Shown: positions 1 through 64,000 of the stretch, piece after piece | Position numbering within the stretch: the stretch's first letter is position 1 | How the letters are laid out: each line of letters starts with the position of its first letter | NCBI GenBank assembly: GCA_000004985.1 | Contig: GG738846.1 | DNA from: Naegleria gruberi | Taxonomy: Eukaryota | Direction: 5' to 3' (one strand) | DNA length: 64,000 nucleotides | The notes under the pieces: generated by a model | What the model was told of the DNA's origin: nothing | Database searches by the model: none | What the model saw: only the letters and a program-made list of their open reading frames with translations | Made by a program: the position numbers and the translations under genes

Positions 1-1427
1 TTTGAAAGCATCCAAAGATTGTTGCTTGATGAGGGCAATTTGAGAAGTGAATAATATGGCAACTTCAGAGACCATTCTTTCCTTAAATTCTTCACACTTC
101 TTGTGAACAACATCTGGAACGTATAATTTAGTTTGATCCATAAAGTGAGCAAGGGTCTTTTCAATAATGTCGTGAGATTTGCTTCCAAACTTGGAAACCA
201 ATTGCTTCTTCTTGAGAATTTCGCTCCATTCAATAATTTGTTCTTCAAAAGGTCTGTACAAGGCAGAGGAAATTTCATCACAACGATACATGGCCAACAT
301 TTCTTTTTGAGTTGGAATATCCAAATCCTTGTTAGCATAAATGACTTCCCAAATATCTTTAGCATACATTTCAAAATCGTCTATTGGCACTGACTTTTTA
401 TACTTTGGATTGAAAACATAGCCCTTAGCGTTTGGATTGACAAATCTATCTCTCATGAGCTCAATTTCCTTATTGAAAAGGTCTTCTTGCAAGAGCTTGT
501 GTGGAAGTGAAGTAAATTCAAAATCGAAAAAGTCTGTCACCTTAGAATCCTCAAATTGTGTTGGCTTCATGATATTACCCCAGAGCTTTTCAACATCCTT
601 GATCATTTGATCACGTAAAGCCTCTAGTGGTGTCATTTCTCTAATATGATCTCTAATAACAAAAAGTAAAAGTGTCTTGGAAGATCTGTAAAATTAAATA
701 ATTAACATCATATTAAAATAAGCACTTGAAAAAGATCAAAAACATACTTGTCCTTAGTAAATAACTGTAAATTCAATTCAAAAACAATACGAAGTAATGC
801 AAGGTTAGCTGCATTATATCTACCAATATCTTGCATCCACATATTTACAAGTAAAACTTCCGAAACTGCCAAAGCAAACAATGAAATCTTTCTTTCAAAA
901 GCCATATTATCATCTCCAGAACCTCTTTCCTTTGAGTCAGTTCCTTCCAAATCCATCAAGAGAATATCTTTATCCAATGTTTTGTTAGCCTTTGCCATAC
1001 AAACTCCTAGTGTAACTTGATAACGACCAGTACTTGCATCCATAGTTGGAAAACCAGCTCCAAAAAGTCTATTCAACAAGGTTGATTTACCACTACTTTG
1101 AGGTCCAAAAACAGAGAGAATATTATAATTATCTCCCTTTCCTCTCATATTGGTTTGACCAACAAATCTATCCAAAGTCTCACTATTTTTAAATTATCAT
1201 GTATATGAATCAATATTATTATCATCATCATATATTCCGAACAATTTCCAATATCAAAACAACAATAACATATATTTACAAACAATCCCACCAATAAAAA
1301 CTCACCTAAATTTTCCTTCACCATCTACCAATTGAACAAAATTAGCAGGGCGATTATCCGATGATGCATTCCCATCAACCTCTCTAGCTGTTGCTTCTGA
1401 TTGTTCGTTGTTATTGGAGAAGGTCAT
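1..1427 (-). CDS. SEY1: Sey1/RHD3 (root hair defective 3) dynamin-like GTPase, N-terminal part; the gene runs off the window start. Exons on the minus strand are about 1427..1306, 1182..748 and 685..1.
   Basis: The translated exons give MTFSNNNEQSE...QLVDGEGKF / SETLDRFVGQTNMRGKGDNYNILSVFGPQSSGKSTLLNRLFGAGFPTMDASTGRYQVTLG... / KSSKTLLLFVIRDHIREMTPLEALRDQMIKDVEKLWGNIMKP.... These match the RHD3/Sey1 P-loop (GPQSSGKSTLLN) and the downstream LLFVIRD block. GTGAGT and GTATGT donors and AG acceptors keep the frame across both introns. Confidence 0.85.
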
Positions 1428-1486
1428 TTTTTGCTGTTATGAAATTAAAATCAATTTTCCTTCTTGTTTTTATTGTTGTGCAAAAA

Positions 1487-1494
1487 TGACGTCA
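1487..1494. promoter_or_regulatory. Perfect TGACGTCA (CRE-like) palindrome inside the roughly 290 bp divergent promoter between SEY1 (minus strand) and the 1716 gene (plus strand)
   Basis: The octamer is read directly from the sequence. It lies between two divergently transcribed start codons at 1427 and 1716. Confidence 0.3.
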
Positions 1495-1715
1495 CAACAA
1501 GAAAGGTGAGAAAATTTGTTTTTAAATTTAAAGAGAGTGTATGGATTTTGATTAACGTGAAGCACATTTATACATGTCGTCATCTATTCGCCATATTGAA
1601 GAGATAGATTGATTTATTATTGCATATTACCATACCGGTTGAGAGTCAATTGAATAAGGTAGCAGCTGGTGCATTTCCCGCCACAAGTTATTATTCCACA
1701 TTAAATTTGAAAAAA

Positions 1716-3614
1716 ATGAACGATAATCAAAATGATGAAAAGGTTGTTGAGGAGGTGTTGAAAACAAAGGTTATTTCTCGTAGAAAAAGGAGAACAAAAA
1801 TTCTGATTCAACCCATTGAAGAAGAAGAAGAAGTAAAAACAACAACAATTGTACCACCACCTGTCGTTGTTGCTCGTAATGTTGAACAATCATCCTCCGA
1901 AGTTAAAGAGGACATTGATCAAAAGGAAAAACAGGAAATAGTGGTTCATCATCACAACAAAAGAAGGAGTACTGGTAGTAATAATGATATGGAATATGAC
2001 GATTCTAGTTGCATTGATATTTCAATAGTGAGTGATGGAATGGATAATAGTCTAGTTGAGGATGAAGTAATGGAAGATAAGACAGATGGTGTCTATTCGG
2101 AGGAAAATAATTCTGGTGGTGAAGAGGATGAAGATGAAATGAATAAGTACATAGATGAAGACGAAGAGGAAGATTCTGATGGCGAAGAAAATCATGAGGA
2201 CAAGCCAATTCAACATGAGGAGGAAGATGATGAAACTGCTGATAGACGGAGATCTTCCTATCCTTTTGTTGAATTATTGTTGGAGAATGAATTAGTCACA
2301 CCACCAATGATTCTTCCATATATTGAGAATAACTTTCATCCAATCTATCATTTGTGGAAACATGGATTTATTCACTTGAATATGAATAGTAATATAATAG
2401 ATTATCATATCAATTATTTGATGAAGTATGTCAAAAAAGTTGATGATTATGAGTATTCTATTATCGAAATTGATGTGAGAGAGTATAGTACCTTGTCTTC
2501 AGTTTTACACTCTCTATTAATCAAAATGTTCGACCACACAAAATTCAGAAAGGTACCTTCCAAGGTTTACTTCTTCTCTAAATTGAGTGAATTGACTGAC
2601 AAGTTTTGCATTCTTCTGAAAGGTATTAACGATTTTGAGTTATTATCAATATTTATGAATTTATTTAGGAATAGTTCTAATAGAATTTGTGTATTTTATA
2701 TTGATAACAAACATTTATCGTTTGATAATGTAAATATCAACTCTAATAATATTATCAATATATATAGTAACATAATTTATAATACAGTAAATTGTAATGA
2801 TATGGATGTAATCAAGTCCTATCTTGTGAATAATATTGTAGAGTTTAGTGAGTATAGGGAGATTTTTGAGGAATTTATAGAACTCTTCTTGAATGTTCAC
2901 ATGAGTATGGAAAAGAATATTATAATATTTATTAAAATAATTCCTAGATTATTCAAACATTGTTTGACTCAAGTCGACACGACGAATGAGATTACCTGTA
3001 TGAGTCTTTTCAAATTGGTGAGCAATATTTCATTCCATCAATTGATAGAAATGTTCGATGTGTACAATTTGAAGGAGCTTGCTGCTAGATCCCTAAATAA
3101 TCCATCTGACAAGAAGAATAATTTGGAAGAATTTTTGGAGAGTGAAAGTATTGGTTCAACCAGTGAATTAATTGAAAAGCACATTATTATTGCAGCCTAT
3201 GTTGCTAGCAAAAATTCGAAACAGTGGGATACACTATTGGATAATTCATTGAAACAAAAGAAAAAGAGGAAAAAATTAGACGAAACATCAAGTGTAAAGA
3301 TTAGCACCAAGACCAATAAGAAACAATTATTTGACATACCAAGATTGTTGTACATTTTCAGAAATATCATTAGCAATTCCCAACATGTAGATTCTCTAAC
3401 TGGTCCAATTGACTATATTCCACACATTTCAAGTCTACTGAGTAAGAATGTCCTCGAATGGAAACGAAAAAAGAATGAAATTTTACAATCCAATATGAAT
3501 AGTGGAGAGCACATGATGACACTTTCTTCCAAGTATTCATTTCCAATTGTGAAAGAATTGGCAACTGAATTGGGAATTAGCACACTCTTTGAACGTTATG
3601 TTGAAGAGGAATAA
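1716..3614 (+). CDS. Hypothetical protein with a highly acidic Asp/Glu-rich N-terminal half; no domain recognised
   Basis: A single long ORF. The ORF track begins at a TTG at 1620; the first ATG is at 1716 (MNDNQNDEK...). The protein carries D/E stretches (EDEDEMNKYIDEDEEEDSDGEE) and the codon bias is AT-rich. Confidence 0.6.
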   Translation: MNDNQNDEKVVEEVLKTKVISRRKRRTKILIQPIEEEEEVKTTTIVPPPVVVARNVEQSSSEVKEDIDQKEKQEIVVHHHNKRRSTGSNNDMEYDDSSCIDISIVSDGMDNSLVEDEVMEDKTDGVYSEENNSGGEEDEDEMNKYIDEDEEEDSDGEENHEDKPIQHEEEDDETADRRRSSYPFVELLLENELVTPPMILPYIENNFHPIYHLWKHGFIHLNMNSNIIDYHINYLMKYVKKVDDYEYSIIEIDVREYSTLSSVLHSLLIKMFDHTKFRKVPSKVYFFSKLSELTDKFCILLKGINDFELLSIFMNLFRNSSNRICVFYIDNKHLSFDNVNINSNNIINIYSNIIYNTVNCNDMDVIKSYLVNNIVEFSEYREIFEEFIELFLNVHMSMEKNIIIFIKIIPRLFKHCLTQVDTTNEITCMSLFKLVSNISFHQLIEMFDVYNLKELAARSLNNPSDKKNNLEEFLESESIGSTSELIEKHIIIAAYVASKNSKQWDTLLDNSLKQKKKRKKLDETSSVKISTKTNKKQLFDIPRLLYIFRNIISNSQHVDSLTGPIDYIPHISSLLSKNVLEWKRKKNEILQSNMNSGEHMMTLSSKYSFPIVKELATELGISTLFERYVEEE

Positions 3615-3758
3615 TAAATATCTATTTCAGTGCTATTACAACCCTTTGTCTAGAGAATACCACATAGTCAATCTCAATACCAAATATTGATTTGCAAAGA
3701 GTTGTGAAATTCACATTCATCCCGCCAAATTTACAATGTCAAAAAAACAATCAAAAAA

Positions 3759-6700
3759 ATGAATCCACCAAATAGCCCGTTTAATAACTCTGGACGTTCT
3801 CCCTTTCAAACGCCACCTCCTTCAAAATCTATTCTTTCATCACCTCTTTCTACTTCGGCTCGTATTTATTCTCAACCTTCAACACCAGCAACACCTTTAA
3901 TTCACCTATCATCACCTAGCAACCTTGGATATAATCATGTACCAATGACTTCACCTATGGTACAACGATCCTTTCCACCAATAAATTCATCATCGGAACT
4001 CAGATCACATAAAATTAGAGTATTGAGAGAAAATATTAACAATTTTTTAATGTTTAATAGTCATGAGGCTGATTTATTTATTCAAGATTTTAGAAAAACA
4101 TCGGATGCTTGGGAAATTTTGTTTGATTTATTATTGATGGAGTTTGGAAATCATGAAATTATACAAGTACGTTTTTAATTCCAAAATTATATAATTTAAT
4201 TTTTATTAGAAACCTTCTGAACAATTTTTAATTGCACAACTCATTTACCAAAAAACAATGCACAATTTCCATCAATTGAATGAAAACCAAATAGAGTGGG
4301 TGAGGAGATACTTGCTCAAGGCAATAGTTCTTTTTCACAACAAGTATATTGCTACACCCATTATTGACTATCGTAATATTGTCTCGAGATTGTGTCTAGC
4401 TCTTGCCATGCTCACATTGAATTGGATTCTAGTGTTGGAGGCAAATTTGGATCAAGTAGATTTGTTTGCAGAAATATTCAAGCCTTTCCAAGACAATATC
4501 TTGTTGGAATATAGTAGTGGAAATAGTAATAGTTTAGTTGTTTATGATACCTCACTTTTACTTTCGCCAAGCTCTCAAATTATTCACGTAAATTTGACTG
4601 ATTGCACTCTTGATTGGTTTGCATTCTTGTTGGAACAAATAGAGACCACTAGCGTCTTTAGTAATTCACAACAAGCTGAATTGAAGAAGGAGATGAGAAA
4701 AATGGAGACTAAAATATTAGAGTATATTAGTACGGTGTTATCTGAAAATTTTCCATCCAATTCGGGTATGTATTTCTGTCTTATAGAGTATTAATCAAGC
4801 AAGTATAGGAAAGGAAATGGAATTTGTGATCAATCTTAAAAAGAAATCGGTCAAGGTTCTACAGGATTGGGTTCGTTTTGGTATCTCACCAGAATTTATT
4901 TTTTCAAATAGCACACTTCTCCAAATATTGTTTGGATTGGCAGAAAGATGTGACGACCTCCTTTCTCCTTGCCTCGAATGTATTAATGATATGCTTCATA
5001 CTACCATTTATTTGAGTAATATTCATATTTTGAAACAATACATTCACAACTCCATTCCAATGCTGTGTTCTAAATATGAAAAATACTGTAAAACCATTGA
5101 AGAAGGTTTGTAGTGATGATTTTGTTATAATTTTAACATTCATCCAACATTTTTCACTTTTTCTATACAGATTTCAGTATGAATATTTGTAGAGATATTA
5201 TCAAATTGTTCATGGTATTTTCTGAAAAAATTAATGATTGGATCATTAATTTGGATGCTGTTGAACAGGCTGTAAAGTACAACACAGTACCGAATGGAGG
5301 ATTACTGGATCCAACAGCAAAACAATTGATAGAGGTTATCAATCAATTATCTTCAGGATCCGACCTTAGTCTAATCGAGCTTACTCATCCTTTCTGGTAT
5401 CATTTACACAATACTGATATTGATCTAATCAAACTCGGTTTGACTAGACCAGAACTCAAGAATATTCCTGAGACTGTTAGATCCCACCTATTACAAGAGA
5501 TTACTAAAGAACTCTCTCCATATCACATGTCAATAATGGAGAAAACCATCAACACTGCCATTGACAAATCCATTCAAACTATTGGATTGATAGATTATGA
5601 TACAGATGAATCTGAAAATTTTAGAGATTCTAGTAAGGAAGTCTTTCTTGCTTGTTATTATGGACTCAGAGGAAAGGTCATTGGAGCATGCGAGGAAAAG
5701 CTTGTTTATCTTTTCCAAAAACAAAGTATTTCCAACTTGCAACAAGGAATGGAACAACTTGCCCAACATTTGTCCAATAATGATCTAACTGAGGAATTTA
5801 TGGAAAAGGTTGCATGTGCCTTGATGAGCACTCTACCAGATCTTGCTCTTTTAGAATCTATCCTGTTTTCCATGAATTCATTTGGTGACCTCATGAAAAA
5901 GCAAGAATGTGAAAACTATTTTGCTGAACTATTCTCACAAATTCAATACTTTTCTGATATTGTAGCTAAACTCTCACAAACTGTATCAAACTTGATAACT
6001 CATCCATTCCATACACAATTCACTAGAATGATTACAACTTTGGTAAAGAATACTTGTGGTGGATGCAGAAACACACAGAATATTCTTATTAACTTGTCCT
6101 CTTACCTCCTAGTTCCATTATTTAAAGCCATCTCAAAAACAGTTGAGGTATTCTCAGATAAGATAGTAGCACTTGGAGAACAACCGATCATTTAGTGTAT
6201 TAACTTTCTCATGAAATCCATGAGTTCATTCCAACAAATTCTCAACTCTAAAGTGTAAGTAGTTTTTTACTTTAATTAATAATAACACAACATAGATACA
6301 ACAATTCGAATAATGTCAAATCAGTTATTTATTCTTCAGTTAGTTCTTTCAACTCTCTGTGTGAAGAAGGTTCAAAGATTTGCAGAAATGATACCAGCGG
6401 TAGAGCATCAGAGTTATTTTTCAATTTGGTAAAGAGTGTGTATGAATTTAAATTCTTGAATCAAATTGAGCACAGTCTATCACATCAAATGTATAGAGGT
6501 ATCAGCTTTATAGTTTCAGCATTACCTTCCCAACAACAAGAGCTGTTCACCCTAGTTTTTAATACTATTTTCGAGTCTATTGAATCACTTTTGAAAGAAA
6601 GGGAAGCCCTCTTGCAATATTCTCAAGGAAACCTCGAAGTTCTCAGCTCTGAAAATGCTCTCAACTCTTCGATCAGTTTGCATTTCGAATTGAGAAAATT

Positions 6701-8087
6701 GAAAACATTTTTGCATGCCTTTGATCCATCTGCTGATGAGCATCTTATTCCAAATATTTCACCACATTTTGACAAGATTTTAAGCTTGACCCTGAGAGTA
6801 TTACATTTATTTGTAAGAATTATTCCTTCCACTTGCACAGATATTAATCAATATTTAACCAATCATTGGGGAACACAAGTTGATCAACACTTGCTTTGCA
6901 ACCACATAACAGACTTGTGGAAGACAATGATAACCACTATTGGAGGTTCAAACCCTCTCGCCATTCCATTCCTTCACAAACTTCTCCGTGTATGCTCTCA
7001 ATTTTATTGCTTTGGTAAAGTGTTGGATTTGGAACAAGGTATTGACGAATCTCACATTGCTGCTTACATTCAACAAAATTCAGTATCTGAAATGGTTCCA
7101 ACATTTGAAGCAATGACAGCTCAATTCCAATCCTCATTCCTCAACTCTCAACCTTATCATTCAATCTTGGAACTTTTTGGAATAATATTATCCGGTATGA
7201 GTCAATCTCCATTCCCAGAAACTTTCATGTTATACTTTGTTCCAATCTTTGTTTTGACCTATAATCTGACCAATTCAGACATTTTCGATAAGAGATTATT
7301 ATGGCTTGCCAAGAAGAAGCAAAAATATGAAAAGTTTTCACCATTCCTCATTGATGTCTTTTCAGAGGATGAGAATGGAGATTTACTAGTGTCATTGTTT
7401 AGATATTTAAACTTTACCTGGAGACTTTATCCTACCAGATACTTGTCCAACCAAATATTCTATTCAATTTTAGAAACCAAGATAACTCAATTGTGTATCA
7501 AATATTTTGATTACAGATCAGAATATGGTGTGTTAGACAAATCCAATGCTGTAGCCGCACCTGTAAAATCAGTTTCGTATTACATTTCTGTCTATTTACA
7601 TGGACTATTGACTGAGAGGGTTAATTTTGAAGGTGAAGATGCCATAGCCCTCCAACAACTCTTTACAGAGACTATTTCAGAGCTTTACTATTCATTTTTG
7701 CCTCATCTTATTGAAAGATCGATTTTCTCTGATACACCAAACTTGGCCAACATTAACAAGATTTTATATTCATTCCAATGCTACAACAAGATGCATTTAG
7801 CGGCTTGTGTTAGCAACTATGTAGCTGGATCGAAATTATTGAATGAACTTGTAGAGAAGGGAAAACTGAGCAAGATGGATATTTCCGTCTTTACTCAAGG
7901 TGTGAGCAGAGCAAACAGTCAAACAATGATTGCCATCAGAAGAGTATTTACTGAATTTAGAGAACGAGTTGAAAATGCCAGATTACAACTTGAACAGGAA
8001 AAAGTTCCAGAAGAACCTTCCACACCAAAGAAAAAGTCATCGGCCAACGATCTTTCCTCTCCACTCAGTATTGGCTCTCTTTTTTAA
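3759..8087 (+). CDS. Importin-beta family nuclear transport receptor (exportin/importin-like), multi-exon. Exon blocks are about 3759-4166, 4297-4765, 4809-5105, 5171-~6195 and ~6340-8087, plus a possible short exon near 6196-6259.
   Basis: An importin N-terminal-like block (EADLFIQDFRKTSDAWEILFDLLLMEF...NENQIEWVRRYLLKAIVLF) is followed by long helical HEAT-like ORF blocks, all in the same orientation. Short GT...AG introns (about 130, 43 and 65 nt) join these blocks with frames preserved. The exact junctions in the 5.1-6.4 kb part are unresolved. Confidence 0.55.
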
Positions 8088-8236
8088 AACTGTACTTGTT
8101 TATAAATTGTTTTTTTGTAATTTTCTACTATTTTTCAATTGTGAAATAATTATCCTCCTCCTTAGTATCCAAACAAGAGACAAATTTGGAAGTATATCAA
8201 AAACACTTAATATTCCAATATGAAAATTAAAAAAAA

Positions 8237-9610
8237 ATGAAAATTCCAACGCAAAAGTTGATCCTCATCACATTGATGATGTTAATGATCATGACAATCA
8301 TGAATGGATTTTTCACACTTGCCTACGAATGGTCTCAACCCAATAGAAATCAATATAGAAATAGATACTTTCCCGAATCAATTTTTGAACACTACTCTCA
8401 TGATTCACAAGGTGGTTTTAATTTAATTCCAGAATCAATTTTAATTGTACCTCCGCTAGGGAGAATATTTGCAATTTCTACTACATCATCAAATATATTA
8501 AAATTTAATAATAATAATATTAAAAATCATGATGATGGTAACAATGAAAAGAAAATGAAGGATATTGGTAGGGATTATAAAAGCCATCTTGTTGAATTTA
8601 ATCAAAAGGAGCAATGGAAGATTCTTTTGGAAATACCGAATAATCTTGAAATGAAATTGAGTATTCCAGCAGAAATGGATAATTTGGGATTTTATTATAC
8701 AGTGATGAGGAATTTAACATCTGGAAATGATTTGATAATGAAATTTCATGTGGAGGGCAGCAGTAGTAGCAAATCATCCTTTCAAATTATTGCCAATTCA
8801 ACATTAATGCCAAGTATTGATTCAATTATTTGTGTAGATCCACATGATAAGATGTTCGTCTTGTCGAATGGAAAGTTGATTAATTACAATGTTATGAAAT
8901 CACACTTGATATGGGTTTCATCACTTACAGGAATTTCAAAGTCAAGTCAAATGCTCTATGATGAAGATTTATTATTTGTTTCATTTAGTGGAGGAATTGC
9001 AAGAATTAATATTGGAAGTGGACATGTGGTTGGACAAACAGAAATTAATCAATATGTAGTTGAATTGAATCCATCAATATTATCATTTGATGAGAGATAT
9101 ATTGTTGGATTTGAAAAGAAGGTTCAAACCTCTAATGCCTACTGGCTGCATATCGTAGATCAAAAGTTTATTACTAAGGGATCGCTCAGTTCAGATCTTT
9201 TGAAAGATAGAAATGGAAAGGTAATTGATTTGAGTAGGTGCTCCAATGTGATGAGTCAAGTGGATAGTATTCTATTCTTTTGTCATGTTTCAAATTCAAC
9301 CAATGAATATTCAATGTACAAGTTTGATATTTCAGAAGATTCACTCAGAGCAACACTCGGGTATCAGGTTGAGTTTCAAGCCAAATCATGTTCAAAACAA
9401 TTGGCAAGATTTGATCACTATTCTTATTTTGCCACTGTTTGTGATTCTCATATTTATGTCTTTTCAATGAATTCTCCACAAATTGTTAGAAAGCCACTCA
9501 ATATTAGAACGAATGAAAATACTCAAATTGTTGGTTCAACAGTGACGTTCTTTGTTCTGACTACAGAGGTGGATACGGTTAATGTTGAAGTTGTTCATGC
9601 AAAGGTTTAA
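8237..9610 (+). CDS. Hypothetical membrane or secreted protein with an N-terminal signal anchor (LILITLMMLMIMTIMNGFFTL); no domain recognised
   Basis: ATG-initiated 457-aa ORF with a hydrophobic N-terminus. Confidence 0.5.
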   Translation: MKIPTQKLILITLMMLMIMTIMNGFFTLAYEWSQPNRNQYRNRYFPESIFEHYSHDSQGGFNLIPESILIVPPLGRIFAISTTSSNILKFNNNNIKNHDDGNNEKKMKDIGRDYKSHLVEFNQKEQWKILLEIPNNLEMKLSIPAEMDNLGFYYTVMRNLTSGNDLIMKFHVEGSSSSKSSFQIIANSTLMPSIDSIICVDPHDKMFVLSNGKLINYNVMKSHLIWVSSLTGISKSSQMLYDEDLLFVSFSGGIARINIGSGHVVGQTEINQYVVELNPSILSFDERYIVGFEKKVQTSNAYWLHIVDQKFITKGSLSSDLLKDRNGKVIDLSRCSNVMSQVDSILFFCHVSNSTNEYSMYKFDISEDSLRATLGYQVEFQAKSCSKQLARFDHYSYFATVCDSHIYVFSMNSPQIVRKPLNIRTNENTQIVGSTVTFFVLTTEVDTVNVEVVHAKV

Positions 9611-9866
9611 TTAAAATAATTTCTTTAAGCTCAAATAAACATTCAAACATTTTCATAGCGAATATTCAAATAAACCTGAAGTGGAAACAAATAAAAGATT
9701 CAGAAATAATTTATATTTACTATGACAAATTATCATTAACAAGTTCAAAAGGAGGATACTTCATCTCCAAAGCAAATTGAATCAATAATAGGATTACCAG
9801 AAAATCCTTTCACAAAATTATTTTCAAAATTAATTTCAAAATATTTTCTCTGAAAAAGAAGGGAAA

Positions 9867-10493
9867 TTATTCATCATTAGAATCATCATGATTGACTTGT
9901 TCCTTATTAGTGTTAACATTCTGTATCTTTTTCTTTTTCAACAATCTATTTGACTTTTCTGGTATTGGAATGAAATTAACATTTTCCTTGAAATGCTTTG
10001 GATCCAATTTTCTCTGTAATTCTATAGAAGGTGTCATGACATGTTCTCCATATTCTCTCCTTCTCTTTTTACTTTTTTCAGTATTAGTATCAAATGAAAT
10101 TACTTCACCATCCGATGATGTAAATCTCTTCTCCTCACATTGTTTAAATTTCATCTTGGAAAGTTTCTTCTGTTTCTTTTTACTGACAGTCTCGGGATCG
10201 ATAAAGAAATCATCTTGTTCCTCCTCTTGTTTTTTATCATTAATTTCATTCAGGAAACTATCCTTTGAATCGATAGAATTTTTGAAAATGTCATCTTCCT
10301 CCTGTGCCATATCATTGTTATATAAATGTTTGTATCGTAAATACATGGATGGTTTTTCTGCATCACATAAATCTCTCTCTTTAAATCGTGAATATCCATA
10401 TTGATTACGTTCTTGTCCGATTTTTGAAAGAACATTTACTTTATGTTGAAGAAGTTGTTTTTCCGTGTGTTGAATATTTGGTCGTCTACCCAT
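9867..10493 (-). CDS. Small, highly charged (K/E/D-rich) protein, probably nuclear; unassigned
   Basis: ATG-initiated 208-aa ORF (MGRRPNIQHTEKQ...) with KKKQKK and KKRRRE basic clusters. Confidence 0.5.
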   Translation of the reverse strand: MGRRPNIQHTEKQLLQHKVNVLSKIGQERNQYGYSRFKERDLCDAEKPSMYLRYKHLYNNDMAQEEDDIFKNSIDSKDSFLNEINDKKQEEEQDDFFIDPETVSKKKQKKLSKMKFKQCEEKRFTSSDGEVISFDTNTEKSKKRRREYGEHVMTPSIELQRKLDPKHFKENVNFIPIPEKSNRLLKKKKIQNVNTNKEQVNHDDSNDE

Positions 10494-11401
10494 TTTTTTT
10501 GAATTTAAAATTTTTTAAAAAACTTAATTATTGTGTTGAAATCAAATAATATTATTATTATGAATCAATAAATAACTTTATAACCATATTATTAGTTGAA
10601 ATATTCAAATTTGTTGTATTTTTATTTATATTACAAAGTAATCTGGTTAGTAGTAAACATATCAATCATTTGTTTAGATATTCTTTGAAAGATCTAATAC
10701 AACAATAGAAGGAGTTTGTTTTTGCTTATCATCTATTAAGGAGTAATTTAGAAAAAAGTCAAATTATTAACCTTGTTTGTTCAACTAAATATGATTCCAT
10801 TCTACATGGGAGTTTTTTGAAGAAGGAGTAGAAAGTTTTGATCTGTTTCTAAAATATTTACAGTAAAACATAAATAGAATATCAACGACAACTTGTAGCT
10901 ACTCTGTGTTCCTTGACCATTGTTATTAAAATCTCATTCATATCAAGTACTACTTCAATAAAAACATAGTTACATAGTATTATCTATCTAACATGCTCAT
11001 CATACAGAGATTAAAAACATGCCAATTCAGCTGACCAATTCAAATGTTCACCATCAATTCAAATGGGCAATTTGATAATTTTGGGTATGAAGGGAGCGTA
11101 TTTTTTTGTGTATTCTCATTTACAGACTCATTTTACAGATAAGAAAAAAAACGCAACAACCCTTACACCTTCTTCTGTTTTACTTCACTCTGTTGAATAG
11201 TAATACCTTAAAACTGGGTGAAAATATTACTATTTGCGCGTCTTTTAAGGCATTCGCACGTGTTGTTGCTGTTAATATCATCTGTTAGTTGCAGCTTTAT
11301 TGTTACTGCCGCTGCTTATTCACTAATTTCAACATTGTACTATATACCCTACTGGTGCTGATTCGCTTAATAACTTTCTTCCACAGTATCCTTAATATAG
11401 A

Positions 11402-12250
11402 ATGGGAGTTTCACAATCAACATTTAGTTCTCTCCCTAAGTGTGTTTGCGACAATCAACTATCAATACATGAGGAAAACATGGATGGAGAGGCTCACTGG
11501 ATTGAAAGTTCTCAGAAATTCTGCCCTCAATGCAAACGCCTGTTGAAGAAGCAACCACTCAGAAAACATCAATCCTTCAGCGACTCACTTCTTCAGAAAA
11601 CAGAATCTGCATCTAGTGTATATCTCTCCTCATCTAAATCCCTTCCTTCTGTGAATAGAAATGGTCATCTCGTGCCGAGTACTCCTCCAAAATCTGCTTT
11701 AACAATCAAGCTATCTACACTTGCTTCATCAGACGATAATCGGCCTGTAACATGTCCTTCCACTCCGCCAAAACCCTCCAAGCTCTCGACAACAACTTCC
11801 TCCCCAATGACCTCTCCAAATTTCCCATCATTAAGAGGAAGTAGTTTTACTTCCCCACAATCTTCTTCCTCCTTTGATCATTACTCTTTTCAAACTAAAT
11901 TAGCCAGGTCTTCGAGTAAGAACCTGATGCTCCTAGGTGCAACACCAATTCCCATTGTTAAGGTAAAGAAAAAGCCTTCGTGTCACTCGTTACCAACCTT
12001 TTCACCTCCCCTCAGTCCACCAAAGTTGGAAAAACTTGAACCACCCTCAATGGAAGATGTTCAAAAGATTGCTCTTAATCTTGGAACATCTTTTCCAAAT
12101 CATGGCACAAAATCATTTCCAATCTATATTTTACCACCACAAGAAGCACCAGAATATTTCAATCCTAAAGGTAAAAAGTTAGGTGATCATCGATCTCAAA
12201 TGGAAGATAAGCAATTGAAACGAAGATTCAGAAGAGTAATTGTTCAGTGA
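11402..12250 (+). CDS. Ser/Pro-rich low-complexity protein with an N-terminal MGxxxS myristoylation consensus
   Basis: ATG-initiated 282-aa ORF beginning MGVSQS, with repeated STPPK(P)S motifs. Confidence 0.5.
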   Translation: MGVSQSTFSSLPKCVCDNQLSIHEENMDGEAHWIESSQKFCPQCKRLLKKQPLRKHQSFSDSLLQKTESASSVYLSSSKSLPSVNRNGHLVPSTPPKSALTIKLSTLASSDDNRPVTCPSTPPKPSKLSTTTSSPMTSPNFPSLRGSSFTSPQSSSSFDHYSFQTKLARSSSKNLMLLGATPIPIVKVKKKPSCHSLPTFSPPLSPPKLEKLEPPSMEDVQKIALNLGTSFPNHGTKSFPIYILPPQEAPEYFNPKGKKLGDHRSQMEDKQLKRRFRRVIVQ

Positions 12251-12436
12251 ATACTGTAGAGTATTTCAATATAATGAAAATGTAAATAAAACAATCTTTA
12301 AATGGATAATTCTTTAATTGAGATAAACATGATTTTAGAAAATAAGGCAATCTATTATTAATAAAAATCTTTGATCCATTGGAGTTGGAGGTTTGTGACT
12401 CCGTCCCATCACACTTCAATATTGTTAAAAAAAAAT

Positions 12437-14147
12437 ATGAAGAGATTTATTCTTGCACTCTTGTGCTTGGTTGCTATTGCTGCAATGGCAAGAGCTGAAT
12501 TGTTCCATGATGAAGATGCTCAACCTGCTCTCAACATTGATATTATCAAGAAGGTCAGAAGATCTGGTGCTCAATGGCAATCTGGTGTCAATAAGAAGTT
12601 TGTCGGCAAAACTGTTGGTGATGTTAAGAAAATGTTGGGTTTGAAGGTTTGTATTATTATTTTCTCTTGTTTTAATTATAATATTTTTATGTGTGATGCA
12701 ACGATAATTGTATATAAACTGTGACTGTCATTATTTTGGCACACATATGCTGATGATGAATATAACATTGTTCAAAATAATACATACTATGATAATTCAA
12801 CATGATGATGAAAATGATGTGATATTCTCTCACACTTTGGAATATACTTTGGAATATTATATGATGATGTTGATGATTTTATTGAATAATAGGGTATTAA
12901 ACCAACTATTAGATACTCTGATGATGAAAGAAAGTTGATTGAACAATACTATTTGGCTAATGGTGCTGCTTCTTCCTTGCCAGAAAGTTTCGATTCTAGA
13001 GAAAAGTGGCCAACTTGTATTCATCCAATTAGAAATCAAGAACAATGTGGTTCTTGTTGGGCTTGTAAGTTGTTTTAATTGTGTTATTTTGAATTTTAAC
13101 TGTGAAAATTAGTTTCTGTAAGTTTTGTTAATTAACAAATAAGAAACTTATTTATTCAGTCATCTGAAGTCTTGTCTGATAGATTCTGTATTGCTTCTGG
13201 TGGTAAGGTTAATGTTGTCTTGTCTCCTCAAGATTTGGTCAGTTGCAACTGGTATAACGCTGGGTATGTTTAATTTGTTGTTATATATTTATTCGAAATG
13301 TTGATGTTGTGATGGAATAGTTGTGATGGTGGTATTTTGTGGGCTGCTTGGATTTACTTGAAACATACTGGTATTGTTACTGATCAATGCCTTCCATATT
13401 CATCTGGAAATGGTGTCGCACCATCCTGTCCAAAGTAGTAAGTTTATTATAATCATCATATTCATCTTAAAATCTTTTCAAAGTTGCAATGGTACTAGTA
13501 CTCCAATTGACTCTGTCAAGTACAAGGCAAAGGACTGGTATGAAGTTGGTAGTATTGCTGGTTTCTTCATTAAGGTAAGTGCTATTTAATTACATCAGCA
13601 CACAACTAACAATATAATTCTAACAATTTTATTTATACTTTTCAATAATTTATTTAATAACAGGAAGAAAAGATCATGAATGAAATTGCCACTAATGGTC
13701 CTGTTCAATCTGGATTCAGTGTTTATCAGTAAGTAGAGAATGTTTAATTTTTTCCTCAGCTTTCATGTATATTCTGATTGAAATATTATAGAGATTTCAT
13801 GAGTTACAAGTCAGGTGTTTACACTCATCAAACTGGTTCTTTCCTTGGTGGTCACGCAATCAAGATTGTTGGTTGGGGTGTTGAAAATAATGTCAAGTAT
13901 TGGTTGGTTGCCAACTCTTGGGGTCCTGTAAGTTTTATTTTCTTTAAACATATTACTGGAATAATATATTAAATTATAATAATCAAATTAATCTACTACA
14001 GGATTGGGGTTTGAACGGTTTATTCAAAATCAAGAGAGGTGATAATGAGTGCGGAATTGAGGCTGATGTGTAAGTTTTTTAAAATTACTCAATAATTCTT
14101 ATAACATGAATTTATTGTATAGATATACTGGATTGGCTGATGTTTAA
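12437..14147 (+). CDS. Cathepsin B-like papain-family cysteine protease, 9 exons: 12437-12646, 12893-13064, 13170-13263, 13321-13434, 13484-13574, 13664-13728, 13792-13927, 14002-14069, 14123-14147
   Basis: The spliced product reads [18 protein letters not shown] (signal)...[33 protein letters not shown]...[13 protein letters not shown]...[50 protein letters not shown]... The catalytic Cys, His and Asn are present. Every junction has a GT[AT][AT]GT donor and an AG acceptor with frame continuity. The occluding-loop His-His pair is not evident. Confidence 0.85.
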
Positions 14148-14754
14148 ATTTACATTTTTAAAAATGATAAATAAATCCTGATTGTTTCTTGTCTCAAAAA
14201 CAGTTAAGAAGTTACCAAAAACCTTAGTTTTTGATAATTATTCTAAAGATAATTTCCAAAATCAAAATTTTCCTAATAACACTGATAATTTCCAATCGTG
14301 GAGATGGACCAAAACAGTTCAGTGGCATACTCCACTTGTTGGTGATAGAAAGATTTTCAATTTTATCATTCTTAATATTCCTCTCTTCACTCATTATTAA
14401 TCTATCGAGTCTGATAGTTTTTGTATGATTGAACTCCGTCTTCTATATCCTATCCATTTAAGGATCCACAACGAATACCTGCCTCCAAGTAACAATGTGG
14501 AAGCACCATGTAGCAAATGAAAGCTTAATCTCGAATTTTACACTTGCATTCGAGCTTTGTTACATCATTTGATCATCACCGGAAATTCGCTTTAAACCTT
14601 GTCCTAAAATGAACTGTATAGGATTTTGTAACCAACGATTACATGCATTACAGCCCGCCAAAATGCAATTCTAAGAAGGTTAAGGCGGGTGTAAGGCTTT
14701 TTAATAAATGCTCATTGCTACCACCTCAAAAACCGAACTAAAAAAAAATCAATA

Positions 14755-17700
14755 ATGAACAGGACGGTTAATATTGTTCTCCTTTCCATAGTTTCCGTTC
14801 TAGCCTTATTCTTCCTTTCTGGAGGTGTAAGTGCTGGTTCTGGTATTTACGAAGCAGCATGTAACACTACTGCTGACTGTGTTTCCACATTAGCTTGTGA
14901 TACTAATACATCCCTCTGTATTTGCGATACTGGTTTGGTTAGATATAATGATTCTCTCTGTGTTCCAGCCTGTACTTCTGATGCCAACTGTACTAATGGT
15001 GGTGTCTGTGATTTAACTTCTGGTACTTGTAATTGTACTGCCAATTATGATGGACCAACTTGTACTGATTCTCTAATTGTTCAAGGTAACAATAGTTCTG
15101 ATAGTAGTAACAATGCTACTGACCCATCAAGTCCTTCTGCTAATAATACTGACTCGTCTAATAGTACAGATCCATCAACTCCAAGTGGTAATAACAGTAC
15201 TAACAATGAAACTAATCCATCAACTCCAGGTGGTAATAACAATACTAGTAATGGTACAACTGATCCAACTAATCCATCTTCCAATAATACCGATCCATCA
15301 ACTCCAGGTGGTAACAATAGCACTAACAATGGTACAACTGATCCATCAACTCCAGGTGGTAATAACAGTACTGGTAATAATACCAATCCATCAACTCCAG
15401 GTGGTAATAACAATACTAGTAATGGTACAACTGATCCAACAAATCCAACCAGTAACAACACTAATCCATCTTCCAACAATACCGATCCATCAACTCCAGG
15501 TGGTAATAACAGTACTGGCAATAATACAGATCCATCAACTCCAGGTGGTAATAACAATACTAGTAATGGTACAGCTGATCCAACAAATCCAACCAGTAAC
15601 AACACTAATCCATCAACTCCAGGTGGTAACAATAGCACTAACAATGGTACAACTGATCCAACAAATCCAACAAGTAACAACACTAATCCATCTTCCAATA
15701 ATACTAATCCATCAACTCCAGGTGGTAATAACAGTACTGGTAATAATACCGATCCATCGACTCCAGGTGGTAATAACAATACTAGTAATGGTACAGCTGA
15801 TCCAACAAATCCATCTTCCAATAATACTAATCCATCAACTCCAGGTGGTAATAACAGTACTGGCAATAATACCGATCCATCGACTCCAGGTGGCAACAAT
15901 AGCACTAGCAATGGTACAGTTACTGATAAGTGTACTGATATCAATTGTGTACACGGTTCATGCATTGATGGTGCCTGTCAATGTGAAACTGGTTATACAG
16001 GTTCTCTCTGTGATCAAGCTATTACATCTAACAATACTGATAAGTGTGCTGATATCAATTGTGTCCACGGTTCATGCAGTGAAGGTGTCTGTCAATGTGA
16101 AACTGGTTATACAGGTTCTCTCTGTGATCAAGCTGTTACATCTAACAATACTGATAAGTGTGCTGATATCAATTGTGTCCACGGTTCATGCATTGATGGT
16201 GTCTGTCAATGTGAAACTGGTTATACTGGTTCTCTCTGTGATCAAGCTGTTACATCTAACAATACTGATAAGTGTGCTGATATTAATTGTGTACACGGTT
16301 CATGCATTGATGGTGTCTGTCAATGTGAAACTGGTTATACTGGTACTCTCTGTGATCAAGCTGTTGATCCATGTACCAACATTAAGTGTGGCAGCCATGG
16401 TTCCTGCTCAAAGGGTGTCTGTGTTTGTACTGACGGATACACTGGTTCGAACTGTGAAACTGCTCCAATTACTTGTAATGGTAAGAGTGAAGCTGAAGGT
16501 GGCTGTTCATTCCATGGTACATGTAGCGCCACTGATAAGTGTATTTGTAATGGTAACTTTGACTCTGCCTCTTTCTGTTCAAAGTGTAAGACTGGTTATA
16601 CAGGTTCTGACTGTTCTATTCCAGTTTGTTTCAATGTTCCTTCTACTTCTAGCAGTGTTTGTTCTGGAAAGGGGTCTTGCACAGCTCCTGATTCTTGTGT
16701 ATGTGCTTCTGGTTACTCTGGAAAGACGTGTTCTTCCTTCTCTTGTTGGGGTATTGATAAGTCCAACAGCACTGTATGTGGTGGTAGCTCTAAGGGTACT
16801 TGTGTTGGTCCAAATAAGTGTTCTTGTGTTTCCAACTGGAACAATCTTGAAAATACCTGTGTATCCTGCAGTCCTGCATACACTGGTGAGACTTGTACTC
16901 AAGCTACTTGTTCTGCCAATACAACTTGTAGTTCCCATGGTTCATGCGATGAAAAATTCAAGTGTGTCTGTTCTGGAAACTGGGATGGTGAATTCTGTAA
17001 TGTTTGTAAGGCTGGTTTTGTAGGTGATAACTGTGATATTGCTTGTTCTGCCTCTACTTGTAATGGTAATGGTGTTTGTACCAAGACTGGAGCTTGTTTA
17101 TGTGTTGGTCACTATGATTCTGCCCAAAAGTGTGCTGCTGGTAAATGTGCTGATGGTTTCCAAGGTAGCGCTTGTGACTATAAGGTAGACAGTTCCTCTT
17201 TCGCTTTTAACCAATTTGGTGATAGAATTATTGCCACTGTTTACACTAGTATGAAGAAATCTGTTAACTGTTCTCAAGTTTTCACATCAGTTGCTACCCT
17301 TGGTGCCGGTGTTCAATGTAACATGGACGGTGTCAGTAAGCTCGAAGTTGTTTTGGGGGCTGGTGCTACTGTAAAGCTTGGTGATTCATTGCAAGTTTAT
17401 ACACTCCTTGGTGATGTTTCTAATACTGTTTCCGTAACTGTTAAGGTTGGTAGCTTTGTTGCTGTCGCACCAACTGCTTATTTGACAACCGATAAGGCTG
17501 TTGTTTCCACTTGTGATACTGTCACTTTGAATGCATTTGACTCTGTTTCTACTGATCGTCGTCCATTGAACTTTGCTTGGACTTGCACTGCTGCTCCAAC
17601 TGCTGATGCCCAGACTACATTGAATAATGCTCTCAAGGTTACCTCAAGTGGTGTTAGACTTAACTTGGTTTCTCTTGGTCTTGTTGCTGGTACTTACACT

Positions 17701-20049
17701 GTTCAAGTCACTGTTACTTCATCATTCAGTGCCTCATCATCATCAAAGAGTGTCTCATTCACTGTAACTGCTAGTCCTGCCCCAGGTCTTTCTATTAAGG
17801 AAGGTTCAGTTGTTGAATATTTGATTGGTACTACTAGCATTATCACTCCAGTAATTTCCTTCCCAACATGTTACACGGGTAATGGTTCTGTTGCTTATTC
17901 ATTCGCTTATATCAACTCTATTGCCACTCCAACCATTGTAACTAAGGATAACATGGTTGTTATTGCAAAGACTAGTACTGCCATCTCTACTGTCGGTGAC
18001 TATTACATTGTTGTTACTGCTGCTGCTAATGGAGCTTCTGAAGTTTCCACTACTGTTAGAATTAAGGCTGTTGCAAAGCCATTAACTGTTACATTCAGTG
18101 TTCCAGATATGACCCAATCTAAGGATGATGCTGTTGACTTCACTGTCAATATTGTTGATCCAAGCGATACTACTGGTACTTTGGCCATTACAAGCACTTG
18201 TGTTGATGCTGATGGTAACACATGTGTGGCCCCAGCTGCTACTGAATCTGCCTCATTCTCAAAGTCCTTACCTGCTGGTAAATATACATTCACTACAACA
18301 GGTACAAAGGATATCAGAACTACAACTGCCAAGTTGACTATCACTGTTGTTGATACTGCAAAAGATAAGATTATTAGAGTTTCCATCACATCCAATACTG
18401 ATTTGTCCACTGTTGATCCAACCAAGGACTTGTACTTGACTTATAACACTTTGGATGCCTTGTCTACATCCGCCAAATTTACCTGGACATGTGACTCTGG
18501 TGACAGCAGTACTTCCTCTCTTTTGACAGTTTCAAAGGCTAACATGGTTCCTGGTGCTACCTACACTGCTTCGTTGAATATTGTAGATGGTGTCAAGTCT
18601 GGTTCTGCTATTGTTTCATTCACTGTTAATGCTCCACCAACAAAGGGTATCTTTGAAGCTTATCCACTTTCTGGTGCTGCTTTGAGCGATTCTTTCGATC
18701 TCAAGTGTGGTAATGGTTGGTCTGATCCACAATCTCCATTGAAATTCCAATTCTTATACTTGGATGCTGCATCTAACAATTGGGTTTCACTCACCGAAAA
18801 GACTGAACAACAAAGCACAAAGGTTCAACTTCCTTCACCATCTTCTGGTGACTCTTTGAAGGTTAAGGCTATTGTTTTTGATGCATTGGGTGCTTCAACT
18901 GAATCCGAGCAACTTTCTATCTCAATTACCAAGCCAAGTACTGCTGATGCCACTAAAGCTTTGAGTGGTTTGGCAGAATCAAAGGGCACTATAACCTTGT
19001 CAGCTGCTTCCTCTGCCATGTCTGTCATTGGTACTGTTGATTTGACAACAGCTACTGCTGAACAAAAGACTCAAATTGCTACCGCTGCCGCCGCTATTGC
19101 TGATGCTTTCATTTCTCAACAAACCAAGACTGAAGCTGTTACCTCAGTTTCTGCTGCCTCTGCTGAAAATAGCTTGTCATTCACAGCCTCCCTTGCTAGC
19201 TCAGTTTCTAAGGGTCTCGTTAGTGATGCTACTACTTCAAAGGTTGTTAGCAATTTGGCTTCCACTACTACAAAGGTTGTTTCTGCATCTTCTGTCAGTC
19301 TCTCTGATTCAGTTCTCGATTCTACCAAGAAAACTGCTGACAACTTCTATGGTTACATTTCTGGTAAGGTTTCTGCTAGAGTTCCACCAGTTTCTTCTTT
19401 GAGAGCTTTCAGTAAGGTCGATCTTGACAATTTGAACAGTGTTTACTCTAGTGTTGCTTCTTTGAAGACTAAGGATGCCGTTCCTGATGCTCCAGCTGCA
19501 ACCGTCACCTCAAACGGATTGACCACAGTTTCTCGTAAGGTCAATCTTGCTACTTTGGCCTCTGAATCTCAAGTTGTTTCTGGTAAGAATAAGATCACCT
19601 TCAAGAGTGCCATTGCTGCTAACTCTGCTTTGGCTAGTTTGAAGTCTGTCACTTATGCTGTAAAGACCACCACTTCCACTGTTACATCTGCTGCCTCAAA
19701 GTCTATCGATTTCTCCATTTCTAATGGTGCTTCTCCAGTTGCTGTTTCTGATTCTGCTGCTATTGCCGATTTGGTCTTTGAACTTTCTGCCAAGAGATCT
19801 GTTGCTGCTACTACTTACACATGTAACAAGATTACTAATGGAGTTGCTGCTGCTGATTCAACTTGTACTATTGTTGTTGGTACTGATGGTACTGTAACTG
19901 CTAGTGTCAAGAGCACTGGTGTCTATGTTTTAACTGCTTCCACCCCAGTTACTCCTGCTGCCACCAAGAGTGCTAAGGTCAATGCTGCTCCATCAATGGG
20001 CTTCTCTGCTTTGGTTGCCTTGATCGCTGCTGTTGTTGCTGCTTTGTAA
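14755..20049 (+). CDS. Giant (1764 aa) secreted, probably GPI-anchored surface glycoprotein. It has a signal peptide and a Cys-rich N-terminus. A hyper-N-glycosylated Asn/Thr/Pro repeat stalk follows, then multiple tenascin-type EGF-like repeats. Ser/Thr/Val-rich beta-sandwich units carrying F[AT]WTC motifs come next, then a conserved CGNGWSD...PLKFQF module. The C-terminus is a hydrophobic tail.
   Basis: Single ATG ORF. The signal peptide is MNRTVNIVLLSIVSVLALFFLSGGVSA. There are dozens of NxS/T sequons within NPSTPGGNNSTGNNTDPSTPGG repeats. The EGF spacing CxCxxGYTGxxC recurs. The C-terminus ends ...APSMGFSALVALIAAVVAAL (a GPI-signal-like tail). The reverse-strand ORFs over this region (15081-15965 and others) are repeat artefacts. 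Confidence 0.8.
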   Translation: MNRTVNIVLLSIVSVLALFFLSGGVSAGSGIYEAACNTTADCVSTLACDTNTSLCICDTGLVRYNDSLCVPACTSDANCTNGGVCDLTSGTCNCTANYDGPTCTDSLIVQGNNSSDSSNNATDPSSPSANNTDSSNSTDPSTPSGNNSTNNETNPSTPGGNNNTSNGTTDPTNPSSNNTDPSTPGGNNSTNNGTTDPSTPGGNNSTGNNTNPSTPGGNNNTSNGTTDPTNPTSNNTNPSSNNTDPSTPGGNNSTGNNTDPSTPGGNNNTSNGTADPTNPTSNNTNPSTPGGNNSTNNGTTDPTNPTSNNTNPSSNNTNPSTPGGNNSTGNNTDPSTPGGNNNTSNGTADPTNPSSNNTNPSTPGGNNSTGNNTDPSTPGGNNSTSNGTVTDKCTDINCVHGSCIDGACQCETGYTGSLCDQAITSNNTDKCADINCVHGSCSEGVCQCETGYTGSLCDQAVTSNNTDKCADINCVHGSCIDGVCQCETGYTGSLCDQAVTSNNTDKCADINCVHGSCIDGVCQCETGYTGTLCDQAVDPCTNIKCGSHGSCSKGVCVCTDGYTGSNCETAPITCNGKSEAEGGCSFHGTCSATDKCICNGNFDSASFCSKCKTGYTGSDCSIPVCFNVPSTSSSVCSGKGSCTAPDSCVCASGYSGKTCSSFSCWGIDKSNSTVCGGSSKGTCVGPNKCSCVSNWNNLENTCVSCSPAYTGETCTQATCSANTTCSSHGSCDEKFKCVCSGNWDGEFCNVCKAGFVGDNCDIACSASTCNGNGVCTKTGACLCVGHYDSAQKCAAGKCADGFQGSACDYKVDSSSFAFNQFGDRIIATVYTSMKKSVNCSQVFTSVATLGAGVQCNMDGVSKLEVVLGAGATVKLGDSLQVYTLLGDVSNTVSVTVKVGSFVAVAPTAYLTTDKAVVSTCDTVTLNAFDSVSTDRRPLNFAWTCTAAPTADAQTTLNNALKVTSSGVRLNLVSLGLVAGTYTVQVTVTSSFSASSSSKSVSFTVTASPAPGLSIKEGSVVEYLIGTTSIITPVISFPTCYTGNGSVAYSFAYINSIATPTIVTKDNMVVIAKTSTAISTVGDYYIVVTAAANGASEVSTTVRIKAVAKPLTVTFSVPDMTQSKDDAVDFTVNIVDPSDTTGTLAITSTCVDADGNTCVAPAATESASFSKSLPAGKYTFTTTGTKDIRTTTAKLTITVVDTAKDKIIRVSITSNTDLSTVDPTKDLYLTYNTLDALSTSAKFTWTCDSGDSSTSSLLTVSKANMVPGATYTASLNIVDGVKSGSAIVSFTVNAPPTKGIFEAYPLSGAALSDSFDLKCGNGWSDPQSPLKFQFLYLDAASNNWVSLTEKTEQQSTKVQLPSPSSGDSLKVKAIVFDALGASTESEQLSISITKPSTADATKALSGLAESKGTITLSAASSAMSVIGTVDLTTATAEQKTQIATAAAAIADAFISQQTKTEAVTSVSAASAENSLSFTASLASSVSKGLVSDATTSKVVSNLASTTTKVVSASSVSLSDSVLDSTKKTADNFYGYISGKVSARVPPVSSLRAFSKVDLDNLNSVYSSVASLKTKDAVPDAPAATVTSNGLTTVSRKVNLATLASESQVVSGKNKITFKSAIAANSALASLKSVTYAVKTTTSTVTSAASKSIDFSISNGASPVAVSDSAAIADLVFELSAKRSVAATTYTCNKITNGVAAADSTCTIVVGTDGTVTASVKSTGVYVLTASTPVTPAATKSAKVNAAPSMGFSALVALIAAVVAAL
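15100..15905 (+). repeat. Nested in-frame coding repeats built on a roughly 42 nt (14 aa) unit, encoding an N-glycan sequon-dense Asn/Thr/Pro stalk
   Basis: Recurring ccatcaactccaggtggtaataacagtactgg / gatccaacaaatcca blocks visible in the sequence. Confidence 0.8.
15922..16380 (+). repeat. Four tandem near-identical 123-bp units, each encoding one 41-aa EGF-like module (TDKCADINCVHGSCIDGVCQCETGYTGSLCDQAVTSNN)
   Basis: Units start at about 15922, 16045, 16168 and 16291. Only a handful of substitutions separate the units, which points to recent intragenic duplication or gene conversion. Confidence 0.85.
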
Positions 20050-20152
20050 ATGAACAAATAAACTTTTAAACTAATTAAAAAGAGTGATTGTTACAAATTG
20101 GCAAGGCTCAGAAATAAAAGGCAATGTGAGGAAATTGACAATTTAAATTTAC

Positions 20153-23100
20153 TTAAATCCAATTTTTCTTTGCATCCCGAGTCCAAATTTGTAGCAATTC
20201 GGTGGATCTGAATATTCTTAACAAGTTTACAAACATGGTTTCTTCCATTGCCAAATCCTTATCCTCTCTTGCCTTGTAAATATCTTGACAATAACATAAA
20301 ATCAAATCTACATTGTCCAAATCTTCAAATGTAATTCTTCCAACAAGATTACTGCTGTATAAACGAACAAACTGAGCTACAGCCAACACAAAAGATGTAT
20401 AGAAGGTAATAATACCAAAACTACTGATGGCAGAAATGACAGAATCAGCTGCTACAATATTAGTACTCTGAATAAAAAAGAAAGGACCTCCAGTTATGCT
20501 CTTCAAATTACCACTCTTTTCCAAGGGATAGAACTTTGTTGGTTGTGTACATGACATGAACCAAGAGACAAATCCTGGTGGATTATGCACAAGTTCAGTC
20601 CTCGACGAGTTGTAAACATTTGTTACAGTGAGAGAACAATTTGGCAAGTATCGACTTTCCATAACTGTGGCAGTAGCAAGCGCCGAGTACTTGTTCATCA
20701 TGTATGGATTGTAAGAGAGTGGAATATCAATGCTCTCTTTCAAATTTTCAGAATTGACTTTGGAAACATTATAATTAATCATTTGAGCCAATTGTTTTCG
20801 TTTCCAAGCATTCAATACAATACTTTGCCGAGTTTCCAATTCCAATTGAGTGGATGGACCACTTCTTTTCACAAGTAAACTCATTGTCAAGTTGAGTGCA
20901 AGTGTCTCATTGGCCAATGCTTCCACCATACTCATTCTACTTGGTGTTGAAATGAGCCAATACCTTTCTGAATATGGAGCAAGTGTAAAGTTTTGAATCC
21001 AAAAAGTAGGATCATAATTAGGGAATAATTTCAATCCATTTCCGTCATAGAAATCAACAAAGGTTTCCAAACTCTTTTCTGGATTAACTTTGAAATATTC
21101 ATTCTGATAGAATGGCTCAAAACCTTCAATTCCAATTGAAAATTGAATACTATTCACAGTGTTATAACTGAGAGCAGGATTGGCAGTTGAATAGAACAAT
21201 AATGGAAAGAAGATAATCATGGCAAAGACAATAAATAGCAAAAGACCACTTGTTGCCTTTGTAGTAAGGAAAATACGATTACCAAATCCTTTACCTTGTA
21301 AAATCTTATACTCCAAGTCGCATTTTCTCTTATAAAGTTGACTATAGACATCTTCCAATTTCAAATATTCATAAAAAGTCAATGTAGTATCAATAAATGT
21401 CCAATCCAACAAGGTCTTCAATTCAAATACGAATGGAATTGCTCTGTAAACTAAATAGACGTATTGAGCAATGTAATAGTAAGACTTGGTAAAGAATTGA
21501 GTATATCTTCTCTTTGGATAGCCAGTTCTGATTTGTAAACATCCCAAAAAGAGATAAACACACTTGATAAAGAATAAAATCTTGAGGAGTACCAAACCAA
21601 TAGTATTCTGATTTCTGGAAACTTCAACAAAGAAGGCAATGTAAACAATATGATAAATTAATACAACTAAAAAGTGGAATATCAACTTGCCAGTTGCAGT
21701 GGCAAACAAGTACAATACACGTTCAATACAAATTTCAATAAAGAATAGGAAGAGAATAATGACAAATGTTCCAGAGAGCTCATTAGATTTGATTGCTCCC
21801 AATGTTTCATCGGCAGCTCTACCACTCATACTAGAGAAACTAAAGAAGAAAAAGACAAATGCCAAAATTTCAACTGCAACAGTTACAACATAATAATCTA
21901 TACCAAGTTTGAATTGATCATTTGTTAAACCCTTAAAATGATTAATAAACTTGGATAGTCCTCTTCTGAAAATATTTGGCTTTTCACTGTTATCCTTTTT
22001 ACCTTTCTTATCTTCTTCTTGTTGAACATTGAATTTGACAGTCTTTTTGGACTCTTTCTTCTCCTCATTGTTTGTTGCATTGGATGGTCGAGGTGTTGCA
22101 GTCATGATATCATTGGTTACTAGCTCGACAGATGTTGCTGTGTTGGCTCTATTTCTTCCAGTAGTAGTAGTAGTATTGGTGAGAATTTGTGAATTGGATG
22201 GTAAAATCATTTGATCATCTCTTGGTTCAATGGTAGCATTTGTGGTTGTAATAATTGGATTATCTTGTTGTGTAGTGTTATTTTCTTGTTGATTGGCAGA
22301 GGCAAGTGCAGCTGCAGATAATCTCTTCTTTCTCGAATTGGTCTTCCATTCTCCACGATTTCTAGTAATTTCACGATGGAAAAAGATTGCAAGCATAATT
22401 AACAAGTACATGACAATATCAGCCAATAGAGCTGTACTTGGTTGCCATCCCAATAAGAAAATTGCTGGATCAGATTCAGTTGATTTGAGATTGTCAGGTA
22501 AACCAGATTGTACTAGATATAAAATATATTGAACACTAATCAATAGTTGAGCCAATATAAGCATGAGTTCCCAAAAGTATCTGTGAGGATATGGATATTG
22601 CATGGCTGCATATGTCAATGAAAAGAACGTAAAGGCCGTATTGAAATAAGTTGGAGCATAGAGTAAATTAACCAACATGGCAAAGTAACAAATGACATCC
22701 GTATTGCTGAAGAATAGTTTGGTAAGGGCTACGAGTAATTGTTTCAATTTCAATACAATTGGAACCCAATTGAATGGTTTCTTTTTCATATCGGGATGAA
22801 CTTTGGATTGTTCAAGTTTGAGTTGTAATAAATCATTCAACTCTTGTGTTGTAAATTCTTTTGATTTGAGATTTGGAATATCAGCTTGATCTTCCTTTTC
22901 CTCCTTTTCTTTTTCATCTTCTGTTAATTTAATTTCATCTTCAGGTTGTTGCTCCAATTCAACAAGTGTTTCAGTAGTGGTGGTAGTTTCATTCTTCTTC
23001 TTCCACTCCTCTTCCTTTTCTTCAATGTATTCATTGATGGCATCTGCAATAATTTCATCCAAATTAACTCTATATTTCTTCTTAATTTCCAATTCATCCA

Positions 23101-26100
23101 TCCAAGCAATTCCAATAAATATTTGAATACGATTAACAATCAAATCAGTTAACATGTAAGCGTAGTGACCAACATTGGCAAATACTACAGCAAGTAAACT
23201 CTTTGCTCTAAATAGGAGAGGTAACTTTGGAGTTGATTCCTCTTTCTTATTTTCTTGAGAACCTTCTTGAGCAATTTCTGGAGCAACTTGTTGAATGACC
23301 TTACTCAATGCCTCATTGACAGAGTCATTTCTAGCATGTTTGGATATAATATTCAATTGTTGTTCCAATTTTGAAGATGGTGCACCTAAAACATCGCCAA
23401 GAGCAACAATTCTATCATGTGGAACAATCTTGGAAAGGATATTCTTCATTACCTTTTGAACCTCCTCTTTAGAAATATTACTTGGAAGGAATTCTTGGTT
23501 TGGATCAGATGGAAGATCCAACTGACCACGCTCGAAATGCACAGGTCTTCTCTTTGCTGAATTATCAACTACTAGAGTGGAGCTCTTGTAATTTTGTAAA
23601 TTCTCCAAAGTTGAAACGACTTCTCTCATCTTTTTCTGGAATTTATGCTCTGCCTTCTTCAAGCACTTTTTCATTAATTGTTCTTCCTTATTCAGGTTAG
23701 AGACAATCTTTTTTCTAATCTTGGCTGATTCCTTATTCTCCAAATCCAATAAATCACTCATTGCAAGTGCTAAAATAGCGCGTTCTCTTTCAATCTTTTC
23801 TGAATTCTTGGCATATGCATTGACTACCTTTTCATATTCTTCTTTGAGCATGTGCTTTCTATTGTAGAAACTTTGGAAATCAGAATCCTTGTTCACTTCA
23901 TGGAAACTTCTGAGTGCTTGTCGGTTGGCATCTCTTCTCTTTTCTGAAAAGAGTCCCTCTGCAAACCTTGATAAAATTTGAGCAGCTCTATAAGCTTGAT
24001 TTCTTCTGTACTTGGTGGCCCGTTCTTGACTTTCTCTGTATAGTAAATTAATGAAATGAATGTAATCCTCACTTTCGAATAATAAAATTTGCAAGTAATA
24101 GAGGCAGACTACAATAATTTCGGTGGTAAAACTTTCAAGGCCTCTTGCTTTAAGACCAAATAGGAGGCAAACATTCTTTACCCAACCACTTGTATCATTT
24201 TCGTTACCCCAATTAATAGGATCTCCCAACAATACAATTGGAATTTGATAAATTGCATCAATTACAAATGTTAAATAATAAAAAATACCAATTCCTCTCC
24301 AGAATGGAACTGTTCTCCAATACAATCTATTAAACAAGTTCAAATAGAATAAACAGAGAATCATTTGACCTAATTTGATAACATTTGAATCGATGGCTGC
24401 ATCAATAAACATGACAATCAAGACTATAAAACAAAAGAATCTATAAACTATCAACTTGATCCAATTCCACAATTTCTTTTGTTGATCTGGTGTTGTAAAG
24501 TCTTTGATTTTTTGAATTTTTCCTGTTTCAATGTTACGTTTGATTAAACTGCTTGTATCCAAGTGGACAATAAGTGCATTATCTAATTTCTGGGTTCTGG
24601 AAAGGAAGGATGAAACAATTTCACCTCTCTCACGTTTTGGAAGTTTTTCAGGTTGAGAAACTTCAATATGTTGCAATCTTGCATACATTCCTTTGAAGAA
24701 TACTCGTGCCTGCAAGGCCATAAAGAACATCATCAAGTAGAGAATGACTACAATGTACGTATTGCTAATTACTCCTCCAGATGTAGAGGTCAAATTGAGA
24801 ATAATATACTTGCTAAATATTGGAATATTCATCATGGCTTCGTAAAATTGCATTGAACGAACTATTTGCAATCTAAAGAAGAAGAGAATTAACATGTTAA
24901 TTTCAACAACCATTACTAAAAAGATCCATCCTCTTCTCAAAATTGTACTATTCTTTCCAGTAAAGAAACAAACACCAAAAACAATCAAATAAATGAATCC
25001 CCACAATGTTTGAATCAATGAAAGTGATCCTAACAATAGAGTAAAGAGAGAAATTTCAAATCCATAATCATCATAAAAGTGATTACAATAATATTTGAAA
25101 GATGAGAATAGCTTTCGTAAAAACTTGATAATCTTTCTCTTGTAGAAGGATTTAAAGTTTTCTTCTTCAGTTAAATCAGTTGGATGATCTTCATCAAAGT
25201 TCATCTTTTCAAATTCCTCTCTACTGATATAGATGGTATTTCTATTTCTCGCCTTGGATTTTCTCTTGTCAGCTGATGATGAAGGTCTCAACTTTTGAGC
25301 AAAACTAGCCATTGGATCATTCTTGCTTTTAACATTAACTTCTGCCTCTATGAATAAACATCCCTCATCATAGAGACCTCTACTCTTCATGGATCTCTCC
25401 CAACGATAGGTAACCTTTTGGAGGAGAGATGCAACAAATACCAATAAACTAGACCACAATACATTTCCAATGTGATGTCCTTCTGTTGATCTAGCATCTT
25501 CAAGTCCAATATAACCCAACCAAGTACAAACACCAGTGGAACGACCAAAATTCTCAACTTGATGTTGAACAATTGCTCCCAATGCACTATCACACAAACC
25601 ATTTGTAAAGAATGGATGTTGATAAATATACTTGATTGTCATGATAAATCCACTGTAGAGAGCTATCAAGAACCAAATCTTACTAGCAATAACAGGTGCA
25701 GGAGCAAATACAAGAACTAAAACCAAATAAATCAGACCAATAATATTTGGATTAAAGTTGGAAGCCAAGAAGAGGAAAATAATCAACAATTTAGGAGTAT
25801 GCATAACACAGAAACGTTTCATGACCAAGAAGCATTCCAATAGGAGTGAATCTATTTGCTCACTGAATATAATTTGTTTCTCAATTTTCACATGAGATGA
25901 TTCTTGAATAGTTTCAACAATTTCGTCCATCAATGATGGTGTATGTTCATGAATGTGTGTTGGACCAGTAGTAGTAGTAGGTGGTTGTTGCTGTGGTTGA
26001 TTTGGAATAGTTTGTTCTTGTTCTTTCTTTCTAATTTCTTCTTGTTCCTGCACTGTCTTGATTCTTTGTCTTCTTCTGCCAATAACAAATTGGAAATATT

Positions 26101-29100
26101 TCAATTGAACAATAGTCAATATGGCAATGATCGTGAAAGGAAGTAAACTGACATTCTTGTATTGGTACTTGTATAGACCAATGCTCTTTGGGGTAAGATA
26201 TCCGTAATATGAAGGAATTTCAATTGACTTGTCCAATTCATGTTCTCTGATAAGTTGCTTTGCTCTTTCAACTTCTGGCAAGATACTTTGAATGTAGGCG
26301 TACAGGGATGGGAATTGATAAGCATACTCTACAACAAATACCAAAGTAGAATAGAAAACAAAGACGTACCACAAGCCAACAAAGAATTGGAATAATCTGT
26401 AACCAGCTTTTGTGGAATTTGAATTGTGAACTGAGAGAACATTTAAACAGAAACATGCCATAACAATCATTAGGAATATGAATCCAATAAATGATGCTTC
26501 TTCTTGAAGGAAAATTACCAAAAAGACTGCAAAATAACTTGCCAAAGTTCCTAAAAAGTTTAACAATTCAGTTTCTAAAAAGATCTTATCCCAAACAAGA
26601 ATTAATTTTTCAAAGAATGTGTGCAAGTATGGATTCTTTTCTTTTGTAAACATATCCCATTGATCAAAACTAGTATTAACATTCACATTACCAACTGTCT
26701 TTACATTTGAAATATGATATTGAATACTGGTCAATGTTAGAATGAAAATGTGCCAAATAAGTCCTTTCCAAAACACTCCAAAACTACTTGTACTAATTTG
26801 ATTTTCAATTGTAATAAATGATGGATTAAAACCTATAATTTCATACGGTAAATCAACAACTTCAGGTGCGTACCACACATTGAAGAAGTACAAGGCAAGA
26901 ATAACAAATTGACAATATAGAACTAATAAAATCCATGTTTTTCTTGCAAAGGATGGGAAAATGAAATAGACAGCACAAAATATTACTTGGAAAATGTTAA
27001 ATTCACAGTGTGAAAAAGTAACTTACAATAAATAGCATGAAGTAAATCAGCATTTTCAGATGTCAAATCGGCAAAGTAGCAAACAATCAAACTCAAATAG
27101 AAACTGTTTCTCACAAAGAGAATGAGCAATACTTTCCAAATATAGTCAAAGAGTATAATCTTAATAGTTTGTAAAATCAACTTGATCTTAACCCAAACTC
27201 TTTTAGATGTATTTTGTGGTTCACACTCAACCTCTCCCAAATTATTGTCTGCTTCATCATTGATTTTATCCAATTCAGTCATGTCAACATTAGTTGGGTC
27301 TCTAATAGAATCTGAGAATACTGAATCATGAATAGATTGATCACCCATTGCAGGAGACATTATAACATCCAAATCACTATCTTCCTCATTGGTATAATAG
27401 ATGGATCTACGTTTAATATCCATAGAAGTTGATCTGTTACTATTAACAGAATCATTTGGAACAAGGGGAGCTGTATCATCCATTCCATAGTTATTATTGA
27501 TAGAACGTTTGTGGAACCAATATTTTGTAGATTTTAAAAATGCTAAACGTTATTCGAGTATTTGAATAAGAAAACATACCTTTTCGTTGAGAACCAGTCG
27601 AAGCAGCAGCAGTATTACTTGTTGATACTGTTTTTTTATGTCTCTTCAATAGCTTGGATACAGCACTAACTCTTACAGTCAACCCCATAAATAAGGACAA
27701 GATTAATTGACCAAAAATGACTGCAACAAGAACAATAGATCTACCACTATCACTAACATCTGTTAAAAAAGCTCCAACAGTTGTTCCTACAATGGCTCTA
27801 TAGAGAATTCCTTGAAGAGGATAAAACAATACTCCTCCACTTCCAGATGGATTAAATTCTTTTAGTAAAAGTAGTATGTGAAAAATTAAATAAATAATTA
27901 CAATTAAAACATACCATTTGCTGACATTTCTGTGGTTTGTGGAATGTATGATGCAAAATTTGGCATTTGGAAAACATATTGAGCACAAATATAAAGCAAA
28001 CTATAAATGAAACAGAAAGGTAACAGAATTACCATGACCTTATTGGTTTCAAATCTTGGTCCTGGTGATAAAACCATACCAAGATAAAGGAAAAGTAAAT
28101 AGGGAAGTGAACACAAACTTGGAACGGACAAAATGATACAAATCAATGCAATCATCAATGCATAGAGAATGAACTTTTGCAATTGTTCATATAAGAACAT
28201 TCTAAACTTGTAAGATGATTCATAAATGGAATGTACACCACCTGCAATTCCACCCATTGAAGTGTGTTCATCAATTTCTATTAATCTTCTCTCTTCAGAT
28301 TTATAGTACAAATCCTGAAGATATTCCTCAGAGTTTGTATCCAAATCTTCCTTATTAGAAATCATGGTTGGCAAAAGTGTTAAAAACTTTTTAACTTGTC
28401 TTTGTAGTTCTCTTTCTTGTAAAACTTTTGCAATATATTGACAAACAAAGTTACAAGCCAAGATGAATGTAATTAGAACAAATGTGATGAAAACATATCC
28501 AGTGTAGAACTTTTTGAAAAATTCAAATGATTTCAAATTACCATCAATATCAAAAAATCCAGCCATTTTACCATACGGATTTTGTAAAATCATTTTAGAA
28601 AAGTAACCAGTTGAGGAGATTGAATTGGTTTGGAAACGTGTTAAAAAGTAGAAAATGAGCAAGAGTATAGAATAAACTTGTGTAAATATAAATAATCTAA
28701 TGATGAATTGTAATAGTTATGAAAATTATTATAATTATATATTAAATTTAAAATAAACATACCCAATTGAAATAAAAGTCTTCAAGCTACCAAAACTGGC
28801 AAGTGTAATAATTAAAAAACTCAATAATAAATAAGGAATTCCTACAAAACTTGGATAAAAACTTGCAGTAATCATCAAAAAGAGTGCGAATATAATCAAT
28901 TTCAATTCATGAATATTGACATGTTTCTTTTCAGTCTTTTCCTTTGGAGGCATTGATCCAACATGAGTTACTGAAGTTTTCAATTCTTGTACAGAACATG
29001 TCAAGAGCTTTGGATGTTTAGTAAAAACACCAGGTAAATCCCACATGTACATGGTAGCTCCCTTAACTTTAGGAATTGATTCAATTTGTTGTTTCTTCAA

Positions 29101-30282
29101 AGCTGAATCATCCAATTTAGTATTAGAAGTAGAAACCTTAGTTGTCACAACATCATCCACTTGCATGGCATACATGGTTTCATTCTGACCTTCTCCAATA
29201 TCAATTGTTGTTATTCCTGTATCAGTGGATTTAACAGTTTCTACTTTACCACTCATATTAATAAGGGAAGATTTAAAAGTTGACGGTGTTACTTTCTTAA
29301 TTTTTAAAGAAACACCTTCCTTTTCTAATTTTAATCTTCTTCTCCATAAAACTGAAAGGAAAATAAAACAAGTAAATGAGAAAATAATAACAAGAGCATC
29401 TGGAATGACATGAATTAGAATGAATGAAATGTCTTTCCCTTTCAAACTGTTAATTAAATACATAGTAATTGTTGTTGTTAATATGATAACATAATGAAAA
29501 CAAACCTCACAAATCCAATATCTGTCAAAACATCTGTCAAATAATTATCATTAATAGAAACAACACTGACAACAATAGTACCAATAAAATAACAAATAGA
29601 AACAAGTAAAGATATTGACAATGTACTAAATCTCGGAATCATCATCCAAATTCTGTTAATTCCAACTTTTTGAAAATATGGATAAAAACTTGGTGTTAAA
29701 TTGTGTAAAAAGAATATTAACATGTATGTTAAATTAATAAATGATGGTCTAATAGCAAAAGCTATTATTATTGTAATATTAAATAAATTGTAATATATCA
29801 ATTAATTATAATATATTTAAAAGTTAAAATAACAAATACATACACACTAATAATGACAAGTAAAACAATACACAAATAATGATAGATATAATTTCTAATA
29901 CAAGTGTTTTTCCAATAACTTCATCTGTTAAATTTGTCATTTGGTCCAAAGCATTGAACGATGTTTGACTTTGTTCAATACTTGATTGATCATCAGCAAT
30001 GTCAATGTCTCCTCCTCCTCTAATACCACCACCACTTGTAGTAGTTTGTATTGTTGAGAGAATATCCGATTTACTATCATCCATTATCAAATCATCATCT
30101 AATAATGATGGTGAAATATCATTGTTATTATTAATAATGTTATTATCGTTATTGTTGTTATTGTTGTTATTGTTGTAATTAAATGTTAAATAGGAGGGTG
30201 TTGTTTCATCAGCACTGTTACCTAACATGGAGGATCTTCTCCTCTGATTATCATTGTTGTTGTCAGTAGTGATAGTATTCAT
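20153..30282 (-). CDS. PIEZO: Piezo-type mechanosensitive cation channel, multi-exon, roughly 3200 aa. The last exon is a single 2246-aa ORF (20153-~26913). Upstream exon blocks sit at about 27483-27020, 27858-27494, 28662-27915, 29463-28735, 29801-29478 and 30282-29824.
   Basis: The C-terminus matches Piezo pore and CED hallmarks: RTGYPKRRYTQFFTKSY, AIPFVFELKTLLDWTFIDTTLTFYEYLKLEDVY, and the terminal LILCYCQDIYKAREDKDLAMEETMFVNLLRIFRSTELLQIWTRD (compare human ...LYAKLIFLYRSPETMIKWTRE). The upstream minus-strand ORFs are all polytopic and hydrophobic, like the Piezo N-terminal repeats. Two junctions were checked: a 56-nt GTATGT...AG intron at 27914-27859 and a GTAAGT intron near 27020-26914, both frame-preserving. 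The remaining junctions are not individually resolved. Confidence 0.8.
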
Positions 30283-30630
30283 GATGATGAGAGTGTGTAC
30301 TAATAATCACCACAAAATAATGTCACTCAACAATTGAAGAGTATGTGTTACACGACAATATCCGATTTAAATAACAACACACACACCGAGTGAATGAAGG
30401 AGGTTAACAAATGATGATTTTTTAATGAGGTTATCCAAACAGGAGACCTAACTTGTTGTGTGAAATGAATTGGACAATTTAGACCGAACAACGATGGAAT
30501 TGGTGAATTAGCTGCAAATAAGTGGTGTTACATTCAATTTTCAAAGGAGTGAATTGTGTGATTTATTTTCAATCCGACCACCACAGAGAGATTAAACTCT
30601 TTTCACATAGAAATCATAAGATATTATTCT

Positions 30631-33600
30631 TCAATAATTAGCAGCTGCTGCCATAGAATATGTTGACTGACCATTAGCAAGTGGAATATTCATCATGGAA
30701 CGAGCATATCTAGTTTCTGCCACCTTAATCTTTTGTGATTTTTCATCCTCAACTCTGTATCTCTTCCGACAATACACTGCAATTACAATAAGAATTATCA
30801 CAATAATGCAACAACACACCAACAAGATTGCTCCAACAATTGTAATGGCAACTACTCCTAAAAGAGTCCAATCGAATGAATAGGTGGTTGTTGCTTTCAT
30901 TTGTCCAATCAATATAACATTACCCAACTTGTTACAGGTACAACTAATTGATGTTCCTGTGTAGGCTTTGACACTACAACCAAACACAACTTTCAAAGCC
31001 TGATCATAGTAGGCACAATAAGTTTTCGAATAATTGAATGAATCTGAAATGTTTCTCAATGGGAATGTATAAACAATGGTAGAGTAGTCTACCATATTAT
31101 TATTAATGTTATCTTCTCCAAAATCTAAAGAAATTGAGAATGGTGAAATAACATATGGTGTAATGATAAATCCACTTTCGGTAATGGTCATTCTATCAGC
31201 AATTTTAAAAATGTCCTTTGTTGTCAAAACTGAATAAACAATATTGCTTTTAGAAAAAGCCTTTGGGAAAACATCGCCAATAAATGAAACAGATGAATCT
31301 TCTCCCAAGTCAATTTTGATTCCCTTGTATTGTAATCTTGGTACCTTTGCTGAAACTAATCTAAATGTTGTGGAAATGAATTGGGATGGATCAGTTCCAA
31401 TAATTTTGTTTCTCATTAGGAATCTAGAAGACTTTTTTGCTAGGGCCACAGCAGATATCATATTGTCTTCTTCACCTCTGAATGATCTCCACTCAAAATA
31501 TTTGAACATTGATTCTAAAGAGTAGTGGATCAGTAATTGAACATTTTTTGATGGAATGATTTCTTGAGTTTCAGTCATTCTGGTGAGTGTTTTATCGAGA
31601 AGGGAAATAGTGTTGGATACAACACTTGTTGCCACAGAGGTATAATCTCTCAACATTGAATCAATGGCAACAAGAATCAAATGTAAATGGTAAATGTTTG
31701 GATCTGGGTGCATAATTAGAGCAGTTTTCAAGTCTGACATTAAACTGACCAAATTATCTTGAAGTTCTTTGAAATCGGCAATTTTCATTGAACAATCTGA
31801 TCCATAATATCCTTCAATACATGTACAAACACCTTCACTCACAACACCGTTCATACAAGTAGTTCTATTTGGGTTATTCATATTGGCTGAAATTGACCTC
31901 ACAATAGCACTGGCAGTGTAGAGATTTAAATTCCAATTTCCTTCAGAATTTGAGTAAAGATCAGTCCAAAATGAAACTTTTTCCAAAATATTCTTTTCAA
32001 AAGACATTGGAAGGATGGTCACTTTAGAAGTAATTCCAATTTTGGCCATAGTTTTAGTGTTAACAACATCCAAAAAGAGTGAAAGTTCATTCCCTGCGTA
32101 TGGAGGAGGAAGAACTGCTGAATAAGTCTCTCCCAGGACTGAAAGAGGAATTTTGGTAAATGTCCTTTCTTCCAAGAAACCATAAACTATATCCAGTGTT
32201 TGATTTTTTAAACATGATGAGTCACAAACATAACTAAACTTTGTTTCCATAAAGATACCAGTAGATTGTTGAATTTGGCAAGAACACAGAGTTGGATTCT
32301 TTGCAACTTTGAAAGAATAAGAGGTTGTTGCAAGCCTTCCACTAGAATCTGCAATTGTTACTGCTAACATGTTGTCAGTACCATCTGTTAAAGAATATGC
32401 AGGAAAAATGACAAAATCACTCGTAGAAGGAGTTGAAGATTGATCACTTAACTCGACACCATTCAAAGACCACTTCCTCGATGAGATTGTATCTAACATT
32501 GACTGAGAATAAATTTGGTAGACAAATGCTTCATCTGTTGTTATGGTCGTTCTTTTAGGAACCGTATCTATGACACTGATAACTGGTTTGTCTGAAAGTA
32601 CCATTTCAATAGAAGATGTTGCTGTTCGTGAACCTTTCACAACCATTAAAGTGAGAATGAATGAAGAACTGGTTAAAACAATGTCCTTAGTGAGATCGAA
32701 TGAGGTGGATTGTGTTTTACCATAACTATTCAATGCTGTTTGTAAGGTTGTAGAACATGCTGGATCGCATGACCATGTCCATGTACTACTTTGGGTATTT
32801 AACATATCGGGATCATAATACTCCACTTCAATGTGGGCTGTTGTTGCTGATACCAAATATTGAATTACTCTTAACTGAAGTTCAGGAGAGTAGGTTGTTA
32901 TCTCTAAATCATCATAAAAGTAAAATGATCCATCAAATGCAGGTGTTCCAACTCTAAAGACATACTTTTGATTACCATAAGAGTACAGTCTATTGATTTG
33001 TAAATTAGAATATGTATCTGTTGTAAAATCTACAAAAGGTCCATAAATTTGTTTCCATGAAATTGTAAAATTGTATTCTTGCTTTGCCACGCAGGAATAA
33101 TCCAAGTTGGTAATTTGTTTTCTGAAAATTGTTGGAACGTCTGTGGTGGCGAGAGTTCTATTATTCTTTCCAACAATTTCTATAGCAGGTGGAGGAAAAC
33201 CCAAATTCACAACAGTAATAGTCTTTGGAATACTCAAAACTCCAGTAATAGCATCTTTAACCGTGAGGGTAAGATCGAAGCTTCCATACACTGTAACTTC
33301 TGTGGTTGTAAGGTTGAGAAATGGTGTTGAGTATTGTTTCACATAACTTGTTTTAGTTTTGTGTTGTATAGTCCAAATATAAATAAAAGGATTTCCATAT
33401 GAAGGTGTGCTCATTTCTCCATTAATAACTATAGGTTGGCATTTGTGAAATTCAGTTAATGTATAAGAAAGCATAGCAATAGGTCTTTGTTGTTCAAATT
33501 CACAAAAAGTTCCATTGTAACCATTTTTGCATTGGCATTTATCAGGTTGAAGACAAGATCCCCTCCCATTACAGACATAAGATGTGTTACTATAGAGAGT

Positions 33601-34089
33601 TGAATTGCAATAGTAATATTTACAAGTATATCCAGAATATCCTTCATTACACAAACAATTATTTGGAGAGTTGCACTTTCCAAAACCACTGCACACTGTT
33701 GGGTTATTATAACTCTTACCATAACAAGTTAGAGTACTATTGCAATAGGTTCCAACCCATCCATAAAAACAAGAACAACTTTCATTTTCCACACAATTTC
33801 CATTCCAACATGGAAACGTTAAACAATTAGTCGATGATTGAATTGTTTGATTGTTACTTGTCGGTATTGTACTGTTCACCACACTGGTTTCATTGCTACT
33901 TATTGAATCGTTGGTGTTTTGCACCAATCTCTCCGAATGAAGTATTTTGTTAATTCGTGATGATATATCATTCGTCTGCAGAGTTTTATCTGTCGATGAT
34001 GTAAATGTTGTCTCTAAATTTAGGAGTAAGACTAAGCAAGCGATGATAATAAATAGAAAAGGCTTAATTGTTAGTTGTGATGATTTCAT
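30631..34089 (-). CDS. Type I transmembrane surface protein. It has a signal peptide, N-terminal tenascin-type EGF repeats, a roughly 900-aa Ser/Thr-rich beta-sandwich ectodomain, one TM helix and a short cytoplasmic tail.
   Basis: ATG at 34089 (MKSSQLTIKPFLFIIIACLVLLLNL...). The track start at 34125 is a TTG. EGF signatures include CWNGNCVENESCSCFYGWVGTYC and CNGRGSCLQPDKCQCKNGYNGTFC. The TM helix is LLGVVAITIVGAILLVCCCIIVIILIVIAVY, followed by the tail CRKRYR...AAAANY. Confidence 0.75.
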   Translation of the reverse strand: MKSSQLTIKPFLFIIIACLVLLLNLETTFTSSTDKTLQTNDISSRINKILHSERLVQNTNDSISSNETSVVNSTIPTSNNQTIQSSTNCLTFPCWNGNCVENESCSCFYGWVGTYCNSTLTCYGKSYNNPTVCSGFGKCNSPNNCLCNEGYSGYTCKYYYCNSTLYSNTSYVCNGRGSCLQPDKCQCKNGYNGTFCEFEQQRPIAMLSYTLTEFHKCQPIVINGEMSTPSYGNPFIYIWTIQHKTKTSYVKQYSTPFLNLTTTEVTVYGSFDLTLTVKDAITGVLSIPKTITVVNLGFPPPAIEIVGKNNRTLATTDVPTIFRKQITNLDYSCVAKQEYNFTISWKQIYGPFVDFTTDTYSNLQINRLYSYGNQKYVFRVGTPAFDGSFYFYDDLEITTYSPELQLRVIQYLVSATTAHIEVEYYDPDMLNTQSSTWTWSCDPACSTTLQTALNSYGKTQSTSFDLTKDIVLTSSSFILTLMVVKGSRTATSSIEMVLSDKPVISVIDTVPKRTTITTDEAFVYQIYSQSMLDTISSRKWSLNGVELSDQSSTPSTSDFVIFPAYSLTDGTDNMLAVTIADSSGRLATTSYSFKVAKNPTLCSCQIQQSTGIFMETKFSYVCDSSCLKNQTLDIVYGFLEERTFTKIPLSVLGETYSAVLPPPYAGNELSLFLDVVNTKTMAKIGITSKVTILPMSFEKNILEKVSFWTDLYSNSEGNWNLNLYTASAIVRSISANMNNPNRTTCMNGVVSEGVCTCIEGYYGSDCSMKIADFKELQDNLVSLMSDLKTALIMHPDPNIYHLHLILVAIDSMLRDYTSVATSVVSNTISLLDKTLTRMTETQEIIPSKNVQLLIHYSLESMFKYFEWRSFRGEEDNMISAVALAKKSSRFLMRNKIIGTDPSQFISTTFRLVSAKVPRLQYKGIKIDLGEDSSVSFIGDVFPKAFSKSNIVYSVLTTKDIFKIADRMTITESGFIITPYVISPFSISLDFGEDNINNNMVDYSTIVYTFPLRNISDSFNYSKTYCAYYDQALKVVFGCSVKAYTGTSISCTCNKLGNVILIGQMKATTTYSFDWTLLGVVAITIVGAILLVCCCIIVIILIVIAVYCRKRYRVEDEKSQKIKVAETRYARSMMNIPLANGQSTYSMAAAANY

Positions 34090-34266
34090 TTTTTTAACTG
34101 TTAAACTGCTTTTATAAGCCGCCAATTCCTTGTGCTTTTCTAAGTGGGCTCTGGAACTTTAATTTACAGTTTCTTTTTTTGGACTTGTGAAAGTCCATTA
34201 CAACTTTTACCATTAAGGCAGTAAGGATATATGCACCATTTGAATATTTTCATAATTATTTGTGAA

Positions 34267-34340
34267 GCCGTCATAGCTCAGTTGGATAGAGCACAGGACT
34301 TCTAATCCTGGGGTCGTGGGTTCGAGCCCCATTGTCGGTA
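34267..34340 (+). tRNA. tRNA-Arg (anticodon UCU, reads AGA)
   Basis: GCCGTCATAGCTCAGTTGGATAGAGCACAGGACTTCTAATCCTGGGGTCGTGGGTTCGAGCCCCATTGTCGGTA folds as a cloverleaf. It has a 7-bp acceptor stem with one GU and one mismatch, a GCTC/GAGC D-stem and a CAGGA/TCCTG anticodon stem. The loop CTTCTAA has U33 and A37, and there is a GTTCGAGC T-loop. A TTTT terminator follows. Confidence 0.9.
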
Positions 34341-34419
34341 TCATTTTATGTTTTTTCTTTTGATTATCAACAGTTTTCAGAAAGAGCAGGTGAAAAAGTG
34401 AAAAGATCAAAAACAAAAA

Positions 34420-37400
34420 ATGGTTCAAAACTTGCCATGCCTAACTAAGAGGCAAATACCATCGTCATCTTTTATTCTCACCATGAATTCTCTTGTAATA
34501 CTCCTCTTTTTATTAATTGACATATCACATCAGCAAGAAATCCTTAATTGCCACGGCTTTCTCTCCAATGATACAATGGTCTGCAGTGGACACGGAACGT
34601 GTATAGCCAATAACCATTGCTCATGTAGGCCTGGTTATGGTGGTGAACAGTGTCAAGAAATTTCATGTTTTAACAATTATCCAAGGATGGTTCAATGTAG
34701 TAATCATGGAGAGTGTATTGCCCTCGATACATGTACATGTTACGATTTATATACAGGTCCAAATTGTGAACAATGTAAACAACCATTCCATGAAGGAGAA
34801 CATTGTACTCCCATTCAATGTTTTGGTGTTGAATATTCAGTGAAGAGTGTTTGTTCTGGTAATGGTGATTGCATTGCATCAAATAATTGTTCTTGTCGTG
34901 ATGGTTTTGTTGGTGAGAGATGTGAACAATTCACTTGTTTAAATTCAACTCTGAATAATACAGAATCAAACAATTCAGTGTTGATTCCATGTTCTGGACA
35001 CGGAGAATGTGTCAAAGCCAATAATACATGCAATTGTTATTCGGATGTTTTGTATGGTTTTTGGGCTGGTGCAAATTGTGATTCTTGTAAATCAGGTTAT
35101 GGGGGAACAGAATGTAAGGAACAAGTTTGTTCCTCATTAACAACTTGTAACGGTAGAGGTGAATGTACACAACATAATGAACCAAAGAATAATGTGAAGT
35201 ACTTCTTTGCTGGTTATCAATTAATATCAAGGAGTGCAATTCGTGCTCAAAATTTCAGAAATTTAACATTAGAGGGAAGTATTGCAACTGAAGGAGGTTT
35301 CTCAGTTCAAGTTTTGAGATCAGCATATGGTCAAGTGAATGTAAGAAATGACATTTCAAAAAATATGGTCAACTCTGCTATTTCTCTCTATCAAGAATTT
35401 TCATCTCTTGATTGTGATCAAACCATGCAACAATCCATTCCAAGTGGAGGTTTAAATCTAAAAGCTGGCACTTACTGTTTCCCACAAGGGTTAAATGGAG
35501 GAGGAAAGATTTCTGTTTCTGGAAGTGGAAGAATTGTCTTGATTTTAAAAACCAATTTGAATTATGGCTTCACTGTTGAATATTTAGATGGTGCCACAGT
35601 TGATAATCTATTCTGGGTAGTTGCTATGGGTAGTTCCATTAGTGGTAAATTCTCTGGTAATTTACTGACAGTTGGTCAAATTAATGTTAATAATGCATTC
35701 ATTTCTGGATCAATTATCAATGTAGGATCTTCTGAAATGAACCTCAATGGAGCTTCATTCGGTCCAATCTACTCCCCTCCTGTAGTAGATCCTTGTAAAT
35801 GTTTCGGTAATTATGCTCCTCCATACTGTGAATCATGTAGTGCTGGTTTCTTTGGAGACAATTGTACTCTCTCATGCTCACCAGAAAGGAATTGTAATGG
35901 AAGAGGTCAATGTTCACAAACAGGTTCTTGCTTATGTGGACCAAGATTTTCTGGTGCCTATTGTGAAGTGTGTGCAACAAAATGGATTGGAAAGAATTGT
36001 GACTACTTGATTGGAGACAGAGCCATGTTGAAAATAAGCAAATTGACTATTCAATATGCAAATCCATCCAAATCTACCCAAATAGATTGTTCTTCGATTC
36101 TCCTTGACGAAACTGTAAAAGAATTAGGATCCTCTCCTCAATGTTATTGGGATGACAAGTCAACCAATAGTTTCGTAATTGATTTAGGATTTGGGAATAC
36201 CATATATGCTGGATCCATTCTCAAATTCAAACTTGAAAATGGAAACTCTGCTCTTGTCACTGTCTATACAGATCCAAACTCAACCAACAATCCCCCAACT
36301 CCAATTCTAAAAGTTTCTTCTAAAATCTCAACATGTGCCCGATTAGAATTGGATACCTCATCTTCATATTCTCCAGATAAGAAATCTATTAGTTACAAAT
36401 TTGAGGTGACATCAACTCCAAATGAAAATTCAATGGTAGTTTTGAGAAGGGAATTATCACTCTTTGAAAATCAAGCATTTTTCAATATAGCTGCTTCCAA
36501 ATTAGCTGTTGGATCCTACAGCATCAAACTAACTGTTTCTAGTCCAGTAACTGGAAGTGCTTCAACTCAAGTAACATTCGAAATCATCCCAGTTCCTCCT
36601 CCAATCATTGATATTCCTGGAGGTTTATCTCAATCATTCGTTTATGGATCTGTAGTTGTAATTAATCCTCAAATTAGCGTTGCAGGATGCTCTAATAATG
36701 ATGGTTCCATAATTTACTCTCCTGCCAAATATCAAGATTTTTCCTATAATTGGGAACAAGTTTCAGGAAATGCAACCAAATTTTCACAAGAATCCTATAA
36801 TAGAATTCTTGTCATTTCAAGTCTACAAAATGAAGGAAGTTTCAAATTAAGTGTCTCGTCCTCAACTGGTTATTCTGATCGAGTGACAGTTGAATTGAAA
36901 TTGAAAGAGAGTGAATTGGTTTTGAAAATAAGAAATGGTAATTTCCTCTATGGAAAAGTGAACCAAGCAATGACTGTTGATTTTTCTCAATCCTATGATC
37001 CAACTAAAACTTTGGAGAAGGAGGAATTCTCAATTGTTTGTATTCCTTTGGGAGTTCTTGCTGTTTGTCCAATTTCTGAAATCTATGCCAATGTGAATCA
37101 AGAAAAAATGTTCACAATCGCAGAGAATTCATTGGTTGCAGGTTTGTATCAATTTACCATTTCCTATTCGAAAGGACGTCGTTCCAAGACTGAAACAGTT
37201 GTTGTGGAATTGGCTGAATACGTCTTTTTGAATGTTTTCATCAAGATGGCCACCAATGATTTCCTTCCAACATCTGTTCCTTTGGGAATGAATGTTTCAT
37301 TAGAAGCAGTTTCTCCACCAGATATTAGAAATGAAGTCACCTACATTTGGAGTTCCAGGACGAGTGGATTTACTCTGAATGATCAAACAACAATATCAGG

Positions 37401-37824
37401 AATAACCGGACCATTTTTAACCATTCGTGGTGAAGTACTCCAACCAGATACTTTTTATACCATCAGATTAGACGCGCAGTGGAATAAGTTGAATGGTTTT
37501 TCAGAATATTATCTTGCAATTAATACTCCACCTAAACCAGGTTATTTTACAGTCAATCCATTACAAAGTAAATCTGGTATTGACACTGTGACGCTTTCAT
37601 GTAGTGGATGGTCGGATGATAATACACCACTCTCCTATCAATTCTTTTTCAATGATGCAAAAACTTCAAGTTGGCAAGCATTAACTGGAAAAGTTTCCAC
37701 CAATCAGGTCAATGTAATGTTGCCTCCTGGTTATGGATCTTCTTCTCAATTAACAATTAAGGCAAGAGTTTATGACTCTACAGGTGCATTTAGTGAAATG
37801 CAACAAGTTGTAATGTCCAGTTGA
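34420..37824 (+). CDS. Secreted multi-EGF protein with an embedded ice-binding-like (DUF3494) right-handed beta-helix domain (aa ~255-450, nt ~35185-35780) and a C-terminal GWSD...PLSYQF module. It is a paralogue of the C-terminal part of the 14755 gene. No TM helix or GPI tail is seen, so there may be an undetected 3' exon.
   Basis: The signal peptide is MNSLVILLFLLIDIS (ATG 34420, alternative ATG 34483). About 7 EGF repeats (CSCRPGYGGEQC and similar) are present. The IBP-like block is LKAGTYCFPQGLNGGGKISVSGSGRIVLILKTNLNYGFTVEYLDGATVDNLFWVVAMGSSISGKFSGNLLTVGQINVNNAFISGSIINVGSS. It mirrors the fungal/bacterial IBP consensus L.PG.YKW...DTWIFQI...GGAQAKNI.W.VAGAV......F.G.ILA.T...KTG...NGR.L. 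The C-terminal block is CSGWSDDNTPLSYQFFFNDAKTSSWQALTGK, against CGNGWSDPQSPLKFQFLYLDAASNNWVSLTEK in the 14755 gene. Confidence 0.75.
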   Translation: MVQNLPCLTKRQIPSSSFILTMNSLVILLFLLIDISHQQEILNCHGFLSNDTMVCSGHGTCIANNHCSCRPGYGGEQCQEISCFNNYPRMVQCSNHGECIALDTCTCYDLYTGPNCEQCKQPFHEGEHCTPIQCFGVEYSVKSVCSGNGDCIASNNCSCRDGFVGERCEQFTCLNSTLNNTESNNSVLIPCSGHGECVKANNTCNCYSDVLYGFWAGANCDSCKSGYGGTECKEQVCSSLTTCNGRGECTQHNEPKNNVKYFFAGYQLISRSAIRAQNFRNLTLEGSIATEGGFSVQVLRSAYGQVNVRNDISKNMVNSAISLYQEFSSLDCDQTMQQSIPSGGLNLKAGTYCFPQGLNGGGKISVSGSGRIVLILKTNLNYGFTVEYLDGATVDNLFWVVAMGSSISGKFSGNLLTVGQINVNNAFISGSIINVGSSEMNLNGASFGPIYSPPVVDPCKCFGNYAPPYCESCSAGFFGDNCTLSCSPERNCNGRGQCSQTGSCLCGPRFSGAYCEVCATKWIGKNCDYLIGDRAMLKISKLTIQYANPSKSTQIDCSSILLDETVKELGSSPQCYWDDKSTNSFVIDLGFGNTIYAGSILKFKLENGNSALVTVYTDPNSTNNPPTPILKVSSKISTCARLELDTSSSYSPDKKSISYKFEVTSTPNENSMVVLRRELSLFENQAFFNIAASKLAVGSYSIKLTVSSPVTGSASTQVTFEIIPVPPPIIDIPGGLSQSFVYGSVVVINPQISVAGCSNNDGSIIYSPAKYQDFSYNWEQVSGNATKFSQESYNRILVISSLQNEGSFKLSVSSSTGYSDRVTVELKLKESELVLKIRNGNFLYGKVNQAMTVDFSQSYDPTKTLEKEEFSIVCIPLGVLAVCPISEIYANVNQEKMFTIAENSLVAGLYQFTISYSKGRRSKTETVVVELAEYVFLNVFIKMATNDFLPTSVPLGMNVSLEAVSPPDIRNEVTYIWSSRTSGFTLNDQTTISGITGPFLTIRGEVLQPDTFYTIRLDAQWNKLNGFSEYYLAINTPPKPGYFTVNPLQSKSGIDTVTLSCSGWSDDNTPLSYQFFFNDAKTSSWQALTGKVSTNQVNVMLPPGYGSSSQLTIKARVYDSTGAFSEMQQVVMSS

Positions 37825-38351
37825 GTTTTTTTTAATCAGATAAAATCAATGTCAATGTACACTGCCCCAACATTGTCCAAATAAGAATGCATTAAAAAGA
37901 CTCTAATTCTAATTGAGATTTCTGCATTTTCAAATGTGTCCAAACACGATTCTTCCTTAGACAATATGTTTCATTTGGTAACTAGCACATCCTTAATTAT
38001 CAGTGTCGGTTGCAGAAAAACGGTTGGAGAAAGGAAAAAAAATCGATCAAAATCTACAACAGCAGCTGAGTCCTTCCAAACAGACATATACTCTCTTCTG
38101 ACCACTCACTCTGACTGAAAATTACCTTACTCTCCTACTAAGGCACCACTCTCTTTTTGCAAATAGCAATAACAGAAACAACAATATTACGGAGAGTTGT
38201 GTTGCATGAGGAAAATTTTGATTGTTTCAAAAAAACTCATATTGTGTTAATAGGAATTAAGCAATCATCATCAAACTCACTTCGGACACTATAATACTAG
38301 TAATAGAAGTATTTAAAATTTCAGAGTGGAAATACAAACGATTTACAAAAT

Positions 38352-41111
38352 ATGGGAGGAGGAAATTCAAAACAAAAACTACAAGTGGAAATGACTCTTG
38401 TAGATGATGAATCAAAAATTGATCTTCTCATTGATCATACACCAAATCCTGCAAAGGTTGGAAGCCCCCTTCCTTTCGTTAATAATACTTACACATTGAG
38501 AGCATCCACACCAACCTCAAACCTTCCACCAGAACCTACCATAACAATCAGCACAACAAATTCTCTCACCACTGATCTTAAACCGTACCTGCCCAAACAA
38601 AATTCCAAAAAGAATACTAACCCAAGAACTAACAAAACCAATAGTAACCCTTCCGAATCTAATTTACTTCCTAAAATTACACAACAACGTCAATCTTTTG
38701 ATGCTTCTATGCTTCAATCTGGGAGAAACTCTCCTGCTGGTGAATCTTCAACTATAGTAACTAATAATCGAGCAAAATCAAAATCAAACTCTAGGGTTGT
38801 GGATGTTCCTTCTCCGTCTGTAAACAATAACTTGTCACCAGCAGTTACTTTGGATGACAGATCAACCCTACTAACAGGATACAAGACACATAGTACTCAA
38901 TCACTAATGTCCTCAACTAGTATCAAAGATAGTGAACTATTGAATTTTCATGGAGATGTCTGTATTGAAAATAAGGCTCATCTAGTGAGCTTGGTAATTA
39001 GCAATATGGACGATATGGTTTTTATAATAACTGATTTGAAAAATAATTATTACATTTATGAAACTTCATACCCGAGGTTTTTACAGAAATTCTTTTCTGG
39101 TGAAGAAAGCGCAGCCTCCCTTCCACCCTATAAGAGGCATAGAAGAATGCTCGATATGATTGGTCTGGCATTCTCATTTCAAACCTACAGTGTTATTCCT
39201 GAGTCGGCCGATAACAATATCAAAATATCCCTTACCTTGAAATATCAAGCTGACAATATTGACAAGACAGTAGTGTTCAAGCTGATAAAGCATGTTCCAG
39301 ATTTAACTGATCCATCTAATAGGCTGATACACTCCACTATTTGTAAATTAATTATTGGTCTGTTTGGAAGTTATCACAATTCGAGAAAAGACAAAACAAA
39401 TATCCTAAGACAAACAATTCCAACCATGGCACTTATCACGGAAGTTGGAACAAATGCACAACAAGAAGATGAAGAGGAGGAAGAGGAACCTGAATACAGT
39501 TTGAGATCAGATAAATCTGAAGATGATCTAGTAAATCTTAAAGAAACCAAAAGAGAAGAAAAATCAAAAATGGATGAACCACCAAAACTCTCATTTTCGA
39601 TGGAACAGTCAGGAGAACAAGAAGAATCCAAGGTTATCAAAGTTAAAAAATTAGGTGTAAAACCAGCTAAAAAGTTTGTCACTGTCACAATTGATGAAGA
39701 GCCAGACTTGATTACCACTACAGAAATGGTAGTCTTTTTGAGAAAGCTACAAGCACTTCTATCTTTAAGAGATGATATTCCCTTCGATAAGAATAAGTTT
39801 TCTCTCATCATTAAAACCATAGCTAAGAATTCAGATATTGTTGAGGACGAAATTAAGGATACAAATCCTGATCTAGAAGTTTCAGCCTTCTTGAACGCAT
39901 TTGTAAAGCCTAGAGCAAAATCAAGGGAAAGGGCTGGGTGGAGAACAATTGCAAATCTCATTAGAGTTGGTGTTGTTTTCAAGCAACAAACTCTTCAAAC
40001 AACTGTCAAGAATATTAATGCAATCGATAGTAACCCTGGATTGGAAGAGAAATTGAAGAGTATAGATCGATATGACTTTGATGTGTTTGAATTAAATGAA
40101 GCATCGAGGGGAAAGCCACTGTATGTGATATTTACCTATTACCTTCGTCGATTTGGATTGTTGGAACATTTCAATATTGACAGAGAAGTCTTGCATGCAT
40201 TCCTTAGAGAGATTGAAACTCACTATGGGTACAATGCCTTCCACAATAGCATTCATGCTGCTGACGTACTTCAAACATTCATGTACCTATTAGATTTGAT
40301 AGGTATGATTCCGTTCCTTACTCATGAGGAATTGTTGGCTGTCATATTGGCAGCTGCCATGCACGATTTTCAACATCCAGGAACAACAAATCAATTCCAA
40401 ATCCTTTCATCCTCTGATTTGGCCATTACTTATAGTGACAAGTCAGTATTAGAGAGCCACCATGTTGCCTCCTTCTACAGAGTCCTCCAACAAGAGAAAT
40501 ACAACATTCTGAAAACACTATCAGCCAAACAAAGAAGGCAAATCAGAGAAATTTCAATTGGTCTGATATCAGCAACGGATTTATCATTCCAAGGAAGTTT
40601 TATGAATCAATTACAAGCAGTTTATGATGTTTCACATGGTCACATTGATTTAATGTCTGAAAAGTCTCTAGTTCTAAAACTTTGCCTCAAATTGGCCGAC
40701 ACTGCAAATACCTCAAAACCTCTCTATCTGCACTTTTCCTGGATCTCTCGGCTACAAAGAGAATTCTTCATCCAAGGCGATAAGGAAAAAGAGTTGGGTA
40801 TGGATGTTAGCCCTTTCATGGACAGAACCAAGTGCAACTTTACAAAATGTCAAAATTCTTTTATTGAATATGTGACCTATCCGTATGTGGCTTTATTCGC
40901 AAAATGCTTTAAAGAAGCAGCTCCAATACTGGAATATTCAAAACAAGTCAAAGAATATTGGTCGAATAGTGTGGTAGTTAGTACATTCGAGGAAGTTGAA
41001 CAAATGATTAGAAATGAGCTTGCAAAGGTTAATAAGGTTGTGACGCAGTCACATTTGGGAGCAAACACGTCATTCAACACGACACCAAGAGAACAAGGGA
41101 CAGAAGAATAA
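38352..41111 (+). CDS. Class I 3',5'-cyclic-nucleotide phosphodiesterase with a long Ser/Thr/Asn-rich N-terminal region and an N-myristoylation motif
   Basis: The start is MGGGNSKQ (MGxxxS). The C-terminal catalytic domain has YNAFHNSIHAADVLQT and HDFQHPGTTNQFQI (the PDEase_I HD signature HDxxHxGxxN), plus SVLESHHVASFYRVL. Confidence 0.8.
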   Translation: MGGGNSKQKLQVEMTLVDDESKIDLLIDHTPNPAKVGSPLPFVNNTYTLRASTPTSNLPPEPTITISTTNSLTTDLKPYLPKQNSKKNTNPRTNKTNSNPSESNLLPKITQQRQSFDASMLQSGRNSPAGESSTIVTNNRAKSKSNSRVVDVPSPSVNNNLSPAVTLDDRSTLLTGYKTHSTQSLMSSTSIKDSELLNFHGDVCIENKAHLVSLVISNMDDMVFIITDLKNNYYIYETSYPRFLQKFFSGEESAASLPPYKRHRRMLDMIGLAFSFQTYSVIPESADNNIKISLTLKYQADNIDKTVVFKLIKHVPDLTDPSNRLIHSTICKLIIGLFGSYHNSRKDKTNILRQTIPTMALITEVGTNAQQEDEEEEEEPEYSLRSDKSEDDLVNLKETKREEKSKMDEPPKLSFSMEQSGEQEESKVIKVKKLGVKPAKKFVTVTIDEEPDLITTTEMVVFLRKLQALLSLRDDIPFDKNKFSLIIKTIAKNSDIVEDEIKDTNPDLEVSAFLNAFVKPRAKSRERAGWRTIANLIRVGVVFKQQTLQTTVKNINAIDSNPGLEEKLKSIDRYDFDVFELNEASRGKPLYVIFTYYLRRFGLLEHFNIDREVLHAFLREIETHYGYNAFHNSIHAADVLQTFMYLLDLIGMIPFLTHEELLAVILAAAMHDFQHPGTTNQFQILSSSDLAITYSDKSVLESHHVASFYRVLQQEKYNILKTLSAKQRRQIREISIGLISATDLSFQGSFMNQLQAVYDVSHGHIDLMSEKSLVLKLCLKLADTANTSKPLYLHFSWISRLQREFFIQGDKEKELGMDVSPFMDRTKCNFTKCQNSFIEYVTYPYVALFAKCFKEAAPILEYSKQVKEYWSNSVVVSTFEEVEQMIRNELAKVNKVVTQSHLGANTSFNTTPREQGTEE

Positions 41112-41113
41112 AC

Positions 41114-41875
41114 TTATTTTCCTCTTTTTTTCCAATCAATAACTAGCTCATCATCACTGGATTCAGATTGATCATTTTCCACTTTTGCTACTTCATCACT
41201 TGTTCCATTTGTGGGTTTTCCTTTCAATAATTCTTTTTGTTTTTTCAATTCTTCAATTTTTAAAAACTCTTCCACTTGTCTCTTCATTTCCTCAGAGTCC
41301 TCTCTTTCATCTTGTTCTTTTTCTAGGGCCTCAATATTCTTCTCTGTCTTGGTTTGTTTAGCAGGGAGAGGGTTCTTCTTATCCGATGCACTATTGATAG
41401 ATTTCTTTACAACTGAGGATTTCACAAGTTGTGCAAATCCTTTATCTTTAAATAATTCATCAGTCTTGTTGTTCAATTCCTTGTATCCATCTCGAATACT
41501 CTTTAGATCCTTCTCCGATGGAGCAATATCAAAAAATCCAGCAGGAAGAGGTTTTAAATAGGTAGAATCACTGCTCTCTGATGATTTGACAGAATCCGCC
41601 ACTTGAAGAGAAGCTCTAATAGATGAATTTGCTACTCTATCCACATTAGGTTGATTTGGTCCTGCAGAGGCTGGATTAACAAGTTTCTTCTTCGCAAGAG
41701 GATAAGAAGTGAAATCTTCCTCCGATGTAGTAGATCTTTTCTTTGACTCTTGTTTCCTATTGTTACTTGATGCTGATGATTGACTATTACCACTTCCTTT
41801 TGCTTTTGGTTCCTCTGCTGCAAAACTTCCAACCACTTTTGCTTTTGTCTTTGCAAAGGGATTTGTCTTTTTCAT
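41114..41875 (-). CDS. Small Lys/Ser/Glu-rich charged protein, unassigned. It is convergent with the PDE gene, with only 2 nt between the stop codons.
   Basis: ATG-initiated 253-aa ORF (MKKTNPFAKTKAK...). Its stop occupies 41114-41116, and the PDE stop occupies 41109-41111. Confidence 0.5.
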   Translation of the reverse strand: MKKTNPFAKTKAKVVGSFAAEEPKAKGSGNSQSSASSNNRKQESKKRSTTSEEDFTSYPLAKKKLVNPASAGPNQPNVDRVANSSIRASLQVADSVKSSESSDSTYLKPLPAGFFDIAPSEKDLKSIRDGYKELNNKTDELFKDKGFAQLVKSSVVKKSINSASDKKNPLPAKQTKTEKNIEALEKEQDEREDSEEMKRQVEEFLKIEELKKQKELLKGKPTNGTSDEVAKVENDQSESSDDELVIDWKKRGK

Positions 41876-42076
41876 TTTTTAAATATTTTGAAGGTGAAGA
41901 ATTATTTCGTGTAATGCTTCTTGCACATGTTAAACTGTTATTGAAAATAGTCCCTTGTTGAGCCAGAGTCTAGAAACTTTATCATGATGGAAAGTTGTTA
42001 ATAATTCTACCAAAGCAATAAAGCAATGCATGAGATTTATTTAAAATAATAAAAAAAAATAAAATTGCAAAAAAAA

Positions 42077-42583
42077 ATGTCTTCATCATCGATTCGTAAT
42101 CCAACTGCTTTAGCCTTGAAAAGCATTGGTTCATTGTACGGAAACCCTCACGTGTTGAGAAAGAAATTTTCGCTTCGTATGATTAAAAAGATTCACTTTA
42201 ATTATTGTCCATTGATGTTGAAGGAAGTAAACAAGGGAGCTAAGGATTTTTATGATAGATGTTGGGCACCAAAAACAAAAACCACAAACCCAGATTGTAG
42301 TATTTCGATTGATGTATATGATAATAATGCTGATTCTAAACCACCATCTCTAATTATTGAATTTGAAGATGGTAGAAAATTGGACTTTTCCGATGTGAGT
42401 TATGTATCAACAGCTGCTATCATGGAAGCTATTCAATTAAAAAAGAAAAAGATTAAGAAATATTATCAAACTGTCGGAAAGGATTATTATGAAACTGAAG
42501 ATGAAGAAAATCCATTAGCTTTACAAGATAAAAAGGACGAAGAAGAAGCTATGGCAGGTGCCAAGAAAAAGAAGAAGAAATAA
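42077..42583 (+). CDS. Small basic protein. It is possibly a mitochondrial ribosomal/NDUFA2-type L51_S25_CI-B8 domain protein.
   Basis: ATG at 42077 (MSSSSIRNP...); the track start at 42065 is a TTG. KDFYDRCWAPKTKTTNPDCSISIDVYDNNADSKPPSLIIEFEDGRKLDF fits the ...NP.v.i.....P.l...y.dG pattern of the MRPS25/MRPL43/NDUFA2 fold. The C-terminal tail is K-rich. Confidence 0.4.
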   Translation: MSSSSIRNPTALALKSIGSLYGNPHVLRKKFSLRMIKKIHFNYCPLMLKEVNKGAKDFYDRCWAPKTKTTNPDCSISIDVYDNNADSKPPSLIIEFEDGRKLDFSDVSYVSTAAIMEAIQLKKKKIKKYYQTVGKDYYETEDEENPLALQDKKDEEEAMAGAKKKKKK

Positions 42584-42798
42584 TTCTAATGTGGATATCG
42601 TTAGAGATGATAGTATTGTTATTGGTCTACTACTTATAATGGTACTATTGTTATTTATAGTTATCGTTAAATAGGTTTGAAAAACATTCAATAATAAAAA
42701 AATATATTTTAAAAAACAGTGTTATTATTAATGAATTTGCTGTTAAATTAGAAAAGTGTTGGGAAATAATTATAATAATTCAATTTGTTGCTTGAAAT

Positions 42799-44262
42799 TT
42801 ATTTCAAATTAGAACTAAAATGAACATATTTTGCTTTGGCTGATGACTTGCTCTTGATGGATTCATTTTGGGTCCTGTGATTTGATCTTTGTTGAACATT
42901 AGAACACCAATACATGTTCATAATCTTATTACCACTTGTGAGGTATACATCTTTGGTACGCATCTCATTCAAACATTCTCTCAATTCATTGATTAAGTTT
43001 TGACAATACTGATCATTTGAAGTAATACTCATAGTAATGGTATTGATCGCTGTGTTAATAATTAATCGAGCAGCATCAAGTTGATTGGAATCGGCTAAGG
43101 CCTTTGCTTTCTGTAATGCTTCAGTTTGTAGGAGTCTATTCTTTTGGAGGTCTATTAAACGATTATCTGTTAAATTGCCACCAACTGTCATTTCACCTCT
43201 TGTAATATGGGTGATACATTGAAGAGCTTCCTTTTCAATCTTTTCGATATTCATGTATTCTAATTGAATATCTAATAATTGTTGCTTTTCAATTCCACAA
43301 GATTCTGCCAACAATTCCAATTCAAACAAAATATCTCTATTTTCTTCATAGTATAAATCTTTCAATTTGATATGAATCTCCTTATTAGGAAGTATTATTT
43401 CTTGCTTTACAAATCCATATTCTGAATTTAAAATTCTCTTCAGCAATACTCGATCTGAAATGCATTTGAATTTGAGTACAATATTTTGGGCAAATACAGA
43501 GATTAAACCTCCCAAACAATCTGAAAATGCTTGGGGAATTTCATCTTCTGATTTAATGTAATAGTACAAGCCTCCTCCAACTTTACAAATCTCTGTCAAA
43601 CAATTTGCCGAATGTTCCTCTCCAAAACCAAAAGTAAATACACTAGTATTATTTGAATTGATTGACATGTTTGAAAATGAATTAATTAAATTATTGACGT
43701 TTGTTTGACTTGAAAAACTAGTATTTTGCAAATTCAACTTGGTATATAATTTTTCTACAATATTTACAATCTTATCTTGTTGTTGCACACCAACAGTTGG
43801 TAATCCATCAGTGAAAAGTAGAATTGATGTTGTAGGAGAAATATTACCTCCTCTATTTGCCAATATATCAAAGGCTTCAATAATGGCTCCACTAATATTA
43901 GTAGTTGTACCCAACTTGATATTATTTACACAATTCATTGCTTGTTTCTTACCACCATTATCCATAGAGGTCAACTTTAAAGTGGTTGAAACGTTTGCAT
44001 CAAATTCAACAATTCCTAGCCTGTCTCTTGCTTGCATCTGATCAATCATGAATAATAATGACTTTTTAACCAACTCAATCTTATCACTCATAGAACCAGA
44101 TTTATCAAGGACAGCAATTATATCCAAGCTCGATCTATTCTCCTTCTCAACATATATTGGAGCTTTAATAGATGCCATACCAAACATATTTTGTGTTTGA
44201 TTATATTTGACCTGATCATATTCAAAGGTACAACTGAAAGAAACGCTTGGTGGAATGAGCAT
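42799..44262 (-). CDS. von Willebrand factor type A (VWA) domain protein with a roughly 280-aa C-terminal extension
   Basis: A MIDAS motif is present in DIIAVLDKSGSMSDKIELVKKSLLFMIDQMQARDRLGIVEFDANV...TNISGAIIEAF. The first ATG is about 44262; the track start at 44319 is a GTG. Confidence 0.65.
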   Translation of the reverse strand: MLIPPSVSFSCTFEYDQVKYNQTQNMFGMASIKAPIYVEKENRSSLDIIAVLDKSGSMSDKIELVKKSLLFMIDQMQARDRLGIVEFDANVSTTLKLTSMDNGGKKQAMNCVNNIKLGTTTNISGAIIEAFDILANRGGNISPTTSILLFTDGLPTVGVQQQDKIVNIVEKLYTKLNLQNTSFSSQTNVNNLINSFSNMSINSNNTSVFTFGFGEEHSANCLTEICKVGGGLYYYIKSEDEIPQAFSDCLGGLISVFAQNIVLKFKCISDRVLLKRILNSEYGFVKQEIILPNKEIHIKLKDLYYEENRDILFELELLAESCGIEKQQLLDIQLEYMNIEKIEKEALQCITHITRGEMTVGGNLTDNRLIDLQKNRLLQTEALQKAKALADSNQLDAARLIINTAINTITMSITSNDQYCQNLINELRECLNEMRTKDVYLTSGNKIMNMYWCSNVQQRSNHRTQNESIKSKSSAKAKYVHFSSNLK

Positions 44263-44580
44263 TATTAATTTATTCTTTTTTTTTGATTTTGAAAAACTCA
44301 GCAGAACTGTTAACAACACTTCAATGATTATTAATAGGTACTAAGTACCAAGTTCCATCAACCAGAAAATATACCTTATTCCAAGCAAGGTTTTGTTCTG
44401 TTTGATTGGAATTTTATTGGAGAGAATTATTTGGCAATCTGTTGGATTTCTTAGGAAAAATATATTCAGCGGCTGAGGGTGATGGGAAATTCTTATTCAA
44501 GTATCTGGACTTGTCGTAAAAAAAACTCAATCATCTTCTTCGTTGAAAACTTGAAACACCAAGTCTCTTGGTGTTGGTCT

Positions 44581-44815
44581 CTAATCTGTATTATCTGAAA
44601 GCATTAATGGTAGGTATTTTTTCAGTATTTCATTATCTGTCTCAAGATTATTCAAGAGATTGAGTACCAAAGAATGATTTTCCAAATTATCTAATCTTTC
44701 CTTGTTTAAAACTTCCAACATTACTAATCCAAATGAGTAGACATCACTTTGAGGAGATACTCTTCCGGTAATCTTTTGTCCTTTATATTCAAAATCTTTT
44801 TTTCTTTCAGGAGAT
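44581..44815 (-). pseudogene. Orphan protein-kinase C-lobe fragment covering only subdomains VIII-XI. It is a putative gene relic or pseudogene, or a mis-joined terminal exon.
   Basis: The minus strand reads (Y)RSPERKKDFEYKGQKITGRVSPQSDVYSFGLVMLEVLNKERLDN...LSDNTD*, which contains the APE-like SPE motif and the canonical DVYSFG(L/V)V subdomain IX motif. It is preceded by an AG acceptor, but there is an in-frame stop immediately upstream. No catalytic-core exons (VAIK, HRD, DFG) lie in the 250 bp before the next gene. Confidence 0.45.
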
Positions 44816-45106
44816 CTGTATCATATTGTAATTCGAAACATGATTAAACAAAATTCTATTGAACTTACCTCTAGAAAAAAAGTTACTACAGGAAAAGTTA
44901 GAATTATTAAATTGGTTTTGTTGGTTTTTATTTTGTTTCGTTATATATTTTGCAATTCACTCACTATTTGTGTAAACTCAGCTGCCATGGATCCCACATC
45001 CATTTTCGTATTCTATTAAATCATTAAATTCTTCCCAAACATCATCTGTTTCCACCGGAGTTGTTTTAAATTGTGTGGGGTTAATAATGGGAAAAAGTTA
45101 CAAAAA

Positions 45107-45922
45107 ATGTCGCACCAAATAACACAAGTACCATCATCAACCACAGAGTCCTCTTCGACATGGGAAGAAGACAATGATTCATTTTCGGAACAAGCTAAAC
45201 ATAAATATTTGGTAGATTCTAATGATGATAGTAACAATGTAATGATCAATGCTCATTACGATCACGATGATAAATATCAATGGAGTATTCCCGATGTTGA
45301 AGGTGGAGCCTATTTAAATACGTTAGAATCAAAACTTTACAAATTAACTAATGGAAGAGGTTTGGGAAGGAGTTTGAGAATGGGTACTGGTAGTAATAAT
45401 ACTACTAGTAATCAAAAATCAAAAAAGAAAATTGAATATAGTGATGGATGTAAGAAGTGCGTGGATTATTTCGAGGAGGAGATTGATTTAAATGTACCAA
45501 AGGAAGAGTTGATTGGAGCTGCTCCTCTATTAGAGGAATCCGAACTTTTGCATGATAACACAGAGGAATCGAATGAAGCTGTGGGTTTTGAAGATTTGCA
45601 AATCAAAGAACTTGAAGAGGAATCGTGGCATCAGGATTATTCAATTAATGAGGAAGAAAAACAAGTAATCTATGACAAGAAAACTGGAGAACTTAAATTG
45701 GATCAAGAGGAAAATACAGTGACTGGTGCTGAGACAGACAATATTTCCAAAATTGACATGTCAGATGATGATGAAAGTGAAAGTGAAGACGAGGACGATG
45801 ATGAACAAGATGAATATGGTACAATGGAATTGCATGATGATGAGGAAGAAAATCATTTTGAATCTTATCAAACTTCGAATGTGACAAATAATGACGATGA
45901 CTGGGAGGCCGAATTTCCATAA
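45107..45922 (+). CDS. Acidic Asp/Glu/Ser-rich hypothetical protein
   Basis: ATG at 45107 (MSHQITQVPS...). It contains long acidic runs (DDDESESEDEDDDEQDEYG). Confidence 0.5.
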   Translation: MSHQITQVPSSTTESSSTWEEDNDSFSEQAKHKYLVDSNDDSNNVMINAHYDHDDKYQWSIPDVEGGAYLNTLESKLYKLTNGRGLGRSLRMGTGSNNTTSNQKSKKKIEYSDGCKKCVDYFEEEIDLNVPKEELIGAAPLLEESELLHDNTEESNEAVGFEDLQIKELEEESWHQDYSINEEEKQVIYDKKTGELKLDQEENTVTGAETDNISKIDMSDDDESESEDEDDDEQDEYGTMELHDDEEENHFESYQTSNVTNNDDDWEAEFP

Positions 45923-46059
45923 AATGTATATGAACAGATGAAATGTAAATAAAAATGTAACTTTATCAAGTTGTGAGCGTCCACGAACAATTCGTTGATA
46001 AATATTATCACAACTATTATTTGGAATAGTACAATTTCAACCATTATTAAGATGAATGT

Positions 46060-48685
46060 TCAGTTTAGAACCTTATTTAAATCCAAGCATTTATGAAGAA
46101 GGTAAAGAGCTACTTTGTCCTCTTCATAATACTTCTCTTGATAGGAAGACTGATGGAACTGAAATAGATCAATTGCTTCATCAAGGTCTCCTTCAAAAAA
46201 TTTGGCACATGCTTGGTTGTGGTGTTCCCAAGAATCTTTGAGACCACTGCTTGACTGTCTCCATTCTTCAGAATCTTCCATAGAGGTAGTTTCTCCTACC
46301 TGATACAACCTCGTTGGAAAACTTACTCTATCTTGTTTTGGTGAAATAATTGGAGAATTACCTTCATCATCTGCAAGCAGCTTTTTTTCTCCCACAAATC
46401 TGAAATTGTAACTATCCTTATTCTTTTCAAAAATTGACTCTGAAACAATGAGAGAAATTTCCAATTTGCTTGCATGCTTAATCAACAGCTGTAAATTGTG
46501 TAAATAACTTCCAAATATTGCATAATTCTTAATTTGAGAAGTCCCAACGTTACCACAAACACAGTGTTGTGAAAGTAACGAGCCTCTAAATGTAAACTTT
46601 AAATTTTGAATATGCGAATTCTTCCACTTCTTATCTCGAGTTGCTTTTAACCTTCTCAATATTTGATAAACAGAAAAAGTTGCTGACTCTTCATGTGAAC
46701 TCGATTCAATGATAGAATTCCAAGTAATAGTTATGTAATTATTCTCAAAGCTTCCTATTTGCCCATTGGTGGCTTGCGCAGTTTTCTGTATGATAACAAA
46801 ACAGTCATTGAGAACAGAAACAGTCTCATCAAAATCAAGAGCTGACAAGAAGTGATCCAAACCTTCAAAATAAATCATACCACTTGTTACTCTTCTCTTT
46901 TCCAATCCTAGACAAAACAATCGTTCTAGTTTTGGAGTAGTAGCTGCTGCATCTCTTGTTATCACAGATATTTGACCATTTACACTTCCTGAGGTCGATG
47001 TCAAAGAGTGTTGTCTTTCCAAGATCATTCTTCCTATTGTTGACTTTCTTAAATTGACTTCCATATCTAGCTTTTGAAGAATATGTGGCGGAAGGAATGC
47101 TCTGTAATTTTTCAGCCTTGTCAACATGGTTTGGAAATGCTTTTGTAAAATGTTGACCTCTGCCAATGATGACGGCCTCATCTGGATGTCTTCAAGTCTC
47201 ATGTTTGAAATTGATTCGAATACTGTTGTCAATTGTTGAAATGGGCGGAAGAGAGAAATGCTCGACACGACCCCCATCACTGCACCCACAATGGCAATAA
47301 TCAAACTTGACAGAATACCAACAATCAAGGCAATAAATAACTGACCAACATAGTCCCATTTTGGAACATTTAGCACTAGCAGCCAATCCACTCCTGCCTT
47401 ACAAAACCTATTCATGCAAATAACACTGTCTTCATTTGTAAAAAACTGGTACTCTCCACATTTGAGAGATTTCAAGTTATTATTCATAGAAGTGTAGATT
47501 AATTTGGAAACAGATCGTATCTTGGGTTGTTCAAAAGTTAGGGCAGTCATTCTTGTCTCTGTTCTATCTTGATTGAATTTAGAAACTGGTATATCAGGAA
47601 AACTTGCTATTATTGTTACATTTGAGGATTTCATTATACCACTACTTACAAACAACAATATAATTCGTCTCTATTTCAATAGCAAAAGCTACAGAGCCGC
47701 TTATAGCTTCAGTGACTGATTCAATGTAATTTGAAATTGACGATACACTGATATCAATTCCAAAATACCAATCATATGGTAGTTTTGAGCTATTGTCAGG
47801 ATGTGAATTGACACAACTCATAAATGTTATAGAAGGTAACGTTGGGTCAGTGTAAGACCTCGAAAATTGAGGCTTATTGGGGGAATTATTTGCAACACCC
47901 ATGATTTTAGACATATCAAATGGTCCCAGTATGACATCAGGAACATCCTTATTCTTGTAGTCACAAAATCCCTTATTTAAAAAATCATCACAATACCAAT
48001 AATATTGTCCAGTCTCATTAATTAACATTTGAGTTGGTTTTCCTCCTAATACTAACACTCCCAAATTCCCTCCCAGAGTGTCTCTTGGAAAAGTTTCTTT
48101 TAAATTGAAATGTTTCTGAAAAACTTACCCAAAATAAACAGTCACCATTAAGGTTGATAAATACGTAAATGCACTCTTATAAATCCTATATGTCAAAGAG
48201 TAGGCATTCTCAGTATTGTTATAATTAAAATCCTCCCACATTATATTCTTTGTTGTATCTGAAACAACTAGAACCTTATCAATGGTTTCATCGGTGAAAT
48301 TTACAACTTTTTCAATTTGTTGCCTTAATACATCCTGACTAAATTTTGAAACACTCGAACTAAAACAAGAAATCCATATTGTAGTGAGTAATAGAGAAGT
48401 AACAATTACTAAAGAGACCATAATTACTATTAAAACACACTTGATGGAGTATACAGTCCTCGTCTCTCCATTTCCTCCCTCATAATTTCCACCACTATTA
48501 TTATTATTATTATTATTATTATTATCCTGAATATATATTGAGGAAACTTTTTCATCATTCCCAGTTTCATTCCTAGAGGAATAACTTGCTTGCTCTTCCG
48601 ATGTATTAAATTTAATGCTAGCAATGTTGGGCAGTGAATCACGGTCATCATACGCAAGAACCTTATTATTTCTCATGTAATACAT
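46060..48685 (-). CDS. Receptor-type class III nucleotidyl-cyclase homology protein (ACG-like topology). It has a cytoplasmic poly-N N-terminus and a first TM helix. A roughly 330-aa extracellular sensor-like domain follows, then a second TM helix and an intracellular cyclase homology domain with degenerate catalytic residues. Three exons: 48685-48129, 48083-47650 and 47606-46060.
   Basis: The introns are 45 and 43 nt (GTAAGT...AG) and preserve the frame. The TM helices are VLIVIMVSLVIVTSLLLTTIWI and LFIALIVGILSSLIIAIVGAVMGVV. The CHD blocks are VTSGMIYFEGLDHF (compare VTILFSDIVGFT), IGSFENNYITITWN (compare IGDAYM, second metal Asp replaced by Ser) and FRGSLLSQHCVCGNVGTSQIKNYAIFGSYLHNLQLL (compare RIGIHTGPVVAGVVG...YDIWGDTVN). 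Confidence 0.6.
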
Positions 48686-48950
48686 GTAATAATGGAGATA
48701 TTTGGAATGGTGTTTTTTTTATTCGTACGAGAGTTTGATTGCTCAAAGAGACCAACTTGAGCAGACTATATTTGGGAATTAGCACTTTCACTTTGCATGT
48801 TAATTTAAAGTACACTCTAAAACATTCTTCGCGAATTATATCTTTTTCTGATACCCAATGCCATTTATAATTGTTTTCAATTCAGCTACCCTATTTTCAA
48901 TTTTCCTTCTTGGTCGTATAAATGGAATCCCTTATATTTTGAAAGTTTGC

Positions 48951-50654
48951 TTATTTATTGTTTTTAGAGTCTCCCCCTATAAAATTCCTAAGCGTGCTAA
49001 TCCTTTGCATTAGCCTCTTGGCTTCTAAAAAATCGTCATCTTCATCACTCTCCTCTTCAAAAAGATCGAATTGTGGGGCTGTTTTTGTTATTTTTTCAAT
49101 TTTAGGTTCACTTGGTCGCAGAGATGGTTTGGACGTGTTGTGACTTCTATTCTTATTCTCTATTGAGGAGAAATAAGTTGAACTACTATTGTCACGAAGA
49201 AGTGAAGGCACTTTTTCTACTGCCTTCGTTGGTTTTGACATTTTTGGTTGAGAATCACCACGTAGTTTAGAATTGTTCAAGCTAGTTTGTGGCCTTGAAG
49301 ATAATGTTGTGGCTGGAGGCCTCTTCTCAATATTTGATTTCTCTTTCGGGAGAGTAACACCTTTTCTTTGAGCTAACAAGTCTCTGAATGAGGATGTTGA
49401 AGGTTGTTGTTGTACATTGTTACTTTGACTAGTTGTCACAGCAGGTTTCTTGTAACTTCCAACATTGGATATTGTAAATACAGAATCATTGATGAGTCCT
49501 AAATTTTTTTTCAATTGAGATTGAGCAGTGTTTGCAGAGTCTTTTTTGGAGAGAGACTTGCTCCTGTTTTCAGCATTTGATGAATTGAATCTCACCTTCT
49601 TAGCACTGGCAGATCGGTTTAGGATGGGGTTAGTTGCCTTAGTATCGATACTCTTATTGGTCTGAAGCATTGATTTTGAAAATTTCTTAGTTGAAGAGAA
49701 ATCTGCTGATGTTTGTAGTTTTTTGACATCGCTATTGTACACATTTTGGTTTTTTTCAACATCGTCCATTAGTCCGGCTAAACAAAACGCTCTGGAAGAA
49801 GTTTCCTTTGTTGCACCCTTCTTTTTAACAGAAGTGATTAATTTCCTCAGATCATCTGGTTTCATCACATTCTTGGACTGGGTTGGGCGATTTGGATCCT
49901 CTCGCTTAAGTCCAAGTCTATGGTTCTCGTTCCTTAATTTAATTCTCTCTTCTAATTGTTTTTTGAAAGACATGTCATGAGAATCATTTTCGTTATCAAT
50001 ATAAGAAGTTTGTTTCGGTATCAAGGTATCGAAATGATGCTCCAACGTTGGGCGTAAGTTGATAGAAGTTCTTATCGATGAAATATTGTTTGACTGTTGA
50101 GTTGATTTTGATGAAACCTGTTCATCCGGTTTTTGGGGGATTTTCCTCTTGAAATCGCTTAGCTTACTCACTGTTTGTTTACGCTTATCTACAGTTTTAG
50201 GATCAAGGGTCATCTTTTGCAAATTACTAATTTCCTCCAAAAAGTTTTCAGACTCTGCAATAAAAGAATCCTCCACTCTTGATGGCTTGTTAACATTTGA
50301 AAACAGTCTATCATATTCCAAGTTATTTGGGAAGGAATCATCATTACAATTGTAATTTTTAAATCTCGGAGAAGGAGGGGAAGGTTGTTGATTGTTTTGT
50401 TGCTTTTTTTCTCTCTTCTCCAAAAAGGCTTGAAATACATTATTTCTCTCTCTTCTGTCCACCCTCATTGTCTCCTCTTCGTATTCATGATGTAAATCAG
50501 AGTAGGGATCAGTGTTATCGTTTTGAAAATCGGAGGAAATGAGGTTTGATAAACGAAGATGAGAAGCAGCTGTTTTTCTTCTCGAAATGTTGTCTTCAAT
50601 CCTTAATATAGAGTTAAAGAGATCATTCTCATCATCCAAATCCTCGAGATTCAT
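48951..50654 (-). CDS. Ser/Asn/Lys-rich low-complexity hypothetical protein (567 aa)
   Basis: ATG-initiated ORF MNLEDLDDENDLFNSILRIEDN...; no recognisable domain. Confidence 0.5.
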   Translation of the reverse strand: MNLEDLDDENDLFNSILRIEDNISRRKTAASHLRLSNLISSDFQNDNTDPYSDLHHEYEEETMRVDRRERNNVFQAFLEKREKKQQNNQQPSPPSPRFKNYNCNDDSFPNNLEYDRLFSNVNKPSRVEDSFIAESENFLEEISNLQKMTLDPKTVDKRKQTVSKLSDFKRKIPQKPDEQVSSKSTQQSNNISSIRTSINLRPTLEHHFDTLIPKQTSYIDNENDSHDMSFKKQLEERIKLRNENHRLGLKREDPNRPTQSKNVMKPDDLRKLITSVKKKGATKETSSRAFCLAGLMDDVEKNQNVYNSDVKKLQTSADFSSTKKFSKSMLQTNKSIDTKATNPILNRSASAKKVRFNSSNAENRSKSLSKKDSANTAQSQLKKNLGLINDSVFTISNVGSYKKPAVTTSQSNNVQQQPSTSSFRDLLAQRKGVTLPKEKSNIEKRPPATTLSSRPQTSLNNSKLRGDSQPKMSKPTKAVEKVPSLLRDNSSSTYFSSIENKNRSHNTSKPSLRPSEPKIEKITKTAPQFDLFEEESDEDDDFLEAKRLMQRISTLRNFIGGDSKNNK

Positions 50655-50911
50655 AATTAAAAGCTTAGGAAGAAATTAATAATGATGAAGCTCCTGTTGT
50701 TGTGCTTTTATTTTTTTAATTATTAATGTAACGCTTGTAATGAGAAGGCGCCAAATCAAAGAGAAATAAACACCGTGGATTTCTCGTTATACTAATGTTT
50801 TATATTCTAGTTTTTGGATGAACATTTCAACCTAACAATTTTTTCTCTAAAGTTTTAGTTTTCAAAATTCTTAAATATTAGACAAACAGAGTTTTAGAGA
50901 TAATTGTGAGT

Positions 50912-52491
50912 TTATTGTTGATGTGAGGGTTTATATTTCATGCCACAAATGAATCCAATCCTAAATCCCTCAACGATCAAATTCAAATCATGAGTTGAAC
51001 GAACGGGCAGGCCATTAAAAATAGCAGCCATATCACTCTCAGCTTTGCAAATTTCTTGTAAGAGTACCAGAAACTCTGGTAAACTATTTGCACTGGTTAA
51101 TAGGTGACAGTTTTGGAGAATACTTCTTCCATCACCCAAGTGGAAATGTGGTTGATTTACAGTGGTGATATTATTATTGGTGATTGAGTTTGCAAATGTT
51201 ACATGTTGGGTTGGCCTCTGAGATGTTGAGGATAAGTATGCTCCTGTTTCATTATTTGATGAAGTATGATCGTTGGGAATTTGATTAAAATGTAAAAGGA
51301 TATTCTTAATGTAATTGACTTGGTCTGAACTAGTATCATTGATTAGGGAATTGAAGGTTTGTGAGCTAGATGATGATGGTTGATTTGGATTTGTTGTTGG
51401 ATTGAAACTGTACATTTGATTAATTTGACTTGGTTGGGAGTTTTTGAAAGGGGATGTTGCTTTTGAACCACTTGAATTTATCACTTCCTGCTTGACATCC
51501 TCATTTGGACCACCACTATCACTTGTTTCACTCTCCGAATTTGATCCTAGTTCAACATTTGCAGAGCTCATACCTTCACCAATTGGAATGATTCCCTTCT
51601 TAACTTGTTGTCTATATTTCTGGAGATGAGATTTGATATGTGTGGTGGTCAAATCAGGGAGATTCATCAATTCCAATATTTCCTTTGGTCTTGCCTCATT
51701 GAGTCCTAGCTGAGACACTGCTTTAACAAATAGATCATGCAATTCATTGGTCCAAACTAACCTCTTCTTATCGGCATGCTTTCGTTTAAAATCAGTTTCC
51801 ATGTGATAAAAGAGAGAACTCTCCATTGTGGCAGAACTTGATCCAACATTTCCCCTGGAAGACTCTGCTTGTTGTTTCCTCTTCTTATTACTGGAGAATC
51901 CTTGTTGTGGTGGATTATTCATGTTGTGAAATTGAAAGGAAGTTGTTGGAGGAGTGCTATTACTACTGCTTGCACATGTATTATTCACACTCACATTTCC
52001 ACTCGATTGAAACAAGAACATGTTGTTACTAATATTGTTGGCATTATTCAAATCCGTCATGTTAGATTGGTGTTGATAATTACTTCTACTACTATTGTTC
52101 CCGTTACTTCTTGCATTGTTAGATGGTGGATGGTGTTGTTCACCAAAGGTGAATTGTTGCTGTTGTTGATGATAGGGTTGTTGTTGTTGTTGTTGTTGGT
52201 GTTGAAAAGGGGAGGTGTGTGCAGGTGTTCTTTGAGGCATATCTTTTGTGAGTTAAATTGTGCGCCGAGTTAAATTAGATCAGGAAGAAGTTTAGTAATA
52301 TAAAATGCATGCAATAAAATGCCAAGTTGGTATTAATGTTGCAACACAGTAGGAAAGTTGACTTACCAAATTGAGAGAAGGAATTGTCTATAGTAGATTG
52401 AATGTGGTTTGGTTGAGGGGAAATGTAAGAGATGTTATTATTATTGTGATAATCAACCAGGAAGTTAATTAATTGGTTTGTGGTAAGGTCC

Positions 52492-52524
<33 letters not shown>

Positions 52525-52595
52525 CCTATTATTTTTGAGTAGTGAAATGGTGAGGATATGTTACTAGGGTTTTGTGGTTCGACCAATGATAACAT
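50912..52595 (-). CDS. Myb-like SHAQKYF-class (GARP-type) DNA-binding transcription factor with poly-Gln tracts. Two exons: 52595-52367 and 52242-50912.
   Basis: Exon 1 reads MLSLVEPQNPSNISSPFHYSKIIGQQQQQQQQQQQDL...SQF, ending at a GTAAGT donor. The phase-1 junction feeds into exon 2 as D MPQRTPAHTSPFQHQQQQQQQ.... The Myb/SANT block is KKRLVWTNELHDLFVKAVSQLGLNEARPKEILELMNLPDLTTTHIKSHLQKYRQQ. Confidence 0.75.
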
Positions 52596-52999
52596 GTTCT
52601 CTATGCCTAAATAAAACAAATAGATATTATACACGCACATCAATTAGTTAGATCACTTACACACATATCAGTTGAACTGCTTTTGTATTTAAACAGAAGG
52701 AGGGTAATTGATAATTCTGAAATTTCTCGACCAGATTGAATCAAAGTTAACCTGTTGGATTATGAAAGTATGTTGCAGATTCTTTTTTTTAAACATGGAT
52801 GTTTGTTGTGTGCCGTGTTGGTTAAGAATGAATTTAAGCTCAAATATTACCTGGAGAGAATATTAGTGTACTTAAAACGAAATTAGCAAACAATCTCTAA
52901 GAAATTTTTTCTGACCAAATTTGTACAAGTTACTGAGCATTTACGGTTGAGGAAGTTTTCATGTGTGGATACGAATACAAATAAAGATTTATTTGAGAT

Positions 53000-53520
53000 A
53001 TTCGTCGAAAGATTCAGTCGTATGCCGGCTACGTCACGCATGTACAAATGCCACTACTCCTCAGGTACATGGAAAGTTTGTATGTGATTTGGAATGGGAA
53101 TAGGGCTTCTTCTCAATCTCATCTCTTGAGCTCCATACGCCTTGGAGATGAGTTTGACAATTTCAAAATCAATTCTAGATGTATTTAGAATACATGCATG
53201 ATTCATGTACGGTCACATGCCAGTGATAATCATGTAGTGCTGATGTACGCAGTACCTCCTATGATTACCATTTGGTACATGCTGACATGTCCCATGTGAC
53301 CATCAATTTGTCTGTGTCTGAATTATTGTTGATTTTGGTGATGGCCCATTCCTCCTCTAGAAATATTCTTCCAATTTGGACCACATGTATTACTAATGAA
53401 GAAATTGTACAAGAATGATGACATATGTCTTTGTACCCTACCTAGACAGAACATGTGTTTACATGATCATGATGATCATCACCATGTATCGACATGTGTT
53501 TACATGATGTGTTGTAGTTT
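53000..53520. other. Compositionally distinct, GC-richer intergenic island dense in CATG/ACATGT/GTAC palindromes. It carries a 17-bp direct repeat and a short hairpin. It could be a regulatory cluster, an ncRNA or a degenerate mobile-element relic.
   Basis: acatgtgtttacatgat occurs twice (about 53452 and 53493). There is a hairpin tctcatctc-N22-gagatgaga near 53115-53155. An overlapping 136-aa His/Cys-rich ORF (53396-53806) is of doubtful reality. Confidence 0.3.
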
Positions 53521-54013
53521 GTCCTCCCATGATTTTTTAATCATCAAAAAATTAGGAGAAAAATTCCACCATAACAAAAATACACGAAGCCAATTTCAAC
53601 GTTGTTTTAAAACAACAATAAGAAGAGAATATTCTTCAACGTTACTTAAAACATTTTTTTGTTTGGTAGACAACAATGGAATGAACACGGGTCAATGGCA
53701 TCCATTCAATAACGCATTGTACAATTTTGTTAATAGCGAAAGATATCCAATTAAGCCAGATACAATCTTGTCAACAGATTATTTCTCTTCTTTAAATTAT
53801 TCATGAAATCGAATGTGTTGAATAGAATTCAAGGTGGTGTCATTGTATAGGGAAGAATTAATTCATCATTCAGAAAAGGAATGAAATAACTCTCATTCTT
53901 ACAAAAATTTCTGAATGTGAACATTATAATCAATCATTACAATCAAAGCGAAAACTTAAAAGTCTACCTGGCCACAGATCAACGACAAATATCATAACCA
54001 AAAAAAAATTGTC

Positions 54014-55205
54014 ATGTCCAGATTATTGCTTGGTGTGTTGCTTGTTGCCATCATCTTGACTTGTGTTGCTTGTCAAGAGCATGTTGAAAAAGAGGGATGG
54101 GATGGTGTTGGCTTTTTCCTAGGTGAGAAATCTGCATCTCAACTCCAAATGGTATGTCAATATTATTATTTCACATCACTAATTATTGTATTATATATAT
54201 TGAACTCTCTAGACAAAAAGAAGAAGTGAAATTCTTTCAATTTTGAACAAACCACCACAACCTTCCAACAAGATTACATCCACTAATCAATCCATTAGAG
54301 ATGTCATTGCTAATGCTCAACTTCCAACATCATCTACTATTAAATTCCCAAATAATAGATTCCCTTCATGCACAAAACAACATTGTAAAAAATTCTGTCG
54401 TCATGGTTTCCAAACTGATGCTCGTGGTTGTCCAATGTGTGCATGTAAACAACCTTGTCCAACTTATAGAGCTTGTAAAAGAAAATGTGAGTTTGGCTAT
54501 GTTCTCGATGCAAATGGTTGTAATAGTAAATGCCAATGCAAAGAAGCTCCAGCTCTTGTCAAACCTAAACCAATATGCCCACAATATTTGTGCAGACGTC
54601 ATTGTCAATTTGGATTCAAAATTAATGAAAAGGGTTGCAGAACTTGTTCCTGTAATGAAAAACCAATCAAACCTAAACCATTAAGTATTTGTCCACTTTA
54701 TAGATGTAGACGTCATTGTCAATTTGGATTCAAAATTAATGAAAAGGGTTGCAGAACTTGTTCCTGTAATGAAAAACCAATCAAACCATCAAGTATTTGC
54801 CCACTTTATGGATGTAGACGTTACTGTCCATATGGATTCAAGATTAATGAAAAGGGATGTACTACTTGTTCCTGTAATGAAACGCCAAATACCACAAAGC
54901 CATTCCCAATCAAACCAATATGCCCACAATATTTGTGTAGACGTCATTGTCAATTTGGATTCAAGATTAATGAAAAGGGTTGCAGAACTTGTTCCTGTAA
55001 TGAAAAGCCAAATACCACAAAGCCTTTCCCAATCAAACCAAACCCAATCAAGCCAGATTTTATTAGAAGATTCATCCAAAATCAAACCAAGCCACTCAAG
55101 TTAAACAATGGCCAAAAAATTGAGACATTGTTTACCAAACCAGCTGTGTTGAGAGCTGAATCTGCTCCAGTCAGAACTTTTCCAAGAAGAGGTGGTAGAA
55201 GATAA
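54014..55205 (+). CDS. Secreted tandem antistasin-like domain protein: a signal peptide plus about 7 six-Cys antistasin-type modules, putatively a serine-protease inhibitor. Two exons: 54014-54151 and 54213-55205.
   Basis: Exon 1 is MSRLLLGVLLVAIILTCVACQ...SQLQM with a GTATGT donor. A 61-nt intron ends at tctctag. The modules fit C-x4-C-x3-C-x-FG[FY]-x5-GC-x2-C-x-C, for example CPQYLCRRHCQFGFKINEKGCRTCSC repeated five times. Two N-terminal variants are CTKQHCKKFCRHGFQTDARGCPMCAC and CPTYRACKRKCEFGYVLDANGCNSKCQC. Confidence 0.75.
54570..55060 (+). repeat. Intragenic tandem duplications of roughly 120-nt antistasin-module units with near-identical nucleotide sequence
   Basis: atgcccacaatatttgtg[ct]agacgtcattgtcaatttggattcaa[ag]attaatgaaaagggttgcagaacttgttcctgtaatgaaaa recurs at about 54575, 54925 and, with variants, 54690 and 54805. 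Confidence 0.8.
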
Positions 55206-55261
55206 ATTGTTGATACAATAAAATATCTTTTGACATTGTTAAAGTTACAAAAATTTGTTGT

Positions 55262-56443
55262 TTATTGCAATTGCTCAATGAGTCCTTGATTATATCCACA
55301 ATCACCTGTTGTACCTCCTTGTTTACCAGTTGAAACAATTTCAAATGTGAGTTTGATTGGCGAACCGTGTGCCAATAAGATGTTGTTTGAATAGTACTTG
55401 GCCCTTCTTCCGTCAGTCCATTCGACAGTAATGTCAAGAATTCCATCCCTAATAAAACCAGAGTATTTCTTCTCAATTTGAACTCCACTGTTCTTATTGG
55501 ATCCTCTGACATTGTCACCAGTTGGGTTGTCATCTACATCTATTAATACTTCCCACCCAGGTACTTCTGAATTGGTACCTTTTCCTTGGAATTTGGTCCA
55601 AACAGTTTTACCATAAAATCTGAATTTTCTTGTGATGACTTGTTGGACTGGTGGCATGACAAGAGGTTGTGATGGCATTGGCATTGGGTTATATTGGAAT
55701 TCACCGACTGAGTAAGGTGGAGGTGGTGGTAAAATAGAGACAGGAACTACATTTGGTGGAGGTTGATTCATCATGGTTTGCAATTTTTGTTGATATTGTA
55801 AATTAATTTCCTTTTCTTTTGCTAATTCCGAATTGAGCGAATCAATTTGTCTCAACATTACTTCAATATTTTGCTTTGATTGTTGATTTTCAGCAACCAA
55901 TTGCTTATTCATAGAGACTAATCCCTCTGAATCAATTTGGCTTCTCTTCATTAATTGTTTAATTTCCTCCCTCTCGAAGAGACACTGTTCAGCCTTGTGT
56001 TTTTCCATTTGCAAACCATTGCCCTCAAATTTGCATCCATAAACACAATTCTCACATTTTAATCTTCTTCCCTTACATTCCTTTTCAACGTGATCCCAAT
56101 AGTTACATCTCTTAATTGTCTTCTCGCAACAACCATTGTCATTATTAGGACAAGTAACTTCCAAATTATTGACCACTCTATTTACAAAATTATTAAATAA
56201 GAACGCTTCGAATCCAACCGGAAGTTCCTTAGCATCGAGCCCACATTTTGGACAACAACTACAACCAGCTTCCTTCATCCATTTATCCAAACAATCAAAA
56301 CAAAACATGGATCCACATTTTCTGCACTCTCTATTGTTATTTAAAAAATCAGAGCAAATTTGACATTGAAGCATTACCCCGATATTCTCAGCGGTAGAAG
56401 AGTTGTACAAGACCTTGTCCTTAGGTACAGCACGTGTAGCCAT
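55262..56443 (-). CDS. TRAF-like E3 ligase-type protein: N-terminal RING finger, TRAF-type zinc fingers, a coiled coil and a C-terminal beta-rich domain
   Basis: The start is MATRAV.... The RING is CQICSDFLNNNRECRKCGSMFCFDCLDKWMKEAGCSCCPKCG. The TRAF-type Zn fingers are CPNNDNGCCEKTIKRCNYWDHVEKECKGRRLKCENCVYGCKFEGNGLQMEKHKAEQC. A Q/E-rich coiled coil follows. Coordinates are from the ORF track. Confidence 0.7.
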   Translation of the reverse strand: MATRAVPKDKVLYNSSTAENIGVMLQCQICSDFLNNNRECRKCGSMFCFDCLDKWMKEAGCSCCPKCGLDAKELPVGFEAFLFNNFVNRVVNNLEVTCPNNDNGCCEKTIKRCNYWDHVEKECKGRRLKCENCVYGCKFEGNGLQMEKHKAEQCLFEREEIKQLMKRSQIDSEGLVSMNKQLVAENQQSKQNIEVMLRQIDSLNSELAKEKEINLQYQQKLQTMMNQPPPNVVPVSILPPPPPYSVGEFQYNPMPMPSQPLVMPPVQQVITRKFRFYGKTVWTKFQGKGTNSEVPGWEVLIDVDDNPTGDNVRGSNKNSGVQIEKKYSGFIRDGILDITVEWTDGRRAKYYSNNILLAHGSPIKLTFEIVSTGKQGGTTGDCGYNQGLIEQLQ

Positions 56444-56638
56444 TTTTTATTGTATTAAGGAAGAAAACACAGAATTTTTTACTGCAAATGAAGAGAATTG
56501 GCGCTCTTGTCTATACACGTCAAATTCCCTGTTCACTGTGATTACAATCACAACGTCTTTCTCAAGATACAGCAATTGATTGTAAGTTAAATAATATTGC
56601 TACCACACGTACAGTTACATTTGTTTATTCAATCTTTT

Positions 56639-59200
56639 CTATTCCAGAATGATGAGATCATTTTGATTACACAACGAGGTCAAATCAAATGATTCACCCA
56701 CTAGTTGTTTTTGGATGGCAACAAGTGGCTCCATAGAATGTATTCTGGCAAACATAATTTCCTCAACTTGATGAGTAAATGTATAGTGTTGCTGTTGACA
56801 AGCATTCTTTCCTGTTAGAATTTCTACAACAACAGATGATGTTGGACTTGGTCTTACTGCTGTGTTCAAATCATTGTAACCAATATTCGTGAATTGATTA
56901 CAAAAGTGTGCAATATCCCTCTCTCTAATTTCCTTAATGATGCAAATAATAGGTTCTTTAGAATCGCGTTCATGTAATTTCACATAATTGCCCTCTTCAA
57001 ATATCTTTCCATTAAAATCTGCAGCAGTAAATCTGACATGGAATGGATTTTTCATTCTTACTGATTTGATTCTTCTCTCTCTCTTCATCTCCAAGTCTGA
57101 CAACTGAGCCAACTCGTTAGGAATGGCAAACAAGCTCTGTACCGATGCATCTTCTATTTCCTTAAAATCAAAATTCTTGAACACATAATCTGAATAATAG
57201 TGTTTTTTGGAACGTTTCTTTTTGGTAGTAAAAGTTTCCAAATTTCCAATGAATATCTTGTGATTGATGGAGGACAAATCAACTCGAATAGTTTTGGACG
57301 TGGCATTCAATTTTTTAGGATTGTTTGCATCTGGAATATATTCAGTGCCCAACATTTCCTTACTCTCTGTAACATAGTCCTTATAGTACAATTGATCAAT
57401 ACGAAGAAATTTTGAAGAATCTGTGAAGGGTCCAGAAACTGTCACAACATCTCCCACAAAGTACTGATCCAATTTCCATTCAGAAGAGTCTTCATATTTT
57501 CTCTTCCCACACAAGATCTTTTGTTTGGACAAACGTACAAAACATGTTTTTTGTTGATTGCTCTTTTCTTGCTTGAGGAAATAGTCACCTGTTGTTAGAT
57601 TGGACAAATCATCAAAGGTGGATTTTGGCTCGTCAATCATACTGGTATTGAATTGTTGAAGTGAAGTATTCATGAAGGAGGTTGAGAAGGAACGTTCCAG
57701 CTTGTCCAATTTAATCTTCTTATGGGAAGTATTCATTACTAGTGAGGTATTCAGAGCAATATTACTGGAATTGAGTCTTTTACTTGCTGCTGAGGATGAG
57801 ATTTGTTTCTTCTTTGCAGATTGTGTTCGAATGTCGAGAACGCTTGCATTTGTATCCTGTATAATGAGTGAATCATCTTGTTGTTTCACATTGGAGAACC
57901 ATTTCGAAGCCAGATTATTCGAAGAATCAAATATCCTTCTAGACCTGGCGGGATTTGGAATGACTGAAGGTGTAGGTGTAGGTGTATAGAAAGGAGAAGT
58001 TAGGGAATCATCCAAACTGGCGACCAATGGTGGAATGATGAGATTTGGCTTCCTTGACTTGTTGGTTGGATTTTCTGGAAGTTTTGTAATTTTCAAATCC
58101 TCAAAGTTATACTCTGATGATATGATCATTTGAATGACAGAGTCCTTATTCAGAATTGGGACCTTCTTAATATTAAAGTAATCTAAACGTTGTTTGCTAA
58201 TTTCTGATGTATCCCTCACAAGAACAAAATTCCTACTGCCTTGTCCATGTTTTGAAGAGTAGGTGGCAATGTCACCAACAGTGGCACCACCCGACTCGAG
58301 AACCTTCTTCCACGAATCGATAAATTTCACATCACTACAATTAATCTTTACAGAAACGCCATAGAGTGGTCGTTTCTCTTTTGGTAACATTTGGAATGTT
58401 GGATTGAATAGTTGAGCTTCCTCTCTAAATATACCATCAGTTGTTGTAAAAGATCCTCTAGCTAGCAAGTACTTATCCACATCTGTTGTAATTATCGATT
58501 TTTGATTCAAGCTGTCAATAATCCACTCCTTTTTTAAAAGTGGAATATTTAACATGAGAGCTGCCAAATAACTTGGTCTTGGTTTTGGGCTATCAGAAAT
58601 GAGAACCAGCTTGTCATTCGCCAATTCATTCAATCCCTCAGAGTACCAAGCAAAGTCTTTTTTAATACTTGCCATCTTGCCACCATTATCCTTGACAAGT
58701 TTAGAATATTGCTCCCTTTCTTCTGGTGTAAAATCAGGAGCAATGATGTAAAAACCAGTGAATAAGCCACAAGGGGTTTCATCCATATCCTGACTACTAC
58801 TGCTATAGATAATATCCAAATCATTATCCTTTAGCATTACAGATTCCTCCAAGACTTGGGATGATTCCTTTCTGATGGATCTTCTTCTCCTAGCTACTGT
58901 TCTCTTATTTGTTCTTGAACGGTAGCAGAAGCTTTCACATAAATCATCAGAAGATCCATGTGATGATGATGATGATTGGGTATTGCTACCCTGTGATGAT
59001 GAGGCTGATGATGAATAATAGTCCAACTTCTCAAGAGTTTGTTTAATTTCTTCATTATCAGAATCATCACCACTATTACCGAATAATATTGGTGAAGAGG
59101 GATCATCAATGATGGTTTTTGCTATTGGTGACGCAAATATTGGAGAGGCTGGTTCAATAGGTTCCAACATTGGATCTATTGGCTCATAGTCTTCGAACAT
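56639..59200 (-). CDS. BRCT-domain protein (853 aa) with an acidic N-terminus, a Ser-rich linker and a C-terminal roughly 300-aa region with tentative BAH/Tudor-like character. It is probably a DNA-damage or chromatin factor.
   Basis: The BRCT-like block is FTGFYIIAPDFTPEEREQYSKLVKDNGGKMASIKKDFAWYSEGLNELANDKLVLISDSPKPRPSYLAALMLNIPLLKKEWIIDSL. The C-terminal domain is not confidently assigned. Confidence 0.55.
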   Translation of the reverse strand: MFEDYEPIDPMLEPIEPASPIFASPIAKTIIDDPSSPILFGNSGDDSDNEEIKQTLEKLDYYSSSASSSQGSNTQSSSSSHGSSDDLCESFCYRSRTNKRTVARRRRSIRKESSQVLEESVMLKDNDLDIIYSSSSQDMDETPCGLFTGFYIIAPDFTPEEREQYSKLVKDNGGKMASIKKDFAWYSEGLNELANDKLVLISDSPKPRPSYLAALMLNIPLLKKEWIIDSLNQKSIITTDVDKYLLARGSFTTTDGIFREEAQLFNPTFQMLPKEKRPLYGVSVKINCSDVKFIDSWKKVLESGGATVGDIATYSSKHGQGSRNFVLVRDTSEISKQRLDYFNIKKVPILNKDSVIQMIISSEYNFEDLKITKLPENPTNKSRKPNLIIPPLVASLDDSLTSPFYTPTPTPSVIPNPARSRRIFDSSNNLASKWFSNVKQQDDSLIIQDTNASVLDIRTQSAKKKQISSSAASKRLNSSNIALNTSLVMNTSHKKIKLDKLERSFSTSFMNTSLQQFNTSMIDEPKSTFDDLSNLTTGDYFLKQEKSNQQKTCFVRLSKQKILCGKRKYEDSSEWKLDQYFVGDVVTVSGPFTDSSKFLRIDQLYYKDYVTESKEMLGTEYIPDANNPKKLNATSKTIRVDLSSINHKIFIGNLETFTTKKKRSKKHYYSDYVFKNFDFKEIEDASVQSLFAIPNELAQLSDLEMKRERRIKSVRMKNPFHVRFTAADFNGKIFEEGNYVKLHERDSKEPIICIIKEIRERDIAHFCNQFTNIGYNDLNTAVRPSPTSSVVVEILTGKNACQQQHYTFTHQVEEIMFARIHSMEPLVAIQKQLVGESFDLTSLCNQNDLIILE

Positions 59201-59441
59201 TTTTTTTGTTTTTAACAGACAATTAAAGCGGGAATTATTCTTTCCAAAGAAGTTGTTATGTGGGGTAATGTGATGGCAATGTTATACTAGTAACAGGGCC
59301 AACACAGTTTTAAATTAAAATTAATAAGAAACGTAATCCAGTATGTGGGTGAAGAAAGTGAAATAAATTACCATCATTGCAAGAGTAATAATAATTATAA
59401 ATTATCATCAAAGACGTTAAATATTTTTGAAGTTAGAAAAA

Positions 59442-59948
59442 ATGGACGGAAACAATTATTACTCTCCAACAGCACAATCACCAGGTGCTACCTATGCTTC
59501 GCCACACTATGTATCACCATCATCATATACACCAGGTGGTGTACCAATGTCTCCTAATGCCACATCTAATCCTTTCCAACCTTCATCTCACCAACAACAA
59601 TTGCAAGAAAGCTTGCCATCTTTGAATCAACCATCTAGTACTACTGCTAAGCGTGAAAAAACTGTAGCTGTTGTTTATATTTGCGGACATTGTGCTGTTT
59701 TGAACACTATTAAACAAGGTGATGCTATCCGTTGTAAGAATTGTGGTTATCGTATCATGTACAAACAAAGAACGACGAGAAGTAAGTGTTATTTGTGTTT
59801 TGTATGATGACTAATTTGATTGTTATTGTTTTGTTGAAAAATAACGTTGTTTGGATTGATTTAAAACTATTTCTAAATGTAATGAATTTTATTGTGGAAT
59901 TTTATGGAAATTATAACAAAATTAGAGATCCAATTTGAAGCTAGATAA
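59442..59948 (+). CDS. RPB12: RNA polymerase I/II/III common subunit RPABC4 (Rpb12/Rpc10) with an unusual roughly 60-aa Tyr/Ser/Pro-rich N-terminal extension. Two exons: 59442-59781 and 59926-59948.
   Basis: The zinc ribbon is [43 protein letters not shown] donor, a 144-nt intron and an aaattag acceptor lead to K-IQFEAR*, matching the conserved Rpb12 C-terminus (yeast ...RTKRMIQFDAR). The N-terminus [27 protein letters not shown] resembles Pol II CTD heptads. Confidence 0.75.
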
Positions 59949-59984
59949 ATTATTGTAAATAAATTATTAATTTAGAATTAATTT

Positions 59985-62261
59985 TTATTTCTTTTTAAAG
60001 AGCGAGAAGGTTGACTTTTTGTTATTGGAATGAGTTTCCTTTGGATTGGCACCTTCTTTCGATTTGATAACACTGGATGGAGATGATTGCTCACTTCTAG
60101 GAATAATAGTTGTCAAATAATTGAAAACTTTGCGATTTCTGATGAATGAATTCATTTGTGACATGAATTTCAGAGCAATTTGATGATCCTTGGAGTTGGA
60201 CTTGACAATAATAGTGGAAAGATATAATTTTGGTGTCACTTGACACAAGTAGTAGGTGGTCAGGGTTTTTGGATCTGAAAAGTAGAAGGCCTCTTCTGAA
60301 ACTTCCAAGTCAGCACTATTTTCCATAATGAGGGAGAGTATGTTTGGCCAATAGGTGTACATAAGAGTTTGCTTTGAGATTTTGTTTTCATCTTGTGTTT
60401 GAGGATAGTGAAAGATGCATGGGTAGAGTTTGATACCACTTAGAGTAATATCATCCGGATTCTCTAAATTTCTCAACCTTAACATGTATCCCTTCTCTGG
60501 GTCAGTTTCTAATATAGGTGATGTATCTAAATTGTCATGGGATGCATTGTAAATCAAACAAACTGTTTCAGGTTTGATAATTTCATTAAATGATTTTATC
60601 CATTGGATATAGTCCACTGCAAGTGTTGGCGACATGTTTGAAGCCATAGATTGGTTATTTTGGTTTGAAGTCATTTGACTAGATTGATTATTGACGATAT
60701 CATGGAAAATTAGAGTGAACTTTGATTGACTGAATCCAAAAATCATGGTCATCCATTTGTATAAATTTGTCCTGCTTAAATTATTCATAGTTTGGCCATT
60801 TGTATGGTTCATATTATTGTTCAAATTAATTCCATTATTTGATAATAAATTTTGGGAAGAGGAATTGAGTTGATTGGAGGAAATATTGCCAGTTGAAGAG
60901 GAGTGAAATTTTTCATTGTTAATTTGTAAATGTTGTTGTTGCTGGTGTTGCTGTTGTTGGTCATTTTGGTGATGAACTAGCAAATTGTCTTCACTCAATG
61001 ATCGACTTAATGTACTACTTGTGGTAATAGTATTACTACTTGCAGGTATTGAAATATTCGAGCTCTGGGGTGTATTAATATTGGATTGTGGGTTGAGAGT
61101 ATTGGAAGATGGTTGTCGTGCAATAAATAGCTGATTCCATTGTTTGAATAGACTTTTAGTCCTCCATAGTGTAAAAACAGATTCCTTATATTTGTAATTA
61201 CAAATATTGTATTCACATTCGAATAGAGATGTCAAGGTATTCAATTCCATGTTAATACTTTGGACAATTTTCTCGAAAAATGTATGATTAATTCTATTGA
61301 TATATTTAGATTTCAAACTATTGATAATTCTGACATAGTTATCATATTTTGGTGGATGTTTGTATCTGGAGAGAATTCTATAAAATGCAATAATTTCCAA
61401 TCTCAATTGAATAAGTACTCTAAAGTCCTTAATCAATTGTTTGCTCAATATAAATTCCTTATCAATCAGATTCAAATTATATTTTTGAACACCATTTGTT
61501 GGTTGAAGTACTTGTTTGTAATAAATATAATCAATATTTGCACTCGGATTACTATTCATTGATGGTGAATTATTATTTTGGTCCATCATCATCATCATCA
61601 TGAGTAAATGGTCACTCGATTGATGGTCATGATTATTGTAAATTGAACTGTCCACATTATTATTGTTATTATTGGTAAATTCATACGGAGCATTCATAGA
61701 AATTAGAGACAAATTACTCGATAAAAGTGAATAAAGGGAATGCAAATCTTGTTTTTCATTTGGTGAATAATTAGCATCATAATATAAAGTCTCGCATTGA
61801 ATAAATCTCCTCAGGCATCCAATAATTTCATCCTCTATTTGTTTATACTTTGAATTCCGATTGACAATTTGGGAATTTTGATTTGTTGAATTTTTAATCA
61901 AATGGTTGGCTTGAGAAAAATCCAATTGAGACATGTAGTGAAAATACAAGTAAATATTTCCATACTCGGAATTATTTTCAATATTATTATTATTAACACC
62001 TAAATTGAGTTGTGTTGACGATGTTGACGTTATTGATGAAGATGAAGAATTGTGACTCATACTACCCTGTGTACCAGTCGTTGATATAAAATGATGAAAA
62101 AATCGTTTTGATTGTTGTTCATATTGTTGATCAAGAGTTGAAGAATAGGCTACAGAGGATGTAGAATTAGATGAAATGGACGATTGTGGAGTGGAAACAT
62201 TGGAATGTTGGTGGTGATGATTCGGAGTTGTGGGTGTTGGTGGATGATTGTTATTATTCAT
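59985..62261 (-). CDS. Asn/Gln/Ser-rich hypothetical protein (758 aa) with a structured C-terminal roughly 250-aa region; unassigned
   Basis: ATG-initiated ORF MNNNNHPPTPTTPNHHHQHS... containing poly-N, poly-Q (QQQQHQQQQH) and poly-M (MMMMMMD) runs. Confidence 0.5.
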   Translation of the reverse strand: MNNNNHPPTPTTPNHHHQHSNVSTPQSSISSNSTSSVAYSSTLDQQYEQQSKRFFHHFISTTGTQGSMSHNSSSSSITSTSSTQLNLGVNNNNIENNSEYGNIYLYFHYMSQLDFSQANHLIKNSTNQNSQIVNRNSKYKQIEDEIIGCLRRFIQCETLYYDANYSPNEKQDLHSLYSLLSSNLSLISMNAPYEFTNNNNNNVDSSIYNNHDHQSSDHLLMMMMMMDQNNNSPSMNSNPSANIDYIYYKQVLQPTNGVQKYNLNLIDKEFILSKQLIKDFRVLIQLRLEIIAFYRILSRYKHPPKYDNYVRIINSLKSKYINRINHTFFEKIVQSINMELNTLTSLFECEYNICNYKYKESVFTLWRTKSLFKQWNQLFIARQPSSNTLNPQSNINTPQSSNISIPASSNTITTSSTLSRSLSEDNLLVHHQNDQQQQHQQQQHLQINNEKFHSSSTGNISSNQLNSSSQNLLSNNGINLNNNMNHTNGQTMNNLSRTNLYKWMTMIFGFSQSKFTLIFHDIVNNQSSQMTSNQNNQSMASNMSPTLAVDYIQWIKSFNEIIKPETVCLIYNASHDNLDTSPILETDPEKGYMLRLRNLENPDDITLSGIKLYPCIFHYPQTQDENKISKQTLMYTYWPNILSLIMENSADLEVSEEAFYFSDPKTLTTYYLCQVTPKLYLSTIIVKSNSKDHQIALKFMSQMNSFIRNRKVFNYLTTIIPRSEQSSPSSVIKSKEGANPKETHSNNKKSTFSLFKKK

Positions 62262-62427
62262 TTTTTAAAAAAAACAAAACCAATTCAAAAAAATTGTTTC
62301 TTTCTTTCAATTCATAGTTTTTATTTCATATCATTTTAAAGGAACAATTTCATAAAGAAAACATTAAAAATTGAGAGGATTAAAAATTGATAAGAAATAA
62401 ATTAAAATTGGATTAAAAAAACTTGAT

Positions 62428-62889
62428 ATGGAAGAACAATTGCCGAAAAGCTATGACGTATTTTCAAAAGAATACCACGTGGAGGATTATAATTTATATT
62501 TAATTTATTTGGATATTGTTTATAACAAAAAGTTACCGAAACATGATTTTAATGAAGTGATTGGTATCAAACAGTGTAATATTCAAATTATGATGGATAT
62601 TTGTTCATTAAATTACATGGTATGCAGAATGACTCTGCCCATCACTACAAACATAGATGAAAATATGAAAATTACAGATGTTGATTTTTCACAAATTCAC
62701 TCTTTGGATGAAATCAAGTGCGAAATGAAGAGCTTTTCATTTGTTCCAATACCTATTCATATGAAATTATCTTTTCATCAATATCATTCAATTGTGAAAG
62801 AAATCAAGAAGGAAAATTCAGAAATTGATTCTATTGTCATTACATTTGTAGATGGTGATGGTACTTTATTGTATTATCAAATGAATTAA
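62428..62889 (+). CDS. Small hypothetical protein (153 aa), unassigned
   Basis: ATG-initiated ORF MEEQLPKSYDVFSKEYHVEDYNLYLIYLDIVYNKK.... Its TAA stop (62887-62889) overlaps the stop of the convergent gene. Confidence 0.45.
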   Translation: MEEQLPKSYDVFSKEYHVEDYNLYLIYLDIVYNKKLPKHDFNEVIGIKQCNIQIMMDICSLNYMVCRMTLPITTNIDENMKITDVDFSQIHSLDEIKCEMKSFSFVPIPIHMKLSFHQYHSIVKEIKKENSEIDSIVITFVDGDGTLLYYQMN

Positions 62890-64000
62890 TTGACATCTCC
62901 ATGGTAAATGACATTCAAGCATACAGAAATAGAGCCACTCGGGTCTGTAGCAAAACCAAACTTGTTAAGAAAGTGCTGTTCAAACCCATTAGGAATTGCA
63001 GTATATGATAAATCTCTCAACTCTGTTGAACCTCCAACAAATGAGCTTCTGAGATTATTTCGAATTGAACCGGTTGGTTTCCACGTATTTACAGTATAAT
63101 TGTGATAGCCAGGAGTTGATGGAAGAGCAATGAAGCCATATCCCTCAACTCGATATCTATCCCAAAAGTCTTTTGAGGTGACCTGGAAGAATAATTTAGG
63201 CATTGGTGTTATATTACTACATAGGCAATTAAAATTGAAAGGGAAGGAAAAGTTGGCTTCATAATAACTCTCGTATTCTTTGGTGATTTCTACAGCAGTT
63301 CCCATCTGTGTGGAGGTAATTAGTTTCTGTGACATTGGATCTTCAAAAACAAAATTAGAAGGCATATCAAGATAGTATCGAATATAGTACTTTTCAGAGT
63401 CGAAATCTCGCCCTGAAAGAATATTTCCTGAAATTGAAACACGTATTCTCTTATCTTTAGGTGGGTGATTAAATTCCATACCTACTAAATTTCTTTTCAT
63501 GAGAAGTGATCTTTCTTGAAGCTGTTTAAGAATTTTCTTTCTCATCTCATCTACCTTTGTATCCTTTTTGTAATCATTGTAGAGTGAAATGGTATATTCA
63601 TATACAGCTCCATCGTCAGTTCTGAAAATGTATCTATTTTCCTTTGGTTTTAACAAGAGATCAATATCACCAATTTCATTTTGATATCGTTTCAAAAAAT
63701 CGCTGGTTGGTTCCTCTTTTTGATTCTCTAATGGTTTCACAGAAAATCCTGGTTTCATTAAGAAACTCCCATCTGGTAATGATTGAATTATACATATTGG
63801 ATATTCCTTTCCTTTCCATGCACCATTCTGCATATCTCCCACACTTGTCATTATGTACATTGTTTGGGATTTTGAGCTTAGTGGTTTTTTTGCATTTTTA
63901 AATATTGGGTATGGAGTTTCAGAAGAGCAAGCTATTGACTGATGGACATTATCAGTTTCAAAGTCATCAATTTCTACATAAGTGAATAGTTTGTGTTGAA
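62886..64000 (-). CDS. MKS1: MKS1-like B9-domain ciliary transition-zone protein. The C-terminal part and stop are in the window; the N-terminus runs off the window end.
   Basis: The B9 domain is PKLFFQVTSKDFWDRYRVEGYGFIALPSTPGYHNYTVNTWKPTGSIRNNLRSSFVGGSTELRDLSYTAIPNGF. Compare B9D2 [61 protein letters not shown]. The reading frame stays open upstream of 63860 to position 64000 (...IDDFETDNVHQSIACSSETPYPIFKNAKKPLSSKSQTMYIM...). This N-terminal extension favours MKS1 over B9D1/B9D2. Confidence 0.75.
   Translation of the reverse strand, partial: QHKLFTYVEIDDFETDNVHQSIACSSETPYPIFKNAKKPLSSKSQTMYIMTSVGDMQNGAWKGKEYPICIIQSLPDGSFLMKPGFSVKPLENQKEEPTSDFLKRYQNEIGDIDLLLKPKENRYIFRTDDGAVYEYTISLYNDYKKDTKVDEMRKKILKQLQERSLLMKRNLVGMEFNHPPKDKRIRVSISGNILSGRDFDSEKYYIRYYLDMPSNFVFEDPMSQKLITSTQMGTAVEITKEYESYYEANFSFPFNFNCLCSNITPMPKLFFQVTSKDFWDRYRVEGYGFIALPSTPGYHNYTVNTWKPTGSIRNNLRSSFVGGSTELRDLSYTAIPNGFEQHFLNKFGFATDPSGSISVCLNVIYHGDVN

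What the first reader, a model, noticed from the sequence alone, without database searches (positions are those of the whole stretch)
14755..37824. Piezo channel gene flanked by three paralogous EGF-rich surface-protein genes
A roughly 10-kb Piezo gene (20153-30282, minus strand) has an EGF-rich surface-protein gene on each side and a third one further downstream. Convergent on its 3' side is the 14755-20049 EGF/GWSD GPI-type protein. Directly upstream of its 5' side is the 30631-34089 EGF type-I TM protein. That gene is in turn divergent from the 34420-37824 EGF/IBP/GWSD protein. The first and third share a distinctive C-terminal module (CxGWSDxxxPLx[FY]QF...W..LT.K), and all three share EGF and F[AT]W[TS]C beta-sandwich units. 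Clustering of a mechanosensitive channel with extracellular adhesion-type proteins could reflect a co-regulated surface mechanosensing or adhesion module. The shared modules might be PKD/REJ-like, but that is not established here.
Basis: partly seen in the sequence, partly recalled or inferred. Interest (0 to 1): 0.65.

Follow-up and report, generated by a model that had tools for sequence, protein, structure and literature searches.

The report
Naegleria Piezo among REJ–GAIN surface-receptor genes
In the amoeba Naegleria gruberi, the Piezo channel gene lies between three genes of a species-expanded family of surface receptors built like the outer part of polycystin-1 (EGF + REJ + GAIN), but relatives do not keep this arrangement, so it is probably chance rather than a functional unit.

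Summary
The window is Naegleria gruberi DNA. Region 20153-30282(-) is a Piezo gene, with Pfam cap and anchor E-values of 1e-62 and 2e-68. The GWSD…PLxFQF motif is the REJ core.

New here: the membrane-proximal stalk of the upstream gene P2 (30631-34089) is a GAIN domain. The AF2 model has pLDDT 81, and the ten best Foldseek PDB hits are all adhesion-GPCR GAIN domains. Its GPS motif is degenerate (KL/G).

- P2 is EGF–REJ–EGF–GAIN–1TM.
- P1 is probably the same on a GPI-type anchor.
- P3 stops after REJ.

They belong to a family restricted to Vahlkampfiidae, with about 20 N. gruberi paralogues on at least 14 scaffolds. P1 and P3 form one subfamily and P2 belongs to another.

The "module" idea is not supported. 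In N. lovaniensis only Piezo is collinear: upstream is a generic EGF stub and downstream is an unrelated cadherin-like giant. Acrasis has no such neighbours. Homologues elsewhere are not next to channels, and the promoters share no motif. Expression was not tested.

Verdict: this is a new member of a known kind and of modest interest. A PC1–PC2-like receptor–channel pairing with Piezo remains a low-probability speculation.

The parts
14755..20049 (+). P1: EGF/REJ surface glycoprotein (N. gruberi XP_002682682.1; the GenBank model is partial at 1500 aa, the ORF here is 1764 aa). It is convergent with Piezo, with 103 bp between the stop codons.
   Evidence: ORF. Pfam REJ 2.9e-37 plus EGF_TEN and EGF_Teneurin. 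100% identical to P0001, 'predicted protein, partial [Naegleria gruberi]'.
15160..15919 (+). P1 mucin-like N/P/S/T-rich tandem repeats, rich in N-glycosylation sequons.
   Evidence: TRF arrays of period 45-222; translation.
15921..16365 (+). P1: 3.9 copies of a 114-bp unit at 96% identity, each encoding one EGF. This looks like a recent internal duplication.
18190..18981 (+). P1 REJ domain core (aa 1146-1409). It contains the GWSD…PLKFQF motif at 18715-18726.
   Evidence: Pfam PF02010, 128.8 bits against a cutoff of 25; motif position.
18952..19959 (+). P1 Ser/Thr/Ala-rich stalk with a GPS-like 'TYTCNK…CTIVV…GVYVL' segment at 19813-19935. It may be a divergent GAIN domain.
   Evidence: Family stalk profile hits aa 1482-1735 with i-E 0.033. 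hhalign against A1 gives E 0.025. Both are inconclusive.
19984..20046 (+). P1 C-terminal hydrophobic segment that ends the protein. It looks like a GPI-anchor signal.
   Evidence: Hydropathy. The GPI assignment is an inference.
20153..30282 (-). Piezo gene with several exons. The 3' exon is 20153-26893. The cap domain is at 20177-21118 and THU9/anchor at 21188-21898. The start ATG is at 30282.
   Evidence: Pfam. 72-76% identity and collinearity with N. lovaniensis Piezo P0002/L001. Exon blocks.
30631..34089 (-). P2 = NAEGRDRAFT_61914 / XP_002682880.1 / D2UZF1. Architecture: signal peptide, EGF repeats, REJ, EGF, GAIN, one TM, 46-aa tail. It lies head-to-tail 349 bp upstream of Piezo.
31990..32817 (-). 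P2 REJ domain.
   Evidence: Pfam PF02010, 1.2e-16, 60.8 bits. The precomputed annotation of P0009 also lists PF02010.
30865..31887 (-). P2 membrane-proximal EGF plus GAIN domain: five long helices, then a beta-sandwich. The GPS motif is CTCNKL/GNVILIG, with the four GPS cysteines kept but Lys at -2 and Gly at +1.
   Evidence: AF2 with the 13-sequence alignment A1 gives pLDDT 81.3 and pTM 0.78. Foldseek PDB ranks 1-10 are all GAIN domains: BAI3 4dlo 5.7e-13 with TM 0.6, then BAI2, CELSR1, latrophilin-1/3, CD97, GPR110 and GPR126. The A1 profile against PDB sequences gives the ADGRL3 GPS region at E 5e-4. Cys290/303/315/317 are invariant.
30757..30879 (-). P2 transmembrane segment.
   Evidence: Hydropathy windows at aa 1071-1111.
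34267..34340 (+). tRNA-Arg(TCT) gene inside the 330-bp divergent P2/P3 intergenic region.
   Evidence: ARAGORN; sequence.
34420..37824 (+). P3: secreted or truncated family member. Architecture: signal peptide, EGFs, Ice-binding-like beta-helix (within the scanned stretch 35167-35784), EGFs, REJ (36838-37806, GWSD at 37606-37617). It has no GAIN domain and no anchor.

Best explanation
The locus holds the single-copy-looking Piezo orthologue of Naegleria gruberi, sitting inside a small cluster of three genes. Those genes belong to a family of cell-surface glycoproteins that is restricted to Vahlkampfiidae and strongly expanded in N. gruberi.

Full-length members have variable N-terminal binding modules (EGF arrays, Ice-binding-like beta-helices, NHL propellers, mucin-like repeats). 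These are followed by a REJ module, one EGF, a GAIN domain with a GPS motif, one transmembrane helix and a short tail. P2 is such a full-length member with a cleavage-dead GPS. P1 is a divergent member, probably GPI-anchored. P3 is a version truncated after REJ and presumably secreted.

These proteins most likely act as adhesion or recognition receptors for substrate, prey or other cells. The REJ–GAIN stalk would serve as a rigid, possibly force-bearing juxtamembrane unit. This function is inferred from the domain content and has not been shown.

Their position next to Piezo is best explained by local gene-family birth and turnover around an otherwise conserved Piezo gene. A conserved receptor–channel unit is the less likely explanation.
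For: Organism and identity.

Piezo.

REJ in all three proteins.

GAIN fold and GPS in P2.

Family size and distribution. Only 29 hits were found among 1.84 billion representatives. About 19-20 of them are N. gruberi paralogues on at least 14 scaffolds. Two gene pairs carry consecutive locus numbers on one scaffold each (NAEGRDRAFT_71164/71165, and EFC38199/EFC38200), and three paralogues share one 348-kb scaffold. There is one hit each from N. lovaniensis, N. fowleri and Willaertia.

Subfamilies. P1 and P3 are reciprocal best matches, while P2 groups with the other paralogues.

No conserved synteny. Homologues elsewhere have no channel neighbour. No shared promoter words. The other genes in the window are unrelated housekeeping-type genes.
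Against: Three members from two subfamilies bracket Piezo tightly, with gaps of 103 bp, 349 bp and 330 bp.

N. lovaniensis still has a family-type EGF gene in the same orientation directly upstream of Piezo, and a different giant extracellular protein convergent downstream. Some link between Piezo and neighbouring surface-protein genes therefore cannot be excluded.

Only two other genomes could be examined. No expression data were available.
Confidence: 0.7

Rival explanations
1. Receptor–channel module. One or more of the REJ–GAIN proteins, above all P2 (transcribed head-to-tail with Piezo), partners physically or by regulation with Piezo. The model is the pairing of REJ–GAIN proteins such as polycystin-1 and suREJ3 with polycystin-2 channels. 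Extracellular adhesion or force would thereby be coupled to channel gating.
For: Close bracketing of Piezo by three family genes. P2 has the REJ–GAIN juxtamembrane unit of polycystin-1. PMC4810088 describes REJ adjacent to GAIN in PC1. A family-type EGF gene also sits upstream of Piezo in N. lovaniensis. From my own knowledge, not tested here: REJ proteins act in ion-channel-regulated events (PMC2120838 abstract), and animal Piezo1 is reported to interact with adhesion molecules and polycystin-2.
Against: No REJ or GAIN gene lies next to Piezo in N. lovaniensis or Acrasis. The N. lovaniensis stub has no specific similarity to P2 or P3. About 20 paralogues lie elsewhere, and the two homologous loci inspected have no channel neighbour. 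P2 has only a 46-aa tail, a cleavage-dead GPS and no PLAT or coiled-coil domain. No promoter motifs are shared.
Confidence: 0.1
2. Surface-gene turnover hotspot. The neighbourhood of Piezo is a region where large extracellular-protein genes are repeatedly gained, lost and replaced. Piezo would then be flanked by different adhesin-type genes in different species, with no functional link to the channel.
For: Both species have large secreted or membrane proteins flanking Piezo, but they are not homologous: EGF/REJ in N. gruberi, and an EGF stub plus Cadherin_4/Big_9/VWA-like in N. lovaniensis. P1 shows recent internal repeat amplification. P3 looks truncated.
Against: Only two Naegleria genomes were compared. 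No transposons, repeats or breakpoints were sought or seen at the boundaries. This explanation overlaps largely with the best explanation.
Confidence: 0.15

Closest known systems
[quoted passage not shown] 1996, PMC2120838)
   Same: A modular surface glycoprotein with EGF module(s) plus a REJ module. From my own knowledge it has a single membrane anchor. It is a receptor rather than a channel.
   Different: suREJ1 has two C-type lectin modules, which are absent here. The Naegleria proteins have EGF arrays, Ice-binding-like or NHL modules, and a demonstrable GAIN domain. Sequence similarity is confined to the REJ profile. Ligand and function are unknown.
Polycystin-1 family (PKD1, PKD1L1-3, PKDREJ, suREJ3)
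   Same: A REJ module immediately followed by a GAIN domain with a GPS motif just outside the membrane (PMC4810088).
   Different: There is no PLAT domain, no 11-TM region and no channel-like C-terminal domain; there is one TM segment and a 46-aa tail. In P2 the HL/T triad is replaced by KL/G, and in most paralogues by xL/T without His. These proteins are therefore not family members.
Adhesion GPCR GAIN domains (BAI3 4DLO, latrophilin 4DLQ, CELSR1, CD97, GPR110, GPR126)
   Same: The same fold (Foldseek E down to 5.7e-13, TM about 0.6). The four GPS cysteines are kept, and the GPS strand 'CxCxxLTNvF' aligns to latrophilin 'CSCNHLTNFAVL'.
   Different: There is no 7TM domain and no HormR. In P2 the catalytic His and the nucleophile are missing.
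Piezo channels (Piezo1/2; Dictyostelium PzoA)
   Same: The central gene has the cap, anchor and THU domains and is the orthologue of the annotated N. lovaniensis Piezo.
   Different: Nothing unusual was seen beyond low-complexity insertions. Its N-terminal blades match Pfam only weakly.

Membership tests
Piezo channel | C-terminal pore module: anchor/THU9 and cap (CED) domains | tested here: met
   PF24874 2e-68, PF12166 1.3e-62, PF23188 2.6e-17.
Piezo channel | Long N-terminal blade made of many 4-TM units | tested here: inconclusive
   The upstream exons are hydrophobic and collinear with N. lovaniensis Piezo. The Pfam Piezo_TM1-24 hit is only E 0.0026. No TM count was made.
REJ domain proteins (Pfam PF02010) | Profile match above the gathering score | tested here: met
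   P1 128.8 bits, P3 166.9 bits, P2 60.8 bits, against a cutoff of 25.
GAIN domain / GPS motif | GAIN fold: helical subdomain A plus beta-sandwich subdomain B, directly before the TM segment | tested here: met
   For P2: AF2 pLDDT 81.3, and the top 10 Foldseek PDB hits are all GAIN domains. P1 is inconclusive. P3 lacks the region.
GAIN domain / GPS motif | Conserved GPS cysteines and the CxC…L(T/S)xF strand | tested here: met
   Four Cys are invariant in A1 and the consensus is CxCxxxTNVF. The profile aligns to the ADGRL3 GPS region at E 5e-4.
GAIN domain / GPS motif | Autoproteolytic H-L/T(S,C) triad | tested here: not met
   P2 has K-L/G, so it has no nucleophile. Most paralogues have (K/R/Q/S)-(L/F)/T without His. 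Cleavage itself cannot be tested with these tools.
Polycystin-1 family | PLAT/LH2 domain and an 11-TM region with a channel-like C-terminal half | tested here: not met
   P2 has a single hydrophobic segment and a 46-aa tail, and no PLAT or PKD_channel Pfam hit.
Adhesion GPCR | 7TM domain after GAIN | tested here: not met
   There is one TM segment only.
suREJ1-type single-pass REJ receptor | EGF + C-type lectin + REJ + one TM | tested here: inconclusive
   EGF, REJ and one TM are present. No lectin_C hit was found. suREJ1 itself was not aligned here.
   In N. lovaniensis only Piezo is collinear. Acrasis kona has unrelated neighbours.
   No expression data were accessible. The upstream regions share no k-mers above shuffled expectation.

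The most novel reading that the evidence does not exclude
A single-pass REJ–GAIN receptor (P2, possibly together with P1 and P3) is a dedicated extracellular partner of the Naegleria Piezo channel. That would be an independent, or very ancient, version of the polycystin-1/polycystin-2 'REJ–GAIN receptor plus cation channel' arrangement, built on Piezo instead of a TRPP channel.
Probability: 0.06. Interest if true: 0.8.

Novelty: new member of a known kind. Interest (0 to 1): 0.3.

Why it matters
If the adjacency were functional, it would link the REJ–GAIN ectodomain with Piezo in a deep-branching eukaryote. The function of that ectodomain in polycystin-1 is still debated. Such a link would offer a simple system for studying how juxtamembrane GAIN/REJ units talk to mechanosensitive channels.

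As it stands, the useful result is smaller. The REJ–GAIN juxtamembrane unit exists on single-pass proteins in Heterolobosea. It has been expanded to about 20 copies in N. gruberi. It carries non-canonical GPS sites, and none of the source names retrieved here mentions a GAIN domain. This may interest people who study GAIN-domain evolution and Naegleria surface biology (adhesion, prey or host recognition).

Tried and rejected
1. The search for homologous proteins with the non-EGF parts of P1 and P2 returned only the proteins themselves, because the word index was saturated at 8000 candidates.

2. The look-up of encoding contigs has no N. gruberi record. The N. gruberi annotation and the paralogue neighbourhoods could therefore not be read.

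3. Single-sequence AF2 of the P2 stalk gave pLDDT 33 and was discarded. The run with the 13-sequence alignment was used instead.

4. Single-sequence phmmer of the P1 and P2 C-terminal halves against PDB sequences gave nothing. Pfam GPS on P2 alone gave only E 4.5.

5. The afdb50 fold library was unavailable.

6. I tested whether the N. lovaniensis EGF gene upstream of Piezo is the orthologue of P2 or P3. It matches other paralogues' EGF arrays better, so this was rejected as evidence of orthology.

7. A shared promoter-word search among the P1, Piezo, P2, P3 and PDE upstream regions found nothing above shuffles.

8. I looked for a continuation of P3 past its stop codon, as an intron or a decayed GAIN/TM region. 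Only 527 bp remain before the PDE gene and no suitable ORF is present.

9. Literature searches for Naegleria with REJ domain or GAIN domain found no papers. The Naegleria/Piezo papers only cite Piezo in passing or list homologues.

10. A prokaryotic or viral origin was ruled out early: low-GC eukaryotic gene structure, introns in Piezo, and N. gruberi identity.
Full report
**What the window is.** The window has about 33% GC and long, nearly intron-free ORFs. P1 and P2 are 100% identical to 'predicted protein [Naegleria gruberi]' entries on a scaffold of about 1.0 Mb. P2 is NAEGRDRAFT_61914 / XP_002682880.1. P1 is XP_002682682.1, whose public model is partial at 1500 aa against the 1764-aa ORF here.

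**Checking the observation.** The ORFs are at the stated coordinates.

*Piezo.* The central gene is a genuine Piezo. Its 2246-aa 3' exon carries Piezo_THU9_anchor (2e-68), Piezo_cap (1.3e-62) and a THU unit. Hydrophobic upstream exons run to the ATG at 30282. The gene is 60-77% identical to, and collinear along its whole length with, the N. lovaniensis gene annotated as Piezo.

*P1 and P3.* P1 (14755-20049, +) and P3 (34420-37824, +) align over 707 residues (27% identity, E 3e-53). Both hit Pfam REJ strongly, at 2.9e-37 and 7.9e-49.

*P2.* P2 (30631-34089, -) shares the EGF repeats. It shows only weak direct similarity to P3 in the following region (4e-8). Its middle part scanned alone hits REJ at 1.2e-16 and 60.8 bits against a cutoff of 25, and the database's precomputed annotation agrees.

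The 'FxWxC' units sit in the region upstream of that core, which I read as Ig/FnIII-like repeats of the REJ module. Only P3's unit has its own Pfam support, a K319L-like PKD hit at aa 774-824.

*Ice-binding label.* This label on P3 is plausible. Ice_binding scores 1.3e-5 and 25.4 bits, just under the cutoff. The same module in paralogue P0010 scores 28.5 bits over the full profile.

*Anchors.* P2 has one TM segment and a 46-aa tail. P1 ends in a hydrophobic segment with no tail, which looks like a GPI signal. P3 ends right after REJ. Reading the short ORFs and sequence of the 527 bp before the next gene, a class-I PDE, showed no continuation.

**What else is there: a GAIN domain.** Between REJ and the membrane, P2 has one EGF followed by about 310 residues with no Pfam hit. 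The region ends in 'SCTCNKLGNVILIG', which looked like a GPS motif.

- Single-sequence methods failed: AF2 gave pLDDT 33, Pfam GPS gave E 4.5 and phmmer against the PDB found nothing.
- An exhaustive HMMER search of 1.84 billion representatives with P2 minus its N-terminal EGFs found only 29 proteins, most of them aligned end to end.
- I built an alignment of the stalks of 13 of them (A1). It has the four EGF cysteines and four more cysteines invariant, and the consensus 'CxCxxxTNVF'.
- A profile of A1 searched against all PDB sequences puts the GPS region of latrophilin-3 first (E 5e-4). 'CsCskLTNvFvie' aligns to 'CSCNHLTNFAVLM'.
- AF2 with A1 gives pLDDT 81.3 and pTM 0.78: five long helices, then a beta-sandwich.
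- Foldseek against the PDB returns GAIN domains at ranks 1-10: BAI3 4DLO at 5.7e-13 with TM 0.6, then BAI2, CELSR1, latrophilin-1/3, CD97, GPR110 and GPR126. After that comes a cliff to E above 1e-3 with TM about 0.1.

P2 therefore carries the REJ–GAIN juxtamembrane unit characteristic of polycystin-1 (PMC4810088), but on a single-pass protein. Its cleavage triad is K-L/G instead of H-L/T, so there is no nucleophile. PMC4810088 reports that T3041V blocks PC1 cleavage. Most paralogues have (K/R/Q/S)-(L/F)/T.

P1's Ser/Thr/Ala-rich stalk matches the family profile only marginally, and at the right place (i-E 0.033; hhalign E 0.025). I call it probable but unproven. P3 lacks the region.

**The family.** Source names for 30 of the hits give the following.
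- About 19-20 N. gruberi paralogues on at least 14 scaffolds. Two gene pairs carry consecutive locus numbers on one scaffold each, and three paralogues share one 348-kb scaffold.
- One protein each from N. lovaniensis, N. fowleri (named 'PKD/REJ-like domain-containing protein') and Willaertia magna.
- A few unnamed environmental sequences.
- One mollusc Notch-like protein that matches only through EGF.

Members combine teneurin-type EGF arrays, NHL propellers, Ice-binding-like modules and N-glycosylation-rich spacers upstream of the constant REJ–EGF–GAIN–TM unit. Within the retrieved set, P1 and P3 are each other's best match (121 and 113 bits, against 82 or less for the others). P2's REJ region matches 25 or more other members but not P1 or P3. 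The cluster is therefore a P1/P3 pair bracketing [Piezo, P2], not a simple triple tandem.

**Is the link to Piezo meaningful?**
- In N. lovaniensis (L001) tblastx shows collinearity for Piezo only.
- Upstream of it, in the same orientation, is a roughly 200-aa secreted protein of four family-type EGFs with no REJ. Next comes a Ras-like GTPase gene.
- That EGF stub matches other paralogues' EGF arrays better than it matches P2 or P3, so orthology is not shown.
- Downstream and convergent is a 2162-aa Cadherin_4/Big_9 protein with a VWA-like end, unrelated to P1.
- In Acrasis kona the neighbours are a zf-MYND protein and nucleoporin-type genes.
- The N. lovaniensis and N. fowleri family homologues lie among unrelated genes with no channel nearby.
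- The upstream regions of P1, Piezo, P2 and P3 share no words beyond shuffled expectation.
- The rest of the window encodes unrelated proteins: ORC5, VWA, Myb, antistasin-like, TRAF/RING, BRCT, KICSTOR and B9.
- Expression could not be examined.

**Explanation.** Most likely (about 0.7), an old Piezo gene sits in a patch where genes of an expanding surface-receptor family have been born and remodelled. The proteins are adhesion or recognition receptors whose REJ–GAIN stalk is structural or force-bearing, and their function is inferred from domains only.

A true receptor–channel partnership, modelled on PC1–PC2, remains possible. Points in its favour are tight bracketing, the head-to-tail arrangement of P2 and Piezo, and a family-type EGF gene upstream of Piezo in N. 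lovaniensis as well. It is not favoured (about 0.1, with about 0.06 for the strong form).

A 'turnover hotspot' variant would explain why both species have different large extracellular proteins beside Piezo (about 0.15).

**Comparison with known systems.** The closest known relatives are suREJ1 (EGF + lectins + REJ; PMC2120838) and the ectodomain base of polycystin-1. Membership of the PC1 family fails because there is no PLAT domain and no 11-TM region. Membership of the adhesion GPCRs fails because there is no 7TM domain.

**Novelty.** This is a new member of a known kind. REJ is already flagged automatically for some homologues. None of the source names retrieved mentions a GAIN domain, and my library searches found no paper pairing Naegleria with REJ domain or GAIN domain. 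Interest is modest.

Noticed in passing
window 34267-34340 (+): A tRNA-Arg(TCT) gene sits in the 330-bp divergent intergenic region between P2 and P3. This 'shared promoter' space therefore also holds a Pol III gene.
   Followed up: partly
window 15921-16365 and 15160-15919: P1 contains 3.9 copies of a 114-bp unit at 96% identity, each encoding one EGF. It also has a long N/P/S/T-rich repeat tract. Both suggest recent internal amplification. The public P1 model is 'partial' (1500 aa) and may miss this part.
   Followed up: partly
window 35167-35784 (P3 aa 250-455); also paralogues P0010-P0013: An Ice-binding-like (DUF3494, PF11999) beta-helix module recurs between EGF arrays in this family. 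It scores 25-28.5 bits, at or just under the Pfam cutoff. This is an unusual setting for a domain known mostly from bacteria and algae.
   Followed up: partly
L003 10001-17866, L004 4297-12864, and paralogues P0021-P0027: Many family members combine teneurin-type NHL propellers (TEN_NHL) and teneurin-type EGFs with REJ–GAIN. In animals these domain types are split between teneurins and their latrophilin partners.
   Followed up: no
L001 14384-21274 (-), N. lovaniensis: The gene convergent with Piezo in N. lovaniensis is a 2162-aa Cadherin_4/Big_9 repeat protein. It has an N-terminal anchor and a VWA-like C-terminus and is unrelated to P1. Both species thus have a giant extracellular protein at this position, but not a homologous one.
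   Followed up: partly
L001 3333-13525, N. lovaniensis: The N. lovaniensis Piezo is split into at least four separate gene models in the public annotation (3333-7880, 7958-8623, 8854-9630, 10001-13525). Only the last is named Piezo.
   Followed up: no
window 38352-41111 (+): A class-I 3'5'-cyclic-nucleotide phosphodiesterase (PDEase_I, 4.6e-70) with a long low-complexity N-terminus lies directly downstream of P3.
   Followed up: no
window 54243-55205 (+) and 62886-63860 (-): There is an antistasin-repeat protein (6 repeats, 8.8e-45), a domain type best known from leech protease inhibitors. There is also a B9-C2 ciliary transition-zone protein.
   Followed up: no
alignment A1 (family GAIN domains): No member examined has His at the -2 position of the GPS. 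Most keep Leu/Phe at -1 and Thr at +1, while P2 and P0010 have Gly at +1. Whether any of them autoproteolyses is open.
   Followed up: partly

What the first reader, a model, noticed from the sequence alone, without database searches (positions are those of the whole stretch)
35185..35780. Ice-binding-like (DUF3494) beta-helix domain embedded in a eukaryotic multi-EGF secreted protein
Residues ~255-450 of the 34420 gene match the bacterial/fungal ice-binding-protein fold consensus (LKAGTYCFPQ...NLFWVVAMG...GNLLTVGQINVNNAFISGSIIN). The domain sits between EGF repeats in a single uninterrupted ORF, so it is an integrated fusion rather than contamination. DUF3494 domains are overwhelmingly prokaryotic and are patchy in eukaryotes, where they are usually attributed to horizontal transfer. 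Here it may act as an adhesin-type beta-helix, not necessarily as an antifreeze.
Basis: partly seen in the sequence, partly recalled or inferred. Interest (0 to 1): 0.7.

Follow-up and report, generated by a model that had tools for sequence, protein, structure and literature searches.

The report
Ice-binding-fold domain nested in Naegleria EGF protein
A secreted multi-EGF/REJ protein of the soil amoeba Naegleria gruberi carries a divergent bacterial-type "ice-binding" (DUF3494) beta-helix inserted inside one of its EGF modules, and the same module recurs in at least four other Naegleria proteins, which suggests a general binding domain rather than an antifreeze.

Summary
Window nt ~35191-35784 (aa ~258-455 of the single-exon ORF 34420-37824, Naegleria gruberi) encode a divergent DUF3494/IBP-1-fold domain.

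- **Pfam:** PF11999 scores below its gathering cut-off (24.8 vs 28.7 bits, E 2e-5).
- **Exhaustive phmmer search:** it reaches bona fide PF11999 proteins (E down to 3e-38).
- **Subfamily profile against PDB:** it hits 22 solved ice-binding (IBP)/DUF3494 chains (E 1e-28 to 5e-8) and nothing else.

New findings:
1. Cysteine spacing shows the domain is nested between Cys3 and Cys4 of an 8-Cys laminin-type EGF module. Laminin L4 domains are inserted at the same site.
2. The same divergent subfamily occurs in at least four other N. gruberi proteins with unrelated architectures, so it is an old, shuffled resident. Its composition is host-like and no close bacterial donor was found.
3. The annotated gene model omits the signal peptide.

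Function is inferred. The most likely role is an extracellular surface- or ligand-binding module. Ice binding is not excluded. This is a new variant of a known kind and is moderately interesting.

The parts
34420..37824 (+). Complete single-exon ORF (1134 codons plus stop) of the Naegleria gruberi EGF / IBP-like / PKD-like / REJ protein. The GenBank model (P0001, 1082 aa) starts only at M53 (nt 34576).
34483..34533 (+). Signal-peptide-like hydrophobic N-terminus (from M22, MNSLVILLFLLIDISHQ). The annotated gene model omits it.
   Evidence: Kyte-Doolittle scan. P0001 starts at aa 53. Inference: no signal-peptide predictor was run.
34549..35115 (+). EGF-like modules 1-4 (aa 44-232). Modules 2 and 4 have the extra C-x2-C-x8/9-C pair, giving the 8-Cys laminin-type pattern.
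   Evidence: Pfam EGF_2, EGF_Teneurin and EGF_TEN hits. Cysteine spacing.
35128..35166 (+). EGF module 5, first part: C237-x5-C243-x5-C249 (Cys1-3).
   Evidence: Cysteine spacing is identical to the first half of the uninterrupted module 6.
35191..35784 (+). Divergent DUF3494 / IBP-1-fold beta-helix domain (aa ~258-455). The confidently modelled core is aa ~265-449, the long alpha-helix is aa 311-328, and the subfamily-conserved cysteines are C332 and C353.
35794..35865 (+). EGF module 5, second part: C459-x-C461-x8-C470-x2-C473-x8-C482 (Cys4-8).
   Evidence: Cysteine spacing. Pfam DSL/EGF_laminin sub-threshold hits at aa 473-525.
35875..36000 (+). EGF module 6 (aa 486-527), an uninterrupted 8-Cys module with the same spacing as split module 5.
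36739..36891 (+). PKD/Ig-like segment (K319L-like_PKD, 26.0 bits against a cut-off of 27).
36838..37806 (+). REJ domain (PF02010, 166.9 bits, profile positions 58-408 of 452). The ORF ends here, with no GPS or transmembrane region.

Best explanation
The segment encodes a divergent member of the DUF3494 / type-1 ice-binding-protein fold: a right-handed beta-helix with a long alpha-helix packed along one face. It belongs to a small subfamily found mainly in Naegleria gruberi and in a few uncultured eukaryotes.

In this gene the ~200-residue domain is nested inside an 8-cysteine, laminin-type EGF module, between Cys3 and Cys4. The domain therefore projects sideways from a rod of EGF modules. The rod is followed by PKD-like and REJ domains, in a protein that has an N-terminal signal-like sequence and no membrane anchor.

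Most likely mechanism (inferred, not shown): the flat beta-helix acts as an extracellular binding module for an ordered or repetitive ligand, such as a polysaccharide, a prey or cyst-wall surface, or matrix. The EGF/REJ scaffold presents it. The domain entered the lineage long ago, perhaps within a bacterial-type adhesin gene, and has since been duplicated and shuffled among surface proteins and secreted enzymes. It is not a dedicated antifreeze.

Confidence by step:
- Homology and fold: about 0.97.
- Nesting in the EGF module: about 0.8.
- Old resident rather than recent transfer: about 0.85.
- Non-ice ligand-binding role: about 0.5.

The overall figure of 0.6 is for the whole statement, including the inferred function.
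For: **Fold and homology**
- PF11999 is the only Pfam hit on the segment (E 2e-5).
- The exhaustive search finds PF11999 proteins (P0060 E 2.7e-38, P0066, P0070-P0080).
- A bridging EGF-flanked protein, P0051, scores 70 bits on PF11999 and matches the window domain.
- The subfamily profile hits 22 IBP/DUF3494 PDB chains at E 1e-28 to 5e-8.

**Nesting**
- Module 5 reads C237-x5-C243-x5-C249-[209 aa]-C459-x-C461-x8-C470-x2-C473-x8-C482.
- The adjacent module 6 reads C486-x5-C492-x5-C498-x5-C504-x-C506-x8-C515-x2-C518-x8-C527.
- The two flanking pieces hold 3 and 5 cysteines, so full disulfide pairing needs a bond across the insert.
- Laminin L4 domains are inserted at exactly this Cys3/Cys4 position of 8-Cys LE modules (PMC5338690).
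- In the DUF3494 fold the final coil ends next to the initial coil (abstract of PMC11645318), so the two termini can exit through one loop.

**Old resident, shuffled**
- N. gruberi paralogues carry the same subfamily in other contexts: P0024 (two copies, with EGF and REJ), P0067 (EGF and REJ), P0086/P0061 (PhoPQ_related domain plus this domain) and P0063 (15 Big_9, cadherin-like and VWA domains).
- An environmental protein, P0065, fuses it to a subtilase.
- NJ bootstrap support is 99/100 and 100/100 for the two Naegleria-type subclades.
- Identity to the nearest canonical members is only 24-28%.
- GC and GC3 of the segment equal those of the rest of the gene.

**Binding role**
- The motif Q-x2-PS-x2-L-x4-G-x-YCFPQGL-x-G and the Cys pair are invariant across subclade members with unrelated partner domains.
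- From general knowledge, not tested here: N. gruberi is a mesophile.
Against: - Pfam's curated threshold for PF11999 is not reached (24.8 and 21.3 bits against 28.7). The NCBIfam IBP model is far below its cut-off.
- The nesting rests on cysteine spacing only. The AF2 run that included the EGF halves modelled them at pLDDT <50, so their reassembly is not shown. The paralogues P0024 and P0067 place the domain after a complete EGF module, not inside one.
- Monophyly of all Naegleria-type copies has only 63/100 NJ bootstrap support. The tree is a rough distance tree built on 43 domains.
- No ligand, expression or localisation data exist.
- Ice binding cannot be excluded from sequence, because IBP-1 ice-binding faces have no reliable sequence signature.
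- The protein lacks the C-terminal region of its ~1800-aa paralogues, so it could be a truncated and possibly non-functional copy, although the ORF is intact.
Confidence: 0.6

Rival explanations
1. It is a working ice-binding module. The secreted protein inhibits ice recrystallisation or attaches to ice, and so protects soil or freshwater Naegleria trophozoites or cysts during freeze-thaw cycles.
Against: The subfamily is highly divergent: 13-20% identity to solved IBPs in the structural alignments and 24-28% to the nearest canonical PF11999 proteins. It is fused to a protease, a PhoPQ-related domain and cadherin/VWA adhesin arrays, which suggests a generic targeting module. N. gruberi is a mesophile (general knowledge). 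Eukaryotic IBPs described so far are tied to icy habitats, and DUF3494 proteins are common in warm habitats.
Confidence: 0.15
2. The domain is an inert structural insert or spacer with no ligand of its own. It would be comparable to laminin L4/LF domains, for which no function is known, or a relic in a truncated paralogue that is drifting.
For: The topology of insertion is the same as laminin L4, whose function is still unknown. The window protein lacks the C-terminal ~400-700 aa, including the transmembrane region, that its paralogues have.
Against: The ORF is intact over 1134 codons. The domain keeps all subfamily-invariant residues, including the Cys pair and the YCFPQGL motif, shared with copies in unrelated architectures. 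That pattern indicates purifying selection on the domain itself.
Confidence: 0.2
3. The segment is a recent horizontal acquisition from bacteria, or an assembly or contamination artefact.
For: DUF3494 is mostly prokaryotic, and eukaryotic copies are usually ascribed to HGT. One paralogue, P0063, has bacterial-type Big_9 and cadherin-like domains.
Against: The segment lies in-frame inside a eukaryotic EGF module in a single ORF. Its GC and GC3 are identical to the flanks. The nearest canonical DUF3494 proteins are only 24-28% identical. At least five N. gruberi genes on different large scaffolds carry the subfamily.
Confidence: 0.03
4. The resemblance is spurious. The segment would be a generic pectate-lyase or autotransporter-type beta-helix, or a low-complexity chance match.
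For: The Pfam score is below the gathering threshold.
Confidence: 0.01

Closest known systems
DUF3494 / type-1 ice-binding proteins (Pfam PF11999; e.g. Antarctomyces AnpIBP 7bwx, Flavobacteriaceae IBPv 5uyt, Colwellia ColAFP 3wp9, FfIBP 4nu2, TisAFP 3vn3)
   Different: Identity to solved IBPs is only 13-20% in the structural alignments, and the Pfam score is below the gathering threshold. The subfamily has its own Cys pair and a YCFPQGL motif. The domain is embedded in a 1134-aa multidomain eukaryotic protein of a mesophile, rather than being a stand-alone secreted IBP of an ice-associated organism. Ice binding is untested.
Shewanella frigidimarina SfIBP_1 (6bg8): a DUF3494 domain on a stalk of tandem Ig-like domains, proposed as an ice adhesin
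   Same: A DUF3494 beta-helix displayed by an array of small extracellular repeat domains. It is among the top structural and profile hits.
   Different: SfIBP_1 is bacterial, its stalk is Big_2 rather than EGF/PKD/REJ, and its domain is terminal rather than nested inside another module.
Laminin L4 (domain IV) inserted in LE (laminin-type EGF) modules
   Same: A ~200-residue globular domain inserted between Cys3 and Cys4 of an 8-cysteine EGF-type module within a tandem EGF rod (PMC5338690, compared).
   Different: The inserted fold is a CBM35-like beta-sandwich in laminin and an IBP-1 beta-helix here. There is no sequence relationship, so the shared architecture probably arose independently.
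REJ-domain surface proteins (polycystin-1 / sea-urchin receptor for egg jelly type) and their N. gruberi EGF-REJ paralogues (P0024, P0067; window genes 14755-20049 and 30631-34125)
   Same: A strong REJ domain (167 bits) follows EGF and PKD-like modules. The paralogues share the layout.
   Different: This copy stops at the end of the REJ domain, with no GPS or transmembrane region. Only some paralogues carry the IBP-like domain.
Thermus thermophilus ComZ (6qvi)
   Different: It is much more distant, with 11% identity, and sequence searches do not detect it.

Membership tests
DUF3494 / Ice_binding (PF11999) | Score at or above Pfam's gathering threshold (28.7 bits) | tested here: not met
   The whole protein scores 21.3 bits (E 2.3e-4) and the isolated domain 24.8 bits (E 2e-5), covering profile positions 67-192 of 208. 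Paralogue P0061/P0086 (44.1 bits) and the bridging protein P0051 (70 bits) do pass.
DUF3494 / Ice_binding (PF11999) | Statistically significant sequence homology to established members | tested here: met
   Exhaustive phmmer search: 28 hits at library-wide E<=1e-3, including multi-copy PF11999 proteins (P0060 E 2.7e-38, P0066 2.1e-12, P0070 4.5e-8, and others). The subfamily profile against PDB gives 22 IBP/DUF3494 chains at E 1e-28 to 5e-8 and no other family below E 0.5.
DUF3494 / Ice_binding (PF11999) | IBP-1 fold: a right-handed beta-helix with a long alpha-helix alongside, and termini adjacent | tested here: met
   [not shown]
DUF3494 / Ice_binding (PF11999) | Ice-binding activity (thermal hysteresis, recrystallisation inhibition, ice shaping) | not testable with these tools
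   IBP-1 ice-binding faces have no reliable sequence motif, so this needs recombinant protein assays.
Eukaryotic IBPs acquired by recent HGT | Close prokaryotic relative, foreign composition, or a phylogeny nested among bacteria | tested here: not met
   The nearest canonical members are 24-28% identical. GC and GC3 equal the rest of the gene. The Naegleria-type copies form their own subclades (99/100 and 100/100; jointly 63/100) in a rough NJ tree. An ancient transfer is not excluded.
Laminin-type (LE) EGF module with an inserted globular domain | Eight cysteines with the C-x-C...C-x2-C spacing, and an insert between Cys3 and Cys4 | tested here: met
   The cysteine positions of modules 5 (split) and 6 (intact) are superimposable. 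The definition comes from PMC5338690. The Pfam EGF_laminin hit is sub-threshold (19.1 bits against 21).
Laminin-type (LE) EGF module with an inserted globular domain | The two halves fold into one disulfide-bonded module | tested here: inconclusive
   The AF2 run on aa 230-485 gave pLDDT <50 for both EGF halves. Model coordinates could not be inspected.
Laminin L4 domain | The insert has the CBM35-like beta-sandwich fold | tested here: not met
   The insert is an IBP-1 beta-helix. It therefore resembles L4 in architecture but is not a member of that family.
REJ-domain receptors (PF02010) | REJ domain above threshold | tested here: met
   166.9 bits, E 7.9e-49, at aa 807-1129.
REJ-domain receptors (PF02010) | Membrane-proximal GPS site and transmembrane segment(s) after the REJ domain | tested here: not met
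   The ORF stops at REJ profile position 408 of 452. No C-terminal hydrophobic segment is present. No paralogue-like coding remnant lies in 37825-38351.

The most novel reading that the evidence does not exclude
Naegleria, and a few uncultured relatives, may hold a previously unrecognised eukaryotic branch of the DUF3494 fold that has nothing to do with ice. On this reading it is a lineage-specific, disulfide-stabilised binding module that was acquired anciently, possibly inside a bacterial-type giant adhesin such as NAEGRDRAFT_72752. It was then shuffled into receptors, adhesins and secreted hydrolases. In this gene it is grafted into the Cys3-Cys4 loop of a laminin-type EGF module, independently re-creating the laminin L4-in-LE architecture outside animals. 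If this is true, the 'ice-binding' fold is primarily a generic surface- or polysaccharide-binding scaffold, and ice binding is one derived use of it.
Probability: 0.45. Interest if true: 0.55.

Novelty: new variant of a known kind. Interest (0 to 1): 0.45.

Why it matters
Eukaryotic DUF3494 proteins have been described almost only as stand-alone antifreeze or ice-binding proteins of ice-associated algae, fungi, diatoms and rotifers. They are read as recent bacterial gifts that opened up cold habitats.

A divergent DUF3494 subfamily that is multiplied and domain-shuffled in a mesophilic amoeboflagellate supports a different view. On that view the fold is a general extracellular binding scaffold and ice binding is one specialisation of it.

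The case also gives a clean non-animal example of a globular domain grafted into the Cys3-Cys4 loop of a laminin-type EGF module.

Practically, the result corrects the gene model, which is missing its signal peptide. It also assigns a fold to an unannotated ~200-aa stretch of a 'predicted protein', and it shows that Pfam's PF11999 threshold misses this branch.

No paper in the searchable library links Naegleria or amoebae to DUF3494.

Tried and rejected
- **Word-indexed homologue search with the isolated domain:** no hits. The exhaustive search was needed.
- **Third word-indexed search with profile A1:** only 8 hits, which added little.
- **AF2 on aa 230-485, to see the split EGF reassemble:** the EGF halves came out at pLDDT <50, so the result is inconclusive.
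- **Foldseek against afdb50, intended to look for orthologues in other Naegleria species and other eukaryotes:** the library was unavailable.
- **Metagenome scans:**
  - Profile A1 had no stretch conserved enough to search with.
  - The single domain found no relatives.
  - The subclade alignment A3 returned one locus, L003. It is a false positive: a bacterial glycosyltransferase-like ORF with a chance AAGTYCFPQ.
- **NCBIfam:** only a far sub-threshold IBP_CFB hit (21.8 bits against 400).
- **Profile A1 against the six-frame translation of the window:** no second copy of the domain in the window.
- **Search for a continuation of the gene past 37824:** a 20-nt GT..AG stretch spans the stop codon, which is too short for a Naegleria intron, and no paralogue-like coding sequence lies downstream.
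- **Rejected explanations:** a pectate-lyase-type helix, contamination or recent HGT, and a chance match.
Full report
**1. What is there**

The window is Naegleria gruberi nuclear DNA. The 1134-codon ORF at 34420-37824 (+) is 100% identical to a GenBank 'predicted protein [Naegleria gruberi]' of 1082 aa (P0001). That model is wholly contained in the ORF and begins only at M53, nt 34576. Window GC is about 0.33 throughout.

Pfam places the following on the protein:
- EGF-type modules at aa ~44-250 and ~460-527.
- A sub-threshold K319L-like PKD segment at aa 774-824.
- A strong REJ domain (166.9 bits) at aa 807-1129.
- A sub-threshold Ice_binding (PF11999) match at aa 318-430, between the two EGF blocks.

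**2. Is the ice-binding-like match real?**

Taken alone, aa 240-477 hit only PF11999 in Pfam, at E 2e-5 and 24.8 bits. The gathering cut-off is 28.7 bits, so the literal hmmscan test is significant by E-value but fails curated membership. Four independent lines settle the question.

- **PDB by single sequence.** phmmer against all PDB sequences returns nine hits at E<10. All are ice-binding (IBP) or DUF3494 proteins (best E 1e-3).
- **Exhaustive search.** A phmmer scan of 1.84 billion representative proteins returns 28 proteins at library-wide E<=1e-3. Apart from Naegleria-type sequences, these are bona fide PF11999 proteins when scanned with Pfam. Examples are P0060 with six copies (924 bits on PF11999), P0066, P0070, P0071, P0072, P0073, P0074, P0079 (a Nitrosotalea MAG 'ice-binding family protein') and P0080.
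- **Subfamily profile.** A 10-sequence alignment of the Naegleria-type domains (A1) was searched as a profile against PDB. It hits 22 IBP/DUF3494 chains at E 1e-28 to 5e-8 and covers nearly the whole domain. The next hits have E>0.5.
- **Structure.** AlphaFold2 on A1, without templates, gives pLDDT 87.3 and pTM 0.86. It predicts an initial set of short strands, an 18-residue helix (aa 311-328) and a stack of strands.
  - Foldseek against PDB: the top 31 hits are all IBP-1-fold crystal structures (E 8e-9 to 2e-5, TM 0.6-0.77). Hit 32 has E 0.03 and TM 0.11.

**3. New anatomy: the domain is nested inside an EGF module**

The cysteine positions define six EGF modules. Modules 2, 4, 5 and 6 carry the extra C-x2-C-x8/9-C pair, which makes them 8-cysteine, laminin-type modules.

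- Module 6 reads C486-x5-C492-x5-C498-x5-C504-x-C506-x8-C515-x2-C518-x8-C527.
- Module 5 reads C237-x5-C243-x5-C249-[209 residues]-C459-x-C461-x8-C470-x2-C473-x8-C482.

The spacing is identical except that the x5 loop between Cys3 and Cys4 is replaced by the IBP-like domain, which has its own conserved cysteine pair (C332, C353). The two flanking pieces hold 3 and 5 cysteines, so complete disulfide pairing requires a bond across the insert (Cys2-Cys4, that is C243-C459).

[quoted passage not shown] It is also geometrically reasonable, because in DUF3494 proteins the final coil ends next to the initial coil (PMC11645318 abstract).

A second AF2 run on aa 230-485 modelled the IBP core well but gave both EGF halves pLDDT <50. 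Reassembly is therefore inferred from the sequence pattern and not shown. The paralogues P0024 and P0067 place the domain after a complete EGF rather than within one, so the nesting is specific to this gene.

**4. The domain is a shuffled, lineage-resident module**

Cluster look-ups show that several of the best hits are other N. gruberi proteins on different large scaffolds.

| Protein | Locus tag | Architecture |
|---|---|---|
| P0024 | NAEGRDRAFT_76139 | Two copies of the domain, with EGF and REJ |
| P0067 | NAEGRDRAFT_71188 | EGF, the domain, EGF, REJ |
| P0086 (90%-cluster representative P0061) | NAEGRDRAFT_49989 | PhoPQ_related domain plus the domain; 44 bits on PF11999, so above threshold |
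| P0063 | NAEGRDRAFT_72752 | 2816 aa with 15 Big_9, cadherin-like and VWA domains; the IBP-like domain is at aa 1496-1694 |

(Architectures.)

Environmental relatives include:
- a subtilase fusion, P0065, continued by P0068 on the same contig;
- a small protein, P0069, on a contig that also encodes a eukaryote-type RdRP;
- P0051, a 1055-aa EGF-flanked protein with a canonical PF11999 domain (70 bits), which bridges the subfamily to the main family.

A rough NJ tree of 43 domain copies puts the window copy with P0061, P0063 and P0062 (bootstrap 99/100) and puts P0024 (both copies) with P0067 (100/100). The two groups join with 63/100 support.

Identity to the nearest canonical members is 24-28%. 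GC (0.353) and GC3 (0.223) of the segment match the other segments of the gene. Together these exclude contamination and recent transfer. They fit an ancient acquisition, or very old inheritance, followed by duplication and domain shuffling. The presence of the domain in a protein built from bacterial-type adhesin repeats (P0063) suggests a possible entry vehicle. This is speculation.

**5. Rest of the protein**

The ORF upstream of the annotated start encodes a hydrophobic, signal-like segment (M22 NSLVILLFLLIDISHQ), which fits an extracellular cysteine-rich protein. The database model therefore probably starts too late.

The ORF ends at REJ profile position 408 of 452, with no GPS or transmembrane region. 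The only other hydrophobic stretch in the protein, aa 868-890, lies inside the REJ domain. No paralogue-like coding sequence follows before the next gene, a class I cyclic-nucleotide phosphodiesterase at 38352. The ~1800-aa paralogues, and the divergently transcribed neighbour at 30631-34125 (-), do continue to a C-terminal transmembrane segment. This copy is therefore most simply a secreted form. A truncated copy is the alternative.

**6. How it most likely works**

- **Shown:** the fold, the homology, the integration and the paralogy.
- **Inferred from sequence pattern:** the nesting in the EGF module, and secretion.
- **Inferred from context:** function.

The same module, with an invariant Cys pair and a Q-x2-PS-x2-L-x4-G-x-YCFPQGL-x-G motif just after the helix, is attached to receptors, adhesin-like arrays, a protease and a PhoPQ-related domain. 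That is the behaviour of a targeting or binding module, like a carbohydrate-binding module, rather than of an antifreeze.

[quoted passage not shown] It also notes that eukaryotic IBPs have so far been tied to icy habitats and are absent from mesophilic algae (PMC6892780). N. gruberi is a temperate soil and freshwater mesophile (general knowledge).

I therefore favour an extracellular ligand- or surface-binding beta-helix displayed laterally from an EGF rod, at about 0.5. Real ice binding gets about 0.15 and an inert structural insert about 0.2. None of these can be decided computationally here.

**7. Comparison with what is known, and novelty**

- The domain is a divergent member of a known family.
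- One paralogue already passes Pfam, so Naegleria's possession of PF11999 is implicit in the databases.
- No paper in the searchable library connects Naegleria or amoebae with DUF3494.
- What is new: a sub-threshold, lineage-specific branch; its spread over at least five architectures in a mesophilic protist; and the L4-like nesting inside a laminin-type EGF module.

I rate this a new variant of a known kind, with moderate interest (0.45).

Noticed in passing
window 34420-34575: The GenBank model (P0001, 1082 aa) starts at M53 (nt 34576). The ORF extends 52 codons upstream and includes a signal-peptide-like segment (M22 NSLVILLFLLIDISHQ), so the annotated N-terminus is probably wrong.
   Followed up: partly
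window 30631-34125 (-): The gene is transcribed divergently, 294 bp upstream of the finding's ORF. It encodes a 1164-aa EGF-rich paralogue with a C-terminal transmembrane segment. It aligns to the C-terminal halves of P0024 and P0067 (tblastn E 4e-66 and 2e-70) but has no IBP-like domain.
   Followed up: partly
window 14755-20049 (+): A third EGF and REJ surface-protein gene (1764 aa; REJ 128.8 bits). It lies in the only stretch of the window with raised GC (0.41-0.42 at 16-20 kb). Its first ~430 aa have no Pfam assignment, and profile A1 finds no IBP-like domain there.
   Followed up: no
window 20153-26893 (-): A 2246-aa Piezo-type mechanosensitive channel homologue (Piezo cap 212.6 bits, THU9/anchor 230.8 bits). 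It lies between two of the window's three EGF-rich surface-protein genes (14755-20049 and 30631-34125).
   Followed up: no
window 38352-41111 (+): A class I 3',5'-cyclic-nucleotide phosphodiesterase (PDEase_I, 236 bits). It has a long low-complexity N-terminal half and begins MGGGNSK, which looks like an N-myristoylation site.
   Followed up: no
window 37818-37845: The stop codon lies in ...CCAGTTGAGTTTTTTTTAATCAG.... The GT...AG stretch is only 20 nt and nothing coding follows, so it is taken as a genuine stop and not an intron.
   Followed up: yes
P0063 (NAEGRDRAFT_72752), aa 1496-1694: An N. gruberi 2816-aa protein built from bacterial-type Big_9 (15 copies), cadherin-like and VWA domains carries the same IBP-like subfamily, at 41% identity to the window copy. 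It may be the vehicle by which the domain entered the lineage.
   Followed up: partly
P0060 (JGI metagenome, 78-kb contig): The best hit outside the Naegleria-type subfamily. It is a 1468-aa protein with six tandem PF11999 domains, a DUF7450 repeat and a faint Acanthaporin match. Its organism is unknown.
   Followed up: no
P0065 and P0068 (same 5284-bp JGI contig): A subtilase fused to the N-terminal half of the IBP-like domain, and a separate 71-aa gene call holding the C-terminal part. This suggests one gene split by an intron or a frameshift, which would point to a eukaryotic source.
   Followed up: no
[not shown]
   Followed up: no
L003 4001-4168: The only 'relative' from the metagenome scan is a false positive. 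It is a bacterial glycosyltransferase-like ORF that contains AAGTYCFPQ by chance.
   Followed up: yes

What the first reader, a model, noticed from the sequence alone, without database searches (positions are those of the whole stretch)
44581..44815. Stand-alone protein-kinase C-lobe fragment between two genes
A roughly 78-codon minus-strand ORF encodes kinase subdomains VIII-XI (SPE...DVYSFGLVMLEVL) and ends at a TAG. It begins at a splice-acceptor-like cag. There is no room or coding potential upstream for the N-lobe or catalytic loop, since an in-frame stop and the next gene's start lie within 250 bp. It is either a decaying pseudogene or relic, or a terminal exon whose partner exons lie far away.
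Basis: seen in the sequence. Interest (0 to 1): 0.5.

Follow-up and report, generated by a model that had tools for sequence, protein, structure and literature searches.

The report
Truncated kinase pseudogene relic in Naegleria
The kinase C-lobe fragment is real, but it is the dead 3' remnant (end of one exon, a 46-nt intron, and the last exon) of a Naegleria-specific protein-kinase gene that lost its 5' part, so it is an ordinary unannotated pseudogene relic.

Summary
The window is Naegleria gruberi NEG-M, shown by exact matches to five annotated proteins. The minus-strand fragment is a true kinase C-lobe. Its closest full-length relative is NAEGRDRAFT_69812 (tblastn E 1e-12 to 2e-16, 45-47% identity), which passes Pfam Pkinase; the fragment alone does not.

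The TAG at 44583-81 is an internal nonsense codon. The invariant subdomain-XI Arg (KRP) follows it, and a 99%-identical sister-strain contig (L001) has AAG (Lys) there. Homology then continues through a frameshift (5-bp deletion plus 1-bp insertion near 44532/44525) to the subfamily stop at 44416-14.

Upstream, the 'cag' is not the acceptor. It lies inside the Tyr-Arg codons of the conserved GYRxPE motif. The real boundary is a conserved phase-1 intron (44868-44823, GTAAGT donor). Its acceptor is AG in the sister strain and AT here. Before it lies a stub of the previous exon (...NFFSR|G).

No N-lobe or catalytic loop is detectable upstream or anywhere in the 64 kb. The annotated gene NAEGRDRAFT_61919 starts 200 bp further up on the other strand.

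Verdict: a 5'-truncated, intron-retaining pseudogene that is still decaying. Interest is low.

The parts
44870..44908 (-). Stub of the penultimate exon. It reads NNSNFSCSNFFSR, and base 44869 (g) supplies the first base of the split Gly codon of GYRSPE.
   Evidence: An 80-nt segment of a paralog (end of exon plus intron, L006 151-230) was searched against the whole 64-kb window. The best hit is exactly here, 44888-44852, 28/37 identities, E=0.001, spanning the exon|GTAAGT junction. The conceptual splice aligns SNFFSRGYRSPE with SRWFSKGYRCPE of NAEGRDRAFT_69812.
44823..44868 (-). Relic of a 46-nt phase-1 spliceosomal intron. The donor GTAAGT is at 44868-63. The acceptor dinucleotide at 44824-23 is AT in this genome and AG in the sister strain.
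   Evidence: The position and phase match the 40-nt GTAAGT...AG intron that splits the same Gly codon in the paralog (L006 191-230, compared with protein P0112). The T/G difference at 44823 was found. The same T creates the apparent in-frame TGA at 44823-21.
44584..44822 (-). Terminal exon, first part: (G)YRSPERKK...DVYSFGLVMLEVL...LPLMLSDNTD. This covers kinase subdomains VIII to X.
   Evidence: (tblastn) and the family alignments.
44581..44583 (-). Internal nonsense codon TAG. It replaces the Lys of the conserved KRP motif of subdomain XI.
   Evidence: The sister strain has AAG. The Arg immediately after it is invariant in the family alignment (R88).
44530..44580 (-). Continuation of the terminal exon in the same frame: RPTPRDLVFQVFNEEDD.
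   Evidence: It is aligned to paralogs.
44525..44532 (-). Frameshift lesion. Relative to the sister strain there is a 5-bp deletion (GCTAA) and one extra T in a T-run. Together they create the TGA at 44529-27.
   Evidence: for the differences. Searches show that the sister strain keeps the family frame (EEDELIEFFYDKSRY...) while the window does not.
44414..44530 (-). Tail of the terminal exon, shifted into another frame: LSFFYDKSRYLNKNFPSPSAAEYIFPKKSNRLPNNSLQ plus TAA (44416-14).
   Evidence: Coordinates are. HMMER alignments to paralogs extend to residue ~122 of the intact ortholog. BLASTP reaches the last residue of P0112, AAEYIF against SANDIF. The C-terminal extension aligns with those of P0057 and P0062.
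45005..45114 (-). Possible but unproven traces of the catalytic segment: CDIFCNFFPLLTPHNLKQ (45114-45061) and LIEYE (45019-45005). They are collinear with the family's CDVLCQIVILE..HNDxKPxN and LIDYE, but lie in two frames.
   Evidence: Seen by eye. Not significant in a frameshift-aware protein-to-DNA alignment or in a family HMM search against shuffled controls. Listed only as a lead.
42799..44262 (-). Downstream neighbour on the same strand: a VWA-domain gene. It is not part of the relic.
   Evidence: Pfam VWA E=2e-17. Orthologs in N. fowleri and Willaertia begin at the same Met and carry no kinase domain.
45107..45922 (+). Upstream neighbour on the opposite strand: the annotated gene NAEGRDRAFT_61919. 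It occupies the space where the kinase core would have been.
   Evidence: Exact protein match to EFC49942.1. Only 0.6 differences per 100 bp between the two strains.

Best explanation
This is a non-functional, 5'-truncated remnant of a formerly intact member of a Naegleria-specific family of divergent eukaryotic protein kinases. Family members include N. gruberi NAEGRDRAFT_69812, _68557 and _76522, and N. fowleri FDP41_006018.

What survives, within the ~840-bp spacer between two divergently oriented genes, is the last ~13 codons of the penultimate exon, a 46-nt phase-1 intron and the complete terminal exon (activation-segment GYRxPE through the C-terminal tail). The retained intron shows a DNA-level origin, not retroposition.

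The kinase core (G-loop, VAIK Lys, HNDxKPxN, LIDYE) was most likely removed by a deletion or rearrangement. This step is inferred. The basis is that the terminal exon is still pristine in a 99%-identical strain, while everything more than ~40-90 bp upstream of the intron is unrecognisable.

In the reference strain NEG-M the remnant has decayed further. The splice acceptor is AG->AT, Lys is replaced by TAG, and there is a 5-bp deletion plus a 1-bp insertion. These lesions are shown directly. The relic therefore has no catalytic role. At most it is transcribed passively as promoter or 5'UTR sequence of the flanking genes, which was not tested.
For: Organism: five window ORFs are exact matches to N. 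gruberi NEG-M proteins, and the opposite-strand neighbour matches EFC49942.

Homology. The end-to-end alignment with residues 539-668 of P0112 has E=3e-23. Full-length relatives pass the Pfam Pkinase gathering score.

Conserved intron: the paralog's DNA has a 40-nt GTAAGT...AG intron that splits the same Gly codon. An unbiased blastn search places the paralog's exon-intron junction at 44888-44852 as the best hit in 64 kb.

Lesions: the sister-strain contig L001 is 99.0% identical over 9.4 kb. It has AG, AAG (Lys) and the family reading frame where the window has AT/TGA, TAG and a frameshift.

No kinase core: frameshift-aware alignment and a family HMM give nothing above shuffled controls upstream. 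tblastn with family and generic kinases hits nothing else in the 64 kb. The one weak hit is a RING/TRAF protein.

Divergence between the two strains: the terminal exon shows 1.2 events per 100 bp, about four times the CDS rate of 0.33.
Against: In the sister strain the terminal exon is completely intact. It is a 143-codon ORF with an AG acceptor and a conserved stop. Between the strains it diverges less than the flanking promoter-type spacers (1.2 against 3.3 events per 100 bp, P~0.007-0.03). This could mean recent or residual constraint.

Two other N. gruberi models of the same subfamily (120 and 109 aa) are also C-lobe-only. This could be a pattern rather than an accident.

No transcript data could be consulted.
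Confidence: 0.85

Rival explanations
1. The fragment is the ordinary last exon of a live multi-exon kinase gene whose upstream exons lie far away. The opposite-strand gene would sit inside a long intron, or the exons would be joined by trans-splicing.
For: The fragment does correspond exactly to a terminal exon bounded by a conserved intron.
Against: In this genome the exon carries an internal TAG and a frameshift, and its acceptor is AT. The preceding exon is only 46 nt away and is closed by stops within ~30 codons. No N-lobe or catalytic sequence exists anywhere in the 64-kb window. The next minus-strand ORF upstream (46060-47658) ends in a stop and has no kinase similarity.
Confidence: 0.03
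2. The fragment is a stand-alone C-lobe-only mini-protein gene. It would be functional in some strains (the 143-aa ORF in the sister strain, and NAEGRDRAFT_68557 and _76522 elsewhere in the genome), and NEG-M would carry a recently inactivated allele.
For: The sister strain has an intact 143-codon ORF with a conserved C-terminal extension and stop. Two annotated N. gruberi proteins of the same subfamily are C-lobe-only. The exon diverges more slowly than the flanking spacers.
Against: The only ATG of that ORF lies inside the relic intron. The lost Gly codon and acceptor and the conserved exon stub show that the ancestral product was spliced to a larger protein. A kinase C-lobe lacking helices E-F and the catalytic loop is not known to fold or act alone (general knowledge). 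The short gene models may simply be incomplete or may be relics too. The numbers behind the divergence test are small: 5 events.
Confidence: 0.07
3. The fragment is a recent partial (3'-only) segmental duplicate of an intact parent kinase gene located elsewhere in the genome.
For: Only the 3' end of the gene is present. An intron is retained, as expected for a DNA-level copy.
Against: The closest N. gruberi proteins are only 45-48% identical, so no recent parent is seen in the annotated proteome. An old fragment copy would not be expected to keep a pristine ORF, as the sister strain does.
Confidence: 0.05

Closest known systems
NAEGRDRAFT_69812 (EFC42324, 668 aa) and the Naegleria-specific kinase family around it (NAEGRDRAFT_68557, _76522; N. 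fowleri FDP41_006018/005955/010563)
   Same: 45-48% identity from GYRxPE through SDVYSLGLV, KRP and the ...FP...IF tail. The phase-1 intron splits the same Gly codon. The insertion FEYKGQKITGRV resembles FKFNGISYKGRV.
   Different: The relic lacks everything N-terminal of the activation segment (VVKR Lys, HNDxKPxN, LIDYE). In NEG-M it also carries a nonsense codon, a frameshift and a dead acceptor.
Truncated (fragment) non-processed pseudogenes of eukaryotic genomes
   Same: It is a partial gene copy retaining an intron, with disabling mutations. It sits in intergenic DNA and is unannotated.
   Different: Nothing essential differs. The unusual detail is that a 99%-identical strain still has the terminal exon intact, which dates the point lesions as very recent.
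Eukaryotic protein kinase domain (Pfam PF00069 / PF07714), C-lobe subdomains VIII-XI
   Same: It has the APE-like SPE, the DxYSxG of subdomain IX and the Arg of subdomain XI.
   Different: The fragment is below the Pfam gathering score and has no catalytic core. It is not a pseudokinase in the usual sense, because those keep the complete fold.

Membership tests
Eukaryotic protein kinase domain (Pfam PF00069 Pkinase / PF07714 PK_Tyr_Ser-Thr) | Score at or above the Pfam gathering threshold | tested here: not met
   The fragment scores 17.7 bits (cut-off 23.1) on PF07714 and 13.8 bits (cut-off 31.7) on PF00069. The intact sister-strain ORF scores 17.3 and 17.2. Its full-length homologs do pass Pkinase: P0112 38.2, P0117 66.7, P0065 60.3 bits. 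Kinase ancestry is therefore shown by transitive homology, not by a direct profile hit.
Eukaryotic protein kinase domain (Pfam PF00069 Pkinase / PF07714 PK_Tyr_Ser-Thr) | C-lobe motifs: APE (VIII), DxW/YSxG (IX), invariant Arg (XI) | tested here: met
   SPE at 44814-06, DVYSFG, and the Arg of RPT directly after the TAG.
Eukaryotic protein kinase domain (Pfam PF00069 Pkinase / PF07714 PK_Tyr_Ser-Thr) | Catalytic core: G-loop, VAIK Lys, HRD catalytic loop, DFG | tested here: not met
   No significant match upstream of the relic or anywhere in the 64 kb. Only non-significant collinear traces (HN.K, LIEYE) were seen.
Naegleria-specific kinase family (NAEGRDRAFT_69812-like) | Significant sequence homology over GYRxPE through the C-terminal tail | tested here: met
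   E=7e-18 (P0057) and 1e-13 (P0058, a fragment of 69812) library-wide. BLASTP E=3e-23 to the C-terminus of P0112.
Naegleria-specific kinase family (NAEGRDRAFT_69812-like) | Short phase-1 intron splitting the Gly codon of GYRxPE (N. gruberi members) | tested here: met
   L006 has a 40-nt intron and the window has a 46-nt intron, with the same phase and position. The junction similarity is the best blastn hit in the window. This was compared with only one paralog. The N. fowleri member has no intron.
   No group-specific profiles were available. Full-length relatives score better on Pkinase than on PK_Tyr_Ser-Thr, so TKL membership is unsupported.
Processed (retrotransposed) pseudogene | Absence of introns; poly(A) tract | tested here: not met
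   The intron is retained at 44868-44823. No poly(A) tract follows the stop.
Non-processed truncated pseudogene | Homology to a functional gene family, plus disabling lesions and missing essential parts | tested here: met
   Nonsense codon, frameshift, mutated acceptor and absent kinase core.
Non-processed truncated pseudogene | Lack of expression or translation | not testable with these tools
   No transcriptome or proteome data were available.

The most novel reading that the evidence does not exclude
Kinase C-lobe-only ORFs may form a small functional family of stand-alone mini-proteins in Naegleria gruberi, for example docking or decoy modules. Candidates are the intact 143-aa ORF in the sister strain and the models NAEGRDRAFT_68557 and _76522, which share a conserved C-terminal extension. 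The NEG-M locus would then be a presence/absence (null) allele that arose very recently.
Probability: 0.06. Interest if true: 0.55.

Novelty: new member of a known kind. Interest (0 to 1): 0.15.

Why it matters
The main value is for annotation. This is an unannotated pseudogene fragment in the N. gruberi reference genome, and it should not be called as a gene or a kinase. It also shows that gene-poor spacers in this compact genome can be gene remnants.

There are two modest points of wider interest. First, comparison with a 99%-identical strain catches the decay in progress: all four lesions whose direction could be inferred are private to NEG-M. Second, this lineage-specific kinase family seems to be eroding in N. 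gruberi. It has one full-length member, several C-lobe-only models, and a paralog with an apparent internal deletion in another strain. None of this changes what is known about kinases or pseudogenes.

Tried and rejected
1. Alternative genetic code (TAG as sense): rejected. The window has many long standard-code ORFs and is N. gruberi. The sister strain has AAG at that codon.

2. Kinase-VWA fusion, with the fragment as a 5' exon of the downstream VWA gene: rejected. VWA orthologs start at the same Met and none of 55 homologs carries a kinase domain.

3. N-lobe or catalytic remnants upstream: sought with low-threshold tblastn, a frameshift-aware protein-to-DNA dynamic-programming alignment with shuffles and a family HMM on three-frame translations. 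Nothing was significant. The HN.K and LIEYE resemblances are kept only as a lead.

4. A second upstream intron with a 17-nt micro-exon (GTGAGT...cctgtag|TAACTTTTTTTCTAGAG|GTAAGT): considered by eye. It does not yield an open kinase-like frame in either strain.

5. Orthologous loci in N. fowleri and Willaertia: only the VWA gene is shared. The flanks are not syntenic and there is no relic, so this says nothing about the origin.

6. Fetching N. gruberi genomic DNA for the paralogs failed. The genome is not in the gene-position index.

7. The JGI metagenome scan returned only generic kinases from other eukaryotes.

8. Rfam scan of 43.5-46 kb: only sub-threshold snoRNA noise. There is no repeat copy of the spacer elsewhere in the window.

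9. Literature searches for the project accession and for the N. gruberi kinome or pseudogenes gave nothing specific.

Full report
**The observation.** Translating the minus strand from 44823 gives *YRSPERKKDFEYKGQKITGRVSPQSDVYSFGLVMLEVLNKERLDNLENHSLVLNLLNNLETDNEILKKYLPLMLSDNTD*RPTPRDLVFQVFNEEDD*. On its own it is only a sub-threshold Pfam match: PK_Tyr_Ser-Thr E=0.002, 17.7 bits against a cut-off of 23.1, covering profile positions 179-217. The reading frame continues past the TAG with RPT..., the position of the subdomain-XI arginine. That was the first sign that the TAG is internal and not a natural stop.

**Organism and context.** The window is gene-dense, has about 33% G+C, and shows long standard-code ORFs. 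These include Piezo, REJ/EGF, phosphodiesterase, BRCT, B9 and Myb proteins. Five ORFs are exact matches to Naegleria gruberi NEG-M proteins on a ~1.0-Mb scaffold.

The fragment lies in the ~840-bp spacer between two divergently oriented genes:
- A VWA-domain gene on the minus strand, with its ATG at 44262.
- NAEGRDRAFT_61919 on the plus strand, 45107-45922, an exact match to EFC49942.

**Relatives.** A word-indexed search with the fragment found a single protein, P0001 (143 aa, 98% identical). It is encoded on a 9.4-kb ENA metagenome contig, L001, which is 99.0% identical to window 38330-47716. L001 therefore comes from a sister strain or haplotype of N. gruberi.

An exhaustive HMMER search with P0001, followed by cluster look-ups, showed that the true relatives form a Naegleria-specific family:
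- N. gruberi NAEGRDRAFT_68557 (120 aa, 48% identity, E=7e-18).
- N. gruberi NAEGRDRAFT_69812 (668 aa, found through its fragment P0058, E=1e-13).
- N. gruberi NAEGRDRAFT_76522 (109 aa).
- N. fowleri FDP41_006018, 005955 and 010563.
- Two metagenomic proteins (P0082, P0117).

The full-length members carry VVKR, HNDxKPxN, LIDYE/LIDFE, GYRxPE, SDVYSLGLV, KRP and a ...FP...IF tail. They pass the Pfam Pkinase gathering score at 38-67 bits. The fragment's kinase ancestry is thus established transitively. tblastn of P0112 hits only this spot in the window, at E=1.3e-12, or E=1.7e-16 against a 6-kb subregion. Full-length relatives score higher on Pkinase than on PK_Tyr_Ser-Thr, so the TKL label is not established.

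**The real boundaries.**

*3' side.* In the family alignment, the Arg that follows the window's TAG is invariant (R88). The sister strain has AAG (Lys) in place of TAG. Further on, the window lacks 5 bp (GCTAA) and has one extra T near 44532/44525 relative to L001. L001 keeps the family frame (EEDELIEFFYDKSRYLNKNFPLPSAAEYIF...). The window runs into TGA at 44529-27, and the homologous tail continues in another frame to NNSLQ plus TAA at 44416-14. BLASTP of the L001 product reaches the very last residue of NAEGRDRAFT_69812, aligning AAEYIF with SANDIF.

*5' side.* The family motif is GYRxPE. The window has TGA where L001 has GGA (44823 T/G).

*Intron.* The paralog's genomic DNA is available from the same metagenome as contig L006. 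Compared with protein P0112, it shows a 40-nt GTAAGT...AG intron that splits exactly this Gly codon in phase 1...ttttctatag|GTAAGT...gctAG|gctatcga. The window has the same structure...ttttttctagag|GTAAGTtcaatagaa...ttacaata[T]|gatacagatct. The donor is at 44868, the intron is 46 nt, and the acceptor at 44824-23 is AG in L001 but AT in NEG-M.

*Unbiased check.* The paralog's 80 nt (exon end plus intron) were searched against the whole 64-kb window. The best hit (E=0.001, 28/37 identities) lies at 44888-44852, across the exon-intron junction. Splicing the stub to the exon conceptually gives ...SNFFSR-G-YRSPE, which aligns with ...SRWFSK-G-YRCPE.

*Conclusion.* The 'cag' is not the acceptor. Used with this stub it would shift the frame. 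The T at 44823 is best read as a splice-acceptor mutation.

**Upstream of the stub.** The stub's frame closes at a stop about 30 codons up and contains no Met. By eye there are collinear resemblances to the catalytic segment: CDIFCNFFPLLTPHNLKQ against CDVLCQIVILE..HNDVKPQN, and LIEYE against LIDYE. Three tests found nothing above shuffled controls:
- A frameshift-aware protein-to-DNA alignment. The best case was 2 of 100 shuffles, for one query on L001.
- A family HMM on three-frame translations.
- tblastn with family and generic kinases over the whole window.

The single weak distant hit is a RING/TRAF protein. The annotated opposite-strand gene begins 200 bp above the stub. The kinase core is therefore absent, and the 'distant partner exons' idea has no support within 64 kb.

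**Interpretation.** The retained intron rules out a retrocopy. The terminal exon is pristine in the sister strain, whereas the sequence beyond the stub is unrecognisable in both strains. That argues for removal of the 5' part by deletion or rearrangement before the strains split, and against slow in-situ decay of the whole gene. This step is an inference.

No near-identical parent is visible in the annotated proteome; the closest proteins are 45-48% identical. A recent partial duplication is therefore less likely.

Since the strains split, NEG-M has acquired four lesions whose direction can be inferred from the family: acceptor loss, Lys to stop, a 5-bp deletion and a 1-bp insertion.

Divergence between the strains, in events per 100 bp:

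| Region | Events per 100 bp |
|---|---|
| Coding sequence | 0.33 |
| Intergenic DNA (very heterogeneous, 0-6.6) | 3.3 |
| Terminal exon of the relic | 1.2 |

The relic exon is higher than coding sequence (P~0.01-0.02) and lower than the promoter-type spacers (P~0.007-0.03). This fits recent loss of constraint, but it rests on only five events.

**What remains open.** The intact 143-codon ORF in the sister strain and the two annotated C-lobe-only models of the same subfamily leave a small possibility of a functional C-lobe-only product. No transcript data were available. Orthologous VWA loci in N. fowleri and Willaertia share only the VWA gene and show no kinase remnant, so they do not date the event.

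**Verdict.** This is an unannotated, 5'-truncated, non-processed pseudogene relic of a lineage-specific kinase family. It is a new instance of a very common kind of feature and its interest is low.

Noticed in passing
L006 1-230 (ENA ERZ929261 contig k127_494491), compared with protein P0112: In the metagenome strain, the paralog NAEGRDRAFT_69812 appears to carry an internal deletion of ~550 bp. ...HYDINKRIELV is joined directly, and out of frame, to NGKDLLVSRWFS. This removes the N-lobe and catalytic loop. It could be a real second decaying copy or an assembly artefact.
   Followed up: partly
N. gruberi proteins NAEGRDRAFT_68557 (P0057, 120 aa) and NAEGRDRAFT_76522 (P0062, 109 aa), elsewhere in the genome: Both annotated 'predicted proteins' consist only of the same kinase C-lobe plus tail. 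They share a C-terminal extension with the sister-strain ORF (...N.LQ*). They may be further relics or incomplete gene models.
   Followed up: partly
window 42799-44262 (-): A clear 487-aa VWA-domain gene, with ~49% identical orthologs in N. fowleri and Willaertia. Its exact product is not in the protein collection, and no N. gruberi entry appeared among its homologs. It seems to be unannotated, or modelled differently, in NEG-M.
   Followed up: partly
L001 2815-2895 compared with window 44892-44823: The sister strain has the 16-mer TTTCGAATTACAATAG twice: at the 3' end of the relic intron and again 63 nt upstream, where NEG-M has TTTTCCTGTAG. This leaves a 17-nt segment flanked by two acceptor-like sites. 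Together with an upstream GTGAGT, it resembles a second intron plus a micro-exon, but it gives no open frame.
   Followed up: partly
window 38330-47716 compared with L001: Strain divergence is very uneven among spacers. The divergent-promoter spacers (41876-42100, 44263-44413) show about 6 events per 100 bp. The convergent 3' spacers (42584-42798, 45923-46059) show 0-0.7.
   Followed up: partly
window 46060-47658 (-), with further ORFs at 47642-48064 and 48125-48685: A 532-aa ORF with no Pfam hit at E<0.1. By eye, its C-terminal half resembles a degenerate class III nucleotidyl-cyclase domain. It is probably part of a larger multi-exon receptor-like gene.
   Followed up: no
window 14755-20049 (+): A 1764-aa REJ/teneurin-EGF protein gene in a locally G+C-richer stretch (41-42% against ~33%). 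It has internal near-identical repeats, for example GGATTGGTATTATTGGAAG at 15296, 15389, 15710 and 15833.
   Followed up: no

What the first reader, a model, noticed from the sequence alone, without database searches (positions are those of the whole stretch)
46060..48685. Receptor-type cyclase with a sensor ectodomain but a catalytically degenerate cyclase homology domain
The topology is TM, a roughly 330-aa extracellular domain, a second TM and a class III cyclase homology domain, as in osmosensing ACG-type adenylyl cyclases. However, the second metal-binding Asp (GD to GS) and the transition-state Arg appear substituted. It may be a pseudo-cyclase that needs a heterodimer partner, or a repurposed sensor. 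Both introns are unusually small (45 and 43 nt).
Basis: inference. Interest (0 to 1): 0.55.

Follow-up and report, generated by a model that had tools for sequence, protein, structure and literature searches.

The report
Receptor with a dead cyclase domain
This Naegleria gruberi gene encodes a membrane receptor with a bacterial-type double-Cache sensor outside the cell and, inside, a domain that has the fold of a cAMP/cGMP-making cyclase but none of its catalytic residues; it belongs to a large, conserved and apparently undescribed family of such "pseudo-cyclase" receptors in Naegleria and related protists.

Summary
The gene is real. It lies on the minus strand at 48685-46060, with three exons and GTAAGT..AG introns of 45 and 43 nt. 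My model is identical to the annotated Naegleria gruberi "predicted protein" XP_002682882.1 (NAEGRDRAFT_61920, 845 aa).

Domain order:
- disordered N-terminus
- TM1
- TM2
- HAMP-like helix-connector-helix
- cyclase-transducer-element motif (YRAFLPPHIL)
- about 27-aa disordered segment
- TPR-like C-terminal helices

Pfam finds no cyclase domain in this protein alone. A family profile hits solved cyclases at E = 4e-24.

All seven canonical active-site positions are substituted:
- metal Asp to Y576 and N620
- substrate Lys to S616
- substrate Asp/Thr to S697
- phosphate Arg to I689
- transition-state Asn to H700
- transition-state Arg to L704

This is a family trait. Of 128 related domains, one has the full catalytic set, and the former catalytic columns rank among the least conserved.

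Because both halves of the active site are missing, a partner cannot restore activity. I read it as a ligand-sensing receptor pseudo-cyclase with a non-enzymatic output. It is a new variant of a known kind.

The parts
46060..48685 (-). Whole gene NAEGRDRAFT_61920 (start codon to stop codon), 3 exons, 845 aa
   Evidence: ORFs and splice model. Product is identical to XP_002682882.1.
48084..48128 (-). Intron 1, 45 nt, GTAAGT...AG, phase 2
   Evidence: Its removal restores the block VTVYFG|DTLGGN, which is conserved in the N. lovaniensis homologue P0002.
47607..47649 (-). Intron 2, 43 nt, GTAAGT...AG, phase 1
   Evidence: Its removal restores IVVSSFPDIPVS, which is conserved in P0002.
48440..48685 (-). 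Cytoplasmic N-terminal tail (residues 1-82), disordered, with a poly-Asn run
   Evidence: pLDDT is below 50 for residues 1-77. Sequence.
48365..48439 (-). Transmembrane helix 1 (residues about 83-107)
   Evidence: Hydropathy window scores up to 2.9. It is part of the long helix 81-149 in the model.
47344..48364 (-). Extracellular double-Cache (dCache) sensor domain (residues 108-418; the span includes both introns)
47254..47343 (-). Transmembrane helix 2 (residues about 419-448)
   Evidence: Hydropathy. It runs on into the continuous helix 413-464 in the model.
47113..47253 (-). HAMP-like helix-connector-helix (residues 449-495), with invariant P452 and E480
   Evidence: Model helices 413-464 and 479-499 are separated by a 14-residue connector. 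P and E are invariant in 24 relatives. The only sequence support is a weak match to the NarQ HAMP region, E 0.24. Pfam HAMP is not hit.
47011..47112 (-). Cyclase-transducer-element-like segment (residues 496-529), motif Y498-R499-A-F-L-P503-P-H-I-L507
   Evidence: Family consensus is YRxFIPxHLL, with P503 invariant and F501, H505 and L507 at 90% or more. The canonical relative P0122 has KKFVPVKVL at the same place. The CTE concept and its FGRY motif with a conserved Arg come from PMC5995499.
46930..47010 (-). Disordered insertion between the transducer element and the cyclase-like domain (residues 530-556)
   Evidence: pLDDT is below 50 for 518-556. The distance from P503 to strand β1 is 67 residues here and 53-115 in 57 of the 58 other degenerate relatives (one is truncated and lacks the motif), against 23 in the one canonical relative.
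46288..46929 (-). Class III cyclase-homology fold without catalytic residues (residues 557-770): Y576, S616, N620, I689, S697, H700, L704
46063..46287 (-). Conserved C-terminal module (residues 771-845): acidic 'EEW' motif (family consensus DEWMYEL) followed by a TPR-like helical bundle
   Evidence: The model has four helices at pLDDT above 90. Family consensus is DEWMYEL..W..Y..A, with the Trp nearly invariant. There are weak TPR-type hits in relatives and a hit to a designed PPR protein at E 3e-5.

Best explanation
NAEGRDRAFT_61920 is a two-pass membrane receptor whose output domain is a pseudo-enzyme.

Shown:
- An extracellular dCache sensor sits between two TM helices.
- The cytoplasmic part keeps the wiring of a HAMP-type receptor cyclase: a HAMP-like module, the YRxFxPxHxL transducer motif, a CHD fold with its β4-β5 hairpin, and a TPR-like tail.
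- Every residue that binds the two metals, selects the purine, or stabilises the transition state is replaced.
- The same holds for almost the whole family.

Inferred mechanism:
- A small-molecule ligand binds the dCache domain of a homodimer.
- The signal passes through TM2 and the HAMP-like/transducer coiled coil.
- The signal does not switch cNMP synthesis. It changes the arrangement or accessibility of the dimeric CHD-like scaffold and its conserved C-terminal DEWMYEL/TPR-like module.
- That module recruits or releases a cytoplasmic partner.
- The disordered insert between transducer and CHD, about 50 residues longer than in a canonical cyclase, is a flexible tether that may be regulated, for example by phosphorylation. 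It replaces the rigid coupling that active cyclases need.

The protein makes no cAMP or cGMP, either alone or with a partner.
For: Gene and product:
- The model is identical to the annotated protein.

Folds:
- Foldseek TM 0.84 to CyaB.
- AlphaFold pLDDT 87 for exon 3 and 81 for the full length.

Homology:
- The family profile hits CyaB at E 3.8e-24, Cya2 at 1e-20 and OaPAC at 2e-18.
- Pfam Guanylate_cyc is found in 25 of 60 relatives.

Catalytic loss:
- Two independent alignments, MAFFT against the canonical Willaertia relative P0122 and HMM against CyaB/OaPAC, agree on Y576, S616, N620, I689, S697, H700 and L704.
- The positions fit the model's secondary structure: end of β1, the β2-β3 turn, and the N-cap and first turns of α4.

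Family-wide pattern:
- 127 of 128 domains lack the full set, and Asp1 is present in only 3.
- The seven former catalytic columns rank 94th to 177th of 180 in conservation. G682, N683, G685, N627, H635, K690, G696 and R733 are near-invariant.

Maintained, not decaying:
- The ORF is intact in a second strain at 98.9% DNA identity, with 4 synonymous and 3 non-synonymous changes, none in the CHD core.
- Homologues at about 40% identity exist in N. lovaniensis, and relatives exist in N. fowleri, Willaertia, a euglenid and MMETSP transcriptomes.

Linker:
- The insertion accompanies catalytic loss.
Against: - No activity, binding or expression data exist. Loss of catalysis is inferred from sequence and a predicted structure.
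- The output mechanism (scaffold plus TPR-like tail) is inference only. No partner is known.
- K/R690 (next to the lost phosphate-binding Arg), N701 (next to the lost Asn) and an acidic residue at 618 are fairly conserved, so some nucleotide or metal binding cannot be excluded.
- The linker/catalysis correlation rests on a single canonical relative within the sampled set.
- The strain comparison has only 7 substitutions, so pN/pS of 0.2 is not statistically meaningful.
Confidence: 0.7

Rival explanations
1. Modulatory or dominant-negative partner. The pseudo-CHD heterodimerises with the CHD of a catalytically competent receptor cyclase. Because each class III active site is built from both subunits, this silences or tunes that enzyme in response to its own ligand.
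For: The β4-β5 dimerisation hairpin and its GNxG....K.F motif are among the most conserved parts of the domain. Canonical relatives with the same ectodomain and C-terminal tail exist in the sister genus (P0122). N. gruberi is reported to have many cyclases, including one recognised Cache-cyclase (PMC9928731; PMC4822843).
Against: dCache/HAMP receptors dimerise along their whole length, so heterodimers are most plausible between close paralogues. All sampled close paralogues are themselves degenerate. The large, diversified family, with its own conserved tail, argues for an output of its own. No partner is encoded in this window.
Confidence: 0.15
2. Nucleotide receptor. The former active-site cleft still binds ATP, GTP or a cyclic nucleotide without turning it over, so that the domain works as an allosteric sensor. 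Precedents are degenerate GGDEF domains and the P. aeruginosa class III cyclase-like ATP-binding protein.
Against: The pocket positions that contact base, metals and phosphates are among the most variable columns of the family (ranks 94-177 of 180). That is not expected for a conserved ligand site. The γ-phosphate Lys region is replaced by a low-confidence loop.
Confidence: 0.1
3. Unconventional but active nucleotidyl cyclase, or another enzyme, that uses a different set of catalytic residues.
For: The fold, the dimer arm and the transducer motif are retained. Some family members keep Asp at the second metal position (40 of 128).
Against: Both metal ligands are absent here (Y576, N620). No replacement acidic pair is conserved across the family, and the transition-state Asn and Arg are gone. 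Two-metal chemistry without carboxylate ligands has no precedent in this fold (established knowledge of class III cyclases).
Confidence: 0.04
4. Decaying gene copy: a recently inactivated cyclase on its way to becoming a pseudogene.
For: Catalytic residues are lost. Pfam does not recognise the domain.
Against: The 845-codon reading frame is intact, with correct splice sites, and is also intact in a second strain. Homologues are conserved across at least three Naegleria species and Willaertia, with the same non-catalytic motifs. The predicted fold is of high confidence.
Confidence: 0.01

Closest known systems
Bacterial-type receptor class III adenylyl/guanylyl cyclases with extracellular sensor, HAMP/transducer element and a class IIIb CHD (e.g. 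P. aeruginosa CyaB, Synechocystis Cya2; the protist TM-Cache1-HAMP-cyclase subfamily described in the Euglena genome paper, PMC6366073)
   Different: All catalytic residues are replaced. About 50 extra disordered residues separate the transducer element from the CHD. Pfam's cyclase model does not recognise this protein.
Willaertia magna KAL9648894.1 (P0122), a canonical member of the same receptor lineage
   Same: It has a homologous ectodomain (profile match over positions 25-327), the same transducer motif, and a related C-terminal helical tail.
   Different: P0122 keeps the full catalytic set D-K-D-R-D-N-R and has a short 23-residue link from the transducer Pro to β1. The window protein has Y-S-N-I-S-H-L and 67 residues.
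Pseudo-symmetric heterodimeric cyclases (mammalian membrane AC C1/C2; soluble guanylyl cyclase alpha/beta)
   Same: They contain a degenerate, non-catalytic site within a CHD dimer.
   Different: In those enzymes each subunit keeps the complementary half of one working site. Here both halves are lost from the same polypeptide, so no working site can be assembled (the requirement itself is established knowledge of class III cyclases).
Non-catalytic cyclase-like domains in bacteria: A. baumannii AdvA (bioRxiv 10.64898/2026.04.03.716176; PDB 7sua) and the P. aeruginosa class III cyclase-like ATP-binding protein (PDB 6yii)
Bacterial dCache chemoreceptor and kinase sensor domains (PctD, PctA, Mlp24, Tlp3, DctB)
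   Different: Sequence identity is only 9-15%. The ectodomain carries cysteines that are identical in the N. lovaniensis homologue, which suggests disulfides. Pfam dCache_1 does not recognise it. The ligand is unknown.

Membership tests
Class III nucleotidyl cyclase (catalytically competent) | Cyclase-homology-domain fold (βαββαβ core with β4-β5 dimerisation hairpin) | tested here: met
Class III nucleotidyl cyclase (catalytically competent) | Match to Pfam Guanylate_cyc (PF00211) above the gathering score | tested here: not met
   There is no hit even at E up to 10 for this protein. 25 of 60 relatives do match, best E 7e-20. The family profile hits PDB cyclases at E 3.8e-24.
Class III nucleotidyl cyclase (catalytically competent) | Two metal-binding aspartates (F-x-D-I-x-G-F-T and K-x-x-G-D) | tested here: not met
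   They are Y576 and N620.
Class III nucleotidyl cyclase (catalytically competent) | Substrate-specifying pair (Lys + Asp/Thr for ATP; Glu + Cys/Ser-type for GTP) | tested here: not met
   The first position is S616, which is neither Lys nor Glu. The second is S697.
Class III nucleotidyl cyclase (catalytically competent) | Transition-state Asn and Arg on helix α4 (G-D-x-V-N-x-A-x-R) | tested here: not met
   They are H700 and L704. The phosphate-binding Arg is I689.
Class III nucleotidyl cyclase (catalytically competent) | cAMP or cGMP synthesis | not testable with these tools
   This needs an enzyme assay.
Class IIIa/b cyclases with a cyclase transducer element | Conserved helical element with an R-containing motif directly preceding the CHD | tested here: inconclusive
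   The motif Y498-R499-A-F-L-P503-P-H-I-L is present and conserved across the family. It sits 67 residues before β1, against 23 in the canonical relative, with a disordered stretch in between. The motif definition is from PMC5995499.
dCache_1 extracellular sensor domain | Double PAS-like modules on a long N-terminal helix, located between two TM helices | tested here: met
dCache_1 extracellular sensor domain | Match to Pfam dCache_1 (PF02743) | tested here: not met
   There is no hit for this protein. 6 of 60 relatives match, best E 4.7e-12.
dCache_1 extracellular sensor domain | Known ligand-binding motif (e.g. amino-acid or amine motif in the membrane-distal module) | not tested
   No reference sequences or structural superposition output were available to map pocket residues.
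HAMP domain | About 50-residue helix-connector-helix after the last TM, with conserved Pro at the start of helix 1 and Glu at the start of helix 2; Pfam PF00672 match | tested here: inconclusive
   The helix-connector-helix is seen in the model. P452 and E480 are invariant and 28 residues apart. There is only a weak hit to the NarQ HAMP region, E 0.24. There is no Pfam HAMP hit in the protein or in 60 relatives.
Heterodimer-dependent (C1/C2-type) cyclase subunit | Retains one complete complementary half-site (either both metal Asp, or Lys/Asp + Asn/Arg) | tested here: not met
   Neither half is retained.
Dictyostelium ACG-type osmosensing adenylyl cyclase | Sequence relationship to ACG and an active CHD | not tested
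The catalytic-competence part fails, as shown above.

The most novel reading that the evidence does not exclude
The window gene represents a previously unrecognised class of eukaryotic signalling receptor: ligand-gated 'receptor pseudo-cyclases' of the form dCache-HAMP-like-CTE-dead CHD-TPR-like. The family has expanded in Heterolobosea and occurs in other Discoba. In these proteins the cyclase fold has been converted from an enzyme into a regulated protein-interaction or ligand-binding module. This parallels receptor pseudokinases. It would also mean that published counts of Naegleria 'cyclases' mix real enzymes with non-enzymes, and that Cache-type receptors in Naegleria are far more numerous than the single one reported.
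Probability: 0.5. Interest if true: 0.7.

Novelty: new variant of a known kind. Interest (0 to 1): 0.55.

Why it matters
Naegleria is reported to carry one of the largest cyclase repertoires of any eukaryote: at least 81 across the genus (PMC9928731). That repertoire is taken as evidence for elaborate cAMP/cGMP-based environmental sensing.

If a sizeable, conserved branch of these receptor 'cyclases' cannot make cyclic nucleotides, three things follow:
- The signalling map of these amoebae, including the pathogen N. fowleri, which has family members, needs revising.
- Automatic labels such as 'guanylate cyclase domain-containing protein' and 'adenylate/guanylate cyclase', which are applied to degenerate members, are misleading.
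- The cyclase fold joins kinases and phosphatases as a scaffold that evolution repeatedly turns into a receptor pseudo-enzyme.

The family also shows that dCache sensors, reported in only one Naegleria protein (PMC4822843), are present there in divergent form in several more proteins.

Tried and rejected
Searches that were unproductive or blocked:
- The first word-indexed homologue search with the full protein returned only 2 hits.
- A second search with a trimmed 17-sequence CHD alignment also returned only 2 hits. The exhaustive HMMER search was the productive route.
- The spliced protein could not be submitted to the exhaustive search. I used exon translations plus the N. lovaniensis homologue instead.
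- A Pfam scan of 76 relatives exceeded the size limit, so I reran it with 60.
- AFDB Foldseek was unavailable. The taxonomic spread therefore rests on 30 cluster look-ups.
- The HAMP test by profile against the PDB was weak, with NarQ at E 0.24, and is left as inconclusive.
- Literature searches for pseudo-cyclases, inactive CHD families or Naegleria cyclases found no description of this family. Only bacterial non-catalytic cyclase-like proteins turned up. PMC2447327 had nothing on inactive cyclases in the text held.

Ideas considered and rejected:
- E578 or D581 as a shifted first metal ligand. That register breaks the conserved G579-L580 match to the canonical G-F, and the canonical relative P0122 also has Glu at the E578-equivalent position.
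- N701 as a displaced transition-state Asn. Even if it were, the Arg four residues on (L705) is still missing.
- A pseudogene (see rivals).
- A partner cyclase within the window. None was found. The only cyclic-nucleotide gene nearby is a phosphodiesterase.
Full report
**Observation**

The finding lies on the minus strand. Reading 48685 down to 46060 gives three open segments joined by two GTAAGT...AG introns of 45 nt (48128-48084) and 43 nt (47649-47607). The spliced product is 845 aa. It is letter-for-letter identical to Naegleria gruberi XP_002682882.1 / EFC50138.1 / UniProt D2UZF7 (NAEGRDRAFT_61920, 'predicted protein'). Two neighbouring ORFs also match N. gruberi proteins exactly, so the window is N. 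gruberi NEG-M. Both splice junctions fall inside blocks conserved in the N. lovaniensis homologue P0002 (41% identity over 90% of the length), which supports the model independently.

A crude scan for donor/acceptor pairs that join long open frames finds ten candidate introns of 34-124 nt in this window. Introns of 43-45 nt are therefore normal for this genome rather than unusual.

**Architecture**

Hydropathy gives two strong TM segments, at 83-107 and 419-448.

AlphaFold2 models were built with family alignments. Exon 3 alone reached pLDDT 87.4 and the full length 81.1. They predict:
- a disordered N-terminus (1-77)
- a long TM1/stalk helix
- an α/β ectodomain at pLDDT around 90 or higher
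- TM2 running into a helix-connector-helix
- a further helix (504-529)
- a disordered stretch (518-556, pLDDT below 50)
- a compact α/β domain (563-770)
- four C-terminal helices

At the sequence level, Pfam finds nothing in this protein even at E up to 10. A single-sequence search of the PDB gives only marginal cyclase hits at E about 0.2. The homology becomes unambiguous through the family.

**The family**

An exhaustive HMMER search of 1.84 billion cluster representatives, using a profile of the window exons plus P0002, found 1630 proteins at E up to 1e-3, 296 at up to 1e-10, and 94 at up to 1e-30. The weaker part of that list may include ordinary cyclases; I only examined the best 150.

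A 60-member alignment hits solved cyclases at E 3.8e-24 (CyaB), 1e-20 (Cya2) and 2e-18 (OaPAC). It hits dCache sensor structures at E 4e-7 to 7e-4. Scanned one by one, 25 of the 60 members reach Pfam Guanylate_cyc and 6 reach dCache_1. A few carry NIT or N-terminal ankyrin repeats instead.

Thirty cluster look-ups place members in:
- N. gruberi: at least six paralogues (NAEGRDRAFT_61920, 47650, 65846, 68321, 65007 and XP_002673367)
- N. lovaniensis
- N. fowleri
- Willaertia magna
- the euglenid Entosiphon
- MMETSP transcriptomes and unassigned metagenome contigs

.

**Catalytic residues**

One sampled relative, W. magna KAL9648894 (P0122), has the same kind of ectodomain and tail together with a textbook class IIIb catalytic domain (FLDIENFT, KYIGD, GNIGSKERFSFSVIGDGVNFASRLE).

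Aligning the window protein to it by MAFFT, and separately to CyaB and OaPAC through HMMER, gives the same register:

| Canonical role | Residue in this protein |
|---|---|
| Metal Asp 1 | Y576 |
| Substrate Lys | S616 |
| Metal Asp 2 | N620 |
| Phosphate Arg | I689 |
| Substrate Asp/Thr | S697 |
| Transition-state Asn | H700 |
| Transition-state Arg | L704 |

These positions fall where they should in the model. Y576 is the third-from-last residue of β1, N620 is in the β2-β3 turn, and S697/H700/L704 are at the N-cap and first turns of α4.

The loss is total rather than partial.

I aligned all CHD-like domains among the 150 best relatives to a family HMM. Only P0122 of 128 has the full set, and Asp1 survives in 3. 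In column-entropy terms the seven former catalytic positions rank 94th to 177th of 180. The most conserved columns are G682, G685, R733, N683, N627, G696, H635, L565 and K690, which I take to be structural or hairpin residues. In working cyclases the catalytic positions are the most conserved ones. Here selection has abandoned them and kept the fold.

**Other derived features**

The segment after TM2 has the HAMP layout and an invariant Pro...Glu pair 28 residues apart. Sequence support is weak, with NarQ HAMP at E 0.24 and no Pfam HAMP hit. I call it HAMP-like.

It is followed by Y498-R499-A-F-L-P503-P-H-I-L. The family consensus here is YRxFIPxHLL, with P503 invariant and F501, H505 and L507 conserved in at least 90% of members. 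This corresponds to the cyclase transducer element and its conserved Arg, as described for Cya2 and other class III cyclases (PMC5995499).

In the canonical relative, 23 residues separate the motif's Pro from strand β1. In the window protein the distance is 67. In 57 of the 58 other degenerate relatives it is 53-115, with a median of 72 over all 60 aligned sequences (one degenerate relative is truncated and lacks the motif). Part of that stretch is predicted to be disordered. The rigid helix-to-CHD coupling that regulates real cyclases therefore appears to have been replaced by a flexible tether. This contrast rests on one canonical sequence in my sample.

The C-terminal 75 residues form a strongly conserved module. 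The family consensus is DEWMYEL..W..Y..A, and the module folds as TPR-like helices. Some relatives give weak TPR-type matches.

**Is it maintained?**

A metagenome contig from another N. gruberi strain is 98.9% identical in DNA over 5.66 kb and keeps the frame. Exon 3 differs by 4 synonymous and 3 non-synonymous changes, giving pN/pS of about 0.2, and none falls in the CHD core. These counts are too small for statistics. Together with homologues in three Naegleria species and Willaertia, and a confidently predicted fold, they rule out a decaying pseudogene.

**Mechanism**

What is shown: a dCache sensor outside the cell, receptor-cyclase wiring inside, and no catalytic apparatus.

What follows from established knowledge: each class III active site is formed across the dimer interface, with the two Asp coming from one subunit and Lys, Asp/Thr, Asn and Arg from the other. 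A subunit lacking both sets cannot contribute to any working site. The 'needs a heterodimer partner' idea therefore fails as a route to activity. If this protein paired with an active cyclase it could only inhibit it.

I consider such pairing less likely than a homodimeric receptor with its own output. This is an inference from three points. These receptors dimerise along their whole length. All sampled close paralogues are themselves degenerate. The family also keeps a conserved C-terminal module.

My best explanation is a ligand-gated receptor pseudo-cyclase whose CHD-like dimer and TPR-like tail act as a regulated interaction scaffold. Residual nucleotide binding cannot be excluded, because K/R690, N683 and E/D618 persist, and I list it as a rival.

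**Comparison with what is known**

- The TM-Cache-HAMP-cyclase architecture is known in protists and has been linked to N. gruberi genes (PMC6366073).
- Cache was reported in a single Naegleria protein (PMC4822843). The present family shows further, divergent dCache ectodomains.
- My literature searches found no description of a eukaryotic receptor family with a dead CHD.
- Database names for members range from 'predicted protein' to 'Guanylate cyclase domain-containing protein' and 'adenylate/guanylate cyclase'. The last of these is applied to a degenerate member.

**Verdict**

It is a new variant of a known kind, and a family-level phenomenon rather than a single odd gene. Interest is moderate to good at 0.55. 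A cyclase specialist would probably be surprised by a large conserved clade of receptor pseudo-cyclases, and the hypothesis is directly testable. Everything here is computational, however, and the output mechanism is inferred.

Noticed in passing
window 38352-41111 (+): This 919-aa single-exon ORF has a strong class I 3',5'-cyclic-nucleotide phosphodiesterase domain (PDEase_I, E 4.6e-70). It lies about 5 kb from the pseudo-cyclase gene. There is no evidence of a functional link.
   Followed up: partly
window 20153-26893 (-): This long ORF of at least 2246 aa carries Piezo cap, anchor and transmembrane-helical-unit domains (E 1e-62 to 2e-68). It is a Piezo-type mechanosensitive channel homologue in Naegleria. 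Candidate short introns lie just upstream, at 26986-27914.
   Followed up: partly
window 14755-20049 (+), 30631-34125 (-), 34420-37824 (+): These are three very large secreted or membrane proteins with EGF-like repeats. I scanned two of them against Pfam: both have EGF/teneurin-type repeats and 34420-37824 also has a REJ domain. The third (14755-20049, not scanned) opens with a long run of near-identical 'NPSTPGGNNST'-type repeats and coincides with a local GC rise to 0.41-0.42 at 16-20 kb.
   Followed up: partly
window 42799-44319 (-): This ORF has a VWA domain plus a CPSF6-like RSLD region. The same gene sits next to the pseudo-cyclase on the second-strain contig L001, so the local gene order is conserved.
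   Followed up: partly
L001 (ENA ERZ929261 metagenome contig, 9388 bp), locus positions 1-5657: An environmental metagenome contig is 98.9% identical to window 42.1-47.7 kb. It presumably comes from a second N. gruberi strain. Its automatic gene call starts at an in-frame Met inside intron 2, giving a truncated 524-aa product (P0001).
   Followed up: yes
family members P0014 (N. gruberi XP_002673367), P0003/P0006/P0010 (N. lovaniensis), P0052 (N. fowleri): Relatives with degenerate catalytic patterns (for example LHDVNWK and HNNVSHI) are labelled 'adenylate/guanylate cyclase' or 'Guanylate cyclase domain-containing protein' in public databases. The labels probably overstate their function.
   Followed up: partly
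family members P0139 (Entosiphon sulcatum) and P0124, P0126, P0131, P0132, P0141, P0145, P0151: A more distant branch keeps a 'GD' at the second metal position, and P0139 keeps both metal Asp, while lacking Lys, Asn and Arg. This is a C1-like half-site pattern. In that branch, complementation by a partner might still be possible.
   Followed up: no
family members P0051, P0065, P0088, P0095, P0100 and others (about 1150-1265 aa, metagenomic): A subgroup carries a long N-terminal cytoplasmic extension ahead of the same TM-dCache-TM-pseudo-CHD core. In the members I scanned (P0051, P0065) it contains ankyrin repeats. This points to a protein-interaction role for the family.
   Followed up: no
window 48497-48523 (-), residues 55-63: The disordered N-terminal tail contains a run of nine Asn, encoded by AAT repeats. 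I suspect this low-complexity run crowded the candidate list of the first word-indexed homologue search.
   Followed up: yes

Follow-up and report, generated by a model that had tools for sequence, protein, structure and literature searches.

A six-module antistasin-like protein of Naegleria gruberi with a tandem module array and a putative role in serine-protease inhibition

We analysed 64,000 nucleotides of contig GG738846.1 from Naegleria gruberi (assembly GCA_000004985.1), a stretch referred to below as the window, which has 34% GC, poly-Q tracts, and short GTATGT introns. A plus-strand gene in the window, running from an ATG at 54014 to the last letter of its stop codon at 55205, is not a single reading frame and is built from two exons (Table 1). 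The gene model requires a 61-nt intron that was absent from the initial annotation of this locus. The spliced product is 376 aa long and is letter for letter RefSeq XP_002682687.1 of N. gruberi (sequence in Table S3, PMC12482156); no mismatch was found when the full 376 aa were compared. An AT-rich sequence with such poly-Q tracts and introns would also suit a dictyostelid, an origin that we rejected because the window contains a ciliary B9-domain gene and that the exact match to N. gruberi rules out; the Piezo and EGF/REJ genes and the GC content agree with N. gruberi as well. The gene call is correct, and the gene is already annotated in RefSeq and published.

The protein has a layout of four parts: a signal peptide, a conserved Cys-free region of ~75 aa, six modules of 26-28 aa with six Cys each, and a conserved basic tail. 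Its N-terminus, MSRLLLGVLLVAIILTCVAC followed by QE, is signal-peptide-like. SignalP 6 is given as "YES" for XP_002682687.1 (Table S3, PMC12482156), which bears out the signal peptide that had been proposed ahead of the modules. Of the 38 Cys in the protein, the signal peptide accounts for two and the modules for the other 36 (6 x 6). The linkers between modules are free of Cys, short, and rich in Pro and Lys (for example, KPIKPKPL and NTTKPFPIKP). The Cys-free flanks (54014..54368 and 54999..55202, plus strand) carry dibasic motifs, KRR and RRGGRR, that are candidate processing sites.

Table 1. Features of the antistasin-like gene, other genes of the window, and bacterial modules from the GTDB scan (bacterial coordinates are those of the respective locus)
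Feature	Coordinates	Strand	Description
Exon 1	54014..54151	+	46 codons; start, signal-peptide-like N-terminus, and beginning of the conserved N-terminal region; GFFLGEKSASQLQM
Intron	54152..54212	+	61 nt, GTATGT...TAG, phase 0; excision reproduces the RefSeq protein exactly
Exon 2 including stop codon	54213..55205	+	remaining N-terminal region, six antistasin modules, conserved basic C-terminal tail
Module 1	54369..54446	+	aa 99-124, CTKQHCKKFCRHGFQTDARGCPMCAC; P1-equivalent Lys; best Pfam stretch, profile positions 1-26 of 26
Module 2	54456..54539	+	aa 128-155, CPTYRACKRKCEFGYVLDANGCNSKCQC; 28-aa variant; P1-equivalent Lys
Module 3	54576..54653	+	aa 168-193, CPQYLCRRHCQFGFKINEKGCRTCSC; P1-equivalent Arg; AF2 pLDDT 84.7
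Module 4	54690..54767	+	aa 206-231, CPLYRCRRHCQFGFKINEKGCRTCSC; chimeric: 5' end module 5-like ("CPLY" type), remainder as in module 3
Module 5	54798..54875	+	aa 242-267, CPLYGCRRYCPYGFKINEKGCTTCSC; "CPLYGC" subtype, common to other Naegleria species
Module 6	54921..54998	+	aa 283-308; protein identical to module 3; 2 synonymous differences in 78 nt
Tandem array, four module-plus-linker units (modules 3-6)	54558..55025	+	114, 108, 123, 123 nt; TRF period 108/123
C-terminal tail, Cys-free	54999..55202	+	PDFIRRF..NQTKP and TKPAVLR..AP.R.FPRRGGRR conserved in orthologues
Myb-like gene	50912..52240	-	actual neighbour
RING/TRAF-type zinc-finger gene	55262..56443	-	downstream neighbour, convergent with the antistasin gene
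Cathepsin B-like gene, multi-exon	~12.4-14.0 kb (~12440..14000)	+	signal peptide; Peptidase_C1 and Propeptide_C1 fragment matches; CGSCW active-site motif at 13046, His-loop exon about 13778-13930
Large EGF/REJ-domain surface protein (one of three)	14755..20049	+	
Large EGF/REJ-domain surface protein (one of three)	30631..34125	-	
Large EGF/REJ-domain surface protein (one of three)	34420..37824	+	
Piezo channel homologue	20153..26893	-	
tRNA-Arg(TCT)	34267..34340	+	
Ciliary B9-domain protein	62886..63860	-	
Bacterial example L010 (GTDB)	5982..7187	-	Pfam-positive modules
Bacterial example L010 (GTDB)	7285..7758	-	Pfam-positive modules
Bacterial example L004 (GTDB)	4643-4792		Pfam-positive modules
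Bacterial example L058 (GTDB)			Pfam-positive modules
Bacterial example L077 (GTDB)			Pfam-positive modules

Downstream, 56 nt separate the stop codons of the antistasin gene and the RING/TRAF-type gene (55205 / 55262), a gap that implies very short or overlapping 3' UTRs. The initial annotation had placed the gene next to a cathepsin-containing region. The cathepsin B-like gene in fact lies at a distance of about 40 kb, with over a dozen genes in between, and encodes a papain-family cysteine protease; to our knowledge, such proteases are not targets of antistasin-type serine-protease inhibitors. Given both its distance and its protease class, the cathepsin is not a plausible partner, and we discarded a functional link between the two genes.

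To define the repeated unit, we compared the modules with one another and with related ones. All six satisfy the pattern C-x4-C-x3-C-x9/10-C-x2/3-C-x-C with a conserved G[FY] and GC, and in an alignment of 23 modules the invariant columns are C, C, C, G, G, C, C, and C. The window has six occurrences of this Cys pattern; 100 shuffles gave none. The modules are all basic, with net charges between +3 and +5. The tighter formula proposed initially, C-x4-C-x3-C-x-FGF-x5-GC-x2-C-x-C, describes modules 3, 4, and 6; it does not hold for module 5 (YGF), module 1 (HGF), or module 2 (C-x5-C, FGY, and GC-x3-C).

A search against Pfam assigned the protein to Antistasin (PF02822) with a score of 149.7 bits (E 2.7e-44; gathering cut-off 21.2), in six matched stretches, and so upheld the family that had been suggested from the letters of the sequence. 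No second Pfam family matched at E<=10, including TIL (PF01826) and granulin (PF00396), the two alternatives named at the outset. We then searched a profile built from 23 Naegleria and Willaertia modules against all PDB sequences at E<=10. The matches were antistasin 1skz (2.3e-8), guamerin 3bg4, hirustasin 1hia/1bx7, gigastasin 5ubm, and bdellastasin 1c9p; no chain outside the antistasin family, and hence neither TIL nor granulin, was matched at this threshold. All six module Cys aligned column for column with these matches, in agreement with the proposed register to antistasin and hirustasin. An AF2 model of module 3 gave just six Foldseek matches in the PDB, all to the same antistasin-type inhibitors (rmsd 1.1-2.5 A, TMq 0.55-0.73). 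A two-module segment modelled from a single sequence was poor (pLDDT 64) and its Foldseek outcome meaningless, and we set it aside. Pfam and the PDB profile thus agree in placing the modules in the antistasin family, to which the predicted fold of module 3 tentatively points as well. By alignment, each module corresponds to Cys5-Cys10 of the leech ten-Cys antistasin domain, that is, to the C-terminal subdomain that bears the reactive-site loop. The leech-type N-terminal four-Cys subdomain (Cys1-Cys4) is missing from the protein.

In the PDB profile alignments, the residue that follows Cys2 of the module lies opposite R34 of antistasin, R30 of hirustasin, and M36 of guamerin, the P1 residues of those inhibitors. 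At this P1-equivalent position modules 1 to 6 have K, K, R, R, R, and R. Over the 36 modules of the orthologue set, the same position is R in 28, K in three, L in four, and G in one.

The protein belongs to a group that has been described. XP_002682687.1 is listed in Table S3 of an mSphere 2025 paper as a 376-aa protein with six PF02822/IPR004094 domains and a signal peptide (PMC12482156). The same paper reports 59 antistasin-like domain proteins, found in every Naegleria species that has been sequenced as well as in Willaertia magna, 86% of them with a signal peptide, and notes that they have fewer Cys than the characterised leech proteins (PMC12482156). According to this source, opisthokonts make up 99% of the domain's eukaryotic entries in InterPro, non-eukaryotes account for 2.2% of its InterPro entries, and antistasin modules are too short for phylogeny (PMC12482156). 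The initial annotation had pointed to a classically metazoan family in a protist. The host is indeed Naegleria gruberi; the unusual non-animal distribution was already reported in 2025 with this accession listed (PMC12482156), so that the observation is not new. The module is also widespread in Myxococcota (below).

Orthologues with the same N- and C-terminal flanks have four, seven, and eight modules in N. clarki, at least seven in PL0398, and six in PL0403. Four orthologues (from N. clarki, PL0398, and PL0403) keep the N-terminal Cys-free motif GFF[LI]GE[KR]S..L...[KR]R..[ED]IL. At the C-terminus, alignment of the proteins from these species gave the motifs PDFIR.F..NQTKP and TKPAVLR..AP.[RK].F.RR.G[RK]R. 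Across the set, conserved flanks enclose modules 1 and 2 followed by a variable array, and a module orthologous by position to module 2 is present in N. clarki, PL0398, and PL0403. The orthogroup column of Table S3 (PMC12482156) is apparently misaligned in some rows: PL0398_g14102 and PL0403_g14575 have the flanks and module order of OG0011043, yet are labelled OG0001630 and OG0001192, respectively.

The variable array of N. gruberi comprises modules 3-6. At the DNA level, modules 3 and 6 are 97.4% identical over 78 nt, and modules 3 and 4 and modules 4 and 6 are each 91% identical over this length. Identity falls to 81-86% between module 5 and modules 3, 4, or 6, and to about 55% between module 1 and modules 3-6; module 2 is of a different length. 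Rather than the seven modules, five of them near-identical, of the initial annotation, there are six: three near-identical modules (3, 4, and 6; 91-97%), one similar module (5; 81-86%), and two that have diverged (1 and 2). An exact run of 80 nt is common to units 3 and 4 (54594-54673 = 54708-54787), the 5' end of unit 3 is common with unit 6, and the downstream linker is common to units 5 and 6. Such mosaic sharing among units points to unequal exchange and/or gene conversion. Modules 3-6 are a tandem array that has been reshaped via duplication and/or gene conversion.

How recently this happened is a separate matter. A module of PL0398 is one residue away from N. gruberi modules 3 and 6, and module 5 is nearest to "CPLYGC" modules in other species. 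On these protein comparisons, the module subtypes predate these Naegleria species. Because subtypes are common to several species, near-identity at the protein level reflects constraint as well as history, and only the DNA-level identity argues for recent homogenisation. Duplication or homogenisation within the gene, as proposed initially, therefore stands on the 80-nt run, the mosaic, and the orthologues with 4-8 modules. To call the process "very recent" or "ongoing unequal crossing-over" is more than the data allow, since module subtypes are common to several species and gene conversion would account for the pattern of the array equally well. The array might also be an error of assembly, in which collapse or expansion of repeats set the number of modules and the "recent duplications" were not biological. 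Tandem repeats are prone to such errors, and the exact run in units 3 and 4 is of the kind that could provoke one; however, the whole array is only about 470 nt long, its units can be told apart by length, linkers, and 5' ends, the reading frame is intact, and independent assemblies from four related species have comparable arrays of 4-8 modules. We consider an artefact very improbable.

To see how widely the module is distributed, we searched beyond Naegleria. An exhaustive search with phmmer through 1.84 billion representative proteins returned 450 matches at E<=1e-3, with identities of at most 48% and without any match to the C-terminal tail. There was no self-match, a word-indexed protein search likewise missed the protein, and exact look-ups of three neighbouring ORFs returned nothing; N. 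gruberi is apparently absent from these collections; a lack of close homologues in large collections is therefore uninformative about Naegleria itself. The best named matches were giant multi-module proteins of echinoderm, hemichordate, and mollusc origin, and a homologue search with two-module units returned only three molluscan proteins. No viral relatives of the full protein were found, nor were any phage matches found by tblastn. Our literature search for antistasin in Dictyostelium yielded nothing useful.

We also scanned a back-translated module pattern over one genome per GTDB species, a scan in which about nine chance matches are expected. At least 120 matches were obtained, the great majority of them from Myxococcota and Bradymonadia, with the isolate Nannocystis exedens DSM 71 among their sources. 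Among the GTDB matches listed, 91 of 120 loci contain a complete, open six-Cys module. All nine bacterial translations that we tested exceeded the Pfam Antistasin cut-off (30-106 bits), as did a tenth, the probably host-derived L065. Our literature search found no work linking antistasin to Myxococcota. Given the abundance of the module in Myxococcota, the view that the family is largely restricted to animals reflects database sampling.

Several of these loci have further features. Kazal-like motifs (PVCG.DG.TY..C) lie just upstream of an antistasin module in L006, L026, L037, L058, L072, L116, and L117. Locus L055 (1739..4018, minus strand) codes for a bacterial protein of 759 aa, rich in Cys, in which a Kazal-like motif accompanies three antistasin modules; its gene adjoins a bacterial hybrid histidine kinase. 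In L065 (2074-2124, plus strand), on a contig of a Metamycoplasmataceae MAG, Pfam identifies a Kunitz/BPTI domain fused to an antistasin module; the likely source of this locus is the DNA of an animal host that was wrongly binned with a bacterial MAG.

What might the N. gruberi protein do? We hypothesize that it is a multi-headed inhibitor of the canonical type, directed at serine proteases with cleavage after Arg or Lys, a role inferred from sequence and one to which we give even chances. The protein would be secreted and would act in a substrate-like (canonical, Laskowski-type) manner, with each of its six modules offering the residue after Cys2 (K, K, R, R, R, R) as P1. The P1 loop would be braced by disulfides pairing Cys 1-4, 2-5, and 3-6 within the module. 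This predicted register derives from the Cys-for-Cys alignment to solved structures together with the published pattern of leech-type ten-Cys domains, whose disulfides are 1-3, 2-4, 5-8, 6-9, and 7-10 (PMC6265900). Candidate targets are proteases that the amoeba itself secretes, or else proteases of its prey or of microbial competitors. The modules are basic overall (+3 to +5), so that Arg or Lys at P1 could partly be a matter of composition and not of selection for specificity, which weakens the P1 argument for an inhibitor. Counting against an inhibitor, too, is the absence of the N-terminal four-Cys part, which all leech inhibitors with known biochemistry possess. A literature search by accession (XP_002682687.1) found no biochemical data on the protein, and one for Naegleria serine proteases or secretome found nothing useful.

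The same basic character suits a different function, that of a cationic, Cys-stabilised protein that binds or kills bacteria in feeding or defence, its secreted modules attaching to anionic surfaces of the bacteria, with protease inhibition absent or secondary. Naegleria is a bacterivore, the positive charge extends to every module, and a signal peptide is present. Against this, nothing specific supports binding to membranes or surfaces, the matches in sequence and fold are solely to protease inhibitors, and the least variable non-Cys position in the module is the P1-equivalent Arg (28/36), which better fits an inhibitor. We therefore hold an antimicrobial or bacteria-binding protein to be unlikely. 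It is also improbable, in our judgement, that the protein is a structural component of the extracellular matrix or cyst wall in which disulfide-rich modules and Pro/Lys-rich linkers form a cross-linked scaffold. The linkers have a suitable composition, other Naegleria antistasin-domain proteins have long Pro-rich repeats (Table S3, PMC12482156), and an antistasin-like protein of the leech cocoon membrane or wall is cited in PMC7851590. However, the protein offers no free (odd) Cys for intermolecular cross-links, and we found no literature on the proteomics of the Naegleria cyst wall.

A secreted inhibitor is thus the function that we propose. The account as a whole, namely the XP_002682687.1 gene, its membership in the known Naegleria/Willaertia antistasin-like group, and the proposed inhibitory mechanism, seems to us slightly on the probable side. 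A bolder reading, which we regard as doubtful, joins it to the bacterial modules. On this reading, the six-Cys module would be old and mobile and not an animal invention, abundant in predatory Myxococcota and Bradymonadia and often fused there to Kazal domains. Heteroloboseans would possess an independent lineage of basic modules with Arg at P1, its tandem arrays growing and becoming homogenised within species, and the N. gruberi protein would be a working multi-headed inhibitor in protease warfare between the amoeba and bacteria, be they prey, competitor, or predator. A recent transfer between Myxococcota and Naegleria, in either direction, is unsupported, as acidic modules with Asp/Glu at the P1-equivalent position face basic modules with Arg/Lys.

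Alone, the gene is of little weight, since it is in RefSeq and appears in the 2025 paper among the secreted antistasin-like proteins, with six domains. To that published account we add the anatomy of the repeats at the DNA level, the mapping of the P1 position, and the commonness of the module in Myxococcota, which bears on the origin of the antistasin family. The consistent Arg/Lys at the P1-equivalent position offers a concrete and cheap hypothesis on inhibition. Furthermore, the orthologues of the N. gruberi clade, with their 4-8 modules, are a compact case of change in module number and homogenisation in a small putative inhibitor gene.

Three sets of known modules can be compared with those of N. 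gruberi. The modules of Myxococcota and Bradymonadia have the same six-Cys spacing and are often in tandem and often beside Kazal-like motifs; they differ in being acidic (mean net charge -3.2) and, among the matches listed, in that 57 of 105 modules have an acidic residue (Asp or Glu) at the position equivalent to P1; those of N. gruberi are basic and have Arg or Lys there. The leech antistasin-type inhibitors (MEROPS family I15) share the six-Cys C-terminal subdomain in register and, in the case of antistasin and hirustasin, a basic P1. They have ten Cys per domain, whereas the Naegleria modules are without the four-Cys N-terminal subdomain and are 30-42% identical in sequence; the leech inhibitors have been characterised biochemically, while the Naegleria protein is known from its sequence. 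Finally, Hydra antistasin (Holstein et al. 1992) is described in PMC7851590 as consisting of six internal repeats, each 25-26 aa long and with its Cys arranged as in the C-terminal portion of the leech domain, and by this published description the metazoan protein has the same six-repeat, six-Cys architecture as that of N. gruberi.
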